Source: a virus
Lineage: Duplodnaviria > Caudoviricetes
DNA length: 56,029 nucleotides
Strand: one strand, 5' to 3'
IMG/VR virus record: IMGVR_UViG_3300010153_006010
Span: 1-56,029 of that record
Under the pieces are notes generated by a model, which saw only the letters and a program-made list of their open reading frames with translations, ran no database searches and was not told the origin of the DNA. Within the stretch, counting starts at the first letter, position 1. Every line of letters starts with the position of its first letter. A program made the translations under genes and the position numbers. Positions 1-56,029 of the stretch are shown here, one piece after another.

Positions 1-32
1 ACCATATGTTCTTAGTAGGTCAAGAAGTTTTT

Positions 33-452
33 TTAATCTTCTTGGGCATCAAGATAGGCAGCTACTGCCATCTCTTTTCTTTTCTTTTTTGACTTTCCCT
101 TAAACTGTGGGGCGTCAGAGTCTCGGAAGTCATCGAAATAATCCTTGGGTTTAGCATTTTTATCAAGCACTTCCCCAAAACTACCAGCGGATTCTTCTCT
201 TTTTTCTTTTTCTGGTTTCGTGAGTTGGCGTTCGGACTTGAGCCCTGCGGCAACATCCTGGTTTCGTCTGAATGCTTCTTTAGCTTTGTTTATGGTCGCT
301 TCAGGGTTGATACCTTCGCCTTTTACTTGTGACAAAATATTAGCAATTTGGTTGATGGCATTCGTTTCTATTTCCGAATCTGTTACTTCAGACATCAGTT
401 TAGATATTTCTTCTTTAATGAGGTTGCGGATTATGTCTTGAGTTAGGTGCAT
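33..452 (-). CDS. Hypothetical phage protein, probably head-associated
   Basis: 139 aa ORF. N-terminal IIRNLIKEEI helix; C-terminal DFRDSDAPQFKGKSKKKRKEMAVAAY segment of a type I recall from large marine phage proteins. Preceded by the putative late motif. Confidence 0.6.
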   Translation of the reverse strand: MHLTQDIIRNLIKEEISKLMSEVTDSEIETNAINQIANILSQVKGEGINPEATINKAKEAFRRNQDVAAGLKSERQLTKPEKEKREESAGSFGEVLDKNAKPKDYFDDFRDSDAPQFKGKSKKKRKEMAVAAYLDAQED

Positions 453-456
453 ATAG

Positions 457-464
457 TAAATAGT
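457..464 (-). promoter_or_regulatory. Putative phage late promoter motif ACTATTTA
   Basis: Minus strand ACTATTTA-CTAT-ATG, 4 nt before ATG at 452, no SD. The 12-mer at 454-465 is identical to 4405-4416. Confidence 0.6.
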
Positions 465-467
465 TTG

Positions 468-1043
468 TTAATCTACTAACGTAATCTTATCCGTTAAATA
501 TCCTTTGTTGTCCTCATTTTTTATAAGGAACTCGCCTGCCCTAGCAATGACTGCCGCATCGGCTCGATCATCGGTACCCTTCTTATAATTCTTTCCGCCA
601 CGAGCCATCTCAATTGTAAAAGCTGTTTTCTCTTTTTCTTTTACAGCCTCAATAACCATCTTCTTTCTTTGCGGTCCTTTCGTTCCTCGTGGGAAAGATA
701 AGCCGTAAAGTGTTCTGGCGGTGTTCACGTTGATAAAAGTAGGGGCTTCGCCAAAGGTATCAAAACAAAGCCAGGAAACAATCCCGTTAAACTTGGCTAG
801 TTTTATAATGGTGTCTGCCCTAGACTTGCCTGGGAAGAATTTCTTGAGGGCTGTTTCTATGAACACCTTCTCAATTTTATATTCTGTTTTTAGTTCCCAT
901 AAAAGTGAGCCGACCATTTCAGCTTTCTCGAACAAGGTTTCCTGTTTCGAGATGTCCCAGTGGTGGCTTACTATTAGGCTGCCCTCGTCGTTGATTAGGG
1001 CAACTCCAATAATGGTAGTAGATATGTCGAGTCCCAGTATCAT
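468..1043 (-). CDS. RuvC-like Holliday junction resolvase (RNase H fold)
   Basis: MILGLDISTT..G start (catalytic Asp), VFIE (Glu), C-terminal DRADAAVIA (Asp pair). Confidence 0.8.
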   Translation of the reverse strand: MILGLDISTTIIGVALINDEGSLIVSHHWDISKQETLFEKAEMVGSLLWELKTEYKIEKVFIETALKKFFPGKSRADTIIKLAKFNGIVSWLCFDTFGEAPTFINVNTARTLYGLSFPRGTKGPQRKKMVIEAVKEKEKTAFTIEMARGGKNYKKGTDDRADAAVIARAGEFLIKNEDNKGYLTDKITLVD

Positions 1044-1050
1044 CTAGGAG

Positions 1051-1079
1051 ATTATACTACATGTCTAGAGTTAGTTTAA
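1051..1079 (-). promoter_or_regulatory. Putative sigma70-type promoter for the RuvC-like gene
   Basis: TTAAAC(1079-1074)-N17-TATAAT(1056-1051), 7 nt before the ATG at 1043. Confidence 0.45.
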
Positions 1080-2244
1080 ATGTATAGCTATCAGCTTCTT
1101 TCTTTTGGACAGGGTTCGCTAGTTTTGCCACACCTAAAAGATTTTTGTTCTTGTCGTAAATGCCTACTTCAGTTATATAAGTTTGTTTCTGGAATTCGTC
1201 CTCATAACTACAGTACCTACTTTCGATTGTATTCTTAATTTCTGTTTTGTTTGGTTCCATATATCCAGATGGCCCGGAGGCGGTGCGGTTCTTCCAGTTT
1301 GAGTCGGAAGAAGAAATCCAGGTTGGATTCAAAGAATTGTTTAACTGACCTGGCTGGGCAGTTGAAAACATTGTCATAACAGGTACTTTTTGTGTGCCTT
1401 CAAATTCAACAGAAAATAAACTTGCGGTGGCGAAATTAGTAACACCAGTTGACAAAGAATCGTATGCTCCAAAGTGTTGCCAATTGGCTGTGGCAAGTGT
1501 TCCGGTACCCAGGTAGTCATCTTCATTGGAGCTTATTTCTACCGAAGAAGTCAATAAAATAAAACCTTCCCGATATAAAACCACCCCCACAATAGATCCA
1601 CTAGTACCGCCCATTGTCGAGATTAACTCCCCGTTCTGCCGGGAATCAACCGCCTCGTCGATTAAAGACCCCGTATAATAGAACTTCAAATTAACCGTTC
1701 CTTTTTTTATCTGTTCGCCGTACATGATAGAGGGAATCTGGAGCATGTTGACCGCACCCGACACATAACTTCCGCTATAATGAAATTTATCGCTGGAGAA
1801 TCGATTATAGTTCATGGTGTTTTGAAGTGCTATTAGTTCTCGACGAGAAATTGAATATGTGTCTTTCTCAGCAGCGGTGCCGTCGGGGAATGGATACTTG
1901 GTAGCCGCATAGAACTGCCGATGCATAGAAGAAGTTAAGGGATAACTGCCAGACAAAGAAAAGTGTCGATAGGGGGCGTAGTCAGAAGGAGTCATGCGCT
2001 CGGTCCTAAAGGTCAACCCAGCATTTGGAGATAAAAAAGGTGTGATTAAACTTTGATCAGCCCCATTGCGGTCCACATTGTATTCAAAAAGATTCACATT
2101 ACCAGTTACAATGTTTTCGCCCAGCACGGGACCATCATTGTTTAAGTAAGCCGAGCCACTGTACATTACAAAGTCCGTCTTTGGACGGGTTACAATGCGA
2201 TTTGTGAATATGTCGTCTGGACCGAAAGTGAAGAGGTAAGGCAT
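1057..2244 (-). CDS. Virion structural protein with C-terminal tail-collar-fibre-like (DUF3751-type) segment
   Basis: C-terminal YITEVGIYDKNKNLLGVAKLANPVQK...FKLTLD; paralogous to the adjacent gene; S/T/G-rich. Confidence 0.65.
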   Translation of the reverse strand: MPYLFTFGPDDIFTNRIVTRPKTDFVMYSGSAYLNNDGPVLGENIVTGNVNLFEYNVDRNGADQSLITPFLSPNAGLTFRTERMTPSDYAPYRHFSLSGSYPLTSSMHRQFYAATKYPFPDGTAAEKDTYSISRRELIALQNTMNYNRFSSDKFHYSGSYVSGAVNMLQIPSIMYGEQIKKGTVNLKFYYTGSLIDEAVDSRQNGELISTMGGTSGSIVGVVLYREGFILLTSSVEISSNEDDYLGTGTLATANWQHFGAYDSLSTGVTNFATASLFSVEFEGTQKVPVMTMFSTAQPGQLNNSLNPTWISSSDSNWKNRTASGPSGYMEPNKTEIKNTIESRYCSYEDEFQKQTYITEVGIYDKNKNLLGVAKLANPVQKKEADSYTFKLTLDM

Positions 2245-2256
2245 ATTTACCCCCTA

Positions 2257-3315
2257 TTAATAATCTAGTCTTACCCGGAAAGTTGCCTCGGTGCCTGACG
2301 ATTTTCTTATTGGTTCACTCATTTTTCCCACAGCTAACAAAGCGTTATCTTCGCTATACAAGCCTACAGTTGTTACATAAGACACGGGATTGTCAGTCCT
2401 CAGCGTTTTCACCCTAATCTGGCTTGAACTTAGATAGGTTGGGTTACTACTATAATTAAATTCTGTAGCGTTTAAGCGGCAAAAATAGATTGTTGAGTTA
2501 AGCTCTGTTGTGTTATTGAAGCTAATGTTTTGAACTCGGTGTCGAAGAGAAGTACAAGACCCGCTTATGGAACTGCTCACAAACATTTGATCTATAGTTT
2601 GACCATCTGTGGCGTCCATAAAACAATCCTCTACATATTCACTCTTGAATACAGAAGAGGTTAAAATAGCTACACCTGCTTGATAAAACAACAAACCACA
2701 CGGGCGCTCAGAAGCTGCTGGGAATCCAGATCCAGTGGCATATAAAATATTAAATTCGCCAGCCGGGGAATTGGTTTTCAAATTTGTTCCGTCTTTGTCA
2801 TAAACTGTAAGAGTTTTCGTAAAGGGGTTGTTATAAGAAGCACTGACTCCCAGAGTCATAGAAAACCCGGTAGCAGAAGGTTGAATTTCATCTTTTGTTA
2901 AAAGCCGGGCAAAATTAAGAACAAGAATTTCTTCCATCTTATCCACCGCTGTATTGCTCCCAAAGTTACCGCTTACATCCAGCTTATTGATACTGCCCGT
3001 GGTGTTATAACCAGCAAGCATCTGTGCCATCTCGTTATAAACATCATTCTTTTTGTTTCTTAGGGTGATATTTGACGAAGCAGAAAGCGGGGAATCGGTA
3101 GCCCAGGCAGCAGTAAAATCAATAATATGATTAGCTGATGAACTCAGATAAGGATAATCATAAATACTCTGGAACATGCCGTGAGTATAATTCTTAATAT
3201 TATTACCACTGTAGGTTCCCGACAAAATAGTTCCTGTTAAGGGAATTGCCTCGTGGAGTTTTGTTTGAGTGCGTTGCGAGTCATTAACATTCAATGATTT
3301 AAAACTGGTTGCCAT
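2257..3315 (-). CDS. Virion structural protein, paralog of 1057..2244
   Basis: C-terminal NYSSNPTY...YVTTVGLYSEDNALLAVGKMSEPIRK...FRVRLDY. Confidence 0.65.
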   Translation of the reverse strand: MATSFKSLNVNDSQRTQTKLHEAIPLTGTILSGTYSGNNIKNYTHGMFQSIYDYPYLSSSANHIIDFTAAWATDSPLSASSNITLRNKKNDVYNEMAQMLAGYNTTGSINKLDVSGNFGSNTAVDKMEEILVLNFARLLTKDEIQPSATGFSMTLGVSASYNNPFTKTLTVYDKDGTNLKTNSPAGEFNILYATGSGFPAASERPCGLLFYQAGVAILTSSVFKSEYVEDCFMDATDGQTIDQMFVSSSISGSCTSLRHRVQNISFNNTTELNSTIYFCRLNATEFNYSSNPTYLSSSQIRVKTLRTDNPVSYVTTVGLYSEDNALLAVGKMSEPIRKSSGTEATFRVRLDY

Positions 3316-3325
3316 ATCTTAATTC

Positions 3326-4363
3326 CTACGATGTGTATTTAAGTAGTTTGAGCGGTACTTCAACACGGTATCCTGTGCTGAAGCCGGTGATTCTAATTAC
3401 TGTGTTGATAAAAGAGAAGGGGCTAGAGGTCCCCGAGCCGGGTACTATCTCCACTGAGGTTGTTCCGCCCATCTGAGTGAATAAAGTATTGGTTGTTTGC
3501 AAATTAAGAGAAGACCTTAGGCCAAAAATTAGTCGAGACCCAAGGCGGCCGGTAGTGGAAGTAGGTCCAATCATAGAATTATTGATTCTTCGACCATTTA
3601 TACCGTCGTCGAGACTAAAGGCAGGCGTCGCTGTGCCGCCTCGACCGCCGGCTGACTCAGCAAAATAAGCATTGCCGCCGTCATTACCCAAAGCAAACAT
3701 ATAAGTAGCTATACTATCATCGTCAATAAAGCTGGGTGTTGCCATCTGACCTTCTTGTTCTGGGGTAGTGAGACCTAAAAGCCTATTATCTACCTCCACA
3801 AGATACCCAGTTTCTAAAAGATTCCTTTCGGACGCCAGATTATTAAGATAACCCAGTGCTAAATTTGCTGAGTCTATGCCCTGATCATATATCATCTGAG
3901 TATGTATGTTTGCTGCTGAGTCATCCGCATACCGGTAACCCAAAGAGGTTACAGCGGTTTCTTCCGCTACCTGGTTAATATACTCTGTGGTGACGGAATC
4001 TACAGAGACATAATATCCGCCCACAGGTCCTGTCGAAGTTGATACTGTTGGATAAAATTTATTATTCAACTTAACAACTGGCAAATATAACAAGGTATTA
4101 TCAGTATAAGTCAGTAAGCGGTTTTTAAGAGAAGTAGTGTTATTGGTAAAAGCCTCGAATACAGGTAGTTGAAGTATTCGTTGATCTTCGTAACCTGAAC
4201 CACTGCTGGGTGTCTTATCATAAAGTGAGTAATCTATTTCATCATCACCTAGCGCAAATTTGGTAATTCTAAAACTACCATCACCCAATGCTAATCTTCT
4301 TCGACCCTCATCGGTCAAAACAGCATCAAGTATAATATCACCACTATTGTCTAAAAAAGCCAT
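3326..4363 (-). CDS. Virion structural protein with N-terminal tail-collar-like motif
   Basis: N-terminal DAVLTDEGRRRLA...ITKFALGDDEIDY; SD GAGG upstream. Confidence 0.65.
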   Translation of the reverse strand: MAFLDNSGDIILDAVLTDEGRRRLALGDGSFRITKFALGDDEIDYSLYDKTPSSGSGYEDQRILQLPVFEAFTNNTTSLKNRLLTYTDNTLLYLPVVKLNNKFYPTVSTSTGPVGGYYVSVDSVTTEYINQVAEETAVTSLGYRYADDSAANIHTQMIYDQGIDSANLALGYLNNLASERNLLETGYLVEVDNRLLGLTTPEQEGQMATPSFIDDDSIATYMFALGNDGGNAYFAESAGGRGGTATPAFSLDDGINGRRINNSMIGPTSTTGRLGSRLIFGLRSSLNLQTTNTLFTQMGGTTSVEIVPGSGTSSPFSFINTVIRITGFSTGYRVEVPLKLLKYTS

Positions 4364-4407
4364 AACGTTTCCTCTTAACGAACCACTGTATTAATATTAG
4401 TTCCTAG

Positions 4408-4415
4408 TAAATAGT
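4408..4415 (-). promoter_or_regulatory. Putative late promoter motif ACTATTTA
   Basis: Intergenic, 44 nt upstream of the ATG at 4363; same 12-mer as 454-465. Confidence 0.55.
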
Positions 4416-4438
4416 TCGTATTATTCAATTTTGTTTTT

Positions 4439-7400
4439 TTATGTTTCGCCGTTGATAGGTCGTCCATCAACTTTGATTACAAAGTCAAGCTTCAAATCAA
4501 ACTTTCTTCCTGTGTCTTTTGAAGTGAATCTTATTATATAGGCATCATCTTCTATAGAACTTCCAAGAGTCGAGGCTAAACTTCTGGCGCTGACAGTTTC
4601 ACCATCTCTGTTTTGAATATACGGAAATGTTTGAATATTCGAAGCATCAATCTTCACAAATCTCGCCAAATCTTTATCAGGAACTTGTTTAGATGTTCCC
4701 GCTGGAAGAACAGTTGAGATTTCTGGTATGACCATACCATTTTCAGAAACCAATTTTATCCGATAAATCACACTGGGGTTTGATATTTGTTCATGAATGT
4801 CCTTTGTAATACAGGTGTAGTAATAATCTACATTGGGCTCGATATTATCATCTAGATCATAAGACAATATATAAGATAGAGTTTCATCTTCTAGGGCCGC
4901 CAGCCTGTCATCAGTAAACTCTCTCACTAGAACGTCATTTTGAGTATTTGGGTTGAAGTCTTTGTATAAATCGTCGTAATCATCAACATCTAAATTTAAG
5001 TTTGTGGTGCGATAAAGAATAATACTCTTTATTTGTGTTTGGCCCTTGTTCCTAAACATCATTGTATTTTCAGGAAGGTTCATTACCGTCCTTTGATGAG
5101 CATATGATCGATCGATCGTTTCGTTATTATCGCCTATCCTCACAATTTTAAGAGTGTTGGCATAGGTGCCGTAATCAGGGATAATAGTACCCTCTCTTCC
5201 AGACTCAACATCAATATTTAACATTATTTGGTTATCTTGGTTAAGTCGTGGGAAAAATTGTAGAGTAGGAGCCGTAGGAGGGAGGTCCAAAACACTAAGA
5301 CGAGGATATGAAATGCCGCCAGCGCCTCTATGTTTGTCTGATAAGCTAAGCAAAGCCGGTCTGTTCCGATCGATCAAAGTGGTCATATTTTCAAAAACAT
5401 TTACCCTATTCCACTCCGAATCATATACTGGTATCTGAACTAGCTTAACATTAGATCCGCAAGAGATCATACTCTTAAAGGCAAATGAGGCACCCACCAG
5501 TCGCTCTTCAAAGTATTCTTCTGGATCATCGTAGAGATTCCTCGGAAGAACGTGCCCATCATCAGGACCCCCTATACCAAGATAATACATCATTAACTTA
5601 AGAGGAATATCTCTAGAGATTGTATATTGATTATAAGGGGTATCATAAATAAAGCGATACTCGGTAAGAGTATAATCGTAATCTCTTCCATAGGCTACTT
5701 GGCTATCTCGATAAACCTGAGACCCTACTGGGTTTCCTACTAATATTTCTTGGAGGGTTTCGGGGGCGTTGGCTCTGCTTTTTCCTATTTGATATCCCAG
5801 CACCTCGCTTTTTGTATTATGATGACCATAAATAATATTCTCGTAGCGGTGGCGAGAGCGGAAAAGGGCATTTCTTAGTAAAAACTGTTTAGCAGTGAGC
5901 ATCTCCTCTTCGTTGGGGAGCATGGGTTGGCGCTGGAGCAGTGTAGCTGTATAAGAAGATGCCTCCGGGGTGTTGTCGAAAATATATGAAAATTCACCCA
6001 TATTAATCGGATAAACTCGTAAATTAACGTTATTTTTGAGCGTGGTATTTGTTACGTCATTATATAAATATTCTGTAGAATAGAGATATCCTTGAGACAA
6101 CTCAGGCTGGTCTGGATCGACAGTGTCGTATGTTGCGAGGTTTTGTAGCGCAGCAACACTTGTGTCGCTGTATTGCTCCCGGCCCACGTTGTTTCTCTCT
6201 AGTTCATATCGTTGATAATCATTAACTTCGGAACCTCCTTCGTTGAGGCCTGACGCACCAGCGGCTGAAAATTTAACATTCATGCTCATGGCGGCACCGG
6301 GGCTTCCGAAAGCGCCACCTGGGCGTCGAGCCTCCTTAAGACCCATAATAAAAAGTTTGTTACTATTTTGGATGACCGTAGAGACATCGAAGCCTTCCTC
6401 AAGAAGTTGACCATACAGAGAGTAAAAACGCTCAGGGTCGCCGCCATTCATCGCAGTTAATAAATCTCGGTAGAACTCGGTCCCAAATAGATTTTCTATA
6501 AACCTAGCTGAATCACTGAGTTTTAGTAAATTTTTATATTTAGTAATCCTGGCAATTTGGAGGGGCTGATATTGTCGTGTAGTGCCTCGGTTGCTGGACA
6601 ACTGAGTGTACTGTCTTACATAAAGATTAGGAAGAATCTCTTCTGAGGGGTCAGTTTCTCTTATCGCTCTCTCATATTTATCGTTATAGACAGTATACTG
6701 TGAAGTCAGAGCCGCACTCTGGACGGGGGACCGGCTCAACCAGCTTGCGTTCTCTATATTTTTGACATACGGAGTATTAACCTTAACCTCATCTTTCGAA
6801 AACTCATACTCCCTCTTCCGACTGATTGAACTAAAAACTTGAAATTCAGTGATGAGTTCAGCATCTAAAAGTGCTCTTAATAATGTTTGCTGTAGGATTG
6901 CCAGGTGCGCTTCGGATATGCCATCAGCAATAGCTTGATCTATAGACCCATAAACCATCGCATAAACATTGCCAGTGCCCAAGTTCTCATATCCCCCAAC
7001 AGACAAGCCAGGCGGGTAGCCGGGTCGGGTCACGTTGCGGAAGGCACGATCAACTGTCCGCTCAAGGAGATTAGGGCTGATCCCCAAGTTGGCTAGGTAG
7101 TCGTTCATAGTCCCATAAGGCAGATCGATCACGCCGCTGTCCCTGGCGATGGTGACCACCGTGCGGTAGAAGGTCGTGGTCTGGTCGAGGGTTTTGAGTT
7201 TCAAACGAAAGAAGTCGTCATCCTTGGTTAAAGAAAAAACGCTTGACGCCGTATTAATAATAGTTTTAAGAATATCCGTAGCGAAGTTTTTGTATTTAAC
7301 CTCGTTACCCTGGGGCGATTCGAGGCGGTATGACGGGTTTATATACACATACTTGCCTAGAAAATTATACTCTTCTTGAGAGTTAGGAGGAAGCTCGCCG

Positions 7401-7714
7401 TGATACAGATATCTTAAGCCTTCTTGGTTTTGAAGTTCTGGATTGAGAGCCTTGAGAAAACCGACAAGTTCGTCCTCGCCCCTAATTGTATAAATCGTCT
7501 GCTGGTCAACGAAACCAGGCACGATATGAAAAGTGAGGTAGGGGTCCCGACCATGGAGATTATAGCCTATGTACTGATCATCCAGATAATGTTCTATTGT
7601 TTGCCGGGACTTTACCCAAGATGCCAGAGGATCTAGATGACTGGCTTCGATAGTGTATTCCCTGGTCGCCTCGTTATGTGTCAAGATATTGTTGTTTTCG
7701 TCGTTCTGTGCCAT
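4439..7714 (-). CDS. Large hypothetical virion protein (1091 aa)
   Basis: Long ORF inside the structural module. C-terminal part has FnIII-like patterns (YRDSQVAYGRDYDYTL; IEPNVDYYYTC...SNPS). Confidence 0.55.
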   Translation of the reverse strand: MAQNDENNNILTHNEATREYTIEASHLDPLASWVKSRQTIEHYLDDQYIGYNLHGRDPYLTFHIVPGFVDQQTIYTIRGEDELVGFLKALNPELQNQEGLRYLYHGELPPNSQEEYNFLGKYVYINPSYRLESPQGNEVKYKNFATDILKTIINTASSVFSLTKDDDFFRLKLKTLDQTTTFYRTVVTIARDSGVIDLPYGTMNDYLANLGISPNLLERTVDRAFRNVTRPGYPPGLSVGGYENLGTGNVYAMVYGSIDQAIADGISEAHLAILQQTLLRALLDAELITEFQVFSSISRKREYEFSKDEVKVNTPYVKNIENASWLSRSPVQSAALTSQYTVYNDKYERAIRETDPSEEILPNLYVRQYTQLSSNRGTTRQYQPLQIARITKYKNLLKLSDSARFIENLFGTEFYRDLLTAMNGGDPERFYSLYGQLLEEGFDVSTVIQNSNKLFIMGLKEARRPGGAFGSPGAAMSMNVKFSAAGASGLNEGGSEVNDYQRYELERNNVGREQYSDTSVAALQNLATYDTVDPDQPELSQGYLYSTEYLYNDVTNTTLKNNVNLRVYPINMGEFSYIFDNTPEASSYTATLLQRQPMLPNEEEMLTAKQFLLRNALFRSRHRYENIIYGHHNTKSEVLGYQIGKSRANAPETLQEILVGNPVGSQVYRDSQVAYGRDYDYTLTEYRFIYDTPYNQYTISRDIPLKLMMYYLGIGGPDDGHVLPRNLYDDPEEYFEERLVGASFAFKSMISCGSNVKLVQIPVYDSEWNRVNVFENMTTLIDRNRPALLSLSDKHRGAGGISYPRLSVLDLPPTAPTLQFFPRLNQDNQIMLNIDVESGREGTIIPDYGTYANTLKIVRIGDNNETIDRSYAHQRTVMNLPENTMMFRNKGQTQIKSIILYRTTNLNLDVDDYDDLYKDFNPNTQNDVLVREFTDDRLAALEDETLSYILSYDLDDNIEPNVDYYYTCITKDIHEQISNPSVIYRIKLVSENGMVIPEISTVLPAGTSKQVPDKDLARFVKIDASNIQTFPYIQNRDGETVSARSLASTLGSSIEDDAYIIRFTSKDTGRKFDLKLDFVIKVDGRPINGET

Positions 7715-7720
7715 GTTGTT

Positions 7721-10700
7721 TTAATATCCTAACGCTAACGGGTTTGGTGACGTAACGGAAACCTCTTCAACTGTTACTGTTTCAGTAGTTTCCGGCTGAG
7801 ATGGTATGCCACTTATATAGAAGTACTTATTATAAGTTGGAAGTTGTAATACTTGTTTTTGTTCAAAGTAATTAACTAACCTGTGCTGTTGCTCAGAAGT
7901 AGTGAATTCTTTTATCATATTTAAGTAGTCATCAGCATTTAACAAACGAGTTCGGCAGAGGATTTTGCCAGGCTGATTTCTTAATTCTTCTGCTATAGTG
8001 GGAGACATAGGTTCCCATGTGGACAGCTTTAACCGCCGGGGGTTGAAATCATTTTGAACTTGCTGGTGCGGCTGGATGATAGTACCAAAGCCGCTCAAAT
8101 ACTCAACAACAGCTATCTGTCTATAGTTCATCCACAATGTTAAAAATGTGGCATATGACTTCATAGGATCAGGTATTAAACTATAAGACTTGTTACCCTC
8201 TGTGGATATAACCTTGCCGCCTTCAAAAAAGCTCACCAAATCATCACCTTCCGTTACGCCAGGAATGTTTAATGTAAACCTTCGGGCGTCGAGAATTTCG
8301 TTCCCTTCTGAACTCTCTCCCGCTAACGGCTGAGTGGTAGAAGCTATTATTATCATGCTTTGTAACTGCGCAGGCAAATGACTCAACACAGAGCCCTGAA
8401 GCATGGATGGTAAATTTTGTTCCGAGATGCCCAAAATTTTGGACAAAGCAGTCATAGAATTAAAAGTCGGCTGGACGTTTCGATCGGTTTGGGCTATTGT
8501 CTTGTCTATAGTAAGTTCGCCAAGGATAGCAAAGGGTAATCGGATTGCCCTGTCCTTTAAGTCTTGTTTTTTCATTATCTGGTCGATGTCACCCTTTAAT
8601 AGTTGGGTGTTTTGGTTTTTGATATTTAAATCTACCGCATCGAGATAAACAAAAGCAGCAGAAGATGGATCTGAATCAGTCCCGATAACACTTTTGATTA
8701 GGGCGGGGCCGGCGTTGGTTCCACAGTTTTCTTTATCTCTAAAATTATATATAGTTGATTTAACCTTGTCCACAGAAACCCTAGGAGGAGAAAACTGGAC
8801 GGGAGCGGACTCGCCTATAGAGATACTGAAATCTTCGGACAACAATGTCCTAATGTCTGAGTATATTTGGTTATTTTTGCTTTGTTGTAGGGCGATGGAA
8901 GACAAAGACGGGTATACCATACCAATTTTCTGTTGGTTTTTTATAGACACCAAATCAGAATATAGCTCAGCATAACGGTCGAAATCATATTCCACCGACT
9001 GAAGGGTAGCTGTTGAAACTTTAGCCTGGTCGATTATTGATCTAGAGGGGGTCTTAATTATTCTAGGGGTCATGTAGGCATAAGACACTTCTTCATAAGC
9101 ACCGACAGGGCTAACCAAAGCACCGCCGGATGGCTTAAAGAAATATTTATTAAATTCCATTACTCGCCTTGTGTCGTAACTATCAATATTTATTTCAGAG
9201 AAACTATCGGACTCAATATCTCCAAAAATATAATCGATGCCGAGGTGGTTATCCTCTCCTGTCTTATACACTTCTTTGTAGCGGTTTTCAACCAGAAGGA
9301 CATTGTTTTTAATGGATCTGCTCATGTTTTGATCGAAAGTGTTCTTTCGAATACTATCGAGCATCCCAAAAGGGTCAGAAGGAAAAATGCTCACAAGTTT
9401 ATCGTGCAAAAATCTAATCCCGAGATCAAGCAGCATCTCAATATCCGTTATCAATTGAACGTTTATGATGCCTTGGTTTGCCTCAATAAAATTCTTGTAA
9501 TAGGATGTGAGATCGATACCTGCGCCGGCAGATAAACTGCCCACTATCTCTTGATAAGATAATAATATTTTCATGATTTCATCGTAGGCGAGGACCTGCT
9601 CGCCGTCAATATTAATATTAATTGATCGTATATCTTGAGTGGTCTTAGCCTTGGCAACATCATATAAAGGCTTTCTTCCAAACATCTTGCTAGTATTAAG
9701 TGAGATATAATCACGGATCGAAGATAAAATTCTTTTTTTATCATAAAGTACGTCGGTTAGTCGCCTTAATAGTTGAGGAGAATTATCCAATACCGAGAGC
9801 TTGACCGAATACTGAAAGCTTTCATCTATTTGTCTGTCCTTCACATCTGCCGTTGAAAATTTATCGCACCCTTCAAAAAAAGTCAAAGAATTAGAGGCCA
9901 GGTCGTTCGCCTCGGCGGATGGAAGGCTTATCTGTACTTTCTTTATATTTTCTGTGGGAATTGGCAGTGTGGTACGATCCGGGTATCCGGGTCCCATCGT
10001 TCCTAGATCATTTATCGCATGGAGACCAGTAGAAGAAACATTGTGGCGAAATACCTCAACTGAAGAAACAGAGGATGGTGTATGTGGTGAAAATTCTTCG
10101 GAGTCGGAAAAAATCGCATGGTTAAGCAAGTTATTTTTATATACAAACGGAAATAAAGAATTGTCTGCTAAGAAGTTTTGTATATCAAAAGAAAAGATAA
10201 AACGGTTATTCTCCTTCTGATCTCTTGACAACCAAAAATCTGTAAAGTAGTTGCTTCTTTTAATTACCTTGTTTAATTGTTTGCTCTGTCCTAGCCGGGG
10301 GGTCTGAAACAGTCTGACCATACTATCAGATAAATGAGAGTATCCCTTAATAACAGCCTCCGTAGGCACTAAATTTATCTGTTTTAGATTATTCCCCTCG
10401 GGGCTTATAGTTTGTTTTGGGTTAACCATAGAGACAAGTGGTCGGTCGGGGAAAATCTCGTCATAACTGATGTGAGTGCCCTTATAGGTTCCTCTAGCAA
10501 CATGACCCATTCCGGTTACTAAAGAAAAGTTAGAAGAAGCCTCTTCAGAAAATAAGTGGGGAATTTTGTTGTCGTATACATAACAATAGCACGATATCTG
10601 GTCCATTCTTACGTTGGGTAACGATAGGTTGACTGTCTTTAAAATATTTTGTCCCGACCTGGGAGAGAGTATTAAATTCTCTAAAGGTAAGTCAAATATA

Positions 10701-11113
10701 ATAATCCCCTCGGGAATACTCCCGCCGGTACCATATGAAGATACCCCTCTTGTGATGACTAGGTTACGAGATTCCATATTAGTTGAATATGGAGAAAAGG
10801 GGCTGTTGTTAGACAAATATTGCACCTTGTCACCGAGGGATAACATCAAAAACTGATTAAATTGATCCTGAGCTATTGACCCGGCTTTACCGTCCAAGAA
10901 TTCATTATACCTCTGACTTAAAAAGTCTAGCACCCCTGAAGACTCCTGGGTAAGGCTGACAAAGAGTCTGAAATTGTATTTTTCTATAGCAATACTGTTT
11001 GATACCAGATTCAAGGAAGTACTTACAGATATCCTACCTGGATTAGAAGAAGTACTTCCTTTAGATTCGAGCAATACAGTGTTTATTTTCAGATCTCTAA
11101 TATTTTTTATCAT
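7721..11113 (-). CDS. Large hypothetical virion protein (1130 aa)
   Basis: Long ORF tightly packed between structural genes; no recognised motif. Confidence 0.55.
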   Translation of the reverse strand: MIKNIRDLKINTVLLESKGSTSSNPGRISVSTSLNLVSNSIAIEKYNFRLFVSLTQESSGVLDFLSQRYNEFLDGKAGSIAQDQFNQFLMLSLGDKVQYLSNNSPFSPYSTNMESRNLVITRGVSSYGTGGSIPEGIIIFDLPLENLILSPRSGQNILKTVNLSLPNVRMDQISCYCYVYDNKIPHLFSEEASSNFSLVTGMGHVARGTYKGTHISYDEIFPDRPLVSMVNPKQTISPEGNNLKQINLVPTEAVIKGYSHLSDSMVRLFQTPRLGQSKQLNKVIKRSNYFTDFWLSRDQKENNRFIFSFDIQNFLADNSLFPFVYKNNLLNHAIFSDSEEFSPHTPSSVSSVEVFRHNVSSTGLHAINDLGTMGPGYPDRTTLPIPTENIKKVQISLPSAEANDLASNSLTFFEGCDKFSTADVKDRQIDESFQYSVKLSVLDNSPQLLRRLTDVLYDKKRILSSIRDYISLNTSKMFGRKPLYDVAKAKTTQDIRSININIDGEQVLAYDEIMKILLSYQEIVGSLSAGAGIDLTSYYKNFIEANQGIINVQLITDIEMLLDLGIRFLHDKLVSIFPSDPFGMLDSIRKNTFDQNMSRSIKNNVLLVENRYKEVYKTGEDNHLGIDYIFGDIESDSFSEINIDSYDTRRVMEFNKYFFKPSGGALVSPVGAYEEVSYAYMTPRIIKTPSRSIIDQAKVSTATLQSVEYDFDRYAELYSDLVSIKNQQKIGMVYPSLSSIALQQSKNNQIYSDIRTLLSEDFSISIGESAPVQFSPPRVSVDKVKSTIYNFRDKENCGTNAGPALIKSVIGTDSDPSSAAFVYLDAVDLNIKNQNTQLLKGDIDQIMKKQDLKDRAIRLPFAILGELTIDKTIAQTDRNVQPTFNSMTALSKILGISEQNLPSMLQGSVLSHLPAQLQSMIIIASTTQPLAGESSEGNEILDARRFTLNIPGVTEGDDLVSFFEGGKVISTEGNKSYSLIPDPMKSYATFLTLWMNYRQIAVVEYLSGFGTIIQPHQQVQNDFNPRRLKLSTWEPMSPTIAEELRNQPGKILCRTRLLNADDYLNMIKEFTTSEQQHRLVNYFEQKQVLQLPTYNKYFYISGIPSQPETTETVTVEEVSVTSPNPLALGY

Positions 11114-11127
11114 TGTATTATTTTATC

Positions 11128-12030
11128 CTAGGTATCATAAGCAAATGGCAATGTTGCTTCTAATATGGCACATGGATCTTGAGGTCTGTTATCCAAATTC
11201 TTCTTATACAATACCGAGTTTGCCGGTAAATCTAAAAGGTTTATCTCAGAATCACACGATATATCTAAATAATATTCGCTATATGTGTCATTTAAAATAG
11301 GAAAAGTATCGTTTATTTGTTTATCCTGACCATTTATGCTGTATGCTAAAAGATAAGGGTCGGTCTGCCTGCTAAGGGTTTTTCCCCCACGGGATTCTGT
11401 GTTTATAAAACCTAAAGAAGTCAACTGTCCATCTGATCCCGATTTATATACTTCAATGTCAAAATTCCCATTACTCTTCATAATAGTGTTAAGTTCTTGA
11501 ACACTCAAGAATAGAGAATCCGAGTCTAATAGATTATAATTAACTGGGTCATCGCCGATGGTTTCATATTGAATATCTAAAGTTGCTGACATTTGTGGTA
11601 TCATGCCATCCACGTTGTAAGTGACTCCCTCATTCAAACCTTTGTCACTCAAGCTTAAAACTGATATATCCCACGCTGGGGCGTAATTTGAATTTGGGTC
11701 GCTATTTCCCAAGGTTCGCATAAAGGGAGCACTAAAGGCAGCGTTTTGTGCCATTTCGTCTCTACTGTTAGAAGTAATAAGAGAATATACCGAACCAGGG
11801 GTGGAGGTAGATTTTAAATTTGATCTAATTCTTGGCGTTAAGTTACTAATTCTATTGGCTATTTGATTCTGTGTTTCTGCTATCTGGGCATACATCCCGT
11901 CATACAAAATAGATGTATCATAAAAGGCGTAATAAGCCGGCAAAAAAGTACCTCCAGCAAACTGTTGTTTACCATAAGGAGTCAACTCAATAGAAATTAC
12001 TTCTTCTTTTTGATTAAAAAAACGGACCAT
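11128..12030 (-). CDS. Virion structural protein with N-terminal LTxxG motif (related to 3326..4363)
   Basis: IELTPYGKQQFAGGTF.PAYYAFYDTSILYD aligns by eye with AVLTDEGRRRLALGDG.FRITKFALGDDEIDY. Confidence 0.6.
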   Translation of the reverse strand: MVRFFNQKEEVISIELTPYGKQQFAGGTFLPAYYAFYDTSILYDGMYAQIAETQNQIANRISNLTPRIRSNLKSTSTPGSVYSLITSNSRDEMAQNAAFSAPFMRTLGNSDPNSNYAPAWDISVLSLSDKGLNEGVTYNVDGMIPQMSATLDIQYETIGDDPVNYNLLDSDSLFLSVQELNTIMKSNGNFDIEVYKSGSDGQLTSLGFINTESRGGKTLSRQTDPYLLAYSINGQDKQINDTFPILNDTYSEYYLDISCDSEINLLDLPANSVLYKKNLDNRPQDPCAILEATLPFAYDT

Positions 12031-12034
12031 ACTC

Positions 12035-12042
12035 TAAATATT
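12035..12042 (-). promoter_or_regulatory. Putative late promoter variant AATATTTA
   Basis: 4 nt before the ATG at 12030, no SD. The 13-mer at 12036-12048 recurs at 32910-32922, upstream of the spike-like gene. Confidence 0.5.
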
Positions 12043-12053
12043 ACCATTCATTA

Positions 12054-15000
12054 TTATTTTTTACTTGTCTTGCTATCAAGAGCTGTTTGGTTATAAACAT
12101 CAGCCACTTCACTATACTCTTTTTCCAAATCGGGTCGGAAGCCGACCTTGGAGTTTATCTTAACCGATTCTATCAGAGAACAATAGTCATAAGGCCAGTT
12201 ATAGGTTGGGTCGGACAGAGAATGTTTTGATATGTACACATTCTTAGCAAAGTCATCCCGCTCACCCAATATTTTATCAACTTCGGCGGGCGGAAGCCCC
12301 TGGAGAGACATAAATTGCTTGGCATTATTATAACTTAGGGCGTCGGGACCATCTACCTCTTGAATAATCATTTCGCCATAAGTAGAGACCCCTCGCTCTT
12401 TAACCTTAAAGACAAGCCATTTGATTTCTGGAAAGAATCCTTGTTTACATGCTTTTTCGGCAACATCTAAAAGATCATACCGGGGATGACCATCCCGGTT
12501 CGCTCCGATATTTATTTGTTCTTTTAATACTTCCGGGAATTGGGATACTACTTCATTAATATTGTCACCGGGCATATAGTGATCGATAGCGGAGAAACTA
12601 AAACTTAGTTTTCTAGAGAGGTCAGGCATTATATTTTGCCAGATATCGGATAGATCTTGCCTAGTGAGATTAACAGTGTGCTCCATTAAGTAAACGACAG
12701 GGATTTGACGAATATCTTCTCCTGTTAGAATGGCGTCGTAATCATCCCCCCCAAACGGATTGATTGTGCTGGGTATACTAGGATAACCGCTCGGCACCAT
12801 TCCTAGAAGCTTTTGAGCCAAGGTGGGTGGCAGAGAGTATTTGGTAAAGTTTTTGCGGAACTCTTTTATTTTCGGTCCCAGTTCAGTTGGGGAAGCCTGT
12901 AAAGTTATTAGACTTGGTGTGCCCGTTTCATCAAGATAAAACGGCAGTGCCAATATAGCTTCCGATATCGAATTTTCATTATCCTCAGCTAACTCTCCTA
13001 GTCTTTTAGCTTTCTTAGGATCAAACCCCTTTCTTATGATCTCGTTAGAGTCAAAACCGCAAAGATCAGCCATCGATCGAACTTCCCGCTTAGAATCAAT
13101 CACAAAAGAAGGTATTTTCTTAACCTGAGTAGTGTTAGTGAGATAAGTGCTCGTGGTTGGACCAGTATAAAAATATGTACTAACGGTATCGTATTCCTCA
13201 TCCGCTCCGGTGGGCAGATCTTTAATATACATGTATACCCCTTCCCCTTCAGATGGCATTATACCGTATTGGTGCCACATGCCGTTCGTGGACCCAGTAA
13301 ACTCACCAGGAGTAACGGAAGATGAGAAATTATAATGAGGAGTGGCAGAGCCGGACCTATTGGGAAAATCTAATACCGGGCACTCCCACTTGGGCATGAT
13401 AGTCCACTTGTTGGGATCGACCGATCTGTATGATGAGCCAGCAGAAGTTGGGAACTCATTGCCCACATTTATAGAAGCATCAATATCCATTCGGTTTTGC
13501 CAAGCCCTGTTCCATTGATAAGCCGGGGTGGTGTTCGTAGATATCGGTACCCCCTCTGCCGTATAAAAGGTCTCTCCAATATTAGACATATCATAATAGC
13601 TGGAGCTTTCATTGAGATAGTTGACAAAAACCTCACCCCTATCGTTGTTTAGAATCTCATGTAGAGTATACTCCGACTTATCTCCATTGGGCATAAATGT
13701 AATTCTCATTACAGAGGGTCCATAATAATAAGGAGGAGTAAATGGGGCAAATTCACCAAGATGTTTGGGCCATTCAGGGAATGTAGTGGGTCCGTTACTT
13801 GCGCCGAAAGTGGAAGTCCACTGCGGACTTAAGTAATAACCAGTTGCTGTCGCAGGACCGAATGCCGCTGGATTACTGTATAGGTTAAATTGATCTGTTT
13901 TCATTAGACCAATCTCCATCATATAAGCAGCGTTAGGATCTACACTCAGAGTTCTTTCTGCGGTTGAGGCTTCTTGGGAGCCCTTTGGGGGGTTGCCAAA
14001 TTGGGACACAAATTTAGTTAATTTACCCGGAGAACCATATCTGTTCTCTTTAGTCTTGAGGAAAAACTGTGGGACATTGGCTAAAAAGTTAGACACAGCC
14101 TTCTTATAAAGATTGTTAGAGTCTACTTCGCCCTCAAGGAAAGACGCTGTTACGTCCAAAGAAAGAAATATATTAATATCGGAGATAACGGTTGGAATAG
14201 TTCTGGAGCCGTTTGAAGCGGAGGCATATATAGGATCTACGGCTAGATAATCCTCTGGTGCCAAAATCGATTCGAAGGGGAGCTTGGCTGCCCACAAACT
14301 CTGATCCATAGCCGTTGTCCAGTCTCCAGATCCTACCTCCACTGCTCGGCGGCGGTCGGGAAAAGGATCGGTAACTTCCCCGCCCATATTCCCATACAGG
14401 GCACCAAACAGAGGATACCCCAGATCAAACCCCGGCAAGCCCGTGTCCCAAATGGTGGAATCAAATGGCGCAAAACTACCTGTATTTCTATGAGCACGCC
14501 TAATAGGGTAATTGACAGCCACACCAGATTTTACAGAATTATACAAAATTCCTGGGGCAAAGAAGGGGCGGTGTAATGATCGCCACTGACTGTCTGCGCC
14601 GATGCCGCTGCCTGTAAAGTTTGTATAAGGACCATAAGATTGAGAATATAAAGTTGCCAAATCGAGGGTTCTATTGACCGGGTAAAAGCCATTATACGGC
14701 AACAACTTAACAATAGCATCAGAATTTAATTCAAAGTGGCGGGGATAATCGTTAAAAATATAGTTGACATCTCCTTTATCATAGGACATAAAGTCAGGTA
14801 AGAACTCCATTGCCTCAGTGGTGGCATACCTATTGTAGAAATCTGTATTGGTTCCGTCAAAATTATTTATACTTCCTCCGGTTATTTCCAGGGACGATGA
14901 GATCACCGAAAATACAGAATCATTGGATTTAAACTCAGATATATGTTCACTTATTCTGTATTCTGGTATTATTGTATGGGATTTACCCACTAAGCGTACA

Positions 15001-18000
15001 TCAGCCGCCCAATTTTCATAACTATTATAAAACGGATAAGCTGATTCCGCTAAATCACCCCTGTCGTTTCCATCCACATTTCGTCGTAAAGATCCCGCAC
15101 TCCAGGGTGGTCTAGAAAAAGCGCCGCCAGGTATCCTGGGTTCTATATTTCTAGTACCACCAAACCATGTGCCGGTCATAAAAGCTATATTATAAACATA
15201 CTGAGAGGATACAACGTCAGAAGTGTCATATGAACTTGTGCCAAAATTGTAAGCTACTGTATAGTCGGTAATTGTGTCATCAACACTACCATAATTAGTG
15301 CTCAATAATTCCCCACAAGCCGTAATAGCCTGCTCGCCCAGGATCACTGCTGCGGACAAGGAGCCTGTTTCATAGGTAGAATAAGTCTCGGATAAATTAG
15401 ACCACAAATAAGAATCCAAAGGCCACATTGAGGTCGTGCCGGCACCCGCCAGTTTGGGAGTATATGGATTATTGACATTATAGGGAGTTTGATCCCCATA
15501 AGTTTTTGAAGATCCTTGAGAATTTTCATATGGTGTGATCAATCTTGGTGCCTGAGGGTTGTCTCTGGTTACAATTGATGGTACGTAAAACAGGGTATCA
15601 AAATTAACATAGTAATATGTTACAGGCTCAATATGAGCATCATTACGCCAATAAGAATTTGTGAAAGAAAGCCGGGCTCGGCTCCCAGAAAGATAAGTGT
15701 ATATTTCTTTTGGGTAAATGGTTTCACCATAAGCAAACATTTTTATCATGTTCATGCCGTTTAGAGAGCGAGATGTAGGATCCTTTGCTTGCTGCCGTAG
15801 CGCCTCATAGGGTCGTTTGATTTTATTAAAATCAAATTTTATATCACCAGCAACTCGCCTGTTAAGTTCACGGTGGGCGAAACCCATTAAGGAGTTGCCA
15901 TAACTGTATTCTAGATTAAGTGTTATTTTTTCATCTGTTGCTTCAGAAGGCGAGCCAATAAATGTCTCAATCTGATGTACTAATGGTTGATAGCGAGTCG
16001 TTACGGGCGGGTCGATGAACTGTTCCGAGTAAAAATTGGTTATTACATTGCCTGCTTGATCTGTAGTCGTTCGTGTCTGAGTAGAAGCGGCGTTACTAAA
16101 TGAATTGTTGGACGATACCCTTTCTGGGGGCAGTTCATATAAATTATGTTTCTTCAGATATCTCGCTGCGTTTTTATATTTTGATCCCAACTGAGCCCAC
16201 GGAGCACTATAAGGAGTTCCATAATCCGCCCAAACAAAATGAATTAGACCATCAGATCCCGTGAAAGCAGATTTTCCCCAAGTTGTACCTACCTGATCAA
16301 CGCCGCCAGCAAATTTGACCTTATCGATAAGACCCAAGGCCTCTACCGAACCCGTGATGCCTGTATTGCCAGCAGCGCCGGCGAGCGATTGCGTAAGGGA
16401 AACAGTCGAAACGGGGACAAAACCCCCATTGTCAGAAAGAATGTTAAGTACACCGTCGTATTGCGCTACAAAAATCCCCATATTTACTTGAGTCGCCATA
16501 TCAATAGTTGTGCCGATGCCCTGGATCCCAACGGTATAATTTGTTAGACCCATTCGGCTTATTGTGCCAGGAGTTTTTGAAGTTATATATTCAAAGTTTA
16601 CAGTCGTGCCCGCTGTGTCGGTTAGATCAAGAGTTTGGTTGTCCCAGTTGGCTGCGGTTCCATTCACACATTCTATAGAGCCGGAAGCGACCACAGGAGG
16701 AATCGGCGCAGGTTGCCCCACTGTGTGACTAAGGGTTATATTTTCGGGATAACGTGAGCGCCTAACGACATATTCAGAATATGTTTGAGTATTAGAGCCC
16801 GAATTAGCAAAAAACCACTGCGTGCTGTCTCCTGCTGGGATAGGTCTCGTAACAAAATAATTATCATAGACATTTCCCGTCACATATGTGGAGTCAGTTC
16901 CAGACAACTCTATCCTTTGGGTTTCGTTTCTTTGAGTTTGATAAACAGCGGCAACAGTTGAGCCCTCGGATTCATATCCTCCGAACGCTGTGTGGACTCC
17001 TAGTTTTGCAAGATATGGATTTCGAACTGCCAAGTTACGAAAAGGCAAAGCACTGTTTGGAGATAATTGATCTGAAGTGACATCCCTAAATTGCTGCTTA
17101 GAATCTGCTTTGTCGCCTGGGGCAGCAAAACGGGTCACAAAGACATTATCGTTTATCTGAGTCGATGGTTGCTCACGAGGCGCAGGATAATCTGCCGAAC
17201 CTGTAAGACCCAAAGCTCTTCTGTCCGGAGGGGTTACAAAATAACTGGGAGCACTGTAGTTGTATTTTGCTGTATTAAAAGCCAAATCCATATTAGTGGA
17301 TCTTCGGTCAGATGTTTGAACAACCTCATATCCTTTCAAATAGTTGCCAACAACCCGAACACTATCCGAAGTAAATAAAGTCTTTATGTTTTCAATATTC
17401 ACGGGTGCCTTTGCGGCGGAGCCACGCAAATAATTACCCTGGGGACTGCCGACAGTTGGCGAGTTCATCGACCGGATTGTGGCAGAACCGCCACTAAAAC
17501 TTGTAGCCGAGATACCCTGGTCAAATGAGTTGCCAGCAAAACTAGTCCCGTTATCTGTAGTTCCAGTCGTAGTGCCAGCAACGTTAATACTGCGCTCTTC
17601 CCCAAGAACTGGCGTAGGAATAGCGATTGGGAGACTGTCCCCTGAAATAGCAGCGGACAGGCTGGCTATAATTGCCAAGGCAATATCATCTTCGTCTATC
17701 GCATCGCTAATACCAATTAATGTCTTGGTAGAAGATGCTCGGACTACGGTTTCATCAAAGTCGGCATCATAAGCGATACCACCAAGAGTCAATGTTAAAG
17801 CTGTACCATCAAGGTCTTCGGTAGCCGCACCGGGGGCAACAGTGAGTACACAGGAAGCGGGCATCGCTGGGGACAATGTAATATTAAACGATTCTTGTCT
17901 TTCGGTTGTACGCAGAGGGGCGTTATGCCTTGCTAGAATACCTCCCACAAATCTCTCTGTGAAAGGTCCCTGCATAGGTATTTCGCCATCATACGCCTGT

Positions 18001-18587
18001 ACTCTATCATCATGTAGGTTAGCAAAATCTACATTTCCAAAGCCGTTTGCAGCTAATTCAGATTGATATCCGGTTGTAACACTAGAACTAAATAAACTGA
18101 AGGGGACAGTCTGGTCACTAGTATATGTTACTCCATCTAGTGTAACTCCGAAGGATACTCGTTTTTTGGTATTTGGATATATAATATCCGTGATGTCCAA
18201 TTCAGTATCAAAAGCAGTAAAAGTCTTATTTCCCAGGTGATATTTTTTATTAACGGGCTGATTACTTCCCCCATGAATAGCGTTATCAATATTGACGTCA
18301 AAAGTGTACAGCCGACCATGATCTAAGTTTCGCATTGCTTCACGCTTATATGCCTGGCGTGAATAAAGATTACCCCCGGAAGAGGACAAAGGGGCGAGAT
18401 AACGTTCTGCTCTGTGTTTCCACCAAAGAGCATTGTTTGCCTCATTAAGATCGACAGGAGCATGGTTATAAGACCACCCCTGAGAAGCCTGTAGATTAAA
18501 CCTAAGCTTACTCCTCTGGGTAGAGCCCCCAATAATTCTCTTGGATGGCTCTGGTGGTGCTGAATTTATAATTATTTTATTTGCCAT
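12054..18587 (-). CDS. Giant virion (baseplate/tail-associated) protein, 2177 aa
   Basis: Very long S/T/G/Y-rich ORF in the baseplate module; two internal ~125-135 aa modules ending in FxGG. Confidence 0.65.
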   Translation of the reverse strand: MANKIIINSAPPEPSKRIIGGSTQRSKLRFNLQASQGWSYNHAPVDLNEANNALWWKHRAERYLAPLSSSGGNLYSRQAYKREAMRNLDHGRLYTFDVNIDNAIHGGSNQPVNKKYHLGNKTFTAFDTELDITDIIYPNTKKRVSFGVTLDGVTYTSDQTVPFSLFSSSVTTGYQSELAANGFGNVDFANLHDDRVQAYDGEIPMQGPFTERFVGGILARHNAPLRTTERQESFNITLSPAMPASCVLTVAPGAATEDLDGTALTLTLGGIAYDADFDETVVRASSTKTLIGISDAIDEDDIALAIIASLSAAISGDSLPIAIPTPVLGEERSINVAGTTTGTTDNGTSFAGNSFDQGISATSFSGGSATIRSMNSPTVGSPQGNYLRGSAAKAPVNIENIKTLFTSDSVRVVGNYLKGYEVVQTSDRRSTNMDLAFNTAKYNYSAPSYFVTPPDRRALGLTGSADYPAPREQPSTQINDNVFVTRFAAPGDKADSKQQFRDVTSDQLSPNSALPFRNLAVRNPYLAKLGVHTAFGGYESEGSTVAAVYQTQRNETQRIELSGTDSTYVTGNVYDNYFVTRPIPAGDSTQWFFANSGSNTQTYSEYVVRRSRYPENITLSHTVGQPAPIPPVVASGSIECVNGTAANWDNQTLDLTDTAGTTVNFEYITSKTPGTISRMGLTNYTVGIQGIGTTIDMATQVNMGIFVAQYDGVLNILSDNGGFVPVSTVSLTQSLAGAAGNTGITGSVEALGLIDKVKFAGGVDQVGTTWGKSAFTGSDGLIHFVWADYGTPYSAPWAQLGSKYKNAARYLKKHNLYELPPERVSSNNSFSNAASTQTRTTTDQAGNVITNFYSEQFIDPPVTTRYQPLVHQIETFIGSPSEATDEKITLNLEYSYGNSLMGFAHRELNRRVAGDIKFDFNKIKRPYEALRQQAKDPTSRSLNGMNMIKMFAYGETIYPKEIYTYLSGSRARLSFTNSYWRNDAHIEPVTYYYVNFDTLFYVPSIVTRDNPQAPRLITPYENSQGSSKTYGDQTPYNVNNPYTPKLAGAGTTSMWPLDSYLWSNLSETYSTYETGSLSAAVILGEQAITACGELLSTNYGSVDDTITDYTVAYNFGTSSYDTSDVVSSQYVYNIAFMTGTWFGGTRNIEPRIPGGAFSRPPWSAGSLRRNVDGNDRGDLAESAYPFYNSYENWAADVRLVGKSHTIIPEYRISEHISEFKSNDSVFSVISSSLEITGGSINNFDGTNTDFYNRYATTEAMEFLPDFMSYDKGDVNYIFNDYPRHFELNSDAIVKLLPYNGFYPVNRTLDLATLYSQSYGPYTNFTGSGIGADSQWRSLHRPFFAPGILYNSVKSGVAVNYPIRRAHRNTGSFAPFDSTIWDTGLPGFDLGYPLFGALYGNMGGEVTDPFPDRRRAVEVGSGDWTTAMDQSLWAAKLPFESILAPEDYLAVDPIYASASNGSRTIPTVISDINIFLSLDVTASFLEGEVDSNNLYKKAVSNFLANVPQFFLKTKENRYGSPGKLTKFVSQFGNPPKGSQEASTAERTLSVDPNAAYMMEIGLMKTDQFNLYSNPAAFGPATATGYYLSPQWTSTFGASNGPTTFPEWPKHLGEFAPFTPPYYYGPSVMRITFMPNGDKSEYTLHEILNNDRGEVFVNYLNESSSYYDMSNIGETFYTAEGVPISTNTTPAYQWNRAWQNRMDIDASINVGNEFPTSAGSSYRSVDPNKWTIMPKWECPVLDFPNRSGSATPHYNFSSSVTPGEFTGSTNGMWHQYGIMPSEGEGVYMYIKDLPTGADEEYDTVSTYFYTGPTTSTYLTNTTQVKKIPSFVIDSKREVRSMADLCGFDSNEIIRKGFDPKKAKRLGELAEDNENSISEAILALPFYLDETGTPSLITLQASPTELGPKIKEFRKNFTKYSLPPTLAQKLLGMVPSGYPSIPSTINPFGGDDYDAILTGEDIRQIPVVYLMEHTVNLTRQDLSDIWQNIMPDLSRKLSFSFSAIDHYMPGDNINEVVSQFPEVLKEQINIGANRDGHPRYDLLDVAEKACKQGFFPEIKWLVFKVKERGVSTYGEMIIQEVDGPDALSYNNAKQFMSLQGLPPAEVDKILGERDDFAKNVYISKHSLSDPTYNWPYDYCSLIESVKINSKVGFRPDLEKEYSEVADVYNQTALDSKTSKK

Positions 18588-18591
18588 TTAA

Positions 18592-18599
18592 TAACTAGT
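18592..18599 (-). promoter_or_regulatory. Putative late promoter variant ACTAGTTA
   Basis: 4 nt before the ATG at 18587, no SD. Confidence 0.5.
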
Positions 18600-18641
18600 C
18601 TCTTTCTTATATCTTTACTGTGAATATCCGTGAGGAGGCGC

Positions 18642-21600
18642 TCAAGGAGGCCATCGAAATTGGCGGTTAAACTCTTCCTCTTCTGCGGGTGGCGGTGGAT
18701 CGTCGTCTTTCTTGCCGGCGTCTTCGTCGCCGCCCTGGAGGCGGGGAGGCGGGTCGTCGTCGGGCTCGCCGTTGCCGAAATCAATCCCAGGCTGTTCTCT
18801 TGGATTGTCCTCCCCTGGTCTTAAAGGAGGAAGGGTCTCGATGGCGTTGGGGTCGCCGCCGACGCCTATTAGTTCATCCTCGCCATTGACACCCCCACCG
18901 AAATTCCGAATTCTGCTCGGATCTTTAATGTAAGCTAAAACTGGAGGAGCATACTTTATTTTATTGCGCTCCAGGGTATGACTCTCTACCATGTTGCGAG
19001 TGTCGCTCGCATATCGAGCCGAAGCAGGCATCAATTGATCAAGCATCCGAGTCATGGCGGAATCTAACCATTTATAATAATCAAGATACTTTTGAAGATC
19101 TGGTATTTCATTTTGAACCTTCCGGAAAAAGATTTCTCTAATTTTTTCCATGCGCTTATAATTGATTCTGTATTGGTTTACGGGCTCCCCTATCAAATTA
19201 TTAAAATCTTTAATAGAAGCAAACAAATGGAGCATACGAGTAGAAATGCTCCGATACATACTCTTCTCTATCGCAAAATATGTATTAGAGGGTTTCTTAA
19301 ATGTTTTAAATACTTGATCATCAGAAGATAAAACCTTAACCATTTCGCTAGAATTAATATATTCTGGGGGGATTAGCTTATCAGCATAAGAATAGTGCTT
19401 TAGAGATGGCTGAGACAGTGATGTAAAAAAGTCTCCCAAGCCGGTGTGTTGTCTTAGGTTAATTTTACTAAATGTATCTCCCTGGTAAGTAGATTCATAA
19501 TTTGTGCCCGCAGAACCAGAAGAAGCATCAGACGCTATAAACCTACCACTTAAATCTGAACCTGTTATCTCGGCGAATTCCCAATTCAAAGCCAGTGTCT
19601 GAATATTGGGGATATAAACATGTGCGCTTGCTGTCTGGAACAAATAAGAATTTTTACCCGGATGTAATGAGCCGTGAGTATTTATTTCTCGTGCCTGGAT
19701 GTCTACAACAGCGGGGGGAATATAATCTGTCCAATACCGAATACTTGATGCTTTAACATCAGTGGAGGTAAGAGTTGTTCCACTAAAATTATTTCGATGA
19801 GCACCCGTATAGATTCTTTTTGCTAATCCGATGGTGGAAGACCCTGATAAATAGCTTATGTCGCTCTTTACAGAGAAAGAGCCCTCTTTGTTTCCGGCGG
19901 CGAAGTTAGTCCCATATAACTCAAGCTCGTAGCCAGTTAGCGAAACAGATGAGCCCGTAACCTTATTCGCAAAAGGGTATTTCTTGGGCTTTACGCTTAG
20001 AGAAAAATTCCACCTCTCATTATTATAAACGTTGCGATATATGTCGGATTGAAGTAAAATATCTCCTGCTCGGTTTTCAACCACAAAATAAGCATCTTTG
20101 ACCTTGTAGGCTGGACTAATCACTTCGGCATATGGTGCGGGGGTCTTTACCGCATATACTTGAAGACCGTAATCGTCTGTAGAGGTCGCCCAGTTTAAAT
20201 CTACAGAGGTAGGACTGGCATCATCCGGTGTGTGGAAGCCAAATAAAGAGGAACTTACCACCTGCGGAAGGTGGTAAGGCAATGTATCCTGTTGGTCTTT
20301 GTTGGGAAAAATAAACTCACCCTGTAAACTAAAAGCGTACTCATCTAATTGAGAGGATGATTGGATTAGACCGACAGAATTGGGATTAGAAGAGTTATAA
20401 TATTGATAAACTACAGCGTCAGAATCACCTATGTTCCGTAAAGCTGAAAAATCAATGTATTTTTTTGTAGTAACCGAAGTCTCATAATTACTGGTAAGCT
20501 CAAAGTCAGTTTGGTCACCGTACACATTGAGAGATAAGATGTCCTCCCCTATGCCTAAACACCTAATAAAATTTCTGACCGCTTTTTGATTACCCTTAGA
20601 TTTAAGAATAAAATTAAGATTGTTATAGATATTTTTATAAAGAGAATTCTTAATGTCATTAAGTTGTTGATCAAAATTAATTTGTTCATCACGTTGTAAA
20701 AATTGAGCCAATATATCTGAATTTTCAAATAATTCTGGAGCATTAACTCCGAAGTTGTCTATAAGGCGGTCATTATACGGAAACTCGTCGATAGAATCAG
20801 TCATGCTACCGCTAACGTAGTCCATGTATTTAATCTTCTTAAGAGCCGTTATCTGATTATAGAGGGTGTCAAAATATCCAGAAATAATTTGAGTCAAATT
20901 TAAAAGTTCGCTCTCGTTCTCCTCGTCTTCCTCAACAATCCAATTAGGCAAATGGTTGAGAAGTCTCGAACTGTTGCCGTCATCATATACTGACCCACTC
21001 TGTTCATAGATTAATTTAGTTGAAAGATAAGTTGGGTGGTTCGTCCGGATGATGGGATCCCCTCGCTCAGAAACCGACTCTATCTCCAACTGGTTAATCG
21101 CAGAACCTGTATTTCGTGCTACATCTACTGCGGAACTGTAATTAACGTAATTGCCATTAGAGACTCTTCCCGAATAATCTAAGATAGTTTGATCGACGGA
21201 GGAGGTTTGAGTGATTCCGGCATTGAACTTATAATAGACCCCCAGTGAAACATTGGCATCATATTTGTCGCTTCCGCCCTCAACGTTGGTAAACCAATAT
21301 CTCCCCACCTGTTCCGCATTTCTTGCTTTTTTCCAAAATCGAAACTCGTCCAAAGAAGCCGATAGTTTTCCGGAACCCTCTGGTATTGAAGAAAAAGTAG
21401 ACGGTGCCTCACGCAGGGCACCCACATTACCGACCATAGTTCCTGTTACCGCACCAATAAGCTTAGCTGGGTCAATATCAGTAGCAGCAGAGGCCGTAAT
21501 GCCGGTCTCAACACACACACCATTCATATAGAAATCTATAGTTGCGGGCTGCTTTGAAGTGTTGAAAACAAAGGAAAAATTCCTCCATGACCCATCAGAA

Positions 21601-22364
21601 ATTGTAACCTGATCAGCGGTGGATGGAACAGGTGTCTCAAGAAAGCCGTTGGTCCCAGAAAGCATCGTGACATGAAACTGTGTTTCAGATCCTGAGTGTA
21701 TCGCTATCCTTAATCTTCCGTAATCCGCACTGCTAGAGTTGGCAACTGCCACGCCGTTTGTGAGGTCAAAAATGGCCATATTTCTTGCCGTTTCAGCAAC
21801 TCCGTTAGGATTTATTAGAGTGTCTTTTTTAAGAAAAAATTCAACAGTAGTACCATTTGGACCAGCAAATTCCAAATTTGAGGTTCGGTCTTTTGATTCG
21901 TCAAATTTGGTATTCACATGGGGACCACCCTTAGCCTGTATATAATTGGCTGTATCTACCTCATCATACTTAGAACTATTAGTAGCAGCTATAGTATAAG
22001 GGGAGCCAATTGTCACAAAACCAGTAGAACGGGGGTATTTTACCTCTAACATGTACTTCTCTAGAGGGTTTATGTCGTTATAAAAGGTTGTCTTCTCCAG
22101 TCCAGAGCCGTCGTATGGATAGTTAGCGGCAATATATTGAAAAGCATTTTGATAATATTTCTCAGCAGAGCCGAACTTTACAAAATTTTCAGGTACAGCG
22201 TAATCGATAGGAGGGAGGAAATACTCATTCCTCGTCACCAAAGATTTTAAATGGGCTTGGGATTCTACCCCTTCTCCTAGAGTATCCGGAGCACTGCTCT
22301 TAAGATATTTCCCTACAGTAGCGCCACTTTTATTATTTTGATATAAACTCTTTAGGCTGCTCAT
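18642..22364 (-). CDS. Baseplate/tail protein with LamG (concanavalin A-like) domain(s) and a P2 gpI/gp7-like segment
   Basis: WRNFSFVF..IDFYMNG..LDEFRFWKKAR..YYKFN..LDYSG (LamG pattern); ILKSKGNQKAVRNFIRCLGI (gpI-like); acidic Pro/Gly-rich tail. Confidence 0.7.
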   Translation of the reverse strand: MSSLKSLYQNNKSGATVGKYLKSSAPDTLGEGVESQAHLKSLVTRNEYFLPPIDYAVPENFVKFGSAEKYYQNAFQYIAANYPYDGSGLEKTTFYNDINPLEKYMLEVKYPRSTGFVTIGSPYTIAATNSSKYDEVDTANYIQAKGGPHVNTKFDESKDRTSNLEFAGPNGTTVEFFLKKDTLINPNGVAETARNMAIFDLTNGVAVANSSSADYGRLRIAIHSGSETQFHVTMLSGTNGFLETPVPSTADQVTISDGSWRNFSFVFNTSKQPATIDFYMNGVCVETGITASAATDIDPAKLIGAVTGTMVGNVGALREAPSTFSSIPEGSGKLSASLDEFRFWKKARNAEQVGRYWFTNVEGGSDKYDANVSLGVYYKFNAGITQTSSVDQTILDYSGRVSNGNYVNYSSAVDVARNTGSAINQLEIESVSERGDPIIRTNHPTYLSTKLIYEQSGSVYDDGNSSRLLNHLPNWIVEEDEENESELLNLTQIISGYFDTLYNQITALKKIKYMDYVSGSMTDSIDEFPYNDRLIDNFGVNAPELFENSDILAQFLQRDEQINFDQQLNDIKNSLYKNIYNNLNFILKSKGNQKAVRNFIRCLGIGEDILSLNVYGDQTDFELTSNYETSVTTKKYIDFSALRNIGDSDAVVYQYYNSSNPNSVGLIQSSSQLDEYAFSLQGEFIFPNKDQQDTLPYHLPQVVSSSLFGFHTPDDASPTSVDLNWATSTDDYGLQVYAVKTPAPYAEVISPAYKVKDAYFVVENRAGDILLQSDIYRNVYNNERWNFSLSVKPKKYPFANKVTGSSVSLTGYELELYGTNFAAGNKEGSFSVKSDISYLSGSSTIGLAKRIYTGAHRNNFSGTTLTSTDVKASSIRYWTDYIPPAVVDIQAREINTHGSLHPGKNSYLFQTASAHVYIPNIQTLALNWEFAEITGSDLSGRFIASDASSGSAGTNYESTYQGDTFSKINLRQHTGLGDFFTSLSQPSLKHYSYADKLIPPEYINSSEMVKVLSSDDQVFKTFKKPSNTYFAIEKSMYRSISTRMLHLFASIKDFNNLIGEPVNQYRINYKRMEKIREIFFRKVQNEIPDLQKYLDYYKWLDSAMTRMLDQLMPASARYASDTRNMVESHTLERNKIKYAPPVLAYIKDPSRIRNFGGGVNGEDELIGVGGDPNAIETLPPLRPGEDNPREQPGIDFGNGEPDDDPPPRLQGGDEDAGKKDDDPPPPAEEEEFNRQFRWPP

Positions 22365-23845
22365 ACATCTTCTTCTTCTATTTTAAATTTGAACACTTCA
22401 GGCTGTTCTTTATATTCACCCTGTAAATAATAAGCAAATTTAATCCCATACATATATCCAGGTTCTAAATATGAAGTATCTAATTCAAAATAGTTCCCGC
22501 TAACGTCATACGATAGGCGGGTGAAGTTATTGTTTGAACTCCCAGTTCCAAATGGGATTATTTCTAAATTATCAATTGATCTGAAAATGCGATAGTAGGC
22601 ATCATCTATTATCGTAGTATCAACCTTTGAGCTTGCTACCGTATAAATGTTTGGTTTCCAGTTTTTGTCTCTTACAAAAACTCGTAAACGAGGTTTTTGC
22701 CCTTTAGCATAACTGCTATTAAGATTTGTAATAGTTGTCAAATAAACGGTATCATACAAAAGGTCTGCGGTCTCTACTTCAATTGGTTCATAGGATCCTG
22801 TATAATAGTTTATTCTAGGGGACGAGCCCGTGTGCCAAACATCAAATACCGTATCGTAAGAACTGGTCGAAGCAAATGAGGCGGTATATATACCAGTGGT
22901 CGTGGTACCGTTCTCTACAAGGAGACCCGCAGTTAGGGAGGTGGTCATTACATTATCAGAATTAATCACGCTCAATGGATCACCAAGAGGTCCCGTGCTG
23001 CCAGAATAAATTTCCACTTCTAAAGTGTGTCCTTCTAGTCCTGGGATATTTGTAAGCTGACCTCTTACTATGTTATATAAGTACAGCGTGTTTAGATTAT
23101 CGCTTGCCGGCACGACGCTACTACTAATATAGAAATTTCCCCTGTTATCTCTTCTGGTCGAGTCCCACCGGGCTTCAATAGTGGGCTGATAGAAATAGAA
23201 CTCGCTCGTCCTAGAGAAAAACATCTTTGTATACAAACTCTCTGATCCAGAAACCGAACTGTCTGGGAATCTCAGAAGGAGACCGTCATTGTCAGTAGAG
23301 TCGAGCCACTTATATACTTGTTCGGAAATATCTATTGTTATGTCTTCTAACCCCGTAGGGAAATATATGCTAGCACTAGTATTTATTCCCGTATGATAAG
23401 AGCCACCTTCTAGAGCCCAGCCATTCCCAGACGAGGCAGAAATCCAGTTTGATACACCTAAGTCAGAATAGTTGTCCATGTCCAAACCCCGACCCTCTGT
23501 CCAGCTTTGAGATAACATATTTAGCTCTAGAGTAAAATCTGACGGCGTGCTGCTCCCGTGAGGGGCATTATATATATTAAGATGGAACTTGAGGCTACCG
23601 GTAGCAGTAGGGAGAACACCCGAGGACATATCTTCTTGGATCGTGTCTATGGGGAACTGTATAATAAACCTGCTCTGTTCAGCATTTTCAGGACTAATAG
23701 AAGCAGAAGTCTGACCTTGTATTACAAAGGTTTCTAAGATGTCCGCAGCGCCCATATTAGACCCCGTAGCCTTAATAAGGAGATTGTTCTTATAGGCATT
23801 TGAAATCGTATTGTCTTGTGTTGCGTGATATTTCTTTATACCCAT
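22361..23845 (-). CDS. Virion protein with N-terminal DNRLRE/CBM96-like domain
   Basis: QDNTI..NMG..SRFIIQF..SWTEG..NW..DISEQVYKWL..NDGLLL..FFSR..PTIEARWD pattern. Likely start is the ATG at 23845 (MGIKK). Confidence 0.6.
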   Translation of the reverse strand: MGIKKYHATQDNTISNAYKNNLLIKATGSNMGAADILETFVIQGQTSASISPENAEQSRFIIQFPIDTIQEDMSSGVLPTATGSLKFHLNIYNAPHGSSTPSDFTLELNMLSQSWTEGRGLDMDNYSDLGVSNWISASSGNGWALEGGSYHTGINTSASIYFPTGLEDITIDISEQVYKWLDSTDNDGLLLRFPDSSVSGSESLYTKMFFSRTSEFYFYQPTIEARWDSTRRDNRGNFYISSSVVPASDNLNTLYLYNIVRGQLTNIPGLEGHTLEVEIYSGSTGPLGDPLSVINSDNVMTTSLTAGLLVENGTTTTGIYTASFASTSSYDTVFDVWHTGSSPRINYYTGSYEPIEVETADLLYDTVYLTTITNLNSSYAKGQKPRLRVFVRDKNWKPNIYTVASSKVDTTIIDDAYYRIFRSIDNLEIIPFGTGSSNNNFTRLSYDVSGNYFELDTSYLEPGYMYGIKFAYYLQGEYKEQPEVFKFKIEEEDV

Positions 23846-23846
23846 T

Positions 23847-25643
23847 TTATACAATTACTCCCAAAATGTCTGTGTCAGGCAATAAAATTTCTGCCGCTGC
23901 ATCGGGCGGAAGTTTTAAATAGCGTCCATCATTAGACATATTTTTATTAATATCATAAGTATAGCCGCTATAAACACCGCCGACAATGTTATAAAACTCA
24001 ACATTCTGTGCGTCAGTAACGCCGGGAACATCGTTAAGAATCTTTAAAACATCGGTTACATATACAGATTCACCTAAACCAAATTTTATAGTCAAGAAGT
24101 CATTTTGAAGTGCCTGAGTACATTTCTCTATAAGATCAAATCGATTAATGTCCACGTCCGGTATTATCTCATATTTAATTCCAATATTTATAACTTTGCC
24201 ATCCAGGATATCTATCGTGTCATTAATCATACGATAGTTGTTTAGCCATGTTTTAAGGTTGTCTTTCAGGACAGAATTGGGAGCAATTAAATCGCCAGTT
24301 GAGGATTCTGACAAGACATACATATTAAGGTTGCGGCGGATTGAATCAGGATCCCTTACCACTGTTGCCCTTTTAATTTTGCCGAATTTAGAAGGCATCC
24401 GGTAAGCTAAATTCATATAATCTTCCCTAGTTACCGCACGGTCTTGAGAAGCATAACTTCCATATGCCCTAATCTTTATTTCGTCTGCTAAAAGTGGAGC
24501 AGAGTCCCCAGTGATAGGAGACTCATTATCCACCTCAATAGAAGATAACATAATCTCGACAATTGCCTCAGACAACTCTTGACGATTAGCAAATAATAAT
24601 TTTGGGCTTACAATCTTAGTAATTGTCGAGACCGAGGCGTTGGAGATGTTGGTAGTATTGGCCGTATACACCACAGTTAATGTAGTATTCGTGGGCACGA
24701 CGCCGAATTTATCAGTCTTAATCAAATTAGTCGGGTCAAAAGTTGTTTCAGTAACATACGGCTTACTATCCACATTTAGAACTACATCGGCTGGGTCTGC
24801 TACCTTATCTCCTGTTAAATTATTCTCGGAGCCGTACCCAAATTGTATAGTTGTCGAGCCGTCTATATTATGCTTTGTGACAAATCGACGAGGAGCGGGA
24901 AGAAGGCGCATACTATAAGGGGCCTGAACCTTTGTTGAGCTATCTACATTTTTTATTTGGGACATTATCACGTCTTGTGACAAATTGCCCACCTGATAAT
25001 ACTCGTTACCTTGAGAATCCTTCACCGAAATGACCTCGGTAATGCTTGATCTTCCCAATTCCAAGGTTAAAAACCGTTGATAATCCGTCACCGCAAGTTG
25101 GTCTTCAAATTGTTGACCCGAAACTACTTGCCCATAAGCTTTTACGGCAAAATAAGTAGGGTTACCAGTTACTGTATCAGTTCGAGCAACAGTGATTTCA
25201 TTACTGGGATCGGAAAAGTCGATGTCGCTTATTAGGGTATATGTGGCTCCATTCTCGCCGCTCACAATAGTACCTCTTTGTATAATTGGCAAATAACGAG
25301 AGTCAGGAGACCTTGAGGTTGGTGATACAGGGACCAGCATAAATACCGCTACCTGACCAGTAGACTTAGCTGCGCCTTGGTTTTTAAACCCTAATGTTTC
25401 CGATAATTTTACGACGCTATCATATCTTATGGCACTATCCAAAAAACTCTCGTTTGTTTGGAAATCAGCATAAAAAGATAGTTGATCGCCGACATAAGCC
25501 ACCATATCTAACATTAATGAACCAAAAGACGCCTCACTAAAGTCCTTGAAAGTACTGGGATAATATCTTTTGGCATAGTTTTCCAAATCATTTTTAATAG
25601 ACTCGAAATCTCTGCTTGTATAGTTTATTGGTCTTTTAGCCAT
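23847..25643 (-). CDS. Baseplate wedge protein (T4 gp6 / baseplate J-like)
   Basis: INYTSRDFESIKNDL, LDMVAYVGDQLSFYAD..ESFL, QDRAVTREDY motifs. Confidence 0.85.
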   Translation of the reverse strand: MAKRPINYTSRDFESIKNDLENYAKRYYPSTFKDFSEASFGSLMLDMVAYVGDQLSFYADFQTNESFLDSAIRYDSVVKLSETLGFKNQGAAKSTGQVAVFMLVPVSPTSRSPDSRYLPIIQRGTIVSGENGATYTLISDIDFSDPSNEITVARTDTVTGNPTYFAVKAYGQVVSGQQFEDQLAVTDYQRFLTLELGRSSITEVISVKDSQGNEYYQVGNLSQDVIMSQIKNVDSSTKVQAPYSMRLLPAPRRFVTKHNIDGSTTIQFGYGSENNLTGDKVADPADVVLNVDSKPYVTETTFDPTNLIKTDKFGVVPTNTTLTVVYTANTTNISNASVSTITKIVSPKLLFANRQELSEAIVEIMLSSIEVDNESPITGDSAPLLADEIKIRAYGSYASQDRAVTREDYMNLAYRMPSKFGKIKRATVVRDPDSIRRNLNMYVLSESSTGDLIAPNSVLKDNLKTWLNNYRMINDTIDILDGKVINIGIKYEIIPDVDINRFDLIEKCTQALQNDFLTIKFGLGESVYVTDVLKILNDVPGVTDAQNVEFYNIVGGVYSGYTYDINKNMSNDGRYLKLPPDAAAEILLPDTDILGVIV

Positions 25644-25660
25644 TTTGTTCCGCCCTGATC

Positions 25661-26065
25661 TTAATTAGTCATTGTGGTAGTTATTATTAGCTGATCGCTG
25701 CCAGCAAAGGGTAATATATTGTATCTAATTACTGTTCTTACATCGTTTAAGCCCAAAGTAGGATCCTCATCACTTGTCAAAAAAGTCACTTCTTCTAGGT
25801 TAAGTGCGGGGATATGTCTTCTGACTTGTTCATTAATTTTTTGTGACACTTTAGAAAAAGTATCTCCATGTAGAGGTTCGAATAGAAATTGGTGTAAACC
25901 TACTCCAAATTCTGGGAGCATCACTCTTTCGCCGGGACCAGTAAGAATTAGCATCTTTAAATTTTGACGAATCGCAGCCTTCAGCGTTTTATTAAGCTGG
26001 TAGGGTCCGTCGGTGCTGCCATATATCAGCGGTAATTTCGGCGAAATGCCCTGTAGTTTACTCAT
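25661..26065 (-). CDS. Baseplate wedge subunit, gp25/GPW family
   Basis: AIRQNLKMLILTGPGERVMLPEFGVGL signature; 134 aa; next to the gp6-like gene. Confidence 0.9.
   Translation of the reverse strand: MSKLQGISPKLPLIYGSTDGPYQLNKTLKAAIRQNLKMLILTGPGERVMLPEFGVGLHQFLFEPLHGDTFSKVSQKINEQVRRHIPALNLEEVTFLTSDEDPTLGLNDVRTVIRYNILPFAGSDQLIITTTMTN
25662..25669 (-). promoter_or_regulatory. Putative late promoter motif ACTAATTA
   Basis: 18 nt before the gp6-like ATG. The 11-mer ACTAATTAAGA is shared with the site at 26072. Confidence 0.45.
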
Positions 26066-29000
26066 CGTTCTTAATTAGTATCTCCAAAATTCTTTTCTCT
26101 TCTCTGATGTGGGGAACCAGGTCGGGTCGTACACCAGATTCGAAAATCCAACTACCTAACCAAAGCCCAGCAGGGGTGAGGGTCAGGCCGTCGGTGAATT
26201 CTTCATAACCCTCCTCTATCAATTCAGGCCAGATCCAGTCTTCGGGTGTTCGACCTCGATGGAAGTTCACATAATCTTCAAAAAACCGGTGCCATGCCGG
26301 CCTTGGCTGGCTGTCATACTCTTCGTGGTCACGAGGCAGGTAGGATAGCGGGACAGGGGGGCCGTCTTGGTTCCTGCCGATTTCTCTGTGGCCATCAATT
26401 ATGTGGTTGAAATTAAAGTTTCCATTGTTGGCAACACGGGTGAGGCGACCATGAGGGTGTCCTGGGTCAGTGGCTGTCAAGTCTGCGGCGAGGCGGAACA
26501 AGCGATCGAGGGTGAAATTGTCATTGTTAACTATATTTTTAAAATCATCCACTGTAAACCGTACCGCCGAGCGGCCGTCGTCGGCGATCCAATGAAGTTT
26601 GTTGGTGAAACCCCAGAAATCTAACTCACGTGTTTCGTTGGTATAGCGGTCCACATAGGCTTTCAGGGCATGTGTCATGATCGCTCCTAAATAAGTTGGG
26701 TAACTGTATTTCCCCGATTCATCCCGCTCGAAAAAAGGTATCTGGTCCGCATAGCTTAAGAGCCCCATTGATTGTCGCCAATCCACTCGTTGGGCTCGAT
26801 TATCCAGCAAATTTTGTAAATTTTGTATGCGTTTCTCTGCCTCTTCCTGATTATAATAAGTTATACTTAAAGCAACAGTATCAAATTGGTCTCGCTCATA
26901 TGTTATATTGTATGCGGAATCAATCTGGATCAGACTCGGGTGCATTTGAAGATGATTGTCAACCACCACCGGGAAACCGGAATATCGAGACAAGAACTTG
27001 GTTACTGCCTGACCTTTGACTGCGGATAACACGCTGTCATCAATCGCAGCTTCTTCCAGAACTAGTCTATAGGCGATATCACTATAGCGTTCAGCGAATC
27101 TTATTCCTTTATCCATATACATCATATAAGAAGCTATCTGAAATGCTATAGGAAAATAATATGTTCCAACCATAAGACCTAGGTCGGTCACTTTGAGGGA
27201 GTCACGACCACGACCGGTGACGAGTTGGGTGATGAGACCGTTGAACTCGCCTAATCCGTTTTGTCGATCTTTTTGGATTTGAGACAGGTATGTGCTAGGG
27301 GATCGTCTGAAGCGGTCATACATAGTTGCCAACAAAGACTTATATTTTCCCAGACCACTGCCGTTCGGGTCGAACACAGATAGGTTCACCTGGTTATACT
27401 CGGAATATGTAGCTATATTATTCAACATGCCCACATATACACAACGAACAATGGATTTTAAATTATGTTTAGCGGTGTGGCGGCTTAAAATTAAAGGATT
27501 GTTGATAAAATCGGGGTCTGTGTCATCGTGGGGGTATACTTTTTTTAGGTCCGGTATCAAAGTGCTGAAGGGTCCCAACAGATCTTTGCTCTCAAGGTCC
27601 TCAAGCAATTCTCGATGTAAGTAATCTGTGATTGTTTCAACGGTGCCGACACTTCTCCAATTTGGATAAGCTTGAGCCATGGGCATTATGTTTAGAAAGA
27701 AAGTGCCCATTTTAGTTTGTATTTTTTTAAGGGCAACTTCCGCACGATGCCGCTCTTCAGGTGTTATACATATGTCATCCGAGATTTGTAAAGCTGGTCT
27801 GTTTAAGGAAGATATATATCTCGGCATTCGGCGGGTGCCGATTTCGTTTATAACCGAGTTATTTATCAGTGAATCTATCCTCGTTGTATAATTTTGAATT
27901 ACCTGGACGTCTTTTCGACGCTCGCCGATGGGAACACCAAGCTGCCATTCCCCCGGCGGGCCGCCGAATTGCTGGGGCAACACCCCTATAGATAACCCCT
28001 GGTATAAATGTATATAAGCAGAGGTATACATGGGAGGCATTAAGACACCCCCGACCTCTAGGATATTTTTTTGCGATCGTGGGTCATCACCAGGGATAGG
28101 AACAGTCCGAATATAGTGGTCAAAATTGCCGCTACTATAGGTTGTACCATTATAAATCCTATAATCTATTGCCTCATAATTGCCCCTTTGAGAGGGCGGG
28201 AGAGAGGATGACACCTCATGATAAAGCCCTGCTTCTGGTTGATAATAACTTAGCATAGGAAAGGTGTAAGGACGATTGGCGTAAAAGGTGCGAATGTCGC
28301 CGCCGCTCGCATTGGCGCATCGAAGATAGGTTGCGCCAGTGAAGCCCGTATACGGGGAGTGAGTTTCGACTTTTTGAAGGTAATCAAAAGTTTTCTGACT
28401 TATGCTACGAAGAACTCCACTTTCCGCTTCCGTGACCCTTTTGCTGCCGTAGGCGATCTCCCCCAGGTTTATTGGGGTAAGGTAAAAGGCAAGATCTTTT
28501 CTCAACGGGGGGGGCGAATTGGGAATTGAATAATATGCTGCGTCCCTGCTATCAACATGGACCACTTCAGGATGGCGATACTGGGGAAGATCTAATCTTG
28601 GAGGAGAAACATAAGTTCCAGTGCGTGAATCTGACCATATATATTTATAAACGTAGTCTTGGGTATATGCGTTCTTTCGTGCGCCGAAGTTTCCTTGGAC
28701 ATTCCAAGAGTCCGGGTTTTGGAACCAATCATCTTCGCCGGCCGTCGTCACAGAGTATCCAATCCGCTCGCCACTGAAACTGGATGGTGTTATAAAATAT
28801 TGAGTACCCCGAGCAAAGCCTGAGAAATAAAGTTGGTTTATTAAAACTTCTCTTAAACCCCAGAATATTTGATAGAATAGCTCGGTACCCATTTTGGAGT
28901 TATATAAATTATATTCGGTCCCTTGAACTGTGGTTTGCTCTTGACCAAATAACGCAAGGAACTTTTTAGCTACCCAGGCCGCAAACGCATTGCTGAGATC

Positions 29001-31970
29001 TGCTATGTCTTGTAGTAAGTCACTGTAATAATCTAGCATAGGCAAATTTTCTAAAAGGCGGGCTAATTGAAGTTCTATATTTGTTAGATCTCTAAGGAAT
29101 CCGCAGAGACTATTAATCTTAGCTATCTTACTATTGACTATTTCATTATATTGGGCTTCTATCTCGGGTGCGGATAGGTTCAAAGTTAAAGGATTTACAA
29201 AACCGTCCTTCTTGCTACAAAAAGCTTCCAAAGGAGAATTAAAGCCAGCGTCACCTAAATCATCTAATGCTCCCTGCATCGCTGCTCCGACAGTTATAAA
29301 AAATAACTTTATATTGTCCGTAGTAAAATTAATCGAGTTATACACGCTGGGAATAATAGTATCAACGACTTTTGTAACCACTTCAGTATCGTCCAAGCCT
29401 CTTGTTCTTCTAAACCATTCCTCACTGTTTAGGTCAACTACTTCTGTTTCTATAATCTCCACTTCATCGTCGCCTGTCACGGTTTCGTTCAAATGAATTA
29501 AGAGATCATAAGAGGCGTCACCAGTTAAAAGTTGCTGGAGTTCTACGGGAGTGGACATTAGGGATACATCTTTAACAAATGCGGATATCTGAGCCAGATT
29601 AACATCTCGACTTAGTTCATTAGAAGTATCCTTAAGACCGACAAGATCAGCAATGCCAACTAAGTCAAGTTCCTCCACATATTCTAGGAGGTTAATAAAG
29701 CCATAATCCTCTTTCCGGAAAGGGTTAGCCAATTCGACTTCTGGGTCGTTGGGACCACACCCCAGCAGCGCCCTAATAAAATCTTTGGCCACGCCGGCAG
29801 CAATAGATTTAACAAAGTTCAGAAGTACAACCTCTATCATTTTTTGATATATTTGAGATTGAGTTGGCATTAGACCGACCATTTCGCACTTCTTAAACTC
29901 AATAGCCGGTAATGTATCAATAGTGGTGCGAGAGAGTGTACTGGAGGGAGGAGGCAAGCCAAGCGGGTCGAGAAATTGATCCTCTAAAAAATCCCCCAAA
30001 ACATCAAGGGAACAATATATTTGTTGATTTACGTAATTTTCTATATCTCTTGTAACCCGTCCGGGATCCTGGACATATCCTGCTCCCTGAGTGAGATACC
30101 TTTTGTTGGTCTCATCTTCCACCACTTCATCACGTAAAAGGATAATTACCTGACGAATTACTGATTGAATTCTTGTTTTGCCCATGGCAGCTTGCCAGAA
30201 CTTTAAGCCATATCCAATGACAGCCGCCTGACCACTATCGCAATCCATGTTTTGTAGTGTTGAATTAAGAGTGTACCACGCAGGGCGGTTAGAATACATA
30301 AATTCAAAATCCCTAGGATTTCCTTGGGTGATGCGCTTATATGTTTCAAATACTTTGTTCTTCTGGGCTCTTTGTTCTCTCTCTAATTCTGCCATCTTGG
30401 CTTGTTTGTTTTTTATTTTTTCCAAATCTGGCTTGGGATACATATACTCTGTCATAAAAGCTAGAGCATTTGGGTAATTCTCTGTGGCTGTTGTTTTGCC
30501 CAGTTCATATATCCTACGCATACTCTCAATTAGAGAAAAGGTGGTGGGAGTTAAAATTGAAAAAGCGTTCAAGACACGAGCATATTCAGTCTCTGGATCA
30601 AGGTAAGTGCGGGTGCCGGTTGCTTGATAATAAAATGATCCGTTAATTACAATATGATCAAGCTTATAATCTTCCGTAAAGAACATTTCTACTCGGTCAC
30701 TATCAAGCAACGCTATTTTATTGTAATTACAAAACAACGTCAACAAACTCATAAAACTTCGTAAATTACCTGTTTCACGAGAGAAATCGATGCCGCCGAT
30801 GAGGTCCCTTATCCCTATATCAAATACCGCATTATCATACCCCTTTAAGACATCCCTAGTAACAGCCAGATAGCGCAGACCATCCTCTACTAAGAACTGT
30901 ATTCTTCTAGAGCTTTTGTTCGCACTACTTATAAGGATTTTTGCTTTGGCCAGAGAGCTTAACTCTGATTCTTCTCTCGATGGCTCTAAGCTTTCCGCAT
31001 CGGGTAAAGAATCTACATCCCCACTGTCAATCTTGACAGCATATATCCACCTTGAGCCAGGTCGGCTCTCAAGTCGATTATATAATGGGTAGCGGCCCGG
31101 TGGCATATATTTCTCAACAAGCTTACCATAATTTTCCTGAGAGTATTTTCCCGAGGCTAACAGTATTTGTTCTAAAGCTGTTTGGACTATGCCGGTATAT
31201 AAACTCTTTCCAGATTCGGGGAGTTCAAGCCATCGTGGTTCGCCCGATCCGGATATGGATTCCATACGCATCGTGTTAAACTCATAATCTCCCATATAAT
31301 CTATATCGGCTTCATCTGTCCTATTTGTATAATAATATTTTAAATCTATACTATTGTAATATACATTCTCGGACGCACCGGGAAAACAGTTTTCTCTCCA
31401 ATCATATAAATCAACGTTGGCATCTGAAATAATATAGGTACTGACCTGAGGAGTTAAAGGTATGTTATTGAGACTTACGTCAGAACTATATTGGTGCTTA
31501 GGTAAAGAAAGGGCTAGCCTTAATTTATTTTTATAAGCCTGAGAATGTGCTGGGGGTATGGCAATTAAATTAGCTACATCCTGGTTTTCCTCAAATTCGG
31601 GAAGGTAAGACACCTCTGATGTTTTAGAAGAATACTTCCCCAACTGTCCGTCGGCTTGGAGCGCAGCGGCAATTAGGCGTAGCTGGTTTATTTGTTCATC
31701 GTGACTTATTTCAACTGCCTTATCATCACTTATTGTGCCGTTTTGTGGGTAAAGAGCAAAATAAGCCTCAATGTCCTCTCGTTGGATAATAGCATTTTCG
31801 ATATTATCGCTAGGTGACACATTTAGTGCCTCTCCAATTTCAGGGTATTGGAAAAAATATAAATATTTTTCATGTATAGCATCTATAACAAACCTATTTC
31901 TGCGAGCATCGTAATCATACCCCGCAGCATAAGGGTTTACTATTTGTTTTTGGCGAGGGGTGATGGACAT
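26058..31970 (-). CDS. Giant hypothetical virion protein (1970 aa)
   Basis: Long ORF between the spike-like and gp25-like genes; helical central region; GC-rich Trp-rich C-terminus. Confidence 0.6.
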   Translation of the reverse strand: MSITPRQKQIVNPYAAGYDYDARRNRFVIDAIHEKYLYFFQYPEIGEALNVSPSDNIENAIIQREDIEAYFALYPQNGTISDDKAVEISHDEQINQLRLIAAALQADGQLGKYSSKTSEVSYLPEFEENQDVANLIAIPPAHSQAYKNKLRLALSLPKHQYSSDVSLNNIPLTPQVSTYIISDANVDLYDWRENCFPGASENVYYNSIDLKYYYTNRTDEADIDYMGDYEFNTMRMESISGSGEPRWLELPESGKSLYTGIVQTALEQILLASGKYSQENYGKLVEKYMPPGRYPLYNRLESRPGSRWIYAVKIDSGDVDSLPDAESLEPSREESELSSLAKAKILISSANKSSRRIQFLVEDGLRYLAVTRDVLKGYDNAVFDIGIRDLIGGIDFSRETGNLRSFMSLLTLFCNYNKIALLDSDRVEMFFTEDYKLDHIVINGSFYYQATGTRTYLDPETEYARVLNAFSILTPTTFSLIESMRRIYELGKTTATENYPNALAFMTEYMYPKPDLEKIKNKQAKMAELEREQRAQKNKVFETYKRITQGNPRDFEFMYSNRPAWYTLNSTLQNMDCDSGQAAVIGYGLKFWQAAMGKTRIQSVIRQVIILLRDEVVEDETNKRYLTQGAGYVQDPGRVTRDIENYVNQQIYCSLDVLGDFLEDQFLDPLGLPPPSSTLSRTTIDTLPAIEFKKCEMVGLMPTQSQIYQKMIEVVLLNFVKSIAAGVAKDFIRALLGCGPNDPEVELANPFRKEDYGFINLLEYVEELDLVGIADLVGLKDTSNELSRDVNLAQISAFVKDVSLMSTPVELQQLLTGDASYDLLIHLNETVTGDDEVEIIETEVVDLNSEEWFRRTRGLDDTEVVTKVVDTIIPSVYNSINFTTDNIKLFFITVGAAMQGALDDLGDAGFNSPLEAFCSKKDGFVNPLTLNLSAPEIEAQYNEIVNSKIAKINSLCGFLRDLTNIELQLARLLENLPMLDYYSDLLQDIADLSNAFAAWVAKKFLALFGQEQTTVQGTEYNLYNSKMGTELFYQIFWGLREVLINQLYFSGFARGTQYFITPSSFSGERIGYSVTTAGEDDWFQNPDSWNVQGNFGARKNAYTQDYVYKYIWSDSRTGTYVSPPRLDLPQYRHPEVVHVDSRDAAYYSIPNSPPPLRKDLAFYLTPINLGEIAYGSKRVTEAESGVLRSISQKTFDYLQKVETHSPYTGFTGATYLRCANASGGDIRTFYANRPYTFPMLSYYQPEAGLYHEVSSSLPPSQRGNYEAIDYRIYNGTTYSSGNFDHYIRTVPIPGDDPRSQKNILEVGGVLMPPMYTSAYIHLYQGLSIGVLPQQFGGPPGEWQLGVPIGERRKDVQVIQNYTTRIDSLINNSVINEIGTRRMPRYISSLNRPALQISDDICITPEERHRAEVALKKIQTKMGTFFLNIMPMAQAYPNWRSVGTVETITDYLHRELLEDLESKDLLGPFSTLIPDLKKVYPHDDTDPDFINNPLILSRHTAKHNLKSIVRCVYVGMLNNIATYSEYNQVNLSVFDPNGSGLGKYKSLLATMYDRFRRSPSTYLSQIQKDRQNGLGEFNGLITQLVTGRGRDSLKVTDLGLMVGTYYFPIAFQIASYMMYMDKGIRFAERYSDIAYRLVLEEAAIDDSVLSAVKGQAVTKFLSRYSGFPVVVDNHLQMHPSLIQIDSAYNITYERDQFDTVALSITYYNQEEAEKRIQNLQNLLDNRAQRVDWRQSMGLLSYADQIPFFERDESGKYSYPTYLGAIMTHALKAYVDRYTNETRELDFWGFTNKLHWIADDGRSAVRFTVDDFKNIVNNDNFTLDRLFRLAADLTATDPGHPHGRLTRVANNGNFNFNHIIDGHREIGRNQDGPPVPLSYLPRDHEEYDSQPRPAWHRFFEDYVNFHRGRTPEDWIWPELIEEGYEEFTDGLTLTPAGLWLGSWIFESGVRPDLVPHIREEKRILEILIKNDE
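26072..26079 (-). promoter_or_regulatory. Putative late promoter motif ACTAATTA
   Basis: 6 nt before the gp25-like ATG at 26065, embedded in the end of the upstream CDS. Confidence 0.45.
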
Positions 31971-31974
31971 AGAA

Positions 31975-31982
31975 TACCTAGT
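31975..31982 (-). promoter_or_regulatory. Putative late promoter variant ACTAGGTA
   Basis: 4 nt before the ATG at 31970, no SD. Confidence 0.4.
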
Positions 31983-32889
31983 TTACGTGGTTATATTTAC
32001 TACGAAAATTATATTTAGCAAAGGGATTCGCAGAACTATAATTCATTTTATGAAAGGCAAAATTTTTCTGCTGACAGGATAGATTCATAATTTGTATGGG
32101 GAGTTGGAGCAATAAAAACTGGAGTTTGGCGGCAGCGAGACCACTAGGGTCAACATTAGCAGCAATTTGAGTCGTCTGAAGCTCTAAGGCAAAGGCAGCA
32201 GAATTATGTGTGTCTTTGATGAGTTCCAACAAATTATCTAAAATGTGAGCCAAATCGTCACCCTTTACCATGGGTTGTAATCCGGCATCATCATTTCCGG
32301 CTATAATGTCAACCCCCTGTATATTATCCCCAATATTAAGACCGGAAGCTCCGCTTCGGGTATCTGAACTTGTTACTATTTTTATACCTTCTCTTCCTAT
32401 AAGTCTCACGGAATCTGCCTTAATGGCAATAGCGGAGCGCCCTTTGAGGTGACCCACATTGCCTTTGGCGAGGTGAAAATATTCTTTGGAATCAATATCA
32501 GTAGCGTGCTGCGAAATATAAATTTTCGCTGAATCAAGGTGCGGGCTCGGGTTCATCACCACTCGCTCGCCACGTTGATTTACCTCCGCAGCAGTCATTC
32601 CACCAAGGCCCGCAATAATTTGGATACAACCCACATTCATAACAGGTTTAGCGCCTTCACCGGAGGTCTCGGATCGGGGGCGATCTCGACCCATAATAAT
32701 ATATGTATTTTCCTTGCCTCGAACTATAGTCTCGGCAGGTCTGTCATTGAATGTAGGGTTAGGAGTTAAAGACTGCCTCTGGTTAATACCATCCTTCTCA
32801 ACAGCAACGACTGCCTTTGGACCGGCTTCTTTAAGCTTCTTTTTTTCGGGTCCCACCAGCATATTGGGATTGGTTTTGGGTTTTGCCAT
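31978..32889 (-). CDS. Baseplate spike-like protein (gp5 C-terminal / gpV-like beta-rich region)
   Basis: GKENTYIIMGRDRP, SAIAIKADSVRLIGREGIKIVT and QPMVKGDDL segments; located between the M23 hub gene and the wedge genes. Confidence 0.55.
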   Translation of the reverse strand: MAKPKTNPNMLVGPEKKKLKEAGPKAVVAVEKDGINQRQSLTPNPTFNDRPAETIVRGKENTYIIMGRDRPRSETSGEGAKPVMNVGCIQIIAGLGGMTAAEVNQRGERVVMNPSPHLDSAKIYISQHATDIDSKEYFHLAKGNVGHLKGRSAIAIKADSVRLIGREGIKIVTSSDTRSGASGLNIGDNIQGVDIIAGNDDAGLQPMVKGDDLAHILDNLLELIKDTHNSAAFALELQTTQIAANVDPSGLAAAKLQFLLLQLPIQIMNLSCQQKNFAFHKMNYSSANPFAKYNFRSKYNHVN

Positions 32890-32914
32890 TAATGTCTACC
32901 TCTCTCTACAAATA

Positions 32915-34213
32915 TTACCATTTTCTTCCACGCCTGGGCAAGCCTTTCTTTTGTCTCTCATTCTTTTTATTCTTTTTGGCGGCGGTGGTATCTGTGAAAA
33001 AAGCTCTTCTAAAGAAATCTGTTTCAGGGTCCTTGCTTACCTGTCTTTTGCTGCCTTTTTGCAGCATTTGATTAACCGTCTTAATGCCTGTAGGATCTAC
33101 AAGGTATTCAAAATGTAAATGAGAGCCGTCTCCTGGTCCTTTGGTTTTTACACCGCTGTTACCGCCCGTGGCTATAGTCTGAGATCTCGTGACCTGTTGT
33201 CCCACTGATACTAATATCCCTGTTTTGCTGTTTGTCCCCAAATGAGCAAACAAGGTATAAAATACCACCGGGTCAGCGTCTGCCTGTATAGAATATTGAG
33301 TGTGCTTAATAACTACAACATTTCCATATCCGGACAGGGGCCGAGCGACCACAACCTTCCCAGCCAGCGGAGCCAAGATAGCATCGTCGATAGAACACTC
33401 ATAGTCTGTCCCCAAGTGAGGTCGAGGGCGCTTATAATGTGCTAAATTGCGTATTTTTCCCCATTGAGAATTAACTTTATAGGGAGCATCAACAGGATAT
33501 CTTGGAAATACAATATCTTTCTTATTTGCGGCAGCATTTGCTTTAACATCTTCCATATTAAAATCTTTCATATTTCCAACTATCAAACATGGATCACCGA
33601 GCATGGATTTTGTGTCGGAGTCTTTACCCTGAGAGGGCAGAGGGGGTAAAGTTACATTAGTACACCTTCTTCCCGGAATATAATCGCCTATATTATTCAT
33701 GTGACCTGATTTACCCAAGATAACTGCCGTGTCTAGATAACTGGAATATTGCCCCTCGACGTCTTTCATTTGTATATCTACAATATCCCCCACCTTAAGG
33801 GGTGAGGCGGTTTCGCCGACTGGTATATTGTGTTTAGCCAACGGATGGAGGCTTATTTTTTCGTGATCTGCCGAAGATTTAGGCTCCGGGATCCAATAAT
33901 GACGGCGGTCGCTGAGAACCCTAAACCTTACAAGTTGAGATTTATTTTCTGTATCCTGTCCCTCGGCAATAATATATAGTGGCTCAAACCCTTCTTCAAT
34001 TTTGAGAATTTGACCCAGTACAATGTTCTTATCCTTTGAAGTATTAGCAGTATGATGAAGGCGGATCATATTTTTCAAAGTGCCCATAGGGGTAGAGCGT
34101 TCTAAATCCCACGCCGGGGTCGAGGTGCTCTGATTGAATGCTTCGTCTTCTAGAAATCTTTTAGCTTTTTCTCCACTAAGTAAGTCGGAGGTAACTTTGG
34201 GCGTACTCGTCAC
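32915..34213 (-). CDS. Tail/baseplate-associated M23 family peptidoglycan endopeptidase
   Basis: HLGTD (HxxxD), YTLFAHL, GNSG...HLHFE. Likely GTG start at 34213 behind AAGGAGG. Confidence 0.85.
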   Translation of the reverse strand: MTSTPKVTSDLLSGEKAKRFLEDEAFNQSTSTPAWDLERSTPMGTLKNMIRLHHTANTSKDKNIVLGQILKIEEGFEPLYIIAEGQDTENKSQLVRFRVLSDRRHYWIPEPKSSADHEKISLHPLAKHNIPVGETASPLKVGDIVDIQMKDVEGQYSSYLDTAVILGKSGHMNNIGDYIPGRRCTNVTLPPLPSQGKDSDTKSMLGDPCLIVGNMKDFNMEDVKANAAANKKDIVFPRYPVDAPYKVNSQWGKIRNLAHYKRPRPHLGTDYECSIDDAILAPLAGKVVVARPLSGYGNVVVIKHTQYSIQADADPVVFYTLFAHLGTNSKTGILVSVGQQVTRSQTIATGGNSGVKTKGPGDGSHLHFEYLVDPTGIKTVNQMLQKGSKRQVSKDPETDFFRRAFFTDTTAAKKNKKNERQKKGLPRRGRKW

Positions 34214-34214
34214 T

Positions 34215-34505
34215 TTATTCCTCCTTGATGATATCAAATAATTGTTTTTTATCATCCTCCGATAACCCGGCGTGATGGCTTGCTTGGTCTTTTTTGTAGA
34301 CCAAGGTGGCAAGCTTAACTAATTGTTCGTTGCTTCTTTGTAGGGTTTCGACAAACTTAGCTGCCGTCGGTCCAGAGTCCGAGTATCGGTCTTTTGAAAC
34401 GCTCATATACTCCTTTAAGTTATCTAAGAGTATTTCTGTTTCTTGTCTGTCCTTGTTTATATTATCAAGGGCTTGTTCTATTAGAGAATTAAGATCTTTT
34501 TTCAT
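34215..34505 (-). CDS. Hypothetical helical protein (96 aa)
   Basis: Compact ORF between the sigma-like and M23 genes, preceded by the late motif. Confidence 0.6.
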   Translation of the reverse strand: MKKDLNSLIEQALDNINKDRQETEILLDNLKEYMSVSKDRYSDSGPTAAKFVETLQRSNEQLVKLATLVYKKDQASHHAGLSEDDKKQLFDIIKEE

Positions 34506-34509
34506 ATCA

Positions 34510-34517
34510 TAAATAGG
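34510..34517 (-). promoter_or_regulatory. Putative late promoter variant CCTATTTA
   Basis: 4 nt before the ATG at 34505, immediately downstream of the sigma-like gene, at the head of the structural module. Confidence 0.55.
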
Positions 34518-34520
34518 ATG

Positions 34521-35216
34521 CTAGCTAATTTCTCCCTCGTTCCATTTTTTCTTGAACGTCCTATATCTTTCACGCATCTTGTTTAAGGCACTAACAATCT
34601 GTTTTGTATTGAGACCCGTTATTTCTCTCATATACAGATAGACAGCTTTTTTGTTAAAAATCTCTATCTGGTCTATATTTTCCATAAGGGTTAAAACAGC
34701 ATCTAAAACCTTTTGTTCGTTGGCTTTTAGTTTGAGTTTTTGCCAACTATTGATCTCGGTTAAAAGGGAATTCCAAAATTCTCGCTCCTCAATCTCACTC
34801 ATCAGATCACCATTTGAGCTAGATGAAACGGCCTCTACTTCCCGGACCATTTCATCATAGTTGACTTCTCGGCGGTTTTTCTTTGTTTGTTTTTTGGCCT
34901 TATGAGTAAACCAATTTTTTGTTACCACGGAAAAGTAAGAAAATGCCTTTTTACCCTGAGAGGGGTCAAACTTTCCTAATATAGTAGTAAGCCATATCTT
35001 ACAGTCATCCTTATGATACTCAATATTTTCAAGCGATGTAAATTTATATGTATAAACTATCTTATTTACAAGCTCATCGAAGGCGGGCTGAATGTGTTCT
35101 ATATAAAGCTGAGACCTTTCAGATAACATTTCTGTTTTACAGTAATCTACTATGGCTTTTTCAGTGACCTCGGTAAAATAATAGTTATTCTTTTTCTTTT
35201 TCTTCGCTCTAGGCAT
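34521..35216 (-). CDS. Phage RNA polymerase sigma factor, gp55-like (late)
   Basis: LGKFDPSQGKKAFSYFSVVTKN resembles sigma region 2 (cf. FDP...FAYFT in gp55-type proteins); C-terminal HTH-like REITGLNTKQIVSALNKM. Likely start MPRAK at 35216. Confidence 0.7.
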   Translation of the reverse strand: MPRAKKKKKNNYYFTEVTEKAIVDYCKTEMLSERSQLYIEHIQPAFDELVNKIVYTYKFTSLENIEYHKDDCKIWLTTILGKFDPSQGKKAFSYFSVVTKNWFTHKAKKQTKKNRREVNYDEMVREVEAVSSSSNGDLMSEIEEREFWNSLLTEINSWQKLKLKANEQKVLDAVLTLMENIDQIEIFNKKAVYLYMREITGLNTKQIVSALNKMRERYRTFKKKWNEGEIS

Positions 35217-35508
35217 CGGGGTTCTCAACAGTGAGTTGTTCATTGACCTCTAAAAACTTTTGTACTTCGTCTGCCATTTCGGAGGTGTGGCTTAAGAGTT
35301 TTTCAAGGGTAGCATCCCCATAAAATGTATCCCTATTATATACCTCGGTGAGATGAGTCTCATAAGATGCCATTGAAGTTAGCATCGACCTTGTTTCGTC
35401 GTTTGTCATCTCAAGGTAGTTTAGGAGGTTTCTGGTATACCAAACAAATATAAAGTTAATTACAAGGGAGGAAATCAGTCCGGCGGATAATATCAATTCT
35501 AAAATCAT
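35209..35508 (-). CDS. Small membrane-anchored hypothetical protein
   Basis: N-terminal hydrophobic helix ILSAGLISSLVINFIFVWY followed by a coiled region. Confidence 0.6.
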   Translation of the reverse strand: MILELILSAGLISSLVINFIFVWYTRNLLNYLEMTNDETRSMLTSMASYETHLTEVYNRDTFYGDATLEKLLSHTSEMADEVQKFLEVNEQLTVENPDA

Positions 35509-35768
35509 TTTTTCTTGTAAACCCTTTGCTGTTGCTTCTCTTTAAAAGTTTTAATTTCTTCTCGGCCTTCGCTAATAGCCTTTTCCACCTCATTTCCTGG
35601 TGGCTCTTTGATATTATAACATTTTTTGGCTAATTGTAAAACATTAGACAAGTTTTTCTTGATATTTACTGACATGCATTTTATGCATTTAATATCTTTA
35701 GCCCCGTAAGAGTGGCGAATATCCATATACTCTTTACAATCTAGACAATTGTAAGCATATAAGGGCAT
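35505..35768 (-). CDS. FmdB-family zinc-ribbon protein
   Basis: MPLYAYNCLDC...CIKCMS pattern (MPxYxYxCxxC..CxxC). Confidence 0.8.
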   Translation of the reverse strand: MPLYAYNCLDCKEYMDIRHSYGAKDIKCIKCMSVNIKKNLSNVLQLAKKCYNIKEPPGNEVEKAISEGREEIKTFKEKQQQRVYKKK

Positions 35769-35932
35769 TATTCAGTGTCAAACTTAAAAGAAGGGGGGTT
35801 AAGTACGACAATCTCGTCGCCCTGTACCTCAAGGTCCCACTCTGATAAAAGTTCTGTTATGTCTGCCTGTTCTGACAGGCATTTTTGCAAAGTGAGCAAC
35901 AAAGCGCCCACTGCTTGATTTGAAAATTTCAT
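35768..35932 (-). CDS. Small hypothetical protein, 54 aa (absent from the ORF track)
   Basis: MKFSNQAVGALLLTLQKCLSEQADITELLSEWDLEVQGDEIVVLNPPSFKFDTE; SD AAGGAG; TAATG coupling to the next gene; fills the gap exactly. Confidence 0.75.
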   Translation of the reverse strand: MKFSNQAVGALLLTLQKCLSEQADITELLSEWDLEVQGDEIVVLNPPSFKFDTE

Positions 35933-35933
35933 T

Positions 35934-36266
35934 TTATTCTCCTTTGTTTTCCTCTAGAAAAAAGAACTCTCTAGAATTAATAGCTTTGTCACAGATAAAG
36001 AGGTCATAATATGGCTTACCTAAAGATATTCCGTGGTTTAAAACTCCCCATTTTTTTAATTGTTGTTTCGTTAATTCTTCCCAGTCCAGCCCAGTCTTAG
36101 AGCCCCTAGCTGTCCAATATATTATAGTATGACCACTCTCATATAAGGAGTTCATTTTAGAGATATTTTCTAAAATAGGTACAGACCTAGAATAATCTGG
36201 GGAAGTGGAAGGGCCAACACTAGCTTGAGTACATATTGTCTCATCTATATCAACATAAATAATCAT
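35934..36266 (-). CDS. Capless HAD-superfamily phosphatase (capsule-biosynthesis type)
   Basis: VDIDET (DxD), WTARG, GKPYYDLFICDKA. Confidence 0.8.
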   Translation of the reverse strand: MIIYVDIDETICTQASVGPSTSPDYSRSVPILENISKMNSLYESGHTIIYWTARGSKTGLDWEELTKQQLKKWGVLNHGISLGKPYYDLFICDKAINSREFFFLEENKGE

Positions 36267-36964
36267 TTGCCCGCTGTATTTACAAAGTGCTGAGGGAGGG
36301 GCTTAACAAACATTGTTCGTGTCATGCGTTTTGCAAAACAAGCCATAAGAGCATCATTAGGAATAGTAGATTGGTAAGATCCCGCTTCCATCTGAAACCC
36401 TAAACTTGTTGGGGAAGAAAATCTCAAATATGTATGCTCTGGAGAGTATTCCTCCCAAGCCCTAGAGAGCCTCGTCTTTGTGGCACAATATAATATTTCA
36501 AAACCATTAGAGTTATAAAAATCTCTGAATAAAGCTGGACTTAAAGAATAAAACCCTCTGCCATAAAACCCTGATATATTGGATGTGTGTAGTATCTTCC
36601 CCTTGTCCGATAAAAGATCTAGTATATTTTTCCAAACTGTAGAAATATCAAAACAACAATAAAGGGTGCCCGAATCTATTATCCAATCATAAGAGTTTTT
36701 CAACTCGTCCGGTATTTCCTCATTTAGATTTATTTTATGTGTAGGGTTTCCAACTACATCAAAAGTATGAACCGTGTCGAAGCCGAGCGATTCACCAAAC
36801 TCTATCAGTGAAGAATACCCACCAATGTTACAAACACGATCCTTTTGAATTACTAAACCAAGATTATTTCTAACGTTATCTCCCAATATAGCACAAGAAG
36901 TGCCACCAGGATGTTGGGACCTTAGTTCCCGGATAAGGCTTAAATCTTCTTCCTCTATAGCCAT
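36263..36964 (-). CDS. SAM-dependent methyltransferase-like protein
   Basis: YDWIIDSGTLYCCFDI..KNILDLL..KG resembles class I MTase post-motifs; GFYSLSPALF. Confidence 0.5.
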   Translation of the reverse strand: MAIEEEDLSLIRELRSQHPGGTSCAILGDNVRNNLGLVIQKDRVCNIGGYSSLIEFGESLGFDTVHTFDVVGNPTHKINLNEEIPDELKNSYDWIIDSGTLYCCFDISTVWKNILDLLSDKGKILHTSNISGFYGRGFYSLSPALFRDFYNSNGFEILYCATKTRLSRAWEEYSPEHTYLRFSSPTSLGFQMEAGSYQSTIPNDALMACFAKRMTRTMFVKPLPQHFVNTAGK

Positions 36965-37800
36965 TTTGATTCTCTCTTTCTAATATAAAAATTATTAAGC
37001 ATAATTTTTATAGCGTCAATATCCGGGGTTTTTACCTCGATGTCGTAAAAAATTTCTTCTTCTTGTTTTTCTTGGGAAATATCCTTATATTCTACTTGGT
37101 TAGGATATGAGTGGTACTCCTTATAAGCCTCACATAATTTATGAAGATGAATTTTATAACACTTCTCATTAAATATATACGTGGATTGGCTGCCCAAACA
37201 TGAACTAATTTTTTCAACGACCTCTCGGATGGGGACAAAATATCTAACCATGTCTCTATTGCTAACAGAAATTGGTTTTCCCTGGAGGCGCTGTTTATCC
37301 CAAATGTCCAAAACACTCCCAGTAGAAAAGAAAAAATTAACTCCTTGAAATACTGAGAAGTTGTGGTCTAATAATAGTTTTTCCGTAAGATATTTCGTGA
37401 CTCCGTATACACAAGAGGGATTAGTCGCTTTATCTGTGCTTATTCCTATTACGTTTTTAACATTATTTTCTAAAGCTGCTTCAATAATATTCTTGGTCCC
37501 AATCACATTAACTTCTATAGCTCTCGTTGGGTTTTGTTCACATATTTTAACGTGCTTCATAGCTGCTGTGTGAACAACATAATCGATATTATACTTTCTT
37601 AGTATATGGGAAATTTTATGTTTATTGGTAGAGATATCCAAATTATAGAGATTTAGTTTATTAGTATCGCTGTGAAAATTAATCTCTTGAGAGCGGGATT
37701 CTGAATTTGTTAATCCCACCACATGATGACCCGCCTCAATAAAGTGCGCTACTAATTCTCTCCCTAAAAATCCAGCAGCGCCAGTAATCAAAATATTCAT
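36955..37800 (-). CDS. NDP-sugar dehydratase/epimerase, polysaccharide biosynthesis protein (PseB/CapD-like)
   Basis: ITGAAGFLG, HTAAMKHV..CE.NP..A..VNV.GT, ISTDKA..P..VYGVTK. Confidence 0.85.
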   Translation of the reverse strand: MNILITGAAGFLGRELVAHFIEAGHHVVGLTNSESRSQEINFHSDTNKLNLYNLDISTNKHKISHILRKYNIDYVVHTAAMKHVKICEQNPTRAIEVNVIGTKNIIEAALENNVKNVIGISTDKATNPSCVYGVTKYLTEKLLLDHNFSVFQGVNFFFSTGSVLDIWDKQRLQGKPISVSNRDMVRYFVPIREVVEKISSCLGSQSTYIFNEKCYKIHLHKLCEAYKEYHSYPNQVEYKDISQEKQEEEIFYDIEVKTPDIDAIKIMLNNFYIRKRESKWL

Positions 37801-37812
37801 TAATTATTCCAA

Positions 37813-38568
37813 TTAAAAACAGTTTGCTTCGGCGGGGATGCCGAATTTATTGTTAATTTCATCAAAAATCTCAGACGCAACAGAACTTTCGGTATAAAAG
37901 CCTTCAATGCAACTGTCCCAAGCATAATAGCCCCTTTGGTGTTCCTCTAGATCTATGCTAGTATAACACTGGAGTAGGCTATCTTTTAATTCGGAATCTA
38001 CTTTATACTGATAATATTTGTGCGGGATTGTTAAGTTATTATATTCTATGCCACTGAGTTGCTGACAAAATACGTCATTGACCAAGTGAGTTTTATCGAA
38101 GCGGCGGGCAGCACGCTGACATGGTATCATAGCGAAATATGGTATTGTCATAAAAGAAAAATAAGAAAAAGGAACACTTTCTTTAGAACAATATTCTCTG
38201 ACTACATTATATAATTGTTTATGCTGGATATGTAAGTGTTCATCGCCATAGAAAGAATGAGTAATTATAAGGTCATACCCTATGGATCCTAAATTTTCTA
38301 AACCCTCCTTGATGATTTTTTCGGGGGAACTGATTAAAACGCCTCCAACTCTTACTAAATCATTCTTAAAATGATGCCAAGACTGGATATTTAATTTCCT
38401 CATGACCTCTCTGAAAGAAGATGACCTCGCAGGGTCCAGACCACCGGTCATACACAGAACACTAACATCCACCCCCTCCAGTTGACTTAAAAAATTTAAA
38501 GTTCCGCCGATCCACAATGACTCGTCGTCTGGGTGGGCGACTACAAATAATATTTTCTTATTACTCAT
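37813..38568 (-). CDS. PIG-L/LmbE family N-acetyl sugar deacetylase
   Basis: VVAHPDDE and THSFYGDEHLHIQH motifs. Confidence 0.85.
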   Translation of the reverse strand: MSNKKILFVVAHPDDESLWIGGTLNFLSQLEGVDVSVLCMTGGLDPARSSSFREVMRKLNIQSWHHFKNDLVRVGGVLISSPEKIIKEGLENLGSIGYDLIITHSFYGDEHLHIQHKQLYNVVREYCSKESVPFSYFSFMTIPYFAMIPCQRAARRFDKTHLVNDVFCQQLSGIEYNNLTIPHKYYQYKVDSELKDSLLQCYTSIDLEEHQRGYYAWDSCIEGFYTESSVASEIFDEINNKFGIPAEANCF

Positions 38569-39629
38569 TTATTAAAACCTCTGAGATGTTGAAAAAATAT
38601 AGTAAATTTCTCCATATCCTTTACGTGTCCATTATAATGACGGCTTTTAACCCATGGCAAATTAACATAATGAGCTGGTAGGCGACTTACAAGATCATCC
38701 ACATTCAATAATTCTCCATCAAATTGTTGACCACCGGCAGCGTACAACTGTGTGAAATATTTCTTCAGTAATTTTATCGAAGACTCTTCTCTCAAAAGAT
38801 CGGCTTGAGGTGTTTTGTGGGACTCATATTTTTTATAATTTTCAACCGCATATATGAGAGATTCATGAGCAGTTTCATATGAATCAAATAACACAGAATT
38901 TTCATTAGTTAAGAAATCTAGCGAGCTTCCTTTTTGGTCTTTCCATATCACCGTGGGAAGACCACATAACATCCCTTCAGGTATAACTCCTGGAAATCCT
39001 TCCATTTGGGAAAATAATGTATTAACTTTCGAAGATTGATATAGGAAGGCTAATTGCTTTTTACTCAAGCCCTTGAACTCTAAGTCTTTCCCTAAGCGCA
39101 GAAGAGTAAACATATCACGTTCTGTGTCAGTGAACATGTCATAATATACATCTGCTATATCAACAAAGTGATCTTGAGTTGTCTCTTCATCTCTTGACGC
39201 ACAAACCAGCAAAATATTGTATTGATGCCCTAGAGAATATATTTTTTTAACTTCTCTAAAGAAGGTTTGGAGTTGTTTTACGTTTCCATTTCTGGATACA
39301 TTAATAATGTCCCAATACTTTTGGGCTGTAGGATTTAGATGGAACTTAGAGGAGGTAAAATTACCACTCGCCATGGGGATATGAAATATATGCGGATTTC
39401 TATCACTAATATCTACTACTGAAGGCAATCCCATGTAAAAATCAAAAGCTGGTGGTAGATTAACTCCTTTAGAAAATCCTCCATAATGCACACCTACAAA
39501 ATAATATTCTGTCATCTCTAGAAAGAGATTTTGAGCGTCAGTATTTGTTAAAATCCATCCCGCTTCTTGATGCGTGAGGACAACAATACCTTTATTATGA
39601 GAATCAGGGTGTTTAAATATGTGAGCCAT
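38565..39629 (-). CDS. GT-B fold glycosyltransferase (GT4-like)
   Basis: SQMEGFPGVIPEGMLCGLP (Ex7E motif). Confidence 0.75.
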   Translation of the reverse strand: MAHIFKHPDSHNKGIVVLTHQEAGWILTNTDAQNLFLEMTEYYFVGVHYGGFSKGVNLPPAFDFYMGLPSVVDISDRNPHIFHIPMASGNFTSSKFHLNPTAQKYWDIINVSRNGNVKQLQTFFREVKKIYSLGHQYNILLVCASRDEETTQDHFVDIADVYYDMFTDTERDMFTLLRLGKDLEFKGLSKKQLAFLYQSSKVNTLFSQMEGFPGVIPEGMLCGLPTVIWKDQKGSSLDFLTNENSVLFDSYETAHESLIYAVENYKKYESHKTPQADLLREESSIKLLKKYFTQLYAAGGQQFDGELLNVDDLVSRLPAHYVNLPWVKSRHYNGHVKDMEKFTIFFQHLRGFNK

Positions 39630-39641
39630 GGTTTTTTTATC

Positions 39642-40364
39642 TTATTGCGGGCGGCAATGTAATAAGACAACCTTTCTTGGTTTATTTGGTTCCAAAACAA
39701 TGCCGCCATAATGAAGAATGTCAGTATGAACGATTAAAAGGTCGCCCACGCCACCATCATACGAAACAGCATCCTCTTGTTTATATTTTGGATTATCGTC
39801 ATAATCACTAGGTTGGTGCTTACAGCCATTGTTCCAACCAGTTAAATCATGGAGATCCATTTTTTCAGTTCTATACCGTGCACCTTCAGAAATACTCCCA
39901 GGAATAGCATGGAAAGAACCATTGGCGGTATCTGTTTCAGAGAGATAAAGGATAAATTTTAATGATTCGTATGGATCAAAATGAAGCAGCGCATTTCTGG
40001 GATAAGCCTCTTCATTAACCAGAGGGTTATATTCAGTTGACATAAAGATTTGCATACCATATTTGTGCTCGCCTAAACACCCATGCGCTATCTCTTTTAA
40101 CGTCTGATTTTCAAATAAGTTATGAATGTTAGGTATAGTGATATAGGCGGGGGGCTGTACCCTAAGATGCTTTCCTAAATCGTAAGAGCCCGGCTCTTCT
40201 AGTTCGATATAATTTGGCTGATTTAAATAAGCCTGAGTTCTGTTTGGGATATTCGAAAAGATTGTATCGAATTCCTTAAGGACTGGATCAGGTTCTTTTA
40301 AAAAATTGTTGACAACATATATGCCATCTTTATTTACTTGTTCTATAATTTTATTAGTATTCAT
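39642..40364 (-). CDS. 2OG-Fe(II) dioxygenase, PhyH family
   Basis: LHFD (HxD), LKFILYLSET..NGSF..IPGS, GDLLIVHTDILHYGG...R. Confidence 0.8.
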   Translation of the reverse strand: MNTNKIIEQVNKDGIYVVNNFLKEPDPVLKEFDTIFSNIPNRTQAYLNQPNYIELEEPGSYDLGKHLRVQPPAYITIPNIHNLFENQTLKEIAHGCLGEHKYGMQIFMSTEYNPLVNEEAYPRNALLHFDPYESLKFILYLSETDTANGSFHAIPGSISEGARYRTEKMDLHDLTGWNNGCKHQPSDYDDNPKYKQEDAVSYDGGVGDLLIVHTDILHYGGIVLEPNKPRKVVLLHCRPQ

Positions 40365-41182
40365 TTTCTAAGGGTCCCTTTTTTCGCTAACTCACTTTGG
40401 AGGAGCACTCTAGGCTCTTTATTGCCCAAGGAAAGCTCTATATCTCTAATGCCCTTGACAAGTTTAAGAAGCCCATGCGGCTCGACAGAAGCCAACTGAT
40501 CGCTGCCCCACATTGTTCGGTCTAAGGTCACATGTCTTTCAACCCAATTTGCCCCCATTGCGGTGGCGGCGAAAGTAGTCACCAAGCCGTATTCATGACC
40601 ACTATAGCCTATTTCTGCGTTTGGCCATTTATCTTTCAAATATAAGATATAATTAAGATTAAGTTCAGCAACTGGGGATGGGTAACAGGAATTAGTATGC
40701 ATGATCACATCCGGGTTACAGGTTGTAATACATTTTTCTATTTCCTCTTCCGTGCTCATTCCCGTGGAAATGATAAGCTTATCAAAATTTTTCCTTACGT
40801 GGCGACATAATTCTAAATCCGATATTAGAGCGGAAGGTATTTTAGCAATATTGGTATACTCCCGCATAAATCTGGACGAATCAACATCCCATACAGACGC
40901 AAAACATTCTATATTTCGGTCTTTACAATAAGCAAATATCTCATCATACTCTTTCTTTTCGAACTCTATCTTTTTTTTATAATCAAGATAAGTCATCTCT
41001 CCCCAAGGAGTTTCCCTTATTTTGTTTTTTTGGTGCTCCGGAACACATATATCAGGAGTTCTTTTTTGAAACTTTACATAATCACACCCTGCTAATACAG
41101 AGACATCTATAAGCTTTTTCGCTATATCCAGAGACCCATTATGATTGATGCCTATCTCAGAAATAATTGAACATTTATTCAT
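40361..41182 (-). CDS. neuB: N-acetylneuraminate/nonulosonate synthase (NeuB family) lacking the C-terminal AFP-like domain
   Basis: SEIGINHNG, VKFQKR, KIPSA, ISTGMS, GYSGHE, ERHVTLDR..WGSD. Confidence 0.92.
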   Translation of the reverse strand: MNKCSIISEIGINHNGSLDIAKKLIDVSVLAGCDYVKFQKRTPDICVPEHQKNKIRETPWGEMTYLDYKKKIEFEKKEYDEIFAYCKDRNIECFASVWDVDSSRFMREYTNIAKIPSALISDLELCRHVRKNFDKLIISTGMSTEEEIEKCITTCNPDVIMHTNSCYPSPVAELNLNYILYLKDKWPNAEIGYSGHEYGLVTTFAATAMGANWVERHVTLDRTMWGSDQLASVEPHGLLKLVKGIRDIELSLGNKEPRVLLQSELAKKGTLRK

Positions 41183-41194
41183 TTATAACCCTTG

Positions 41195-41827
41195 CTAAAA
41201 ATTTAGTTTTTTATAATCTTCTAGTGTGTCAACATCGACAACATCGCTTATGCGATAAAAGATCGTGTCCTCATTATACAAGTTATCATTGAGTCTGTCA
41301 AGGTGGTCGGCATTAAAAATACAAATATAGTGACTCAATCTAAAACAATTTGGATAATCTTGACGGCGGTAAAGATTATGGGCGACAACTTGTTTGCCCC
41401 GATTATCGCCCACAGACTCTAAACACAAATAAGGGTGATCAATTATTTCATGACGACATAATAAGCTATAAGCCTCACATTCAGCGTAATAATCGTAAAT
41501 ATTCTTTATATCAGTAGTTTTTCTTTCAGGATACGTCAAATATAAAAGAATAATATCCGCCGAACTTATGCCTTTGTCTTTTATTATTTCTCTCACAGCT
41601 TCCTTCATAGATGCTGTATCACTGCTATTGTATGAACTTCTAATGTGAACGTCTATACCGAATTTATGGGACATCTTGATAATTTCTTGATCATTAGTGC
41701 TCACAATAACATTGGCATATTCTTCTTTTGGGATTTGCTCTATAGTATATTTGAACAACTTCCTATTCTTATCAGGAAAACCCTTAGAACCAGAGCGAGC
41801 AGGAATTATATAAATACGTTCATTCAT
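41195..41827 (-). CDS. neuA: CMP-nonulosonate (acylneuraminate) cytidylyltransferase
   Basis: [32 protein letters not shown]. Confidence 0.88.
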
Positions 41828-42419
41828 ATAAAGTAATTCTTCCTTCAGTGTGTAATGATCTAATTTTTTGCTCTTCTTTATTCTTTGCGTGGTTTTGTTC
41901 GTAAGGTATTACACTCTCAAAATAATGAAATTTTGCTGGGTCCTGGAAAAAAGAAAACCCATAACAACTTACTTTGTCAAAGTTCTCTAGTGCATACTGT
42001 ATTCCCAAATAACCCATTGTTGGGTCGCCGCCCAATTGAGATGAGTGTTCTTTTAGCCACTCGTCCGAAATATGCTGGATTTTATTGCCACGATTGATCA
42101 AATCATTATAAAGCGATGATTTACTATTAAAATTCGGGAGTGATTTGATCCATAATTCCTCATTCCTCATTTGGTTTATAAATTCATTATCATACTCTGG
42201 GAAGTATTTCGTATGTTCCTTGAGGTGTAACTCATCTAGAGCACACAAAATCGGATGACAGTTCATGAACCGAAGTGTTCTCTTAGAGCCTACAAACTTT
42301 TCATAACCAGTAGTTTCGGCGATGTTAAATCGGACAACTACATCATGAGAATCAATTTCTTCCCCGTTTTCCTTCTCTAGTATAATTGGTGAATTACCTA
42401 CAACAGCACACGAAATCAT
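41820..42419 (-). CDS. GT29 family sialyltransferase-like protein, soluble
   Basis: Sialylmotif L (CAVVGNS.......[15 protein letters not shown]...[11 protein letters not shown]), S ([17 protein letters not shown]), motif III (HYFE), VS (HAKNKE). Confidence 0.85.
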
Positions 42420-42422
42420 TTT

Positions 42423-42800
42423 TTACCTCTCTAAAATCTTCTTAAATTCTTTATAGTCTCGAATATAGTTGTCTTCTGTATATTTGGAATTAGCAAAAAC
42501 CAACAGAGAAGTATTAGATTCTATATATTCTAATATGAGCCATTCCAACTCTTTTTGGTGATATACTTCACCTCGGTTCATGGTGAACTTGACGATACCA
42601 GATCTATCTTCCTTAGTGACATTTACAGAACCGTTTAGACAGATTAGATAATGTTCTTCGTTTTGGTGGGCATGATTACCACGGATGTCTCCAGGCTCAA
42701 CATTTTGAACGAAAAAGAACCTCTCTGGCTTAAATGGTAATCTATCTATTTCACAAGGAATTAAAAACCCATTAGAATTTTGTTTAACTTCTAGTTGCAT
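42423..42800 (-). CDS. dTDP-4-keto-6-deoxyhexose 3,4-ketoisomerase (FdtA/QdtA cupin)
   Basis: LPFKPERFF....RGNHAH...LICLNGS...LLVFAN..Y....YIRDY. Confidence 0.85.
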   Translation of the reverse strand: MQLEVKQNSNGFLIPCEIDRLPFKPERFFFVQNVEPGDIRGNHAHQNEEHYLICLNGSVNVTKEDRSGIVKFTMNRGEVYHQKELEWLILEYIESNTSLLVFANSKYTEDNYIRDYKEFKKILER

Positions 42801-43719
42801 TTTCTTTCACCAAATTAATAACTTTATTCACCTCTTGATTTGTCATCTTTTCGTGAAATGGGAGTGATATAGTAGTGCGCCCTTCTTCTGAAGAATAGGG
42901 GAGATCTAAATAATCAACAAAATTGGGGTTATAAATTGTATTCTCATGTAAAGCGCCATAATGGATGCCAGTTTGTATTCCGTCTTTTCCCATCAAAGTT
43001 ATAAGCTCACCCCTGTTAATAACGTTTATTCTATACAAATGGTTGCTAGTATTATTTAACCCAAAAGATTTATCATAAACTGCTCTGATTTCGGATAGTC
43101 TATTGTTTTTCTCATCAAGAATTTCTAAATTACGTGTGGCGATAAAAGCCTGTAAAGAATTCATATACATTTTATATCCTGGGAATTTGATCTTTCTATC
43201 CCAATTGTGTTCTGAGAAGGTCATACCATTAAGAGTTGATTCCTTAAATCTTTTTATTTTTTCCCAATCATTAGATACTATGATTCCGCCGTCGCAGGAC
43301 CCTACTGGTTTCGTCGGGTAAAAACTGAAGATCATTAGATCTTCATCGTTCGCCTCGGTGGAGAATTGATTTCTTTCAACTTTCTGTGCTGAATCTATTA
43401 CTTTATAATTGTCAAACTCGTGTAGGACATAAGAGCCCCCGACCCAGCCTACATTATCTACAAAATTTATCTTATTTCCTCCAGTAATAAGTCCATTACA
43501 AACGACAGGCGGGATAATAGAGGGAACATTCACCGTGAGCATCTTATTAAGAAATATTAAAAAGATTGCGTTTGTCGCACTATTGACAGAACACGCATAT
43601 TTTGCGCCAACATATTCACAAAACTTATTCTCAAAATTGTCTACCACCTTGTCGTGTAAAAGGTGAGAAAATTTAGATGTGTCTATGGTGTACGAAGGCA
43701 CATTAAATAGACTTATCAC
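42784..43719 (-). CDS. DegT/DnrJ/EryC1/StrS PLP-dependent sugar aminotransferase
   Basis: VNSATNA, DSAQ, SFYPTKP.GSCDGG, GIHY, ISLPFH. Likely GTG start at 43719 (GTGA overlap). Confidence 0.88.
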   Translation of the reverse strand: MISLFNVPSYTIDTSKFSHLLHDKVVDNFENKFCEYVGAKYACSVNSATNAIFLIFLNKMLTVNVPSIIPPVVCNGLITGGNKINFVDNVGWVGGSYVLHEFDNYKVIDSAQKVERNQFSTEANDEDLMIFSFYPTKPVGSCDGGIIVSNDWEKIKRFKESTLNGMTFSEHNWDRKIKFPGYKMYMNSLQAFIATRNLEILDEKNNRLSEIRAVYDKSFGLNNTSNHLYRINVINRGELITLMGKDGIQTGIHYGALHENTIYNPNFVDYLDLPYSSEEGRTTISLPFHEKMTNQEVNKVINLVKENATRS

Positions 43720-44507
43720 TGCTTTAATCCCATATAACAAATCCAAGTGTAGGAAGGGGCCTCTTCTAAGTATGTAGGATATTTATCGCCTGTATCTAAA
43801 TCTAACAAAGGTGGAGGGGAATTATATGTATCATCGTCCCAAGTGTCTCCCCACCTTGTATTGGGAATTTTATATATGGGCGGCATCTCTTGATAGACCT
43901 CTACTCTATCATCAAACGCTTGATACGCTGCGTATGAATATTTATGATGAGTTCTATCCCCGGCGTGGTCCATGATATAATCCCTACAAGCTAATATTTT
44001 TTTAGGAGAAAAAGTATCTCCTTGTGTTGTTGGATAATTATCTTCATATAAAATGTGTTGGATGCCGAGGCCATGTACATATTCCAGGCGCTGTAAAAAA
44101 TCCTGATGATCATCTAGGAACAAAAGTATGTCGTTTTTAGATATATTTTCTTCTGTTTCCATCTGAGAAAACAAATCGTCCCAATCATATGATGTCATAT
44201 CTTGGTCTAAATAAATCGCTTTATCACTTTTATATATAAGATGTTGATAAGTTATATCAATAGAGATTATTTTAGCCTCGGGCACTGCTTTTTCTATTAT
44301 CCAAGTTCCGAGACCCTTCCACACACCGCTCTCTATGACAACTTTAGGTTGTAATTGCTTCAAGGCATACCATGTATTAAACAAATGGGGTGATTTCATC
44401 CCTCCTTGATTATCTTTGATGGGTCTTTCCGCATAAATACTGTAAAACTCATCTAGACTATTTTTTACTTGTTCGAAATCATCATATTTTATCATATTGT
44501 TCTTCAT
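43716..44507 (-). CDS. Methyltransferase-fold hypothetical protein
   Basis: LQPKVVIESGVWKGLGTW (SAM motif I-like), IISID, FLDDH, YEDNY. Confidence 0.6.
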   Translation of the reverse strand: MKNNMIKYDDFEQVKNSLDEFYSIYAERPIKDNQGGMKSPHLFNTWYALKQLQPKVVIESGVWKGLGTWIIEKAVPEAKIISIDITYQHLIYKSDKAIYLDQDMTSYDWDDLFSQMETEENISKNDILLFLDDHQDFLQRLEYVHGLGIQHILYEDNYPTTQGDTFSPKKILACRDYIMDHAGDRTHHKYSYAAYQAFDDRVEVYQEMPPIYKIPNTRWGDTWDDDTYNSPPPLLDLDTGDKYPTYLEEAPSYTWICYMGLKQ

Positions 44508-45109
44508 TGTGCTTCATCCTTTCGAAACAGAAATGTGCGGTGGTTGCTATTATATGGGAACGATTGACACTCTTCCACAAGCCCAAACCCATTAAATCTA
44601 AATGTATTCATCAAATTTTCATAATTCAATATTGTTTTGATAGTCGGAAGGTTGCCATATGTTGTGTAATTGTCAAGATGAGTTTCCGTATTTGTTATTT
44701 CTTGGCGATGAATTAAAATATCACCTTCACTATGAAGTAATATTTTATTAAGTATAATATACCATTCCGGCACTTCACTGAGAAAACTGTTCATCAATAT
44801 TAAGTCATACTGTTTAGTAAATTCAAAATTGGTTTCATTGGCATCGATAGATATATATTTTCCCGAAGGGTTGGACACCTTAGACACTTTCTCTATGATG
44901 TGAGGTAAATCGGCTCCGGTATAGTCCCACTGAGGAAAAGCCGCAGAAGCTTCGGCAGTGCCACAGCCGATGTCCAACAAAGTTCTTCCGTCGGATAGTT
45001 CCACACATCGACTAAGAGAGGCAAAATGATCTGATTCTTGTAAAGGTCGAAAGCCCGCAGTTAACATTGATGTGGGAAGAGCGTCGGTGTTATACCAAGC
45101 TGTTTTCAT
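44504..45109 (-). CDS. Class I SAM-dependent methyltransferase
   Basis: LLDIGCG, YTGAD, YDLILMNSFL. Confidence 0.8.
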   Translation of the reverse strand: MKTAWYNTDALPTSMLTAGFRPLQESDHFASLSRCVELSDGRTLLDIGCGTAEASAAFPQWDYTGADLPHIIEKVSKVSNPSGKYISIDANETNFEFTKQYDLILMNSFLSEVPEWYIILNKILLHSEGDILIHRQEITNTETHLDNYTTYGNLPTIKTILNYENLMNTFRFNGFGLVEECQSFPYNSNHRTFLFRKDEAQ

Positions 45110-45995
45110 GATTATCTAACTCCATATCTATTCTCCTTTTCAGGGAATTCATATTTTTGGCTATAGCTTGGGGGTGTCTACCTTCGAACTCTGCCGTATA
45201 ACATTCACCTCTATATTCAGCCTTGAATTCGTGTACTCCTTCATATTCTTTTTCTAGGTGGTACCTTTCGAATGGTTCAAGTTTCATCCACGGTAAATAA
45301 ACCCTATTATAATAATCGTCTATACACTTAGACATGCTTACTTTGGCTTTATAATATTCAATCTTGTTTTTTACCTGTTTTGGAAAAACGTAAGAATAGT
45401 GATACATCTCAATGCCGGTTGTTTGATACAGTGTCTCGCTATCTATGTGTTTCTTTGTGATAGATGAAGAAGTGGGGTATTTTATAGTAGGAGGACGGTG
45501 AGTTAGCCAGGTACTTCCAGGAGTAACCCTAAACACTCTTAAAAAATTATCCCTGTTTAACTCAAAACCTGTTAGATAATTGTCAAAACCGCCGTAAAAA
45601 CTTTTACTTCGAACACCTACACTGGTTGGTTTCACCTCGTCGAGAAAATCTAACATTTTTTCTATGTCGGATTGTAGATATAATTCATCACTGTCTAAAT
45701 TCCACAGATAATCTATGTCATCCCTCAAATGAGATAGATAAGCGTTACACTGCTCATCTTTTTCTTTATATTGACCATGTACAATTTGAATTTTATTATC
45801 AGGGTCTGGAAAATTAGTTAATATTTCGTTAGTCCTATCAGTAGAAGTTGTTCTCCCACGATCTTGCCAATATTTTACGGGACCCTCGGCGATTAAAATT
45901 TGTGTAGCATAAGGGTAAACCTGTTCGAGACATTCTTGGAGGACATAATCCCCCTCAAAGACTATCATTCCGAATGCTATTTTTGGTTTTGTCAT
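45090..45995 (-). CDS. GT-A fold glycosyltransferase (GT2-like)
   Basis: MIVFEG, STDRT, YLWNLDSDE (DxD), HYSYV. Likely start MTKPK at 45995. Confidence 0.75.
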   Translation of the reverse strand: MTKPKIAFGMIVFEGDYVLQECLEQVYPYATQILIAEGPVKYWQDRGRTTSTDRTNEILTNFPDPDNKIQIVHGQYKEKDEQCNAYLSHLRDDIDYLWNLDSDELYLQSDIEKMLDFLDEVKPTSVGVRSKSFYGGFDNYLTGFELNRDNFLRVFRVTPGSTWLTHRPPTIKYPTSSSITKKHIDSETLYQTTGIEMYHYSYVFPKQVKNKIEYYKAKVSMSKCIDDYYNRVYLPWMKLEPFERYHLEKEYEGVHEFKAEYRGECYTAEFEGRHPQAIAKNMNSLKRRIDMELDNHENSLV

Positions 45996-46884
45996 GTGCT
46001 TCCCTGAGATCATTATAATATTGATCTGCTATAAGTTTAATAAATTGTTGCTGGTGCGCTGAATGAGTTGGTTCTTTGAGGAACCCATGGCGTGGAGCTA
46101 GTTCATATGAATTTATATCATACTTTGGTTTAAAATTTGAAAAATGGCAATACAATAATTCTTGCTCTTTTTTATTCCAGACTATTTTATTATTTGTATA
46201 TCCATGATAATTGAAATTCCACGGAGCTAAATGACCTATATCCTCATCTAGGACTTTAACGTTGGTGGATAATTGTTCAAATACTTCTAGATATTTTTGA
46301 TCGCCGCAGGTGCCATGAGTTTGAAAATATTCATTATCATGTCTTAAAAGACAATTTTTCCACCATGTTAAAACTTTATATCCCTCGAAATCATTTTTAA
46401 AATAGACTATACCAACATTATACTTTCCATTAACTGGGTTATAGGGACATCGATGTTCTACTATTCCCACACTACAATCTTCTACAGATTTTTCAAGGTC
46501 TTCTAGTCCTCGGAGAAAATAAATATCTGAATCTATGTATAAAATATCATCTACTTCTAAATTCTCTAAACACCACCAACTAAAATAGGAAGCAAGTGCC
46601 CAAAGAAATTGTAATTTTTGTGCTTGAAGAAAATCGTTTCCAGTGTTTAGCAAAGCCTCCCTTGATGGTGGGTTCGAGCGAGCAGTTCGTAAATTAACGT
46701 CTTCTCTTAATAGATCTGATATCTTATACTTCTTTATATTTGGTTCATTACATTTTCTATATATCTCGTCATCTACACACAATAAATGTAAAACGTAATT
46801 TTCCTGATGGCGCTTCAATGAGGTATTAAGAGCTAATACCTTTTCTGTGAAGTTGTTATCAGCTAAGGTACAGAAATTATTCAT
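45955..46884 (-). CDS. GT-A fold nucleotide-sugar transferase
   Basis: FCTL, YIDSDIYF (DxD), YNVG.VYF, GDQKYL, LAPWN, YCHFS. Confidence 0.75.
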   Translation of the reverse strand: MNNFCTLADNNFTEKVLALNTSLKRHQENYVLHLLCVDDEIYRKCNEPNIKKYKISDLLREDVNLRTARSNPPSREALLNTGNDFLQAQKLQFLWALASYFSWWCLENLEVDDILYIDSDIYFLRGLEDLEKSVEDCSVGIVEHRCPYNPVNGKYNVGIVYFKNDFEGYKVLTWWKNCLLRHDNEYFQTHGTCGDQKYLEVFEQLSTNVKVLDEDIGHLAPWNFNYHGYTNNKIVWNKKEQELLYCHFSNFKPKYDINSYELAPRHGFLKEPTHSAHQQQFIKLIADQYYNDLREAHDKTKNSIRNDSL

Positions 46885-46963
46885 AATCTATTGTTCTCAG
46901 CTTATGTTTTTAAAATAACACAAATAGCATCCCATAAATGAACCGACAGAGTGTTACTGGTCT

Positions 46964-47857
46964 TTATATAAATTTAATTATTCCTTGGTTTTTTTCTATC
47001 GTAAAGCCGGTGTTATCTAGCTTTTCTGAATCTATTGAATATCTTACATCTTGGCCGAGCCTGTTTTTTACATATTTAACATGCGGATTGATATCATCAA
47101 TATTATACCATGAACACACCTGACTGACAACTTCTATGTTGGTTAAATGATTATCAGCCGCAATATTGAATACTTCATTTCTTTCGCCGCTGAGAATAAG
47201 ATGATAAATAGCCTTAACATTATCTTCCACCCGAACCCAGTCTCGTATATAAGACCCGTCGCCATGAATAGGAATACAAGTCTTGTTTTCTAAACATTCT
47301 ATAATTTTGGGAATCAATTTTTCTGAATATTGTCTTGGTCCATAGTTATTTGAGCTTCGAGTTATTAGATACTCTAGTCCGTAAGTTTTATTATGAGAGA
47401 ATACAAACATTTCGCCCGCTGCCTTACTAGCAGAATAAGGATTGCTAGGTAAAAGCATGTCCCTCTCGTAAAATTTCTTATCCCTTGTATCTCCATAAAC
47501 TTCATCGGTGCTTATTTGTACAAAAAGAGGCGGGTTATAAACCTTAGCCCTCACTAGTTCCAAGAGATTGAATACCCCTCGGGCATTACTATCAAAGAAC
47601 ACCTTAGGAGACTCAATAGAATTATCTACATGAGATTCGGCAGCGAAGTTAACCACCACATCACATGGCGGCAGGTGGGTCATAGTAGATATATCTTCTT
47701 GGCGTAGTTCATATTTGGGGTCATCATCCCAGGGTAATTCTTTATTAGAAGCATAAGTCATCTTGTCGATATCAATTACTTCATGCCCCTTCAATAATAA
47801 TAATTCCACGAAGTGACTCCCAATGAAACCTCTTCCGCCCGTAACAACAAACTTCAT
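46964..47857 (-). CDS. rfbB: dTDP-glucose 4,6-dehydratase (RmlB)
   Basis: VTGGRGFIGS, DKMTYA, FAAESHVDNSI, STDEVYG, NPYSASK, NNYGPRQ..EKLIP, R.GQDVRY. Likely start at 47857; C-terminus shorter than usual. Confidence 0.92.
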   Translation of the reverse strand: MKFVVTGGRGFIGSHFVELLLLKGHEVIDIDKMTYASNKELPWDDDPKYELRQEDISTMTHLPPCDVVVNFAAESHVDNSIESPKVFFDSNARGVFNLLELVRAKVYNPPLFVQISTDEVYGDTRDKKFYERDMLLPSNPYSASKAAGEMFVFSHNKTYGLEYLITRSSNNYGPRQYSEKLIPKIIECLENKTCIPIHGDGSYIRDWVRVEDNVKAIYHLILSGERNEVFNIAADNHLTNIEVVSQVCSWYNIDDINPHVKYVKNRLGQDVRYSIDSEKLDNTGFTIEKNQGIIKFI

Positions 47858-47858
47858 A

Positions 47859-49856
47859 TTATGATCCTTGTAAAAAAAGTTTTTGGTATGTTTTGAATAT
47901 CGAAAACTCCTCCTTCTGTTTCTTTTTTTCTGTTTCCTTATTGGTGGAAATACCTGTTGGGTTAACATAGTACAAGCCAAGGATCTTGTTTAAGCATAAA
48001 AATTTCGAACCGGCGAAAGCAGCACGGAGCCACATCTCCCAATCACCGGCACTAAAATATTCGTTGTTAAAGATGCCATATTTATCATGGAGTGTTTTCC
48101 TCCACATTGGATTGTTGTGAGGCGAATTGGATTTTAGTAAGGTTTCCTTGCCTGTGTAGGCAAAAGGTCTTAATTGTCTCCACGATGGATCATTATCTTC
48201 AAACTTTTGATTTGGTGTATCAGTTACATAACAGTCGGCGTAAACGAGATCCACATCATCATTTACACACAAAGTTTTGGCGTGATATTCTAGAGAATCA
48301 GGACTCTTACGATCGTCAAGGTTAGCATTGGTTAAATACTCCCCAGTAGAGATCTCAACGCCCATATTCCATACCGCATATATGCCTGGGTCTTCTTCCA
48401 GTCGCCGGTACACGATATTATCTGGGTATTTTTTTATGTATTTATTAATAACATCTTCTTCATTACCAGGAGAATTAGCGTTGATCAATATGAGTTCACA
48501 CTTTTCCTTAAAAATGCTTTGACGAGTTATATCCTCCATAAACCCATCGATATAATCATCACCATCATAGACAGAAGTAATAATAGAAATTTTAGGAATG
48601 CGAGTTATTGGGATATCATCATAATTGGTTAAAGATAAATCTTTTTGTAAAAATTTACTGTATTTATCTCGGACCACTGATATGTCTTGGGTTTCTCTGA
48701 GATATTCGGTTAAACGACTGACATCAAAATCTAAAAAACGACTGCCTTTTCTAATACTTTTTAAATGTTTTTTAAATGATTCTTCTCGTGGATAAGCCCA
48801 CTCACACTTTTCAGTTATCAAGCCAGGCATTAAATGATGAGGCTTCACCTTTTCAATATCGTAACCAACTTTCATAAAATGACTTTTTATCTTTTTCTTC
48901 TTGGACTTAGAAAGCACAGGAATTCGTAAGAAATCTAAATGACCTGACCAATTGGTGGCTATTACCGGAATATTATTACAGGCAGCCTGAAAGAGTGGTA
49001 TTCCGAAACCTTCGCCGTGTGTTGTGGAAATATAACATTTAATAACGTCTGGGTTATAAAGAGATTCCATCTCTTGACTGGATAAACTCCCATGTACCAG
49101 ATAAACTCTACATTTTCTTTCCTTGCAAATTGTATCCAAGAGACCATTTAGTCGATCCCTGGTATGATGAAAATCCACAGTACTATTATTATGGGCATAA
49201 GTTTTTATAACCAAACCGACATCTTCATCATCCTTGAATTCCTCGATAAACCATTTTAACATATTGTCAAAGTTTTTACGGGGAGCCATTTGTAAGACTG
49301 TAAGAAAATTAAATTTTGTAGTTAATCCCATGGGGGTATAAATGTCTAGTTTTTCCTCGGCTTTATAACCAAAAGGAATAATACTAATAGGAGTTTTTAT
49401 TCTCTCACCACTATCAGATTTCGTGTTCTTGAGATTATTTTGAGCATGTTGAGAAACAACCAAAATATGATTCATCAAATTACACGGAGAAACCCACTCA
49501 GAAGGGGCAAAAGTAGTTTCTAAAGCAGCAGTAACTCCGATATCATTCTCGGACATCTGTTGAAATTCGTTGGGGGGTCTTACTTGATATGTCGTGTCAA
49601 ATAGTCCCGCAATATTTATTTCCCCATTAGGATTCGCTCTTTGTTGAAACAACGTAGTAGTTTTATGAATATATTCTTCGTACTTTGCGGCATACTTATG
49701 ACTGCGAGTAGCCGAAGCCCATTGTGTATCTTGGATATAAAGATCTATTTGGTTCCCCAGACTGATGAAAGCATCAGCGATCGTCCTAGCATGTTCGCTG
49801 TAGCCCGAAATATTACACACTGGTCCGATAATAAGAACTTTTGGAATAGTTGTCAT
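47859..49856 (-). CDS. Bifunctional glycosyltransferase: N-terminal GT4 plus C-terminal GT2
   Basis: SGYSEH, PRKN, GEGFGIPLFQAA..NIPVIATNWSGHLDF; then KISIITSVY, GIYAVWN.G, NANLDD, AGDWEMWLR. Confidence 0.85.
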   Translation of the reverse strand: MTTIPKVLIIGPVCNISGYSEHARTIADAFISLGNQIDLYIQDTQWASATRSHKYAAKYEEYIHKTTTLFQQRANPNGEINIAGLFDTTYQVRPPNEFQQMSENDIGVTAALETTFAPSEWVSPCNLMNHILVVSQHAQNNLKNTKSDSGERIKTPISIIPFGYKAEEKLDIYTPMGLTTKFNFLTVLQMAPRKNFDNMLKWFIEEFKDDEDVGLVIKTYAHNNSTVDFHHTRDRLNGLLDTICKERKCRVYLVHGSLSSQEMESLYNPDVIKCYISTTHGEGFGIPLFQAACNNIPVIATNWSGHLDFLRIPVLSKSKKKKIKSHFMKVGYDIEKVKPHHLMPGLITEKCEWAYPREESFKKHLKSIRKGSRFLDFDVSRLTEYLRETQDISVVRDKYSKFLQKDLSLTNYDDIPITRIPKISIITSVYDGDDYIDGFMEDITRQSIFKEKCELILINANSPGNEEDVINKYIKKYPDNIVYRRLEEDPGIYAVWNMGVEISTGEYLTNANLDDRKSPDSLEYHAKTLCVNDDVDLVYADCYVTDTPNQKFEDNDPSWRQLRPFAYTGKETLLKSNSPHNNPMWRKTLHDKYGIFNNEYFSAGDWEMWLRAAFAGSKFLCLNKILGLYYVNPTGISTNKETEKKKQKEEFSIFKTYQKLFLQGS

Positions 49857-51112
49857 AGTTTTTCTACCCTAATATATTGGTAATTTTTTCTCGTCGTCCA
49901 AGACCCCTGGTCGGCGTGCAAATTAAGCATGAAGTTGACCCACTGAGAATTAAATTTCTCAAAGTTATAATTTTCCTGAACATGTTTTTGTCCTGCGACG
50001 CCGAGAGCCTCACGTTCTTCTGGGGATGATTTGTACATTTTTACTAGCGCATCGAGGAAATCTTTCTTGGCAAGTCTGTCTTCATAAATATAGGGAACCT
50101 GCTGGGATCCTATAATAGCCTTAGAAGCAGGCTCTAAACCAATACCAAACCACTTTTTGCCATCCGTTACCTGTTCTTGCAAACCACCTGTCATATTGAC
50201 AATAATAGGGGTACCACAAGACAAGGATTCAAGAGTAGCTAAACCAAAACCCTCAGCATCTGATATGTTAATTGTACACCCGGCCAGATTATACAATAGA
50301 CTTAATTGTTCAGCCGGCAACTTCTGAGTAGATAACACCATCTCCCCGTCTTTGAACCCTAAATTATTAGCTAAGTAATGAAGAGGTTGACCGTGAGGGT
50401 CGTTAGGATCTGTATGCATGAATAAGCACACCTTATCTCGCTCTATCCCTTCCAGGTCCAAAAATTCTCTAAACCAATGAATTAAACTACCAGTTTGTTT
50501 GCGTCGGGCATTTCTATTATTCCAAAAAAAGATAAATCGACCATCCAAAGCAGGGTTGTTTTTCCTTACCTCCGATAACTCTTTTTCCGATTTTTTACAA
50601 AAGATTGAAGAATCTACCGCATGAGGAATATACTCCTCTTTAACTGATGGAGCTACTGTTCTAACAATATCACTGGTCACTTTTGAGATGCTAGCAATAG
50701 CATCATTGGATTCATAAAATCTCTTATTAAAGTTAGGATATGGATAATTATCCCAGACATGGTAATAAACCATAGGAATATTCTCCCGTATGGTATCATC
50801 CATAGACCATAACCACTCATAAAACCTAGGATCAGTCATAAAATAGAGAATATCTGGTTTTCTATCTCTGATAAAAGAGTTTATTATCTGAGCGTTGCCA
50901 TAACCATCAATTGGGAAGATCTCCCAATCATCGCCGTATTGTTCTACCTTTTTTGGAGTGTAGTCTTGATGTTTGATCGCCCCCCCTAAGGAAATTACAT
51001 TAAATTTACCACTAGCCAGTAATGCTTCAATCATATATTTTGTTTGAGTAGCTACCCCAGAAGGTAATAAAGGGTGATCACTAATCGTGAGAACTGTTAT
51101 TTTTTTATCCAA
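49853..51112 (-). CDS. GT4 family glycosyltransferase
   Basis: SDHP..PSGV, IPHAVD, NRNARRK, AEGFGLATLESLSCGTP; TTG start. Confidence 0.88.
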   Translation of the reverse strand: MDKKITVLTISDHPLLPSGVATQTKYMIEALLASGKFNVISLGGAIKHQDYTPKKVEQYGDDWEIFPIDGYGNAQIINSFIRDRKPDILYFMTDPRFYEWLWSMDDTIRENIPMVYYHVWDNYPYPNFNKRFYESNDAIASISKVTSDIVRTVAPSVKEEYIPHAVDSSIFCKKSEKELSEVRKNNPALDGRFIFFWNNRNARRKQTGSLIHWFREFLDLEGIERDKVCLFMHTDPNDPHGQPLHYLANNLGFKDGEMVLSTQKLPAEQLSLLYNLAGCTINISDAEGFGLATLESLSCGTPIIVNMTGGLQEQVTDGKKWFGIGLEPASKAIIGSQQVPYIYEDRLAKKDFLDALVKMYKSSPEEREALGVAGQKHVQENYNFEKFNSQWVNFMLNLHADQGSWTTRKNYQYIRVEKL

Positions 51113-51126
51113 CTTTTTTTTGATCC

Positions 51127-51966
51127 TTATTTACAGTACTCAGTTTTATAAAACTCACAGGTTCCGGGACGAAGTTTACAACTAGTACACGAATTTCTAT
51201 TCTTAATATATCTCTTATTTGTAATATTGTATAGAGCAGTTGTTAAAGATTTTAAAGCATCCGTGGTTCGTTTTTTGGCTGCTGTAATTCTGACGAATTC
51301 CACTTTCGAGCCGGGCTTTGCCGTCCTCTTAAGAAGAACAAAGTGACAATCCAGATCCTTTGGGTCCACATCGTATTTTTGAGAATAAAAATGTTTATAC
51401 ATCACAAGTTGATATGCCAGCGTTTTGTCACTCTTTTTTTCACGACGCCATCCCCAAGAACAAGTCTTCCAATCAATCAGGTGAACCTTTTCATCTTTCT
51501 TGGAGTAGACCACGAGGTCAATAAAGCCTTTGAAGTTTTTTTCTGCTTCCGTGAATTCAGGAATTGGTTCATATAAAAACTCTTCAGCAGCTAAAACGTG
51601 CCAATCCTCACCTAATTTTCCAAACTTTTCTACAAGAGATCTATAGAGATCTGGAATAATTTCGATGCCATGATTTACCCATTCTCGAAGGTTGAACTCG
51701 GTGGCAGCTCTTTGTTGCTCTTCAATGGGTAGAGACTTCAGTTCTTTTACAAACTGCTCTTTAAGCAGGGTAATGATTTTTTCCTGAGAGCGATACTGTT
51801 CAGTTTTTGTGAGAGTTTCTTCACATAAGGTATGTAAAGCCTTTCCAAAAGCAGTGTAAATATTACCCTGAAATTGTTTAACTTTATCAATATAGGTGAG
51901 TTTGTGGTAGTGGGGGCAAATAAGCCAATTCCTCCACTCAGAATAAGAGATGTGTTTTCCAGCCAA
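51127..51966 (-). CDS. PD-(D/E)XK exonuclease, Cas4/RecB-like, with Cys cluster
   Basis: ISYS....CP, G.ALH, EE..., KGFIDLV, IDWKT, QLVMY, C-terminal CTSC....CEF....C. Confidence 0.85.
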   Translation of the reverse strand: MAGKHISYSEWRNWLICPHYHKLTYIDKVKQFQGNIYTAFGKALHTLCEETLTKTEQYRSQEKIITLLKEQFVKELKSLPIEEQQRAATEFNLREWVNHGIEIIPDLYRSLVEKFGKLGEDWHVLAAEEFLYEPIPEFTEAEKNFKGFIDLVVYSKKDEKVHLIDWKTCSWGWRREKKSDKTLAYQLVMYKHFYSQKYDVDPKDLDCHFVLLKRTAKPGSKVEFVRITAAKKRTTDALKSLTTALYNITNKRYIKNRNSCTSCKLRPGTCEFYKTEYCK

Positions 51967-51981
51967 TGTATAACCACTTTC

Positions 51982-52641
51982 TTAGTTGTTGACGACTTGA
52001 TCAATCTTGTTATATAGTTCGGGGCTAATTTTCTTTAATTTTTCTTTATCTTCTAAAAAGTATGCCTCAAAACCAGTAGCGAAATATTCTCGGAGCGAAA
52101 TCGAAGCATAGGGGCGTATAAAAATACCAGCAGTCATCATCTTTAAAAGGTTGCTCCCAATACGCTTATACAATAATACGTCCAATTCCGAATCATATTT
52201 GAGGTCCTTAAAATCATACTCTTTTGTCCAATATCCTTCAGATCTTAATTCAAACTCTAATTGCGATCGTTTTTTAAGAAACTCATCCTTTAACTTTTGG
52301 TCAGCATATAATTCTTCTGGATATAGCATCTCAACATGATGTGCAAACTCGTGAACTATATCGTTTATTAAATCGGTGGCGTCATCCTGCTCGTGAGTAA
52401 TATAAAACACGCCATCGTCATAAAGAGCGTTAGCGTCACGGGTTTTGAAACTTTCCTGATGACCTATTTCTACACCTTTTAAACCTCTGAAAAACTGTGC
52501 CGGAAGCAAGTTTTCGATAGACCTAAAGATTGCTTGTGGGTTTATATCTCCTGGTAGTTCTTCTCTTTGTATTACAGGCACATTGCCAAATTTAAAGTGG
52601 CGGGGGGTGTCTTTAACTTTTTCGAAAATATAATCCCTCAT
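51982..52641 (-). CDS. Zincin-like metalloprotease-motif protein
   Basis: VHEFAHHVE (HExxH) plus distal YASISLREYFA...E..F...LKKISPELY. Confidence 0.6.
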   Translation of the reverse strand: MRDYIFEKVKDTPRHFKFGNVPVIQREELPGDINPQAIFRSIENLLPAQFFRGLKGVEIGHQESFKTRDANALYDDGVFYITHEQDDATDLINDIVHEFAHHVEMLYPEELYADQKLKDEFLKKRSQLEFELRSEGYWTKEYDFKDLKYDSELDVLLYKRIGSNLLKMMTAGIFIRPYASISLREYFATGFEAYFLEDKEKLKKISPELYNKIDQVVNN

Positions 52642-53942
52642 AAAATCTCCGAGGCTAAAGTAGCTAATTCTGACCTCTCGCCTTTAGTCAGGGTGATATG
52701 TCCGGCTAAATCGTGTTCCTTGAATTTTTCCACCGCATGAGTGAGTCCATTTGAAACAGAATCAACATAAGAGTTATCAATCTGTTGAATGTCACCTGTA
52801 AGTATCAATTTGGTTCCGTGTCCTACTCTAGTTATTATAGTCTTTAATTCGTGTGCCGTTAAGTTCTGCGCTTCGTCAACTATCATAAAAGCATTAGCAA
52901 TGGAACGACCTCTAATATAGGTCATCGCCTCTATTTCGATAGTCCCTTGCTCTATCTGCATATCTAATGCTGAGCGATCGCCAAAAAGGTGTTCCAAATT
53001 ATCTCGGATAGGAGCAATCCAGGGCATCATTTTCTCCTCTAAAGTTCCAGGTAAAAATCCAATATCCCGACCCATTGGTTGAACAGGCCTCGTAATAATC
53101 AATTTATCATACCCTCCTTTGGCTCCAGTAGTATTAATTACTTGCTCCAGAGCACAAGCGGTAGCTAATAATGTTTTACCAGTACCAGCCGGTCCTGTCA
53201 AGGACATTATATGAACATCTCTATCAAAAAGAAGATCCATGGCGAACTGCTGCTCTTTATTTCTTGCCGATAATCCCCAAATGTTCTTGTATTTATTTAT
53301 CTTTTTAAGCGGTTTTTCTTCGCCCATATATCTACAAATAGCTGATTTATTTACCCCCTCATCTTTCAAAAGAAGAAATTGATTGGGGTATAACTTTTTT
53401 TTATGCTTTTCCAAAGTGACGGGGGCACCATTATAAAACTGATCTATTACACTAAACTCTACTTCTAATTCTTGAGTTCCAGTAAATAAATTCTCTACTG
53501 AACTTATTACCTTTTGAGGTTGATAATCGTAACATTCAATACCATGGGCATCGCATTTTACTCGCATGTTTAAATCACGAGAAATAACTACGATTTCGTG
53601 ATCTTTTTCTTTTAATCTTAAAGCAATGGCTATTATCTTATTGTCCGAATCATTTTGGTCCATCCCAGGTGGCATATATTTATCATCAAAGTGAGCGGCG
53701 AAAACTTTACCTTTCCCTCGTCCCAAAGCAACCCCTGACATAAGACTACCTTTGGATCTCAAAGAGTCTAAAACACGATTCATCGTCCTAGCGTTTAAAC
53801 CGGCAGTATCTTGACGGTGCTTATGTTTGTCTATTTCATCTAATACGATGGTTGGTATAGCAATATTGTTTTTACCGAATGCTAATATAGAACCTGCTTC
53901 TGTAAGATACACGTTAGTATCTAAAATGATGGTTTTCTTCAT
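52638..53942 (-). CDS. phoH: PhoH-family ATPase with N-terminal PIN domain (PhoH2/YlaK type)
   Basis: ILDTNV, VLDEID, DNKII, SRD.NMRVK (PIN); GPAGTGKT, IGFLPG, YIRGRS, IVDEAQN, GDIQQID, ERS.LA. Confidence 0.92.
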   Translation of the reverse strand: MKKTIILDTNVYLTEAGSILAFGKNNIAIPTIVLDEIDKHKHRQDTAGLNARTMNRVLDSLRSKGSLMSGVALGRGKGKVFAAHFDDKYMPPGMDQNDSDNKIIAIALRLKEKDHEIVVISRDLNMRVKCDAHGIECYDYQPQKVISSVENLFTGTQELEVEFSVIDQFYNGAPVTLEKHKKKLYPNQFLLLKDEGVNKSAICRYMGEEKPLKKINKYKNIWGLSARNKEQQFAMDLLFDRDVHIMSLTGPAGTGKTLLATACALEQVINTTGAKGGYDKLIITRPVQPMGRDIGFLPGTLEEKMMPWIAPIRDNLEHLFGDRSALDMQIEQGTIEIEAMTYIRGRSIANAFMIVDEAQNLTAHELKTIITRVGHGTKLILTGDIQQIDNSYVDSVSNGLTHAVEKFKEHDLAGHITLTKGERSELATLASEIL

Positions 53943-53969
53943 ATATTCCCCGAAAAAAGTGGGTTTATA

Positions 53970-53977
53970 TAATTAGT
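53970..53977 (-). promoter_or_regulatory. Putative late promoter motif ACTAATTA upstream of phoH
   Basis: Intergenic, just downstream of the tmRNA terminator, 27 nt before the ATG. Confidence 0.45.
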
Positions 53978-54001
53978 TCCCAGAGCAAACTTAAAGGTAA
54001 T

Positions 54002-54024
54002 AAAAAAGCCGCCCGAAGGCGGCT
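54002..54024 (-). terminator. Rho-independent terminator after tmRNA
   Basis: AGCCGCC-TTCG-GGCGGCT-TTTTT: 7 bp stem, C(UUCG)G tetraloop, U tract; begins at the terminal A of CCA. Confidence 0.9.
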
Positions 54025-54348
54025 GGTGGAGGTAGGGAGAATCGAACTCCCGTCTTGCCTAGTTCCATAGAAAGGTCATTCACAAGGTTAGAACTGTTTT
54101 TTTCGTCGGACAGACCACTTGACTAGATCGTTTTATTGCGGCTAAAACAATCAAAAGCACTTAGGGCACCCAAATACGGCTTTCTGTTTATTGGCTGCCG
54201 TCGCCTCAAGAGAGGTCAGGTTTTTAAGCCGCCATCTCCATGTTAAAATCGTCGTTTGCGATTAAAAGTTTAAGCGTTTTTAGTGAGCCACGCTTCCCTC
54301 ACCCTTGCACCTGTTCTATTTTCCCATCAATCGATACCGGTTACCCCC
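54024..54348 (-). ncRNA. ssrA: tmRNA (325 nt), tag peptide ANDDFNMEMAA* encoded at 54259-54224
   Basis: 5' GGGGGTA pairs with TACCTCC-ACCA (G3.U70 Ala determinant); T-arm GGGAG-TTCGATT-CTCCC; helix 2 ATAGAA/TTCTAT and GCAAGG/CCTTGT; PK1 GTGAG/CTCAC plus AGCGT/ACGCT; resume codon GCA after TAATC. Confidence 0.95.
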
Positions 54349-54357
54349 TCAGGTATT

Positions 54358-54386
54358 CTTATACCTCACGTCTATATAGTTGTCAA
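54358..54386 (-). promoter_or_regulatory. Sigma70-type promoter of tmRNA
   Basis: TTGACA(54386-54381)-N17-TATAAG(54363-54358), 9 nt before the mature 5' end. Confidence 0.8.
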
Positions 54387-54585
54387 GTTTTTGTGTAGCA
54401 GATTTTACAAAAAACCCATTAAGATTACTGAAGAAGTTATCATAACGATAAACAGCACAGAAAGAGTAGTAAGAAATAAGAATAAAAAAGAAAAAGTAGA
54501 GAAAGAGCTAAGTAAACTGTTTAAGTTGTTTAAAGCTTGCAAGCTATTATACCGAAACCTGATAAAGCGTTAAGAGGGGAATGAA

Positions 54586-55356
54586 TTAAATTTCCGATTC
54601 CATGTCCACGGACATATCAATATCGTCGGTAGGATCTTCTTTTTCCTCTTCATATTCTGGAGTAGAAATAGAGGAGAGATCGTTCTTGAGTTCATCTTCA
54701 AATTTGTCAAAATAGAGAAGGATATTCGTCAACAGATAATCATAAAAAACATCCTTATCTGTTTCATCTGCCAACATGTCATAAGCATCAACGATTTGCT
54801 TTTCTACTCTCTTATAAGACGCTTGAGCAAAGTTACGACCTGTTTCGTTTTGATCATCCAGTTGAACGAATTCATCTGATTCTCCTTCGTCGTCAATATC
54901 GATAAACTCACCTTCTACAGATTGGGCTTCTTTACCATCCAGTTGGGGATCCAGATCTATTGATAATTTTTCGAGAAGAGTTCCTTCATCAACTTCGTAA
55001 GTAATGTTCTCTGTTTGTTTTTCTCCCTGAGCCGATGCCTCAATGGGTCTTAGTGAATTTTCCATCGCATGAAGAATATGGTTTTTAAAAGACTCTCTTT
55101 GTTCCTCAGAGGTTGTAAGCATCTTGTAATCGTCTTCTAGAGTGGGAACAATATTTTGTAAGAGATCAGCCAGAACATTAATGCCGGTGCTCCGACTAGC
55201 TTCTTCGGTACCTGTTTCAGCTTCAATAAGCTTTCTTATTACTTTACGGATTTTCGCTTCCGCCAAGGTTTGTTTTTTTAATTTTTTAGATATTCTTTTA
55301 CGAATATGTTCCCTGATCATCTCTTCCGCAATAAACTGGTTTCGGTCAATAGTCAT
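54586..55356 (-). CDS. Acidic hypothetical protein, probably head-associated
   Basis: Likely start MTIDRNQ at 55356 (GGAG upstream); IRKVIRKLIEAE helix; very D/E-rich. Confidence 0.6.
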   Translation of the reverse strand: MTIDRNQFIAEEMIREHIRKRISKKLKKQTLAEAKIRKVIRKLIEAETGTEEASRSTGINVLADLLQNIVPTLEDDYKMLTTSEEQRESFKNHILHAMENSLRPIEASAQGEKQTENITYEVDEGTLLEKLSIDLDPQLDGKEAQSVEGEFIDIDDEGESDEFVQLDDQNETGRNFAQASYKRVEKQIVDAYDMLADETDKDVFYDYLLTNILLYFDKFEDELKNDLSSISTPEYEEEKEDPTDDIDMSVDMESEI

Positions 55357-55363
55357 AGTATTG

Positions 55364-55371
55364 TAATTATC
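55364..55371 (-). promoter_or_regulatory. Weak late-motif variant GATAATTA
   Basis: 7 nt before the ATG at 55356, overlapping the upstream stop codon. Confidence 0.3.
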
Positions 55372-56029
55372 TCCGTCTTTGACGTTTTGCTCTGCTAACT
55401 TTTGGTCGGCTAGTTTTGGAGCGTTTTTTTCCGGGGTAGGTAGGTGCCACACCTAAAGGAAGAGAATACCCTCCAGCAGCACCTGCACTTCCCATTTCTT
55501 CAATTGTGTCGTCAATCATAGAGTTTAATCTTTCCGTTTGCGGGATTAACGAGTTCCATAGAGCTTCACCATCTACAGAGGGCGGAGCATAAGATAGGAA
55601 AGTTTCCTTGTCACCAGTAGCAATTGCCTCTCTCATATCACGAGCACTATAAACAATACCATCCTTAGATTGGACAGGATCTTCAACGATGTCCTCTACA
55701 TTTACACCGGGGTTATGCCGCTCAGCATACGATTGCGCACGATCAAAGCGAGTATCCCCTATGTCTTTACTGCTCTTCACTAAAAGAACTGTATCTCCTT
55801 CTCTGGCGGAAACTGGATCAGCAATAAATTCATAGACTGCCTGAACTGGACTAGGATAGTCAGCGATTTTAGCGGTGATGTTTGGTTCACCGTTTTCAAG
55901 ATACTCTTCCCAGATACGCAAACTTTGCGCATTGCTTACTTCTGGATAATAACCGGGAGAAATCATAATAACGACTTCATCAACATCAGGACGTTTGGCA
56001 ATCTTATTTACATAATCAAAGTGACCACG
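55367..56029 (-). CDS. Cytidylyltransferase-like (HxGH nucleotidyltransferase) protein, 5' end outside the window
   Basis: Frame open to the window edge: RGHFDYVNKIAKRPDVDEVVIMISP (end of HxGH motif and next strand); YSARDMREAI (SxxxxR motif). Confidence 0.7.
   Translation of the reverse strand, partial: RGHFDYVNKIAKRPDVDEVVIMISPGYYPEVSNAQSLRIWEEYLENGEPNITAKIADYPSPVQAVYEFIADPVSAREGDTVLLVKSSKDIGDTRFDRAQSYAERHNPGVNVEDIVEDPVQSKDGIVYSARDMREAIATGDKETFLSYAPPSVDGEALWNSLIPQTERLNSMIDDTIEEMGSAGAAGGYSLPLGVAPTYPGKKRSKTSRPKVSRAKRQRRR

Follow-up and report, generated by a model that had tools for sequence, protein, structure and literature searches.

Onto which acceptor does a phage build a complex glycan when the genes for its assembly come with no export machinery? 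The question is raised by a viral DNA stretch of 56,029 nucleotides (the window), which is the whole record and covers about one third of the genome, so that the rest of the genome could be searched only in relatives; a sister contig of 60 kb is rated 33% complete. A sequence-only reading of the window had proposed a 17-gene glycan-building island whose product is assembled on a cytoplasmic acceptor, most simply virion proteins or alternatively phage DNA. Families were called with Pfam and NCBIfam profiles, and the remainder with protein Atlas, Foldseek, PDB and phrog matches (Table 1).

An island framed by phage genes

The proposed island is borne out, with 18 genes rather than 17 by the ORF listing, all packed on the minus strand into 35934–51112; as described earlier, they are co-oriented and often overlap (10 of 17 junctions by ORF coordinates, the widest gap being 79 bp). 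Its flanks are phage genes, namely the nuclease, PhoH, baseplate wedge and M23-like lysin, in keeping with the claimed position between phage core genes, and lysis and baseplate/fibre genes lie directly downstream in the same orientation. An assembly chimera, with a polysaccharide locus of bacterial origin wrongly joined to phage sequence, might be suspected from the lower GC of the island (0.345–0.369) relative to the structural module (0.40–0.46). However, the GC of the adjacent phage genes matches (0.37), the genes at the upstream end (the locus head) are shared by hundreds of viral contigs and by cultured phages, and the GT29 gene has no close bacterial relative (best 36% identity). An independent contig (locus L001) carries the island in identical order between phage flanks, at 67–93% amino-acid identity, which rules out the chimeric contig that the sequence-only reading had guarded against; this explanation is effectively refuted, and the glycan-assembly island is genuinely carried by the phage.

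Table 1. Genes of the island and its upstream flank (positions in the window)
Feature	Coordinates	Strand	Match
PhoH-like ATPase, conserved upstream flank	52638..53942	-	phrog_2765, E 5.5e-110
Zinc-metallopeptidase-like (Peptidase_M90), conserved flank	51982..52641	-	Pfam PF06167, 29.7 bits (cut-off 26.2)
PD-(D/E)XK nuclease, just upstream of island	51127..51966	-	Pfam PF12705, E 2.3e-16
GT4-A, retaining GT-B glycosyltransferase	49853..51112	-	Pfam Glycos_transf_1; EX7E motif
GT4-B (residues ~1-405) fused to GT2 domain (~420-620)	47859..49856	-	Pfam Glycos_transf_1, Glycos_transf_2
dTDP-glucose 4,6-dehydratase-like (RmlB)	46964..47980	-	TIGR01181, 296 bits (under equivalog cut-off 365)
GT8-like GT-A glycosyltransferase	45955..46884	-	No Pfam match; Atlas, Foldseek, DxD
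GT2 glycosyltransferase	45090..46013	-	Pfam PF00535, E 2e-9
Class I SAM methyltransferase	44504..45109	-	Pfam Methyltransf_23, _12, _11
CmcI/'cephalosporin hydroxylase'-like SAM methyltransferase	43716..44507	-	No Pfam match; Atlas TM 0.84-0.86
DegT/DnrJ/EryC1-family sugar aminotransferase	42784..43746	-	Pfam PF01041, E 1.5e-32
FdtA/WxcM-like 3,4-ketoisomerase (cupin)	42423..42800	-	Pfam PF05523, E 6.9e-25
GT29 sialyltransferase-like catalytic domain, 199 aa, without membrane stem	41820..42419	-	Pfam PF00777, 111 bits (cut-off 23)
CMP-nonulosonate/ulosonate cytidylyltransferase-like	41195..41827	-	Pfam PF02348, E 5e-13
NeuB-family nonulosonate synthase, 273 aa	40361..41182	-	Pfam PF03102, 215 bits
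PhyH-like Fe(II)/2-oxoglutarate dioxygenase	39642..40364	-	Pfam PF05721, 27.9 bits (cut-off 22)
GT4-C, GT4-like glycosyltransferase	38565..39629	-	Pfam PF00534, 33.7 bits; PF13692
PIG-L/LmbE-family de-N-acetylase	37813..38568	-	Pfam PF02585, 37.7 bits (cut-off 28.2)
PseB/FnlA-like UDP-HexNAc 4,6-dehydratase-type SDR, 281 aa	36955..37800	-	Pfam Polysacc_synt_2, E 2e-46
Possible methyltransferase	36263..36964	-	Pfam Methyltransf_12, weak, E 0.0027, under cut-off
Small HAD-type phosphatase-like protein	35934..36266	-	DIDET motif; phrog_1238, E 3.8e-25

Glycosyltransferases, sugar routes and tailoring enzymes

Pfam and fold comparison give the same six glycosyltransferase (GT) genes and seven domains as the sequence-only reading: three GT4-like, two GT2, one GT29 and one GT8-like. 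The last, counted there as a third GT-A, has no Pfam match and is GT8-like at fold level only; its Atlas feature score is 0.98 (TM 0.79–0.92 to glycosyl transferase clusters), Foldseek on a mediocre model (pLDDT 63.6) returns glycogenin, LARGE1, GlyE and LgtC (E 1e-7 to 4e-6), and D118xD120 and H247 are invariant in five sequences. The EX7E motif of GT4-A, a candidate initiating enzyme, is invariant in 35 sequences. The GT29 protein aligns to ST3Gal-I (2wnb, E 2.5e-12) over stretches that we take to be sialylmotifs L, S and VS, and only one of 50,697 phage records has a homologue of it, as only two have one of NeuB.

The two nucleotide-sugar routes likewise reappear in Pfam and NCBIfam, one of dTDP-3-amino-6-deoxyhexose type (RmlB-like, FdtA, DegT) and one of NeuB/CMP-nonulosonate type (PseB/FnlA-like, NeuB, cytidylyltransferase). 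Since every NCBIfam equivalog cut-off is missed, assignment stays at family level and exact sugars are not assigned: the aminotransferase has PseC as its best match (102 bits, far under cut-off), the PseB and PseF models score 126 and 56.8 bits on their candidates, both under cut-off, and the NeuB_NnaB model reaches 205 bits where 400 are required. Pfam finds the NeuB domain alone in the synthase. The RmlB-like gene probably starts at 47857; its L001 orthologue has 297 aa. RmlA, NeuC/PseG/PseH-type steps and an N-acyltransferase were not found, leaving both routes incomplete in the island, and supply by the host is thus assumed.

The tailoring enzymes noted earlier are also there: besides three genes resembling methyltransferases, the island encodes one dioxygenase, a deacetylase of the PIG-L family and a small phosphatase of HAD type. 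In the class I methyltransferase only Methyltransf_11 reaches its cut-off, narrowly (21.6 vs 21.2 bits), the other two models falling below theirs. The CmcI-like protein, whose related Atlas rows bear PF04989 and PF01596, is probably a sugar O-methyltransferase, and the possible third methyltransferase is kept at 73% in L001. The PhyH-like dioxygenase, missing from all 80 GT4-A-selected relatives yet present in L001, may act in glycan tailoring. The HAD-like protein matches PDB 9iqw, a 'capsule biosynthesis protein' (E 5e-10); its gene occurs in 16 of 80 loci, 3.0–8.9 kb past GT4-A, and forms the downstream island boundary in some relatives, with a homologue (44% identity) at the island end of the uncultured phage LR756508.1.

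Together, these enzymes could convert host dTDP-glucose through RmlB, FdtA and DegT, with or without methylation, into a 3-amino-3,6-dideoxyhexose, while NeuB would synthesize a nonulosonic acid for activation by the cytidylyltransferase and transfer by GT29. The chain would be begun by GT4-A and GT4-B and lengthened by the GT2, GT8 and GT4-C enzymes to roughly a hepta-saccharide with methyl groups, for which family membership suggests a nonulosonate cap.

A fixed head and a hypervariable tail

The phage falls within a widespread clade of aquatic myoviruses with, as relatives, Flavobacterium phage immuto, Microcystis phage Mel-JY01, Rhodothermus phage RM378 and LR756508.1 (484 kb); at least 597 IMG/VR stretches carry a GT4-A relative. 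Island content, which the sequence-only reading had proposed to compare, was followed across 80 loci selected by GT4-A and 66 evaluable loci selected by PhoH, the latter not biased by GT4-A, and the comparison returned a fixed head and a hypervariable tail. The head, running from the PD-(D/E)XK nuclease to GT4-A and GT4-B, is clade-core. Its genes occur in 78–80 of the 80 GT4-A-selected loci (nuclease 78, GT4-B half of the fused protein 78), the PhoH-like and Peptidase_M90-like genes each in 72. Among the PhoH-selected loci the peptidase is found in 63 of 66, the nuclease in 64 and the arrangement PhoH, peptidase, nuclease, GT4-A, GT4-B in 64. A tblastn search confirmed the three head genes (nuclease, GT4-A, GT4-B) in both immuto and Mel-JY01, where the nuclease occupies the same position, and RM378 and LR756508.1 have GT4-A in common with this phage. 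Of the 15 PhoH-selected loci closest to this one, only L150, which is on the L001 contig, has the GT4-B/GT2 fusion.

Downstream of the head, soluble GTs, nucleotide-sugar and tailoring enzymes are exchanged cassette-wise among relatives. Island genes outside the head are each found in 0–26 of the 80 GT4-A-selected loci. Clustering the 759 downstream ORFs of these loci gives 300 groups, 186 with a single member; a Pfam tally of 114 representatives is mostly sugar epimerase/dehydratase, GT2, GT1, DegT, cytidylyltransferase, FkbM methyltransferase and NeuB. Even in L001, GT29 is kept (72% identical) but NeuB (28%, cupin-fused in L001) and the cytidylyltransferase (36%) have diverged, which points to a cassette swap.

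The acceptor

A simple hydropathy scan bears out that the 18 island proteins lack an evident transmembrane segment (maximum 19-residue Kyte-Doolittle mean 1.74, in the aminotransferase; others ≤1.42), and in the 80 relatives only 1 of 759 island-side ORFs encodes a polytopic protein. The reported lack of exporters extends to relatives: profile searches found Wzx and the initiating transferases (Bac_transf, Glycos_transf_4) in 0 of 8 full-length relatives and Wzy_C and ABC2_membrane in 0 of 5 tested, with controls positive in 10–14 of 14 genomes, the relatives being 27–62% identical in GT4-A and not the same phage. The step from there to a cytoplasmic acceptor is nevertheless incomplete. LPS core and lipooligosaccharide (LOS) are extended on lipid A-core by soluble or peripheral GT4, GT8, GT25 and GT2 enzymes and exported by host MsbA/Lpt, with no need of Wzx, Wzy or an initiating transferase, so that missing exporters do not prove the point; furthermore, a phage may use host lipid carriers and flippases, and some two thirds of the genome lie outside the window. 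What leans towards a cytoplasmic acceptor is GT4-A itself, conserved across hosts, together with the exporter-free relatives.

Host envelope remodelling remains a serious rival, if a somewhat less probable one. Soluble enzymes would work on the inner surface of the host membrane, using lipid A-core (LOS-type extension) or host intermediates linked to undecaprenyl, and the product, exported through the host's MsbA/Lpt or Wzx/Wzy, would block superinfection, prevent progeny from re-adsorbing to debris or alter recognition by grazers. GT4, GT8 and GT2 here, and GT25 and GT10 in LR756508.1, are classic LPS/LOS families, immuto gp90 (GT4) bears an 'RfaG' note, and the LgtC and 9iqw matches, like the dispensability of exporters in LOS-type assembly, fit this reading. 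All three known host groups (Flavobacterium, Microcystis, Rhodothermus) are presumably diderms with LPS. Comparable islands of the cyanomyoviruses S-SCSM2R, S-SCSM1 and P-SSM2 are read in this way in a published account (PMC12801897). Yet GT4-A is kept across these hosts, whose envelope chemistries differ greatly, and the GT4-A/GT4-B pair persists in 64 of 66 PhoH-selected relatives. Host-surface auxiliary genes, by contrast, are usually sporadic. The window also shows no Kdo/heptosyl transferases, lipid-binding or membrane proteins, no seroconversion-type Gtr proteins and no signs of lysogeny.

Phage DNA, the alternative acceptor of the sequence-only reading, is now very unlikely. Here the GTs would put mono- to oligosaccharides on modified bases against restriction and CRISPR, for which phage clusters adding mono- to trisaccharides to 5hmC, with enzymes resembling those of LPS/teichoic acid and sometimes adjoining structural genes, offer a precedent, although the abstract describing them reports no DNA glycan as large as a chain made by some seven GT domains and capped with a nonulosonate (bioRxiv 10.1101/2023.12.21.572611). 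The locus head adjoins a nuclease, and also replication genes in immuto, Mel-JY01 and RM378, and the window holds a 2OG dioxygenase and methyltransferases; the latter, however, are not of C5-cytosine DNA methyltransferase families, and the dioxygenase matches PhyH rather than Tet_JBP and is missing from 80 of 80 relatives. (In the genome-wide Tet_JBP search the control matched in no genome, and the TGT model missed the known DpdA3 of immuto.) The thymidylate-synthase family PF00303, which includes pyrimidine hydroxymethylases, is missing from all four complete close relatives, with a single match in immuto. The claim is weakened further by nucleoside LC-UV-MS of immuto virion DNA, which gave only dA, dC, dT and the formyl-preQ1 base, with no glycosylated nucleoside reported in the accessible part of the study (bioRxiv 10.1101/2023.04.13.536721).

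Some other cytoplasmic or secreted product is improbable, be it a glycosylated host protein or small molecule serving takeover or anti-defence, or an oligosaccharide or glycolipid set free when the cell lyses. The GT4 folds nearest to ours do include the small-molecule glycosyltransferases MshA, BshA, sucrose-phosphate synthase and LmbT, and GT4-A and its LR756508.1 homologue share a weak GT4-conflict Pfam match, which in GT4-A covers just 43 residues around EX7E. Cassette diversity and a nonulosonate cap are rather the pattern of exposed, recognised glycans than of an intracellular effector.

A phage-encoded acceptor is favoured by the conservation across host phyla and by the published, apparently unglycosylated immuto DNA, and virion proteins are the likeliest candidate, at a probability of roughly 40%. 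Assembly would take place wholly in the cytoplasm, straight onto the acceptor with no lipid carrier involved, and the likeliest target would be an exposed virion protein encoded by the neighbouring tail, baseplate and fibre genes.

Further observations touch on virion proteins as acceptor. Foldseek on the AF2 model of GT4-A (pLDDT 88.3) ranks the chlorovirus NY2A GT 3oy2 first (E 8.6e-20), and this closest solved fold speaks for them, as does the placing of the island, in this window, just before the co-oriented lysis and baseplate/fibre genes; the neighbours that follow (MshA, SPS, BshA, also PimB') are generic small-molecule/lipid GT4s, uninformative on the acceptor. Soluble GT4, GT8, GT25 and GT2 enzymes, equally typical of LPS-core/LOS assembly, speak against, as does the distance of the locus from structural genes in relatives: in immuto, Mel-JY01 and RM378 its neighbours are genes of replication and nucleotide metabolism, and in LR756508.1 some 200 kb separate it from the baseplate gene.

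If virion proteins are indeed the acceptor, the variable tail would diversify the sugar coat of the particle. Such virion glycosylation would parallel that of chloroviruses, Megavirinae and mycobacteriophages.

Gene content and genomic setting of the island

A sequence-only reading of this DNA had described 17 co-oriented, often overlapping glycan-building genes. Their extent and orientation (35934-51112, minus strand) were confirmed, with overlaps at 10 of the 17 junctions and a widest gap of 79 bp by coordinate reading, and the ORF count was corrected to 18 (table). The six glycosyltransferase (GT) genes and seven GT domains counted there are borne out by Pfam, NCBIfam, the protein Atlas and Foldseek, the third GT-A domain and sixth gene being 45955-46884. 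The claim that no TM segment is evident also holds for all island proteins in a simple Kyte-Doolittle hydropathy scan, where the highest 19-residue mean is 1.74 (the aminotransferase) and all other proteins stay at or below 1.42.

Genes and domains of the glycan island, in window coordinates
Feature	Coordinates	Strand	Support or remark
GT4-A, GT4-like	49853-51112	minus	Pfam and NCBIfam scans
GT4-B, GT4-like	residues ~1-405 of 47859-49856	minus	Pfam and NCBIfam scans
GT2	C-terminal half of 47859-49856	minus	Pfam and NCBIfam scans
RmlB-like	46964-47980	minus	likely true start 47857
GT8-like	45955-46884	minus	Atlas, Foldseek; without Pfam or PDB sequence match
GT2	45090-46013	minus	Pfam and NCBIfam scans
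Methyltransferase	44504-45109	minus	
CmcI-like methyltransferase	43716-44507	minus	protein Atlas
DegT aminotransferase	42784-43746	minus	Pfam/NCBIfam scans
FdtA-like ketoisomerase	42423-42800	minus	Pfam/NCBIfam scans
GT29	41820-42419	minus	Pfam PF00777, 111 bits against a cut-off of 23
Cytidylyltransferase	41195-41827	minus	Pfam/NCBIfam scans
NeuB	40361-41182	minus	Pfam/NCBIfam scans
PhyH dioxygenase	39642-40364	minus	
GT4-C, GT4-like	38565-39629	minus	Pfam and NCBIfam scans
PIG-L deacetylase	37813-38568	minus	
PseB/FnlA-like dehydratase	36955-37800	minus	Pfam/NCBIfam scans
Methyltransferase, weak	36263-36964	minus	
HAD-type protein, 110 aa	35934-36266	minus	DIDET motif; PDB 9iqw 'capsule biosynthesis protein', E 5e-10

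The GT29 protein is a bare catalytic domain of 199 aa that aligns to pig ST3Gal-I (2wnb) at E 2.5e-12 across CAVVGNS...IDSHD..RFN, PT.G...C.GF and HYFE, stretches that are also kept against seven relatives and that we take to be sialylmotifs L, S and VS. With PF00777 above its cut-off and these stretches conserved, the gene product is a predicted sialyltransferase of CAZy family GT29. Homologues occur in one of 50,697 phage records (NeuB homologues in two), and a pattern search of 185,579 species genomes returned 54 bacterial loci, the best 36% identical. For the GT8-like protein, neighbours in the protein Atlas are viral and Bacteroidota 'glycosyl transferase' clusters (feature score 0.98, TM 0.79-0.92), and PF01501 falls on 11-27% of members in nearby clusters. 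Its AF2 model, built from five sequences only (pLDDT 63.6), matched the GT8 enzymes glycogenin, LARGE1, GlyE and LgtC in Foldseek (E 1e-7 to 4e-6, TM 0.3-0.47), and a DxD motif and a distal His are invariant in its alignment. The GT4-A model has as its best solved-structure match 3oy2, a chlorovirus NY2A GT (E 8.6e-20; 17% sequence identity); because the fold matches that follow are generic retaining GT4s (MshA, sucrose-phosphate synthase, BshA), no acceptor was assigned from the fold. Searching the PDB by phmmer with 45955-46884, 43716-44507 and 39642-40364 gave nothing useful.

Both nucleotide-sugar routes proposed earlier are present in the Pfam/NCBIfam scans, but both are partial, and every NCBIfam equivalog cut-off is missed (bits against cut-off: NeuB 205/400, PseI 155/340, PseF 57/206, PseB 126/408, PseC 102/424). 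Neither RmlA nor an N-acyltransferase turned up in the island, and a NeuC/PseG/PseH-type step was likewise not found; for the nonulosonate pathway, no hydrolysing epimerase, nucleotidase or N-acetyltransferase was found, nor the complete set with equivalog scores that marks an N-acetylneuraminate, pseudaminate or legionaminate pathway. The NeuB and cytidylyltransferase genes constitute a putative nonulosonate-type route. A complex glycan capped by a nonulosonate, as had been suggested, finds its families in NeuB, the cytidylyltransferase and GT29, but since the equivalog cut-offs are missed and expected steps are absent, the sugars can be inferred at family level only. Taken as a whole, the enzyme set is phage-encoded and soluble, and it suffices to build a chain, linear or branched, with some seven linkages and to methylate it. 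The RmlB-like gene probably starts at 47857, given that its orthologue in L001, an independent sister IMG/VR contig, has 297 aa.

The island lies between a PD-(D/E)XK nuclease and PhoH on one hand and gp6-like and gp25-like baseplate wedge proteins and an M23-type lysin on the other. An assembly chimera was considered and rejected, as GC content resembles that of the adjacent phage genes (0.345-0.369 in the island, 0.37 next to it, 0.40-0.46 in the structural module), L001 has the same genes, order and flanks at 67-93% identity, and the first island genes recur in loci selected by PhoH. The window is the entire 56 kb record; since the 60-kb sister contig has a completeness rating of 33%, the whole genome probably spans ~180-190 kb. 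Four relatives with a rating of 100% measure 190-196 kb. Megablast of the island against the 50,697 phage records gave no match. Scans for sigma-70 promoters and terminators returned the same counts as shuffles, and the T4 late-promoter motif TATAAATA has 6 sites against 6.95 expected. The 165-bp gap at 35769-35933 was dropped as a candidate regulatory region because sequence reading placed there an ORF of ~53 aa (35771-35932, minus strand), below the threshold of the ORF list.

Several features of the surrounding genome deserve mention in their own right. A 99-aa protein (35209-35508; 81% identical in L001), whose gene directly precedes that of the M23-type lysin (32915-34312), has one N-terminal hydrophobic segment with a Kyte-Doolittle mean of 2.2 and is a candidate holin- or spanin-like protein. 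The region 4439-31970 contains five very large structural ORFs (1091, 1130, 2177, 1240 and 1970 aa), in which Pfam detected only a sub-threshold Laminin_G_3 lectin-like domain (18642-22364). Five structural proteins contain the tripeptide [ST]GS, often preceded by an aromatic or aliphatic residue, more frequently than expected (1057-2244, 2257-3315, 12054-18587, 18642-22364 and 22361-23854; for example 11 against 2.8 expected and 7 against 0.9 expected, the observed count being reached in 0 of 2000 shuffles), whereas other large structural proteins have none (4439-11113, 23847-25643). In the 497-aa protein among the five, several of the 7 [ST]GS positions are kept in homologues at 43-58% identity. 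The tripeptide may serve as a structural motif or mark an acceptor site.

Head and tail of the island among relatives

Judged by the baseplate protein of the window, its closest relatives among named phages are Flavobacterium phage immuto, Microcystis phage Mel-JY01 and the 484-kb uncultured phage LR756508.1, at ~30% identity each, and GT4-A is a signature of this group plus Rhodothermus phage RM378. In immuto and Mel-JY01, tblastn recovered the same order of nuclease, GT4-A and GT4-B (hereafter the head), with further glycan genes over ~11 kb and ~6.5 kb, respectively, in what we call the tail. RM378 has GT4-A, one unannotated 425-aa ORF, which the window's GT4-B does not match at E 1e-4, and then ribonucleotide reductase. 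LR756508.1 presents the nuclease, GT4-A, ~20 kb of sequence and a small HAD-like gene as in the window. Its island (~10433-32193 of locus L002, the stretch 295000-344999 of LR756508.1) comprises five GT29-like ORFs, two GT25, a GT10 fucosyltransferase, two sulfotransferases (Sulfotransfer_2), GDP-sugar enzymes, NeuB (53% identity), a cytidylyltransferase and a GIY-YIG endonuclease-like gene; this predicted sialyl, fucosyl and sulfo toolkit is strikingly eukaryote-like.

The comparison of island content that had been suggested as a check draws on at least 597 IMG/VR stretches with a GT4-A relative (597 of 600 candidates). Among the best 80 of these, chosen by GT4-A, PhoH is present in 72, the nuclease in 78, GT4-A in 80 and GT4-B in 78, and each of the other island genes in 0-26 (RmlB-like 26, HAD-like 16, NeuB 10, GT29 2; PIG-L, PhyH and 36263-36964 none). 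Because this set had been picked by GT4-A itself, the count was repeated on 80 loci chosen by PhoH, 66 of them evaluable with at least 4.5 kb downstream: nuclease, GT4-A and GT4-B are together in 64, and the two loci that depart from this are remote (PhoH 42% identical) and lie on 340-359 kb contigs. Between PhoH and the nuclease sits a Peptidase_M90-like zinc metallopeptidase (51982-52641), kept in 72 of the 80 GT4-A-selected loci and 63 of the 66 evaluable PhoH-selected ones. In the 15 closest relatives, identity is 80-88% for PhoH, 73-89% for the nuclease, 61-79% for GT4-A and 33-73% for GT4-B, and the RmlB gene is kept in two. Along window 47859-53942, the loci L148-L162, L174 and L227 show a stepwise fall in identity from the flank inward, followed by replacement, a pattern pointing to recombination at the island head or to its faster evolution.

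Downstream of GT4-A, the 80 loci contain 759 ORFs that fall into 300 clusters, 186 of them singletons. A Pfam tally of 113 cluster representatives and one singleton consists, in the top 25 of 79 families, mostly of sugar epimerase/dehydratase, GT2, GT1, DegT, cytidylyltransferase, FkbM methyltransferase and NeuB families, with UDP-sugar dehydrogenase, radical-SAM and formyltransferase families also represented. Since the HAD-like gene, in the 16 loci that have it, lies 3.0-8.9 kb beyond GT4-A, the 15-kb island of the window is among the larger ones. Even L001, a near-identical sister, has exchanged a module (10661-12804 against window 40361-41827): GT29 is 72% identical, NeuB 28% and the cytidylyltransferase 36%, the L001 NeuB being a 487-aa protein fused to a cupin/lyxose-isomerase-like domain. 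That contig also holds an extra gene (4853-5527) for a 224-aa methyltransferase-like protein. From the locus counts, the cluster diversity and the L001 module swap, the locus emerges as a fixed head with a cassette-exchanged tail: the two GT4 enzymes are clade-core and the remaining island genes interchangeable.

Export, acceptor and rival readings

The island has no Wzx, Wzy, ABC exporter or initiating transferase, as stated from the sequence and borne out by Pfam and by the absence of TM proteins. As the window record spans 56 kb only, the search of the rest of the genome was moved to full-length relatives, where Wzx (PF01943), Bac_transf (PF02397) and Glycos_transf_4 (PF00953) are found in none of eight and Wzy_C (PF04932) and ABC2_membrane (PF01061) in none of five. 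In the four 100%-complete genomes and immuto, all five families scored 0/5, with controls matching in 10-14 of 14 genomes; in LR756508.1, Mel-JY01 and RM378 nothing exceeded the cut-offs for Wzx, Bac_transf and Glycos_transf_4 (0/3), the sole match being one of 14 bits with two stops in RM378. The components that define Wzx/Wzy, ABC-dependent O-antigen/capsule and GtrA/GtrB seroconversion loci were found neither in the island nor in the full-length relatives searched. One of the 759 island-side ORFs in the 80 relatives is polytopic, a 541-aa singleton (L010:18233-19858) with about seven hydrophobic segments, a soluble C-terminal part and no Pfam match, for which a GT-C-like or polymerase-like role is possible.

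Is DNA the acceptor? PF00303, the thymidylate-synthase family to which pyrimidine hydroxymethylases belong, is matched in none of the four complete close relatives and once in immuto. Pfam found in the window neither a pyrimidine hydroxymethylase nor a C5-methyltransferase with a TET-like dioxygenase, the enzymes that supply the acceptor base in phage DNA-glycosylation clusters. In the Tet_JBP genome search the control was silent, and the TGT model was rejected as an insensitive probe for deazaguanine modification, having missed the known DpdA3 of immuto. By LC-UV-MS, immuto virion DNA contains dA, dC, dT and 7-(formylamino)methyl-7-deazaguanine in place of dG, and the accessible text of that report lists no sugar-bearing nucleoside (bioRxiv 10.1101/2023.04.13.536721).

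The retention of GT4-A across host groups (phages of Flavobacterium, Rhodothermus and Microcystis) and of the GT4-A/GT4-B pair in immuto, Mel-JY01 and 64 of the 66 evaluable PhoH-selected loci, the lack of a lipid-carrier step in eight genomes and the sugar-free DNA of one member make a phage-encoded protein the most likely acceptor, a reading we hold tentatively and at somewhat less than even odds. GT4-A and GT4-B would place the first sugars on an acceptor conserved within the clade, and the cassettes would lengthen it and finish it off, in the window by adding a 3-amino-6-deoxyhexose and a nonulosonate moved by GT29; exposed virion proteins from the co-oriented downstream baseplate and fibre genes are the foremost candidate acceptors. 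The 3oy2 match of the GT4-A model fits a virion acceptor and is not proof of it. Against a virion acceptor count the position of the locus amid replication genes in immuto, Mel-JY01 and RM378, the ~200 kb that separate it from the baseplate gene in LR756508.1, and a literature in which we found no publication on virion chemistry of the clade.

The cytoplasmic, virion-directed function proposed from the sequence gains from the conserved head, the lack of carrier genes and the immuto DNA, but LOS-type extension is equally exporter-free. The main rival is remodelling of the host envelope, where soluble GT4, GT8, GT25 and GT2 enzymes could extend lipid A-core without an exporter of their own, and comparable cyanophage islands are read as host-surface modification in one study (PMC12801897). 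Soluble or peripheral enzymes of these families without a dedicated exporter, a feature of LPS core/LOS systems, are what the locus holds (GT25 in LR756508.1), and they fit virion glycosylation equally. Pfam matched no GT9 or GT30 (heptosyl and Kdo transferases, often present in LPS-core sets) in the window, and the relatives have two clusters each of PfkB and cytidylyltransferase-like families (Pfam tally, top 25 of 79), which occur in heptose pathways. We hold envelope remodelling to be only somewhat less likely than a phage-encoded protein acceptor. Two features of virus-autonomous glycosylation are in place: clustered viral GTs (six genes, with two partial sugar routes, between phage genes) that are soluble and free of carrier or export functions in the window and its relatives. 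The earlier observation stands with small corrections, and its interpretation is partly supported, the relatives having no carrier genes and the envelope rival still standing. The most far-reaching reading, to which we give a probability of roughly one in three, is carrier-free cytoplasmic protein glycosylation throughout an environmentally abundant clade of aquatic myoviruses, in which the two core GT4s prime a conserved virion protein and exchangeable cassettes (eukaryote-type GT29 and nonulosonate synthesis here; GT10, GT25 and sulfotransferases in LR756508.1, as predicted from their genes) would produce a strain-specific sugar coat on the particle.

Should the virion be the acceptor, lakes and oceans would commonly contain phages with a coat of sugars, given at least 597 IMG/VR stretches with the anchor gene, and such coats would affect adsorption, aggregation, decay, grazing and recognition. 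Virus-autonomous glycosylation would then take in a major aquatic phage group besides giant viruses and a few actinophages; bacteriophages would have their own equivalent of the giant-virus systems, and the virion an 'O-antigen'. If it is instead the host envelope, the system, clade-core rather than accessory, would alter the host surface by adding rare sugars while encoding no exporter. With either acceptor, nature offers in this locus a collection of soluble GTs exchanged as cassettes, among them short GT29 enzymes of the bacterial world, which are rare. Do aquatic phages sugar-coat themselves? With three clade members in culture, the question is directly testable.

Comparison with known systems

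Lipooligosaccharide outer-core GT sets and the O-glycosylation of serine-rich-repeat adhesins use only soluble GT4, GT8 and GT2 enzymes, in the cytoplasm or at it; the adhesin system combines GtfA/GtfB with GT8/GT2 extenders, GtfB being inactive. Two adjacent GT4-like genes head the island in the manner of GtfA/GtfB, and LgtC and GlyE are among the GT8-like fold matches. Homology to these systems is at family level only, and unlike GtfB, GT4-B has an intact EX7E motif in the majority of relatives. The 5hmC clusters described by Pyle et al. contain phage GTs related to LPS/teichoic-acid enzymes, sometimes near structural genes, and need a cytosine methyltransferase and a TET-like dioxygenase, whereas the window has no Pfam match to either. 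The island lacks the genes that define these clusters, and also those that define O-antigen, capsule and seroconversion loci.

Among phages, the 'cell wall synthesis and modification' islands of S-SCSM2R, S-SCSM1 and P-SSM2 carry many GTs (13 in S-SCSM2R), epimerases and KdsA/KdsB with a putative function; they are read as host-surface or DNA modification, and a PgaA export protein is reported (PMC12801897). These islands of large marine myoviruses are, like that of the window, GT-rich and without an assigned target; they differ in lineage and GT families (GT10, GT11, GT25 and others), and the same text describes no conserved anchor. A study of another Bacteroidota-linked jumbo lineage lists four core GT orthogroups, with DNA, serotype or virion as possible targets (PMC12619734). 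In two papers on the Far-T4 group, which includes RM378, the words 'glycosyl', 'sugar' and 'polysaccharide' (PMC4360716) and 'glycosyltransferase' (PMC7198788) do not occur. In the literature searched, where subscription journals and supplements are thinly covered, we found no nuclease/GT4-anchored variable island and no NeuB/GT29 modules in lytic aquatic phages. Mycobacteriophage GTs glycosylate capsid and tail-tube subunits (Freeman et al. 2023, as cited in PMC12619734 and PMC12801897). Their hosts are actinobacterial, unlike those of the island. That system reportedly has few GTs and no nucleotide-sugar or nonulosonate pathway.

The closest parallels come from eukaryotic viruses. Chlorovirus capsid glycosylation is cytoplasmic and carrier-free and employs multi-domain GTs and methyltransferases, its GT genes being scattered rather than gathered in one island. 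The chlorovirus NY2A structure 3oy2 is the top match of GT4-A, yet at 17% sequence identity and with a function annotated as 'putative'. The fibril-glycosylation clusters of Megavirinae comprise 6-33 genes, are clade-specific and direct rare bacterial-type amino sugars to the particle surface (PMC10117803). As in the island, nucleotide-sugar pathways and GTs are clustered in the viral genome; the hosts are amoebae and the fibril glycans chemically demonstrated, whereas the island has a bacterial host, is known from genes alone, and adds a fixed two-GT4 head and a NeuB/GT29 module. By this analogy, the island would resemble the Megavirinae fibril clusters most in the way it works, with chlorovirus capsid glycosylation as a further similar system.
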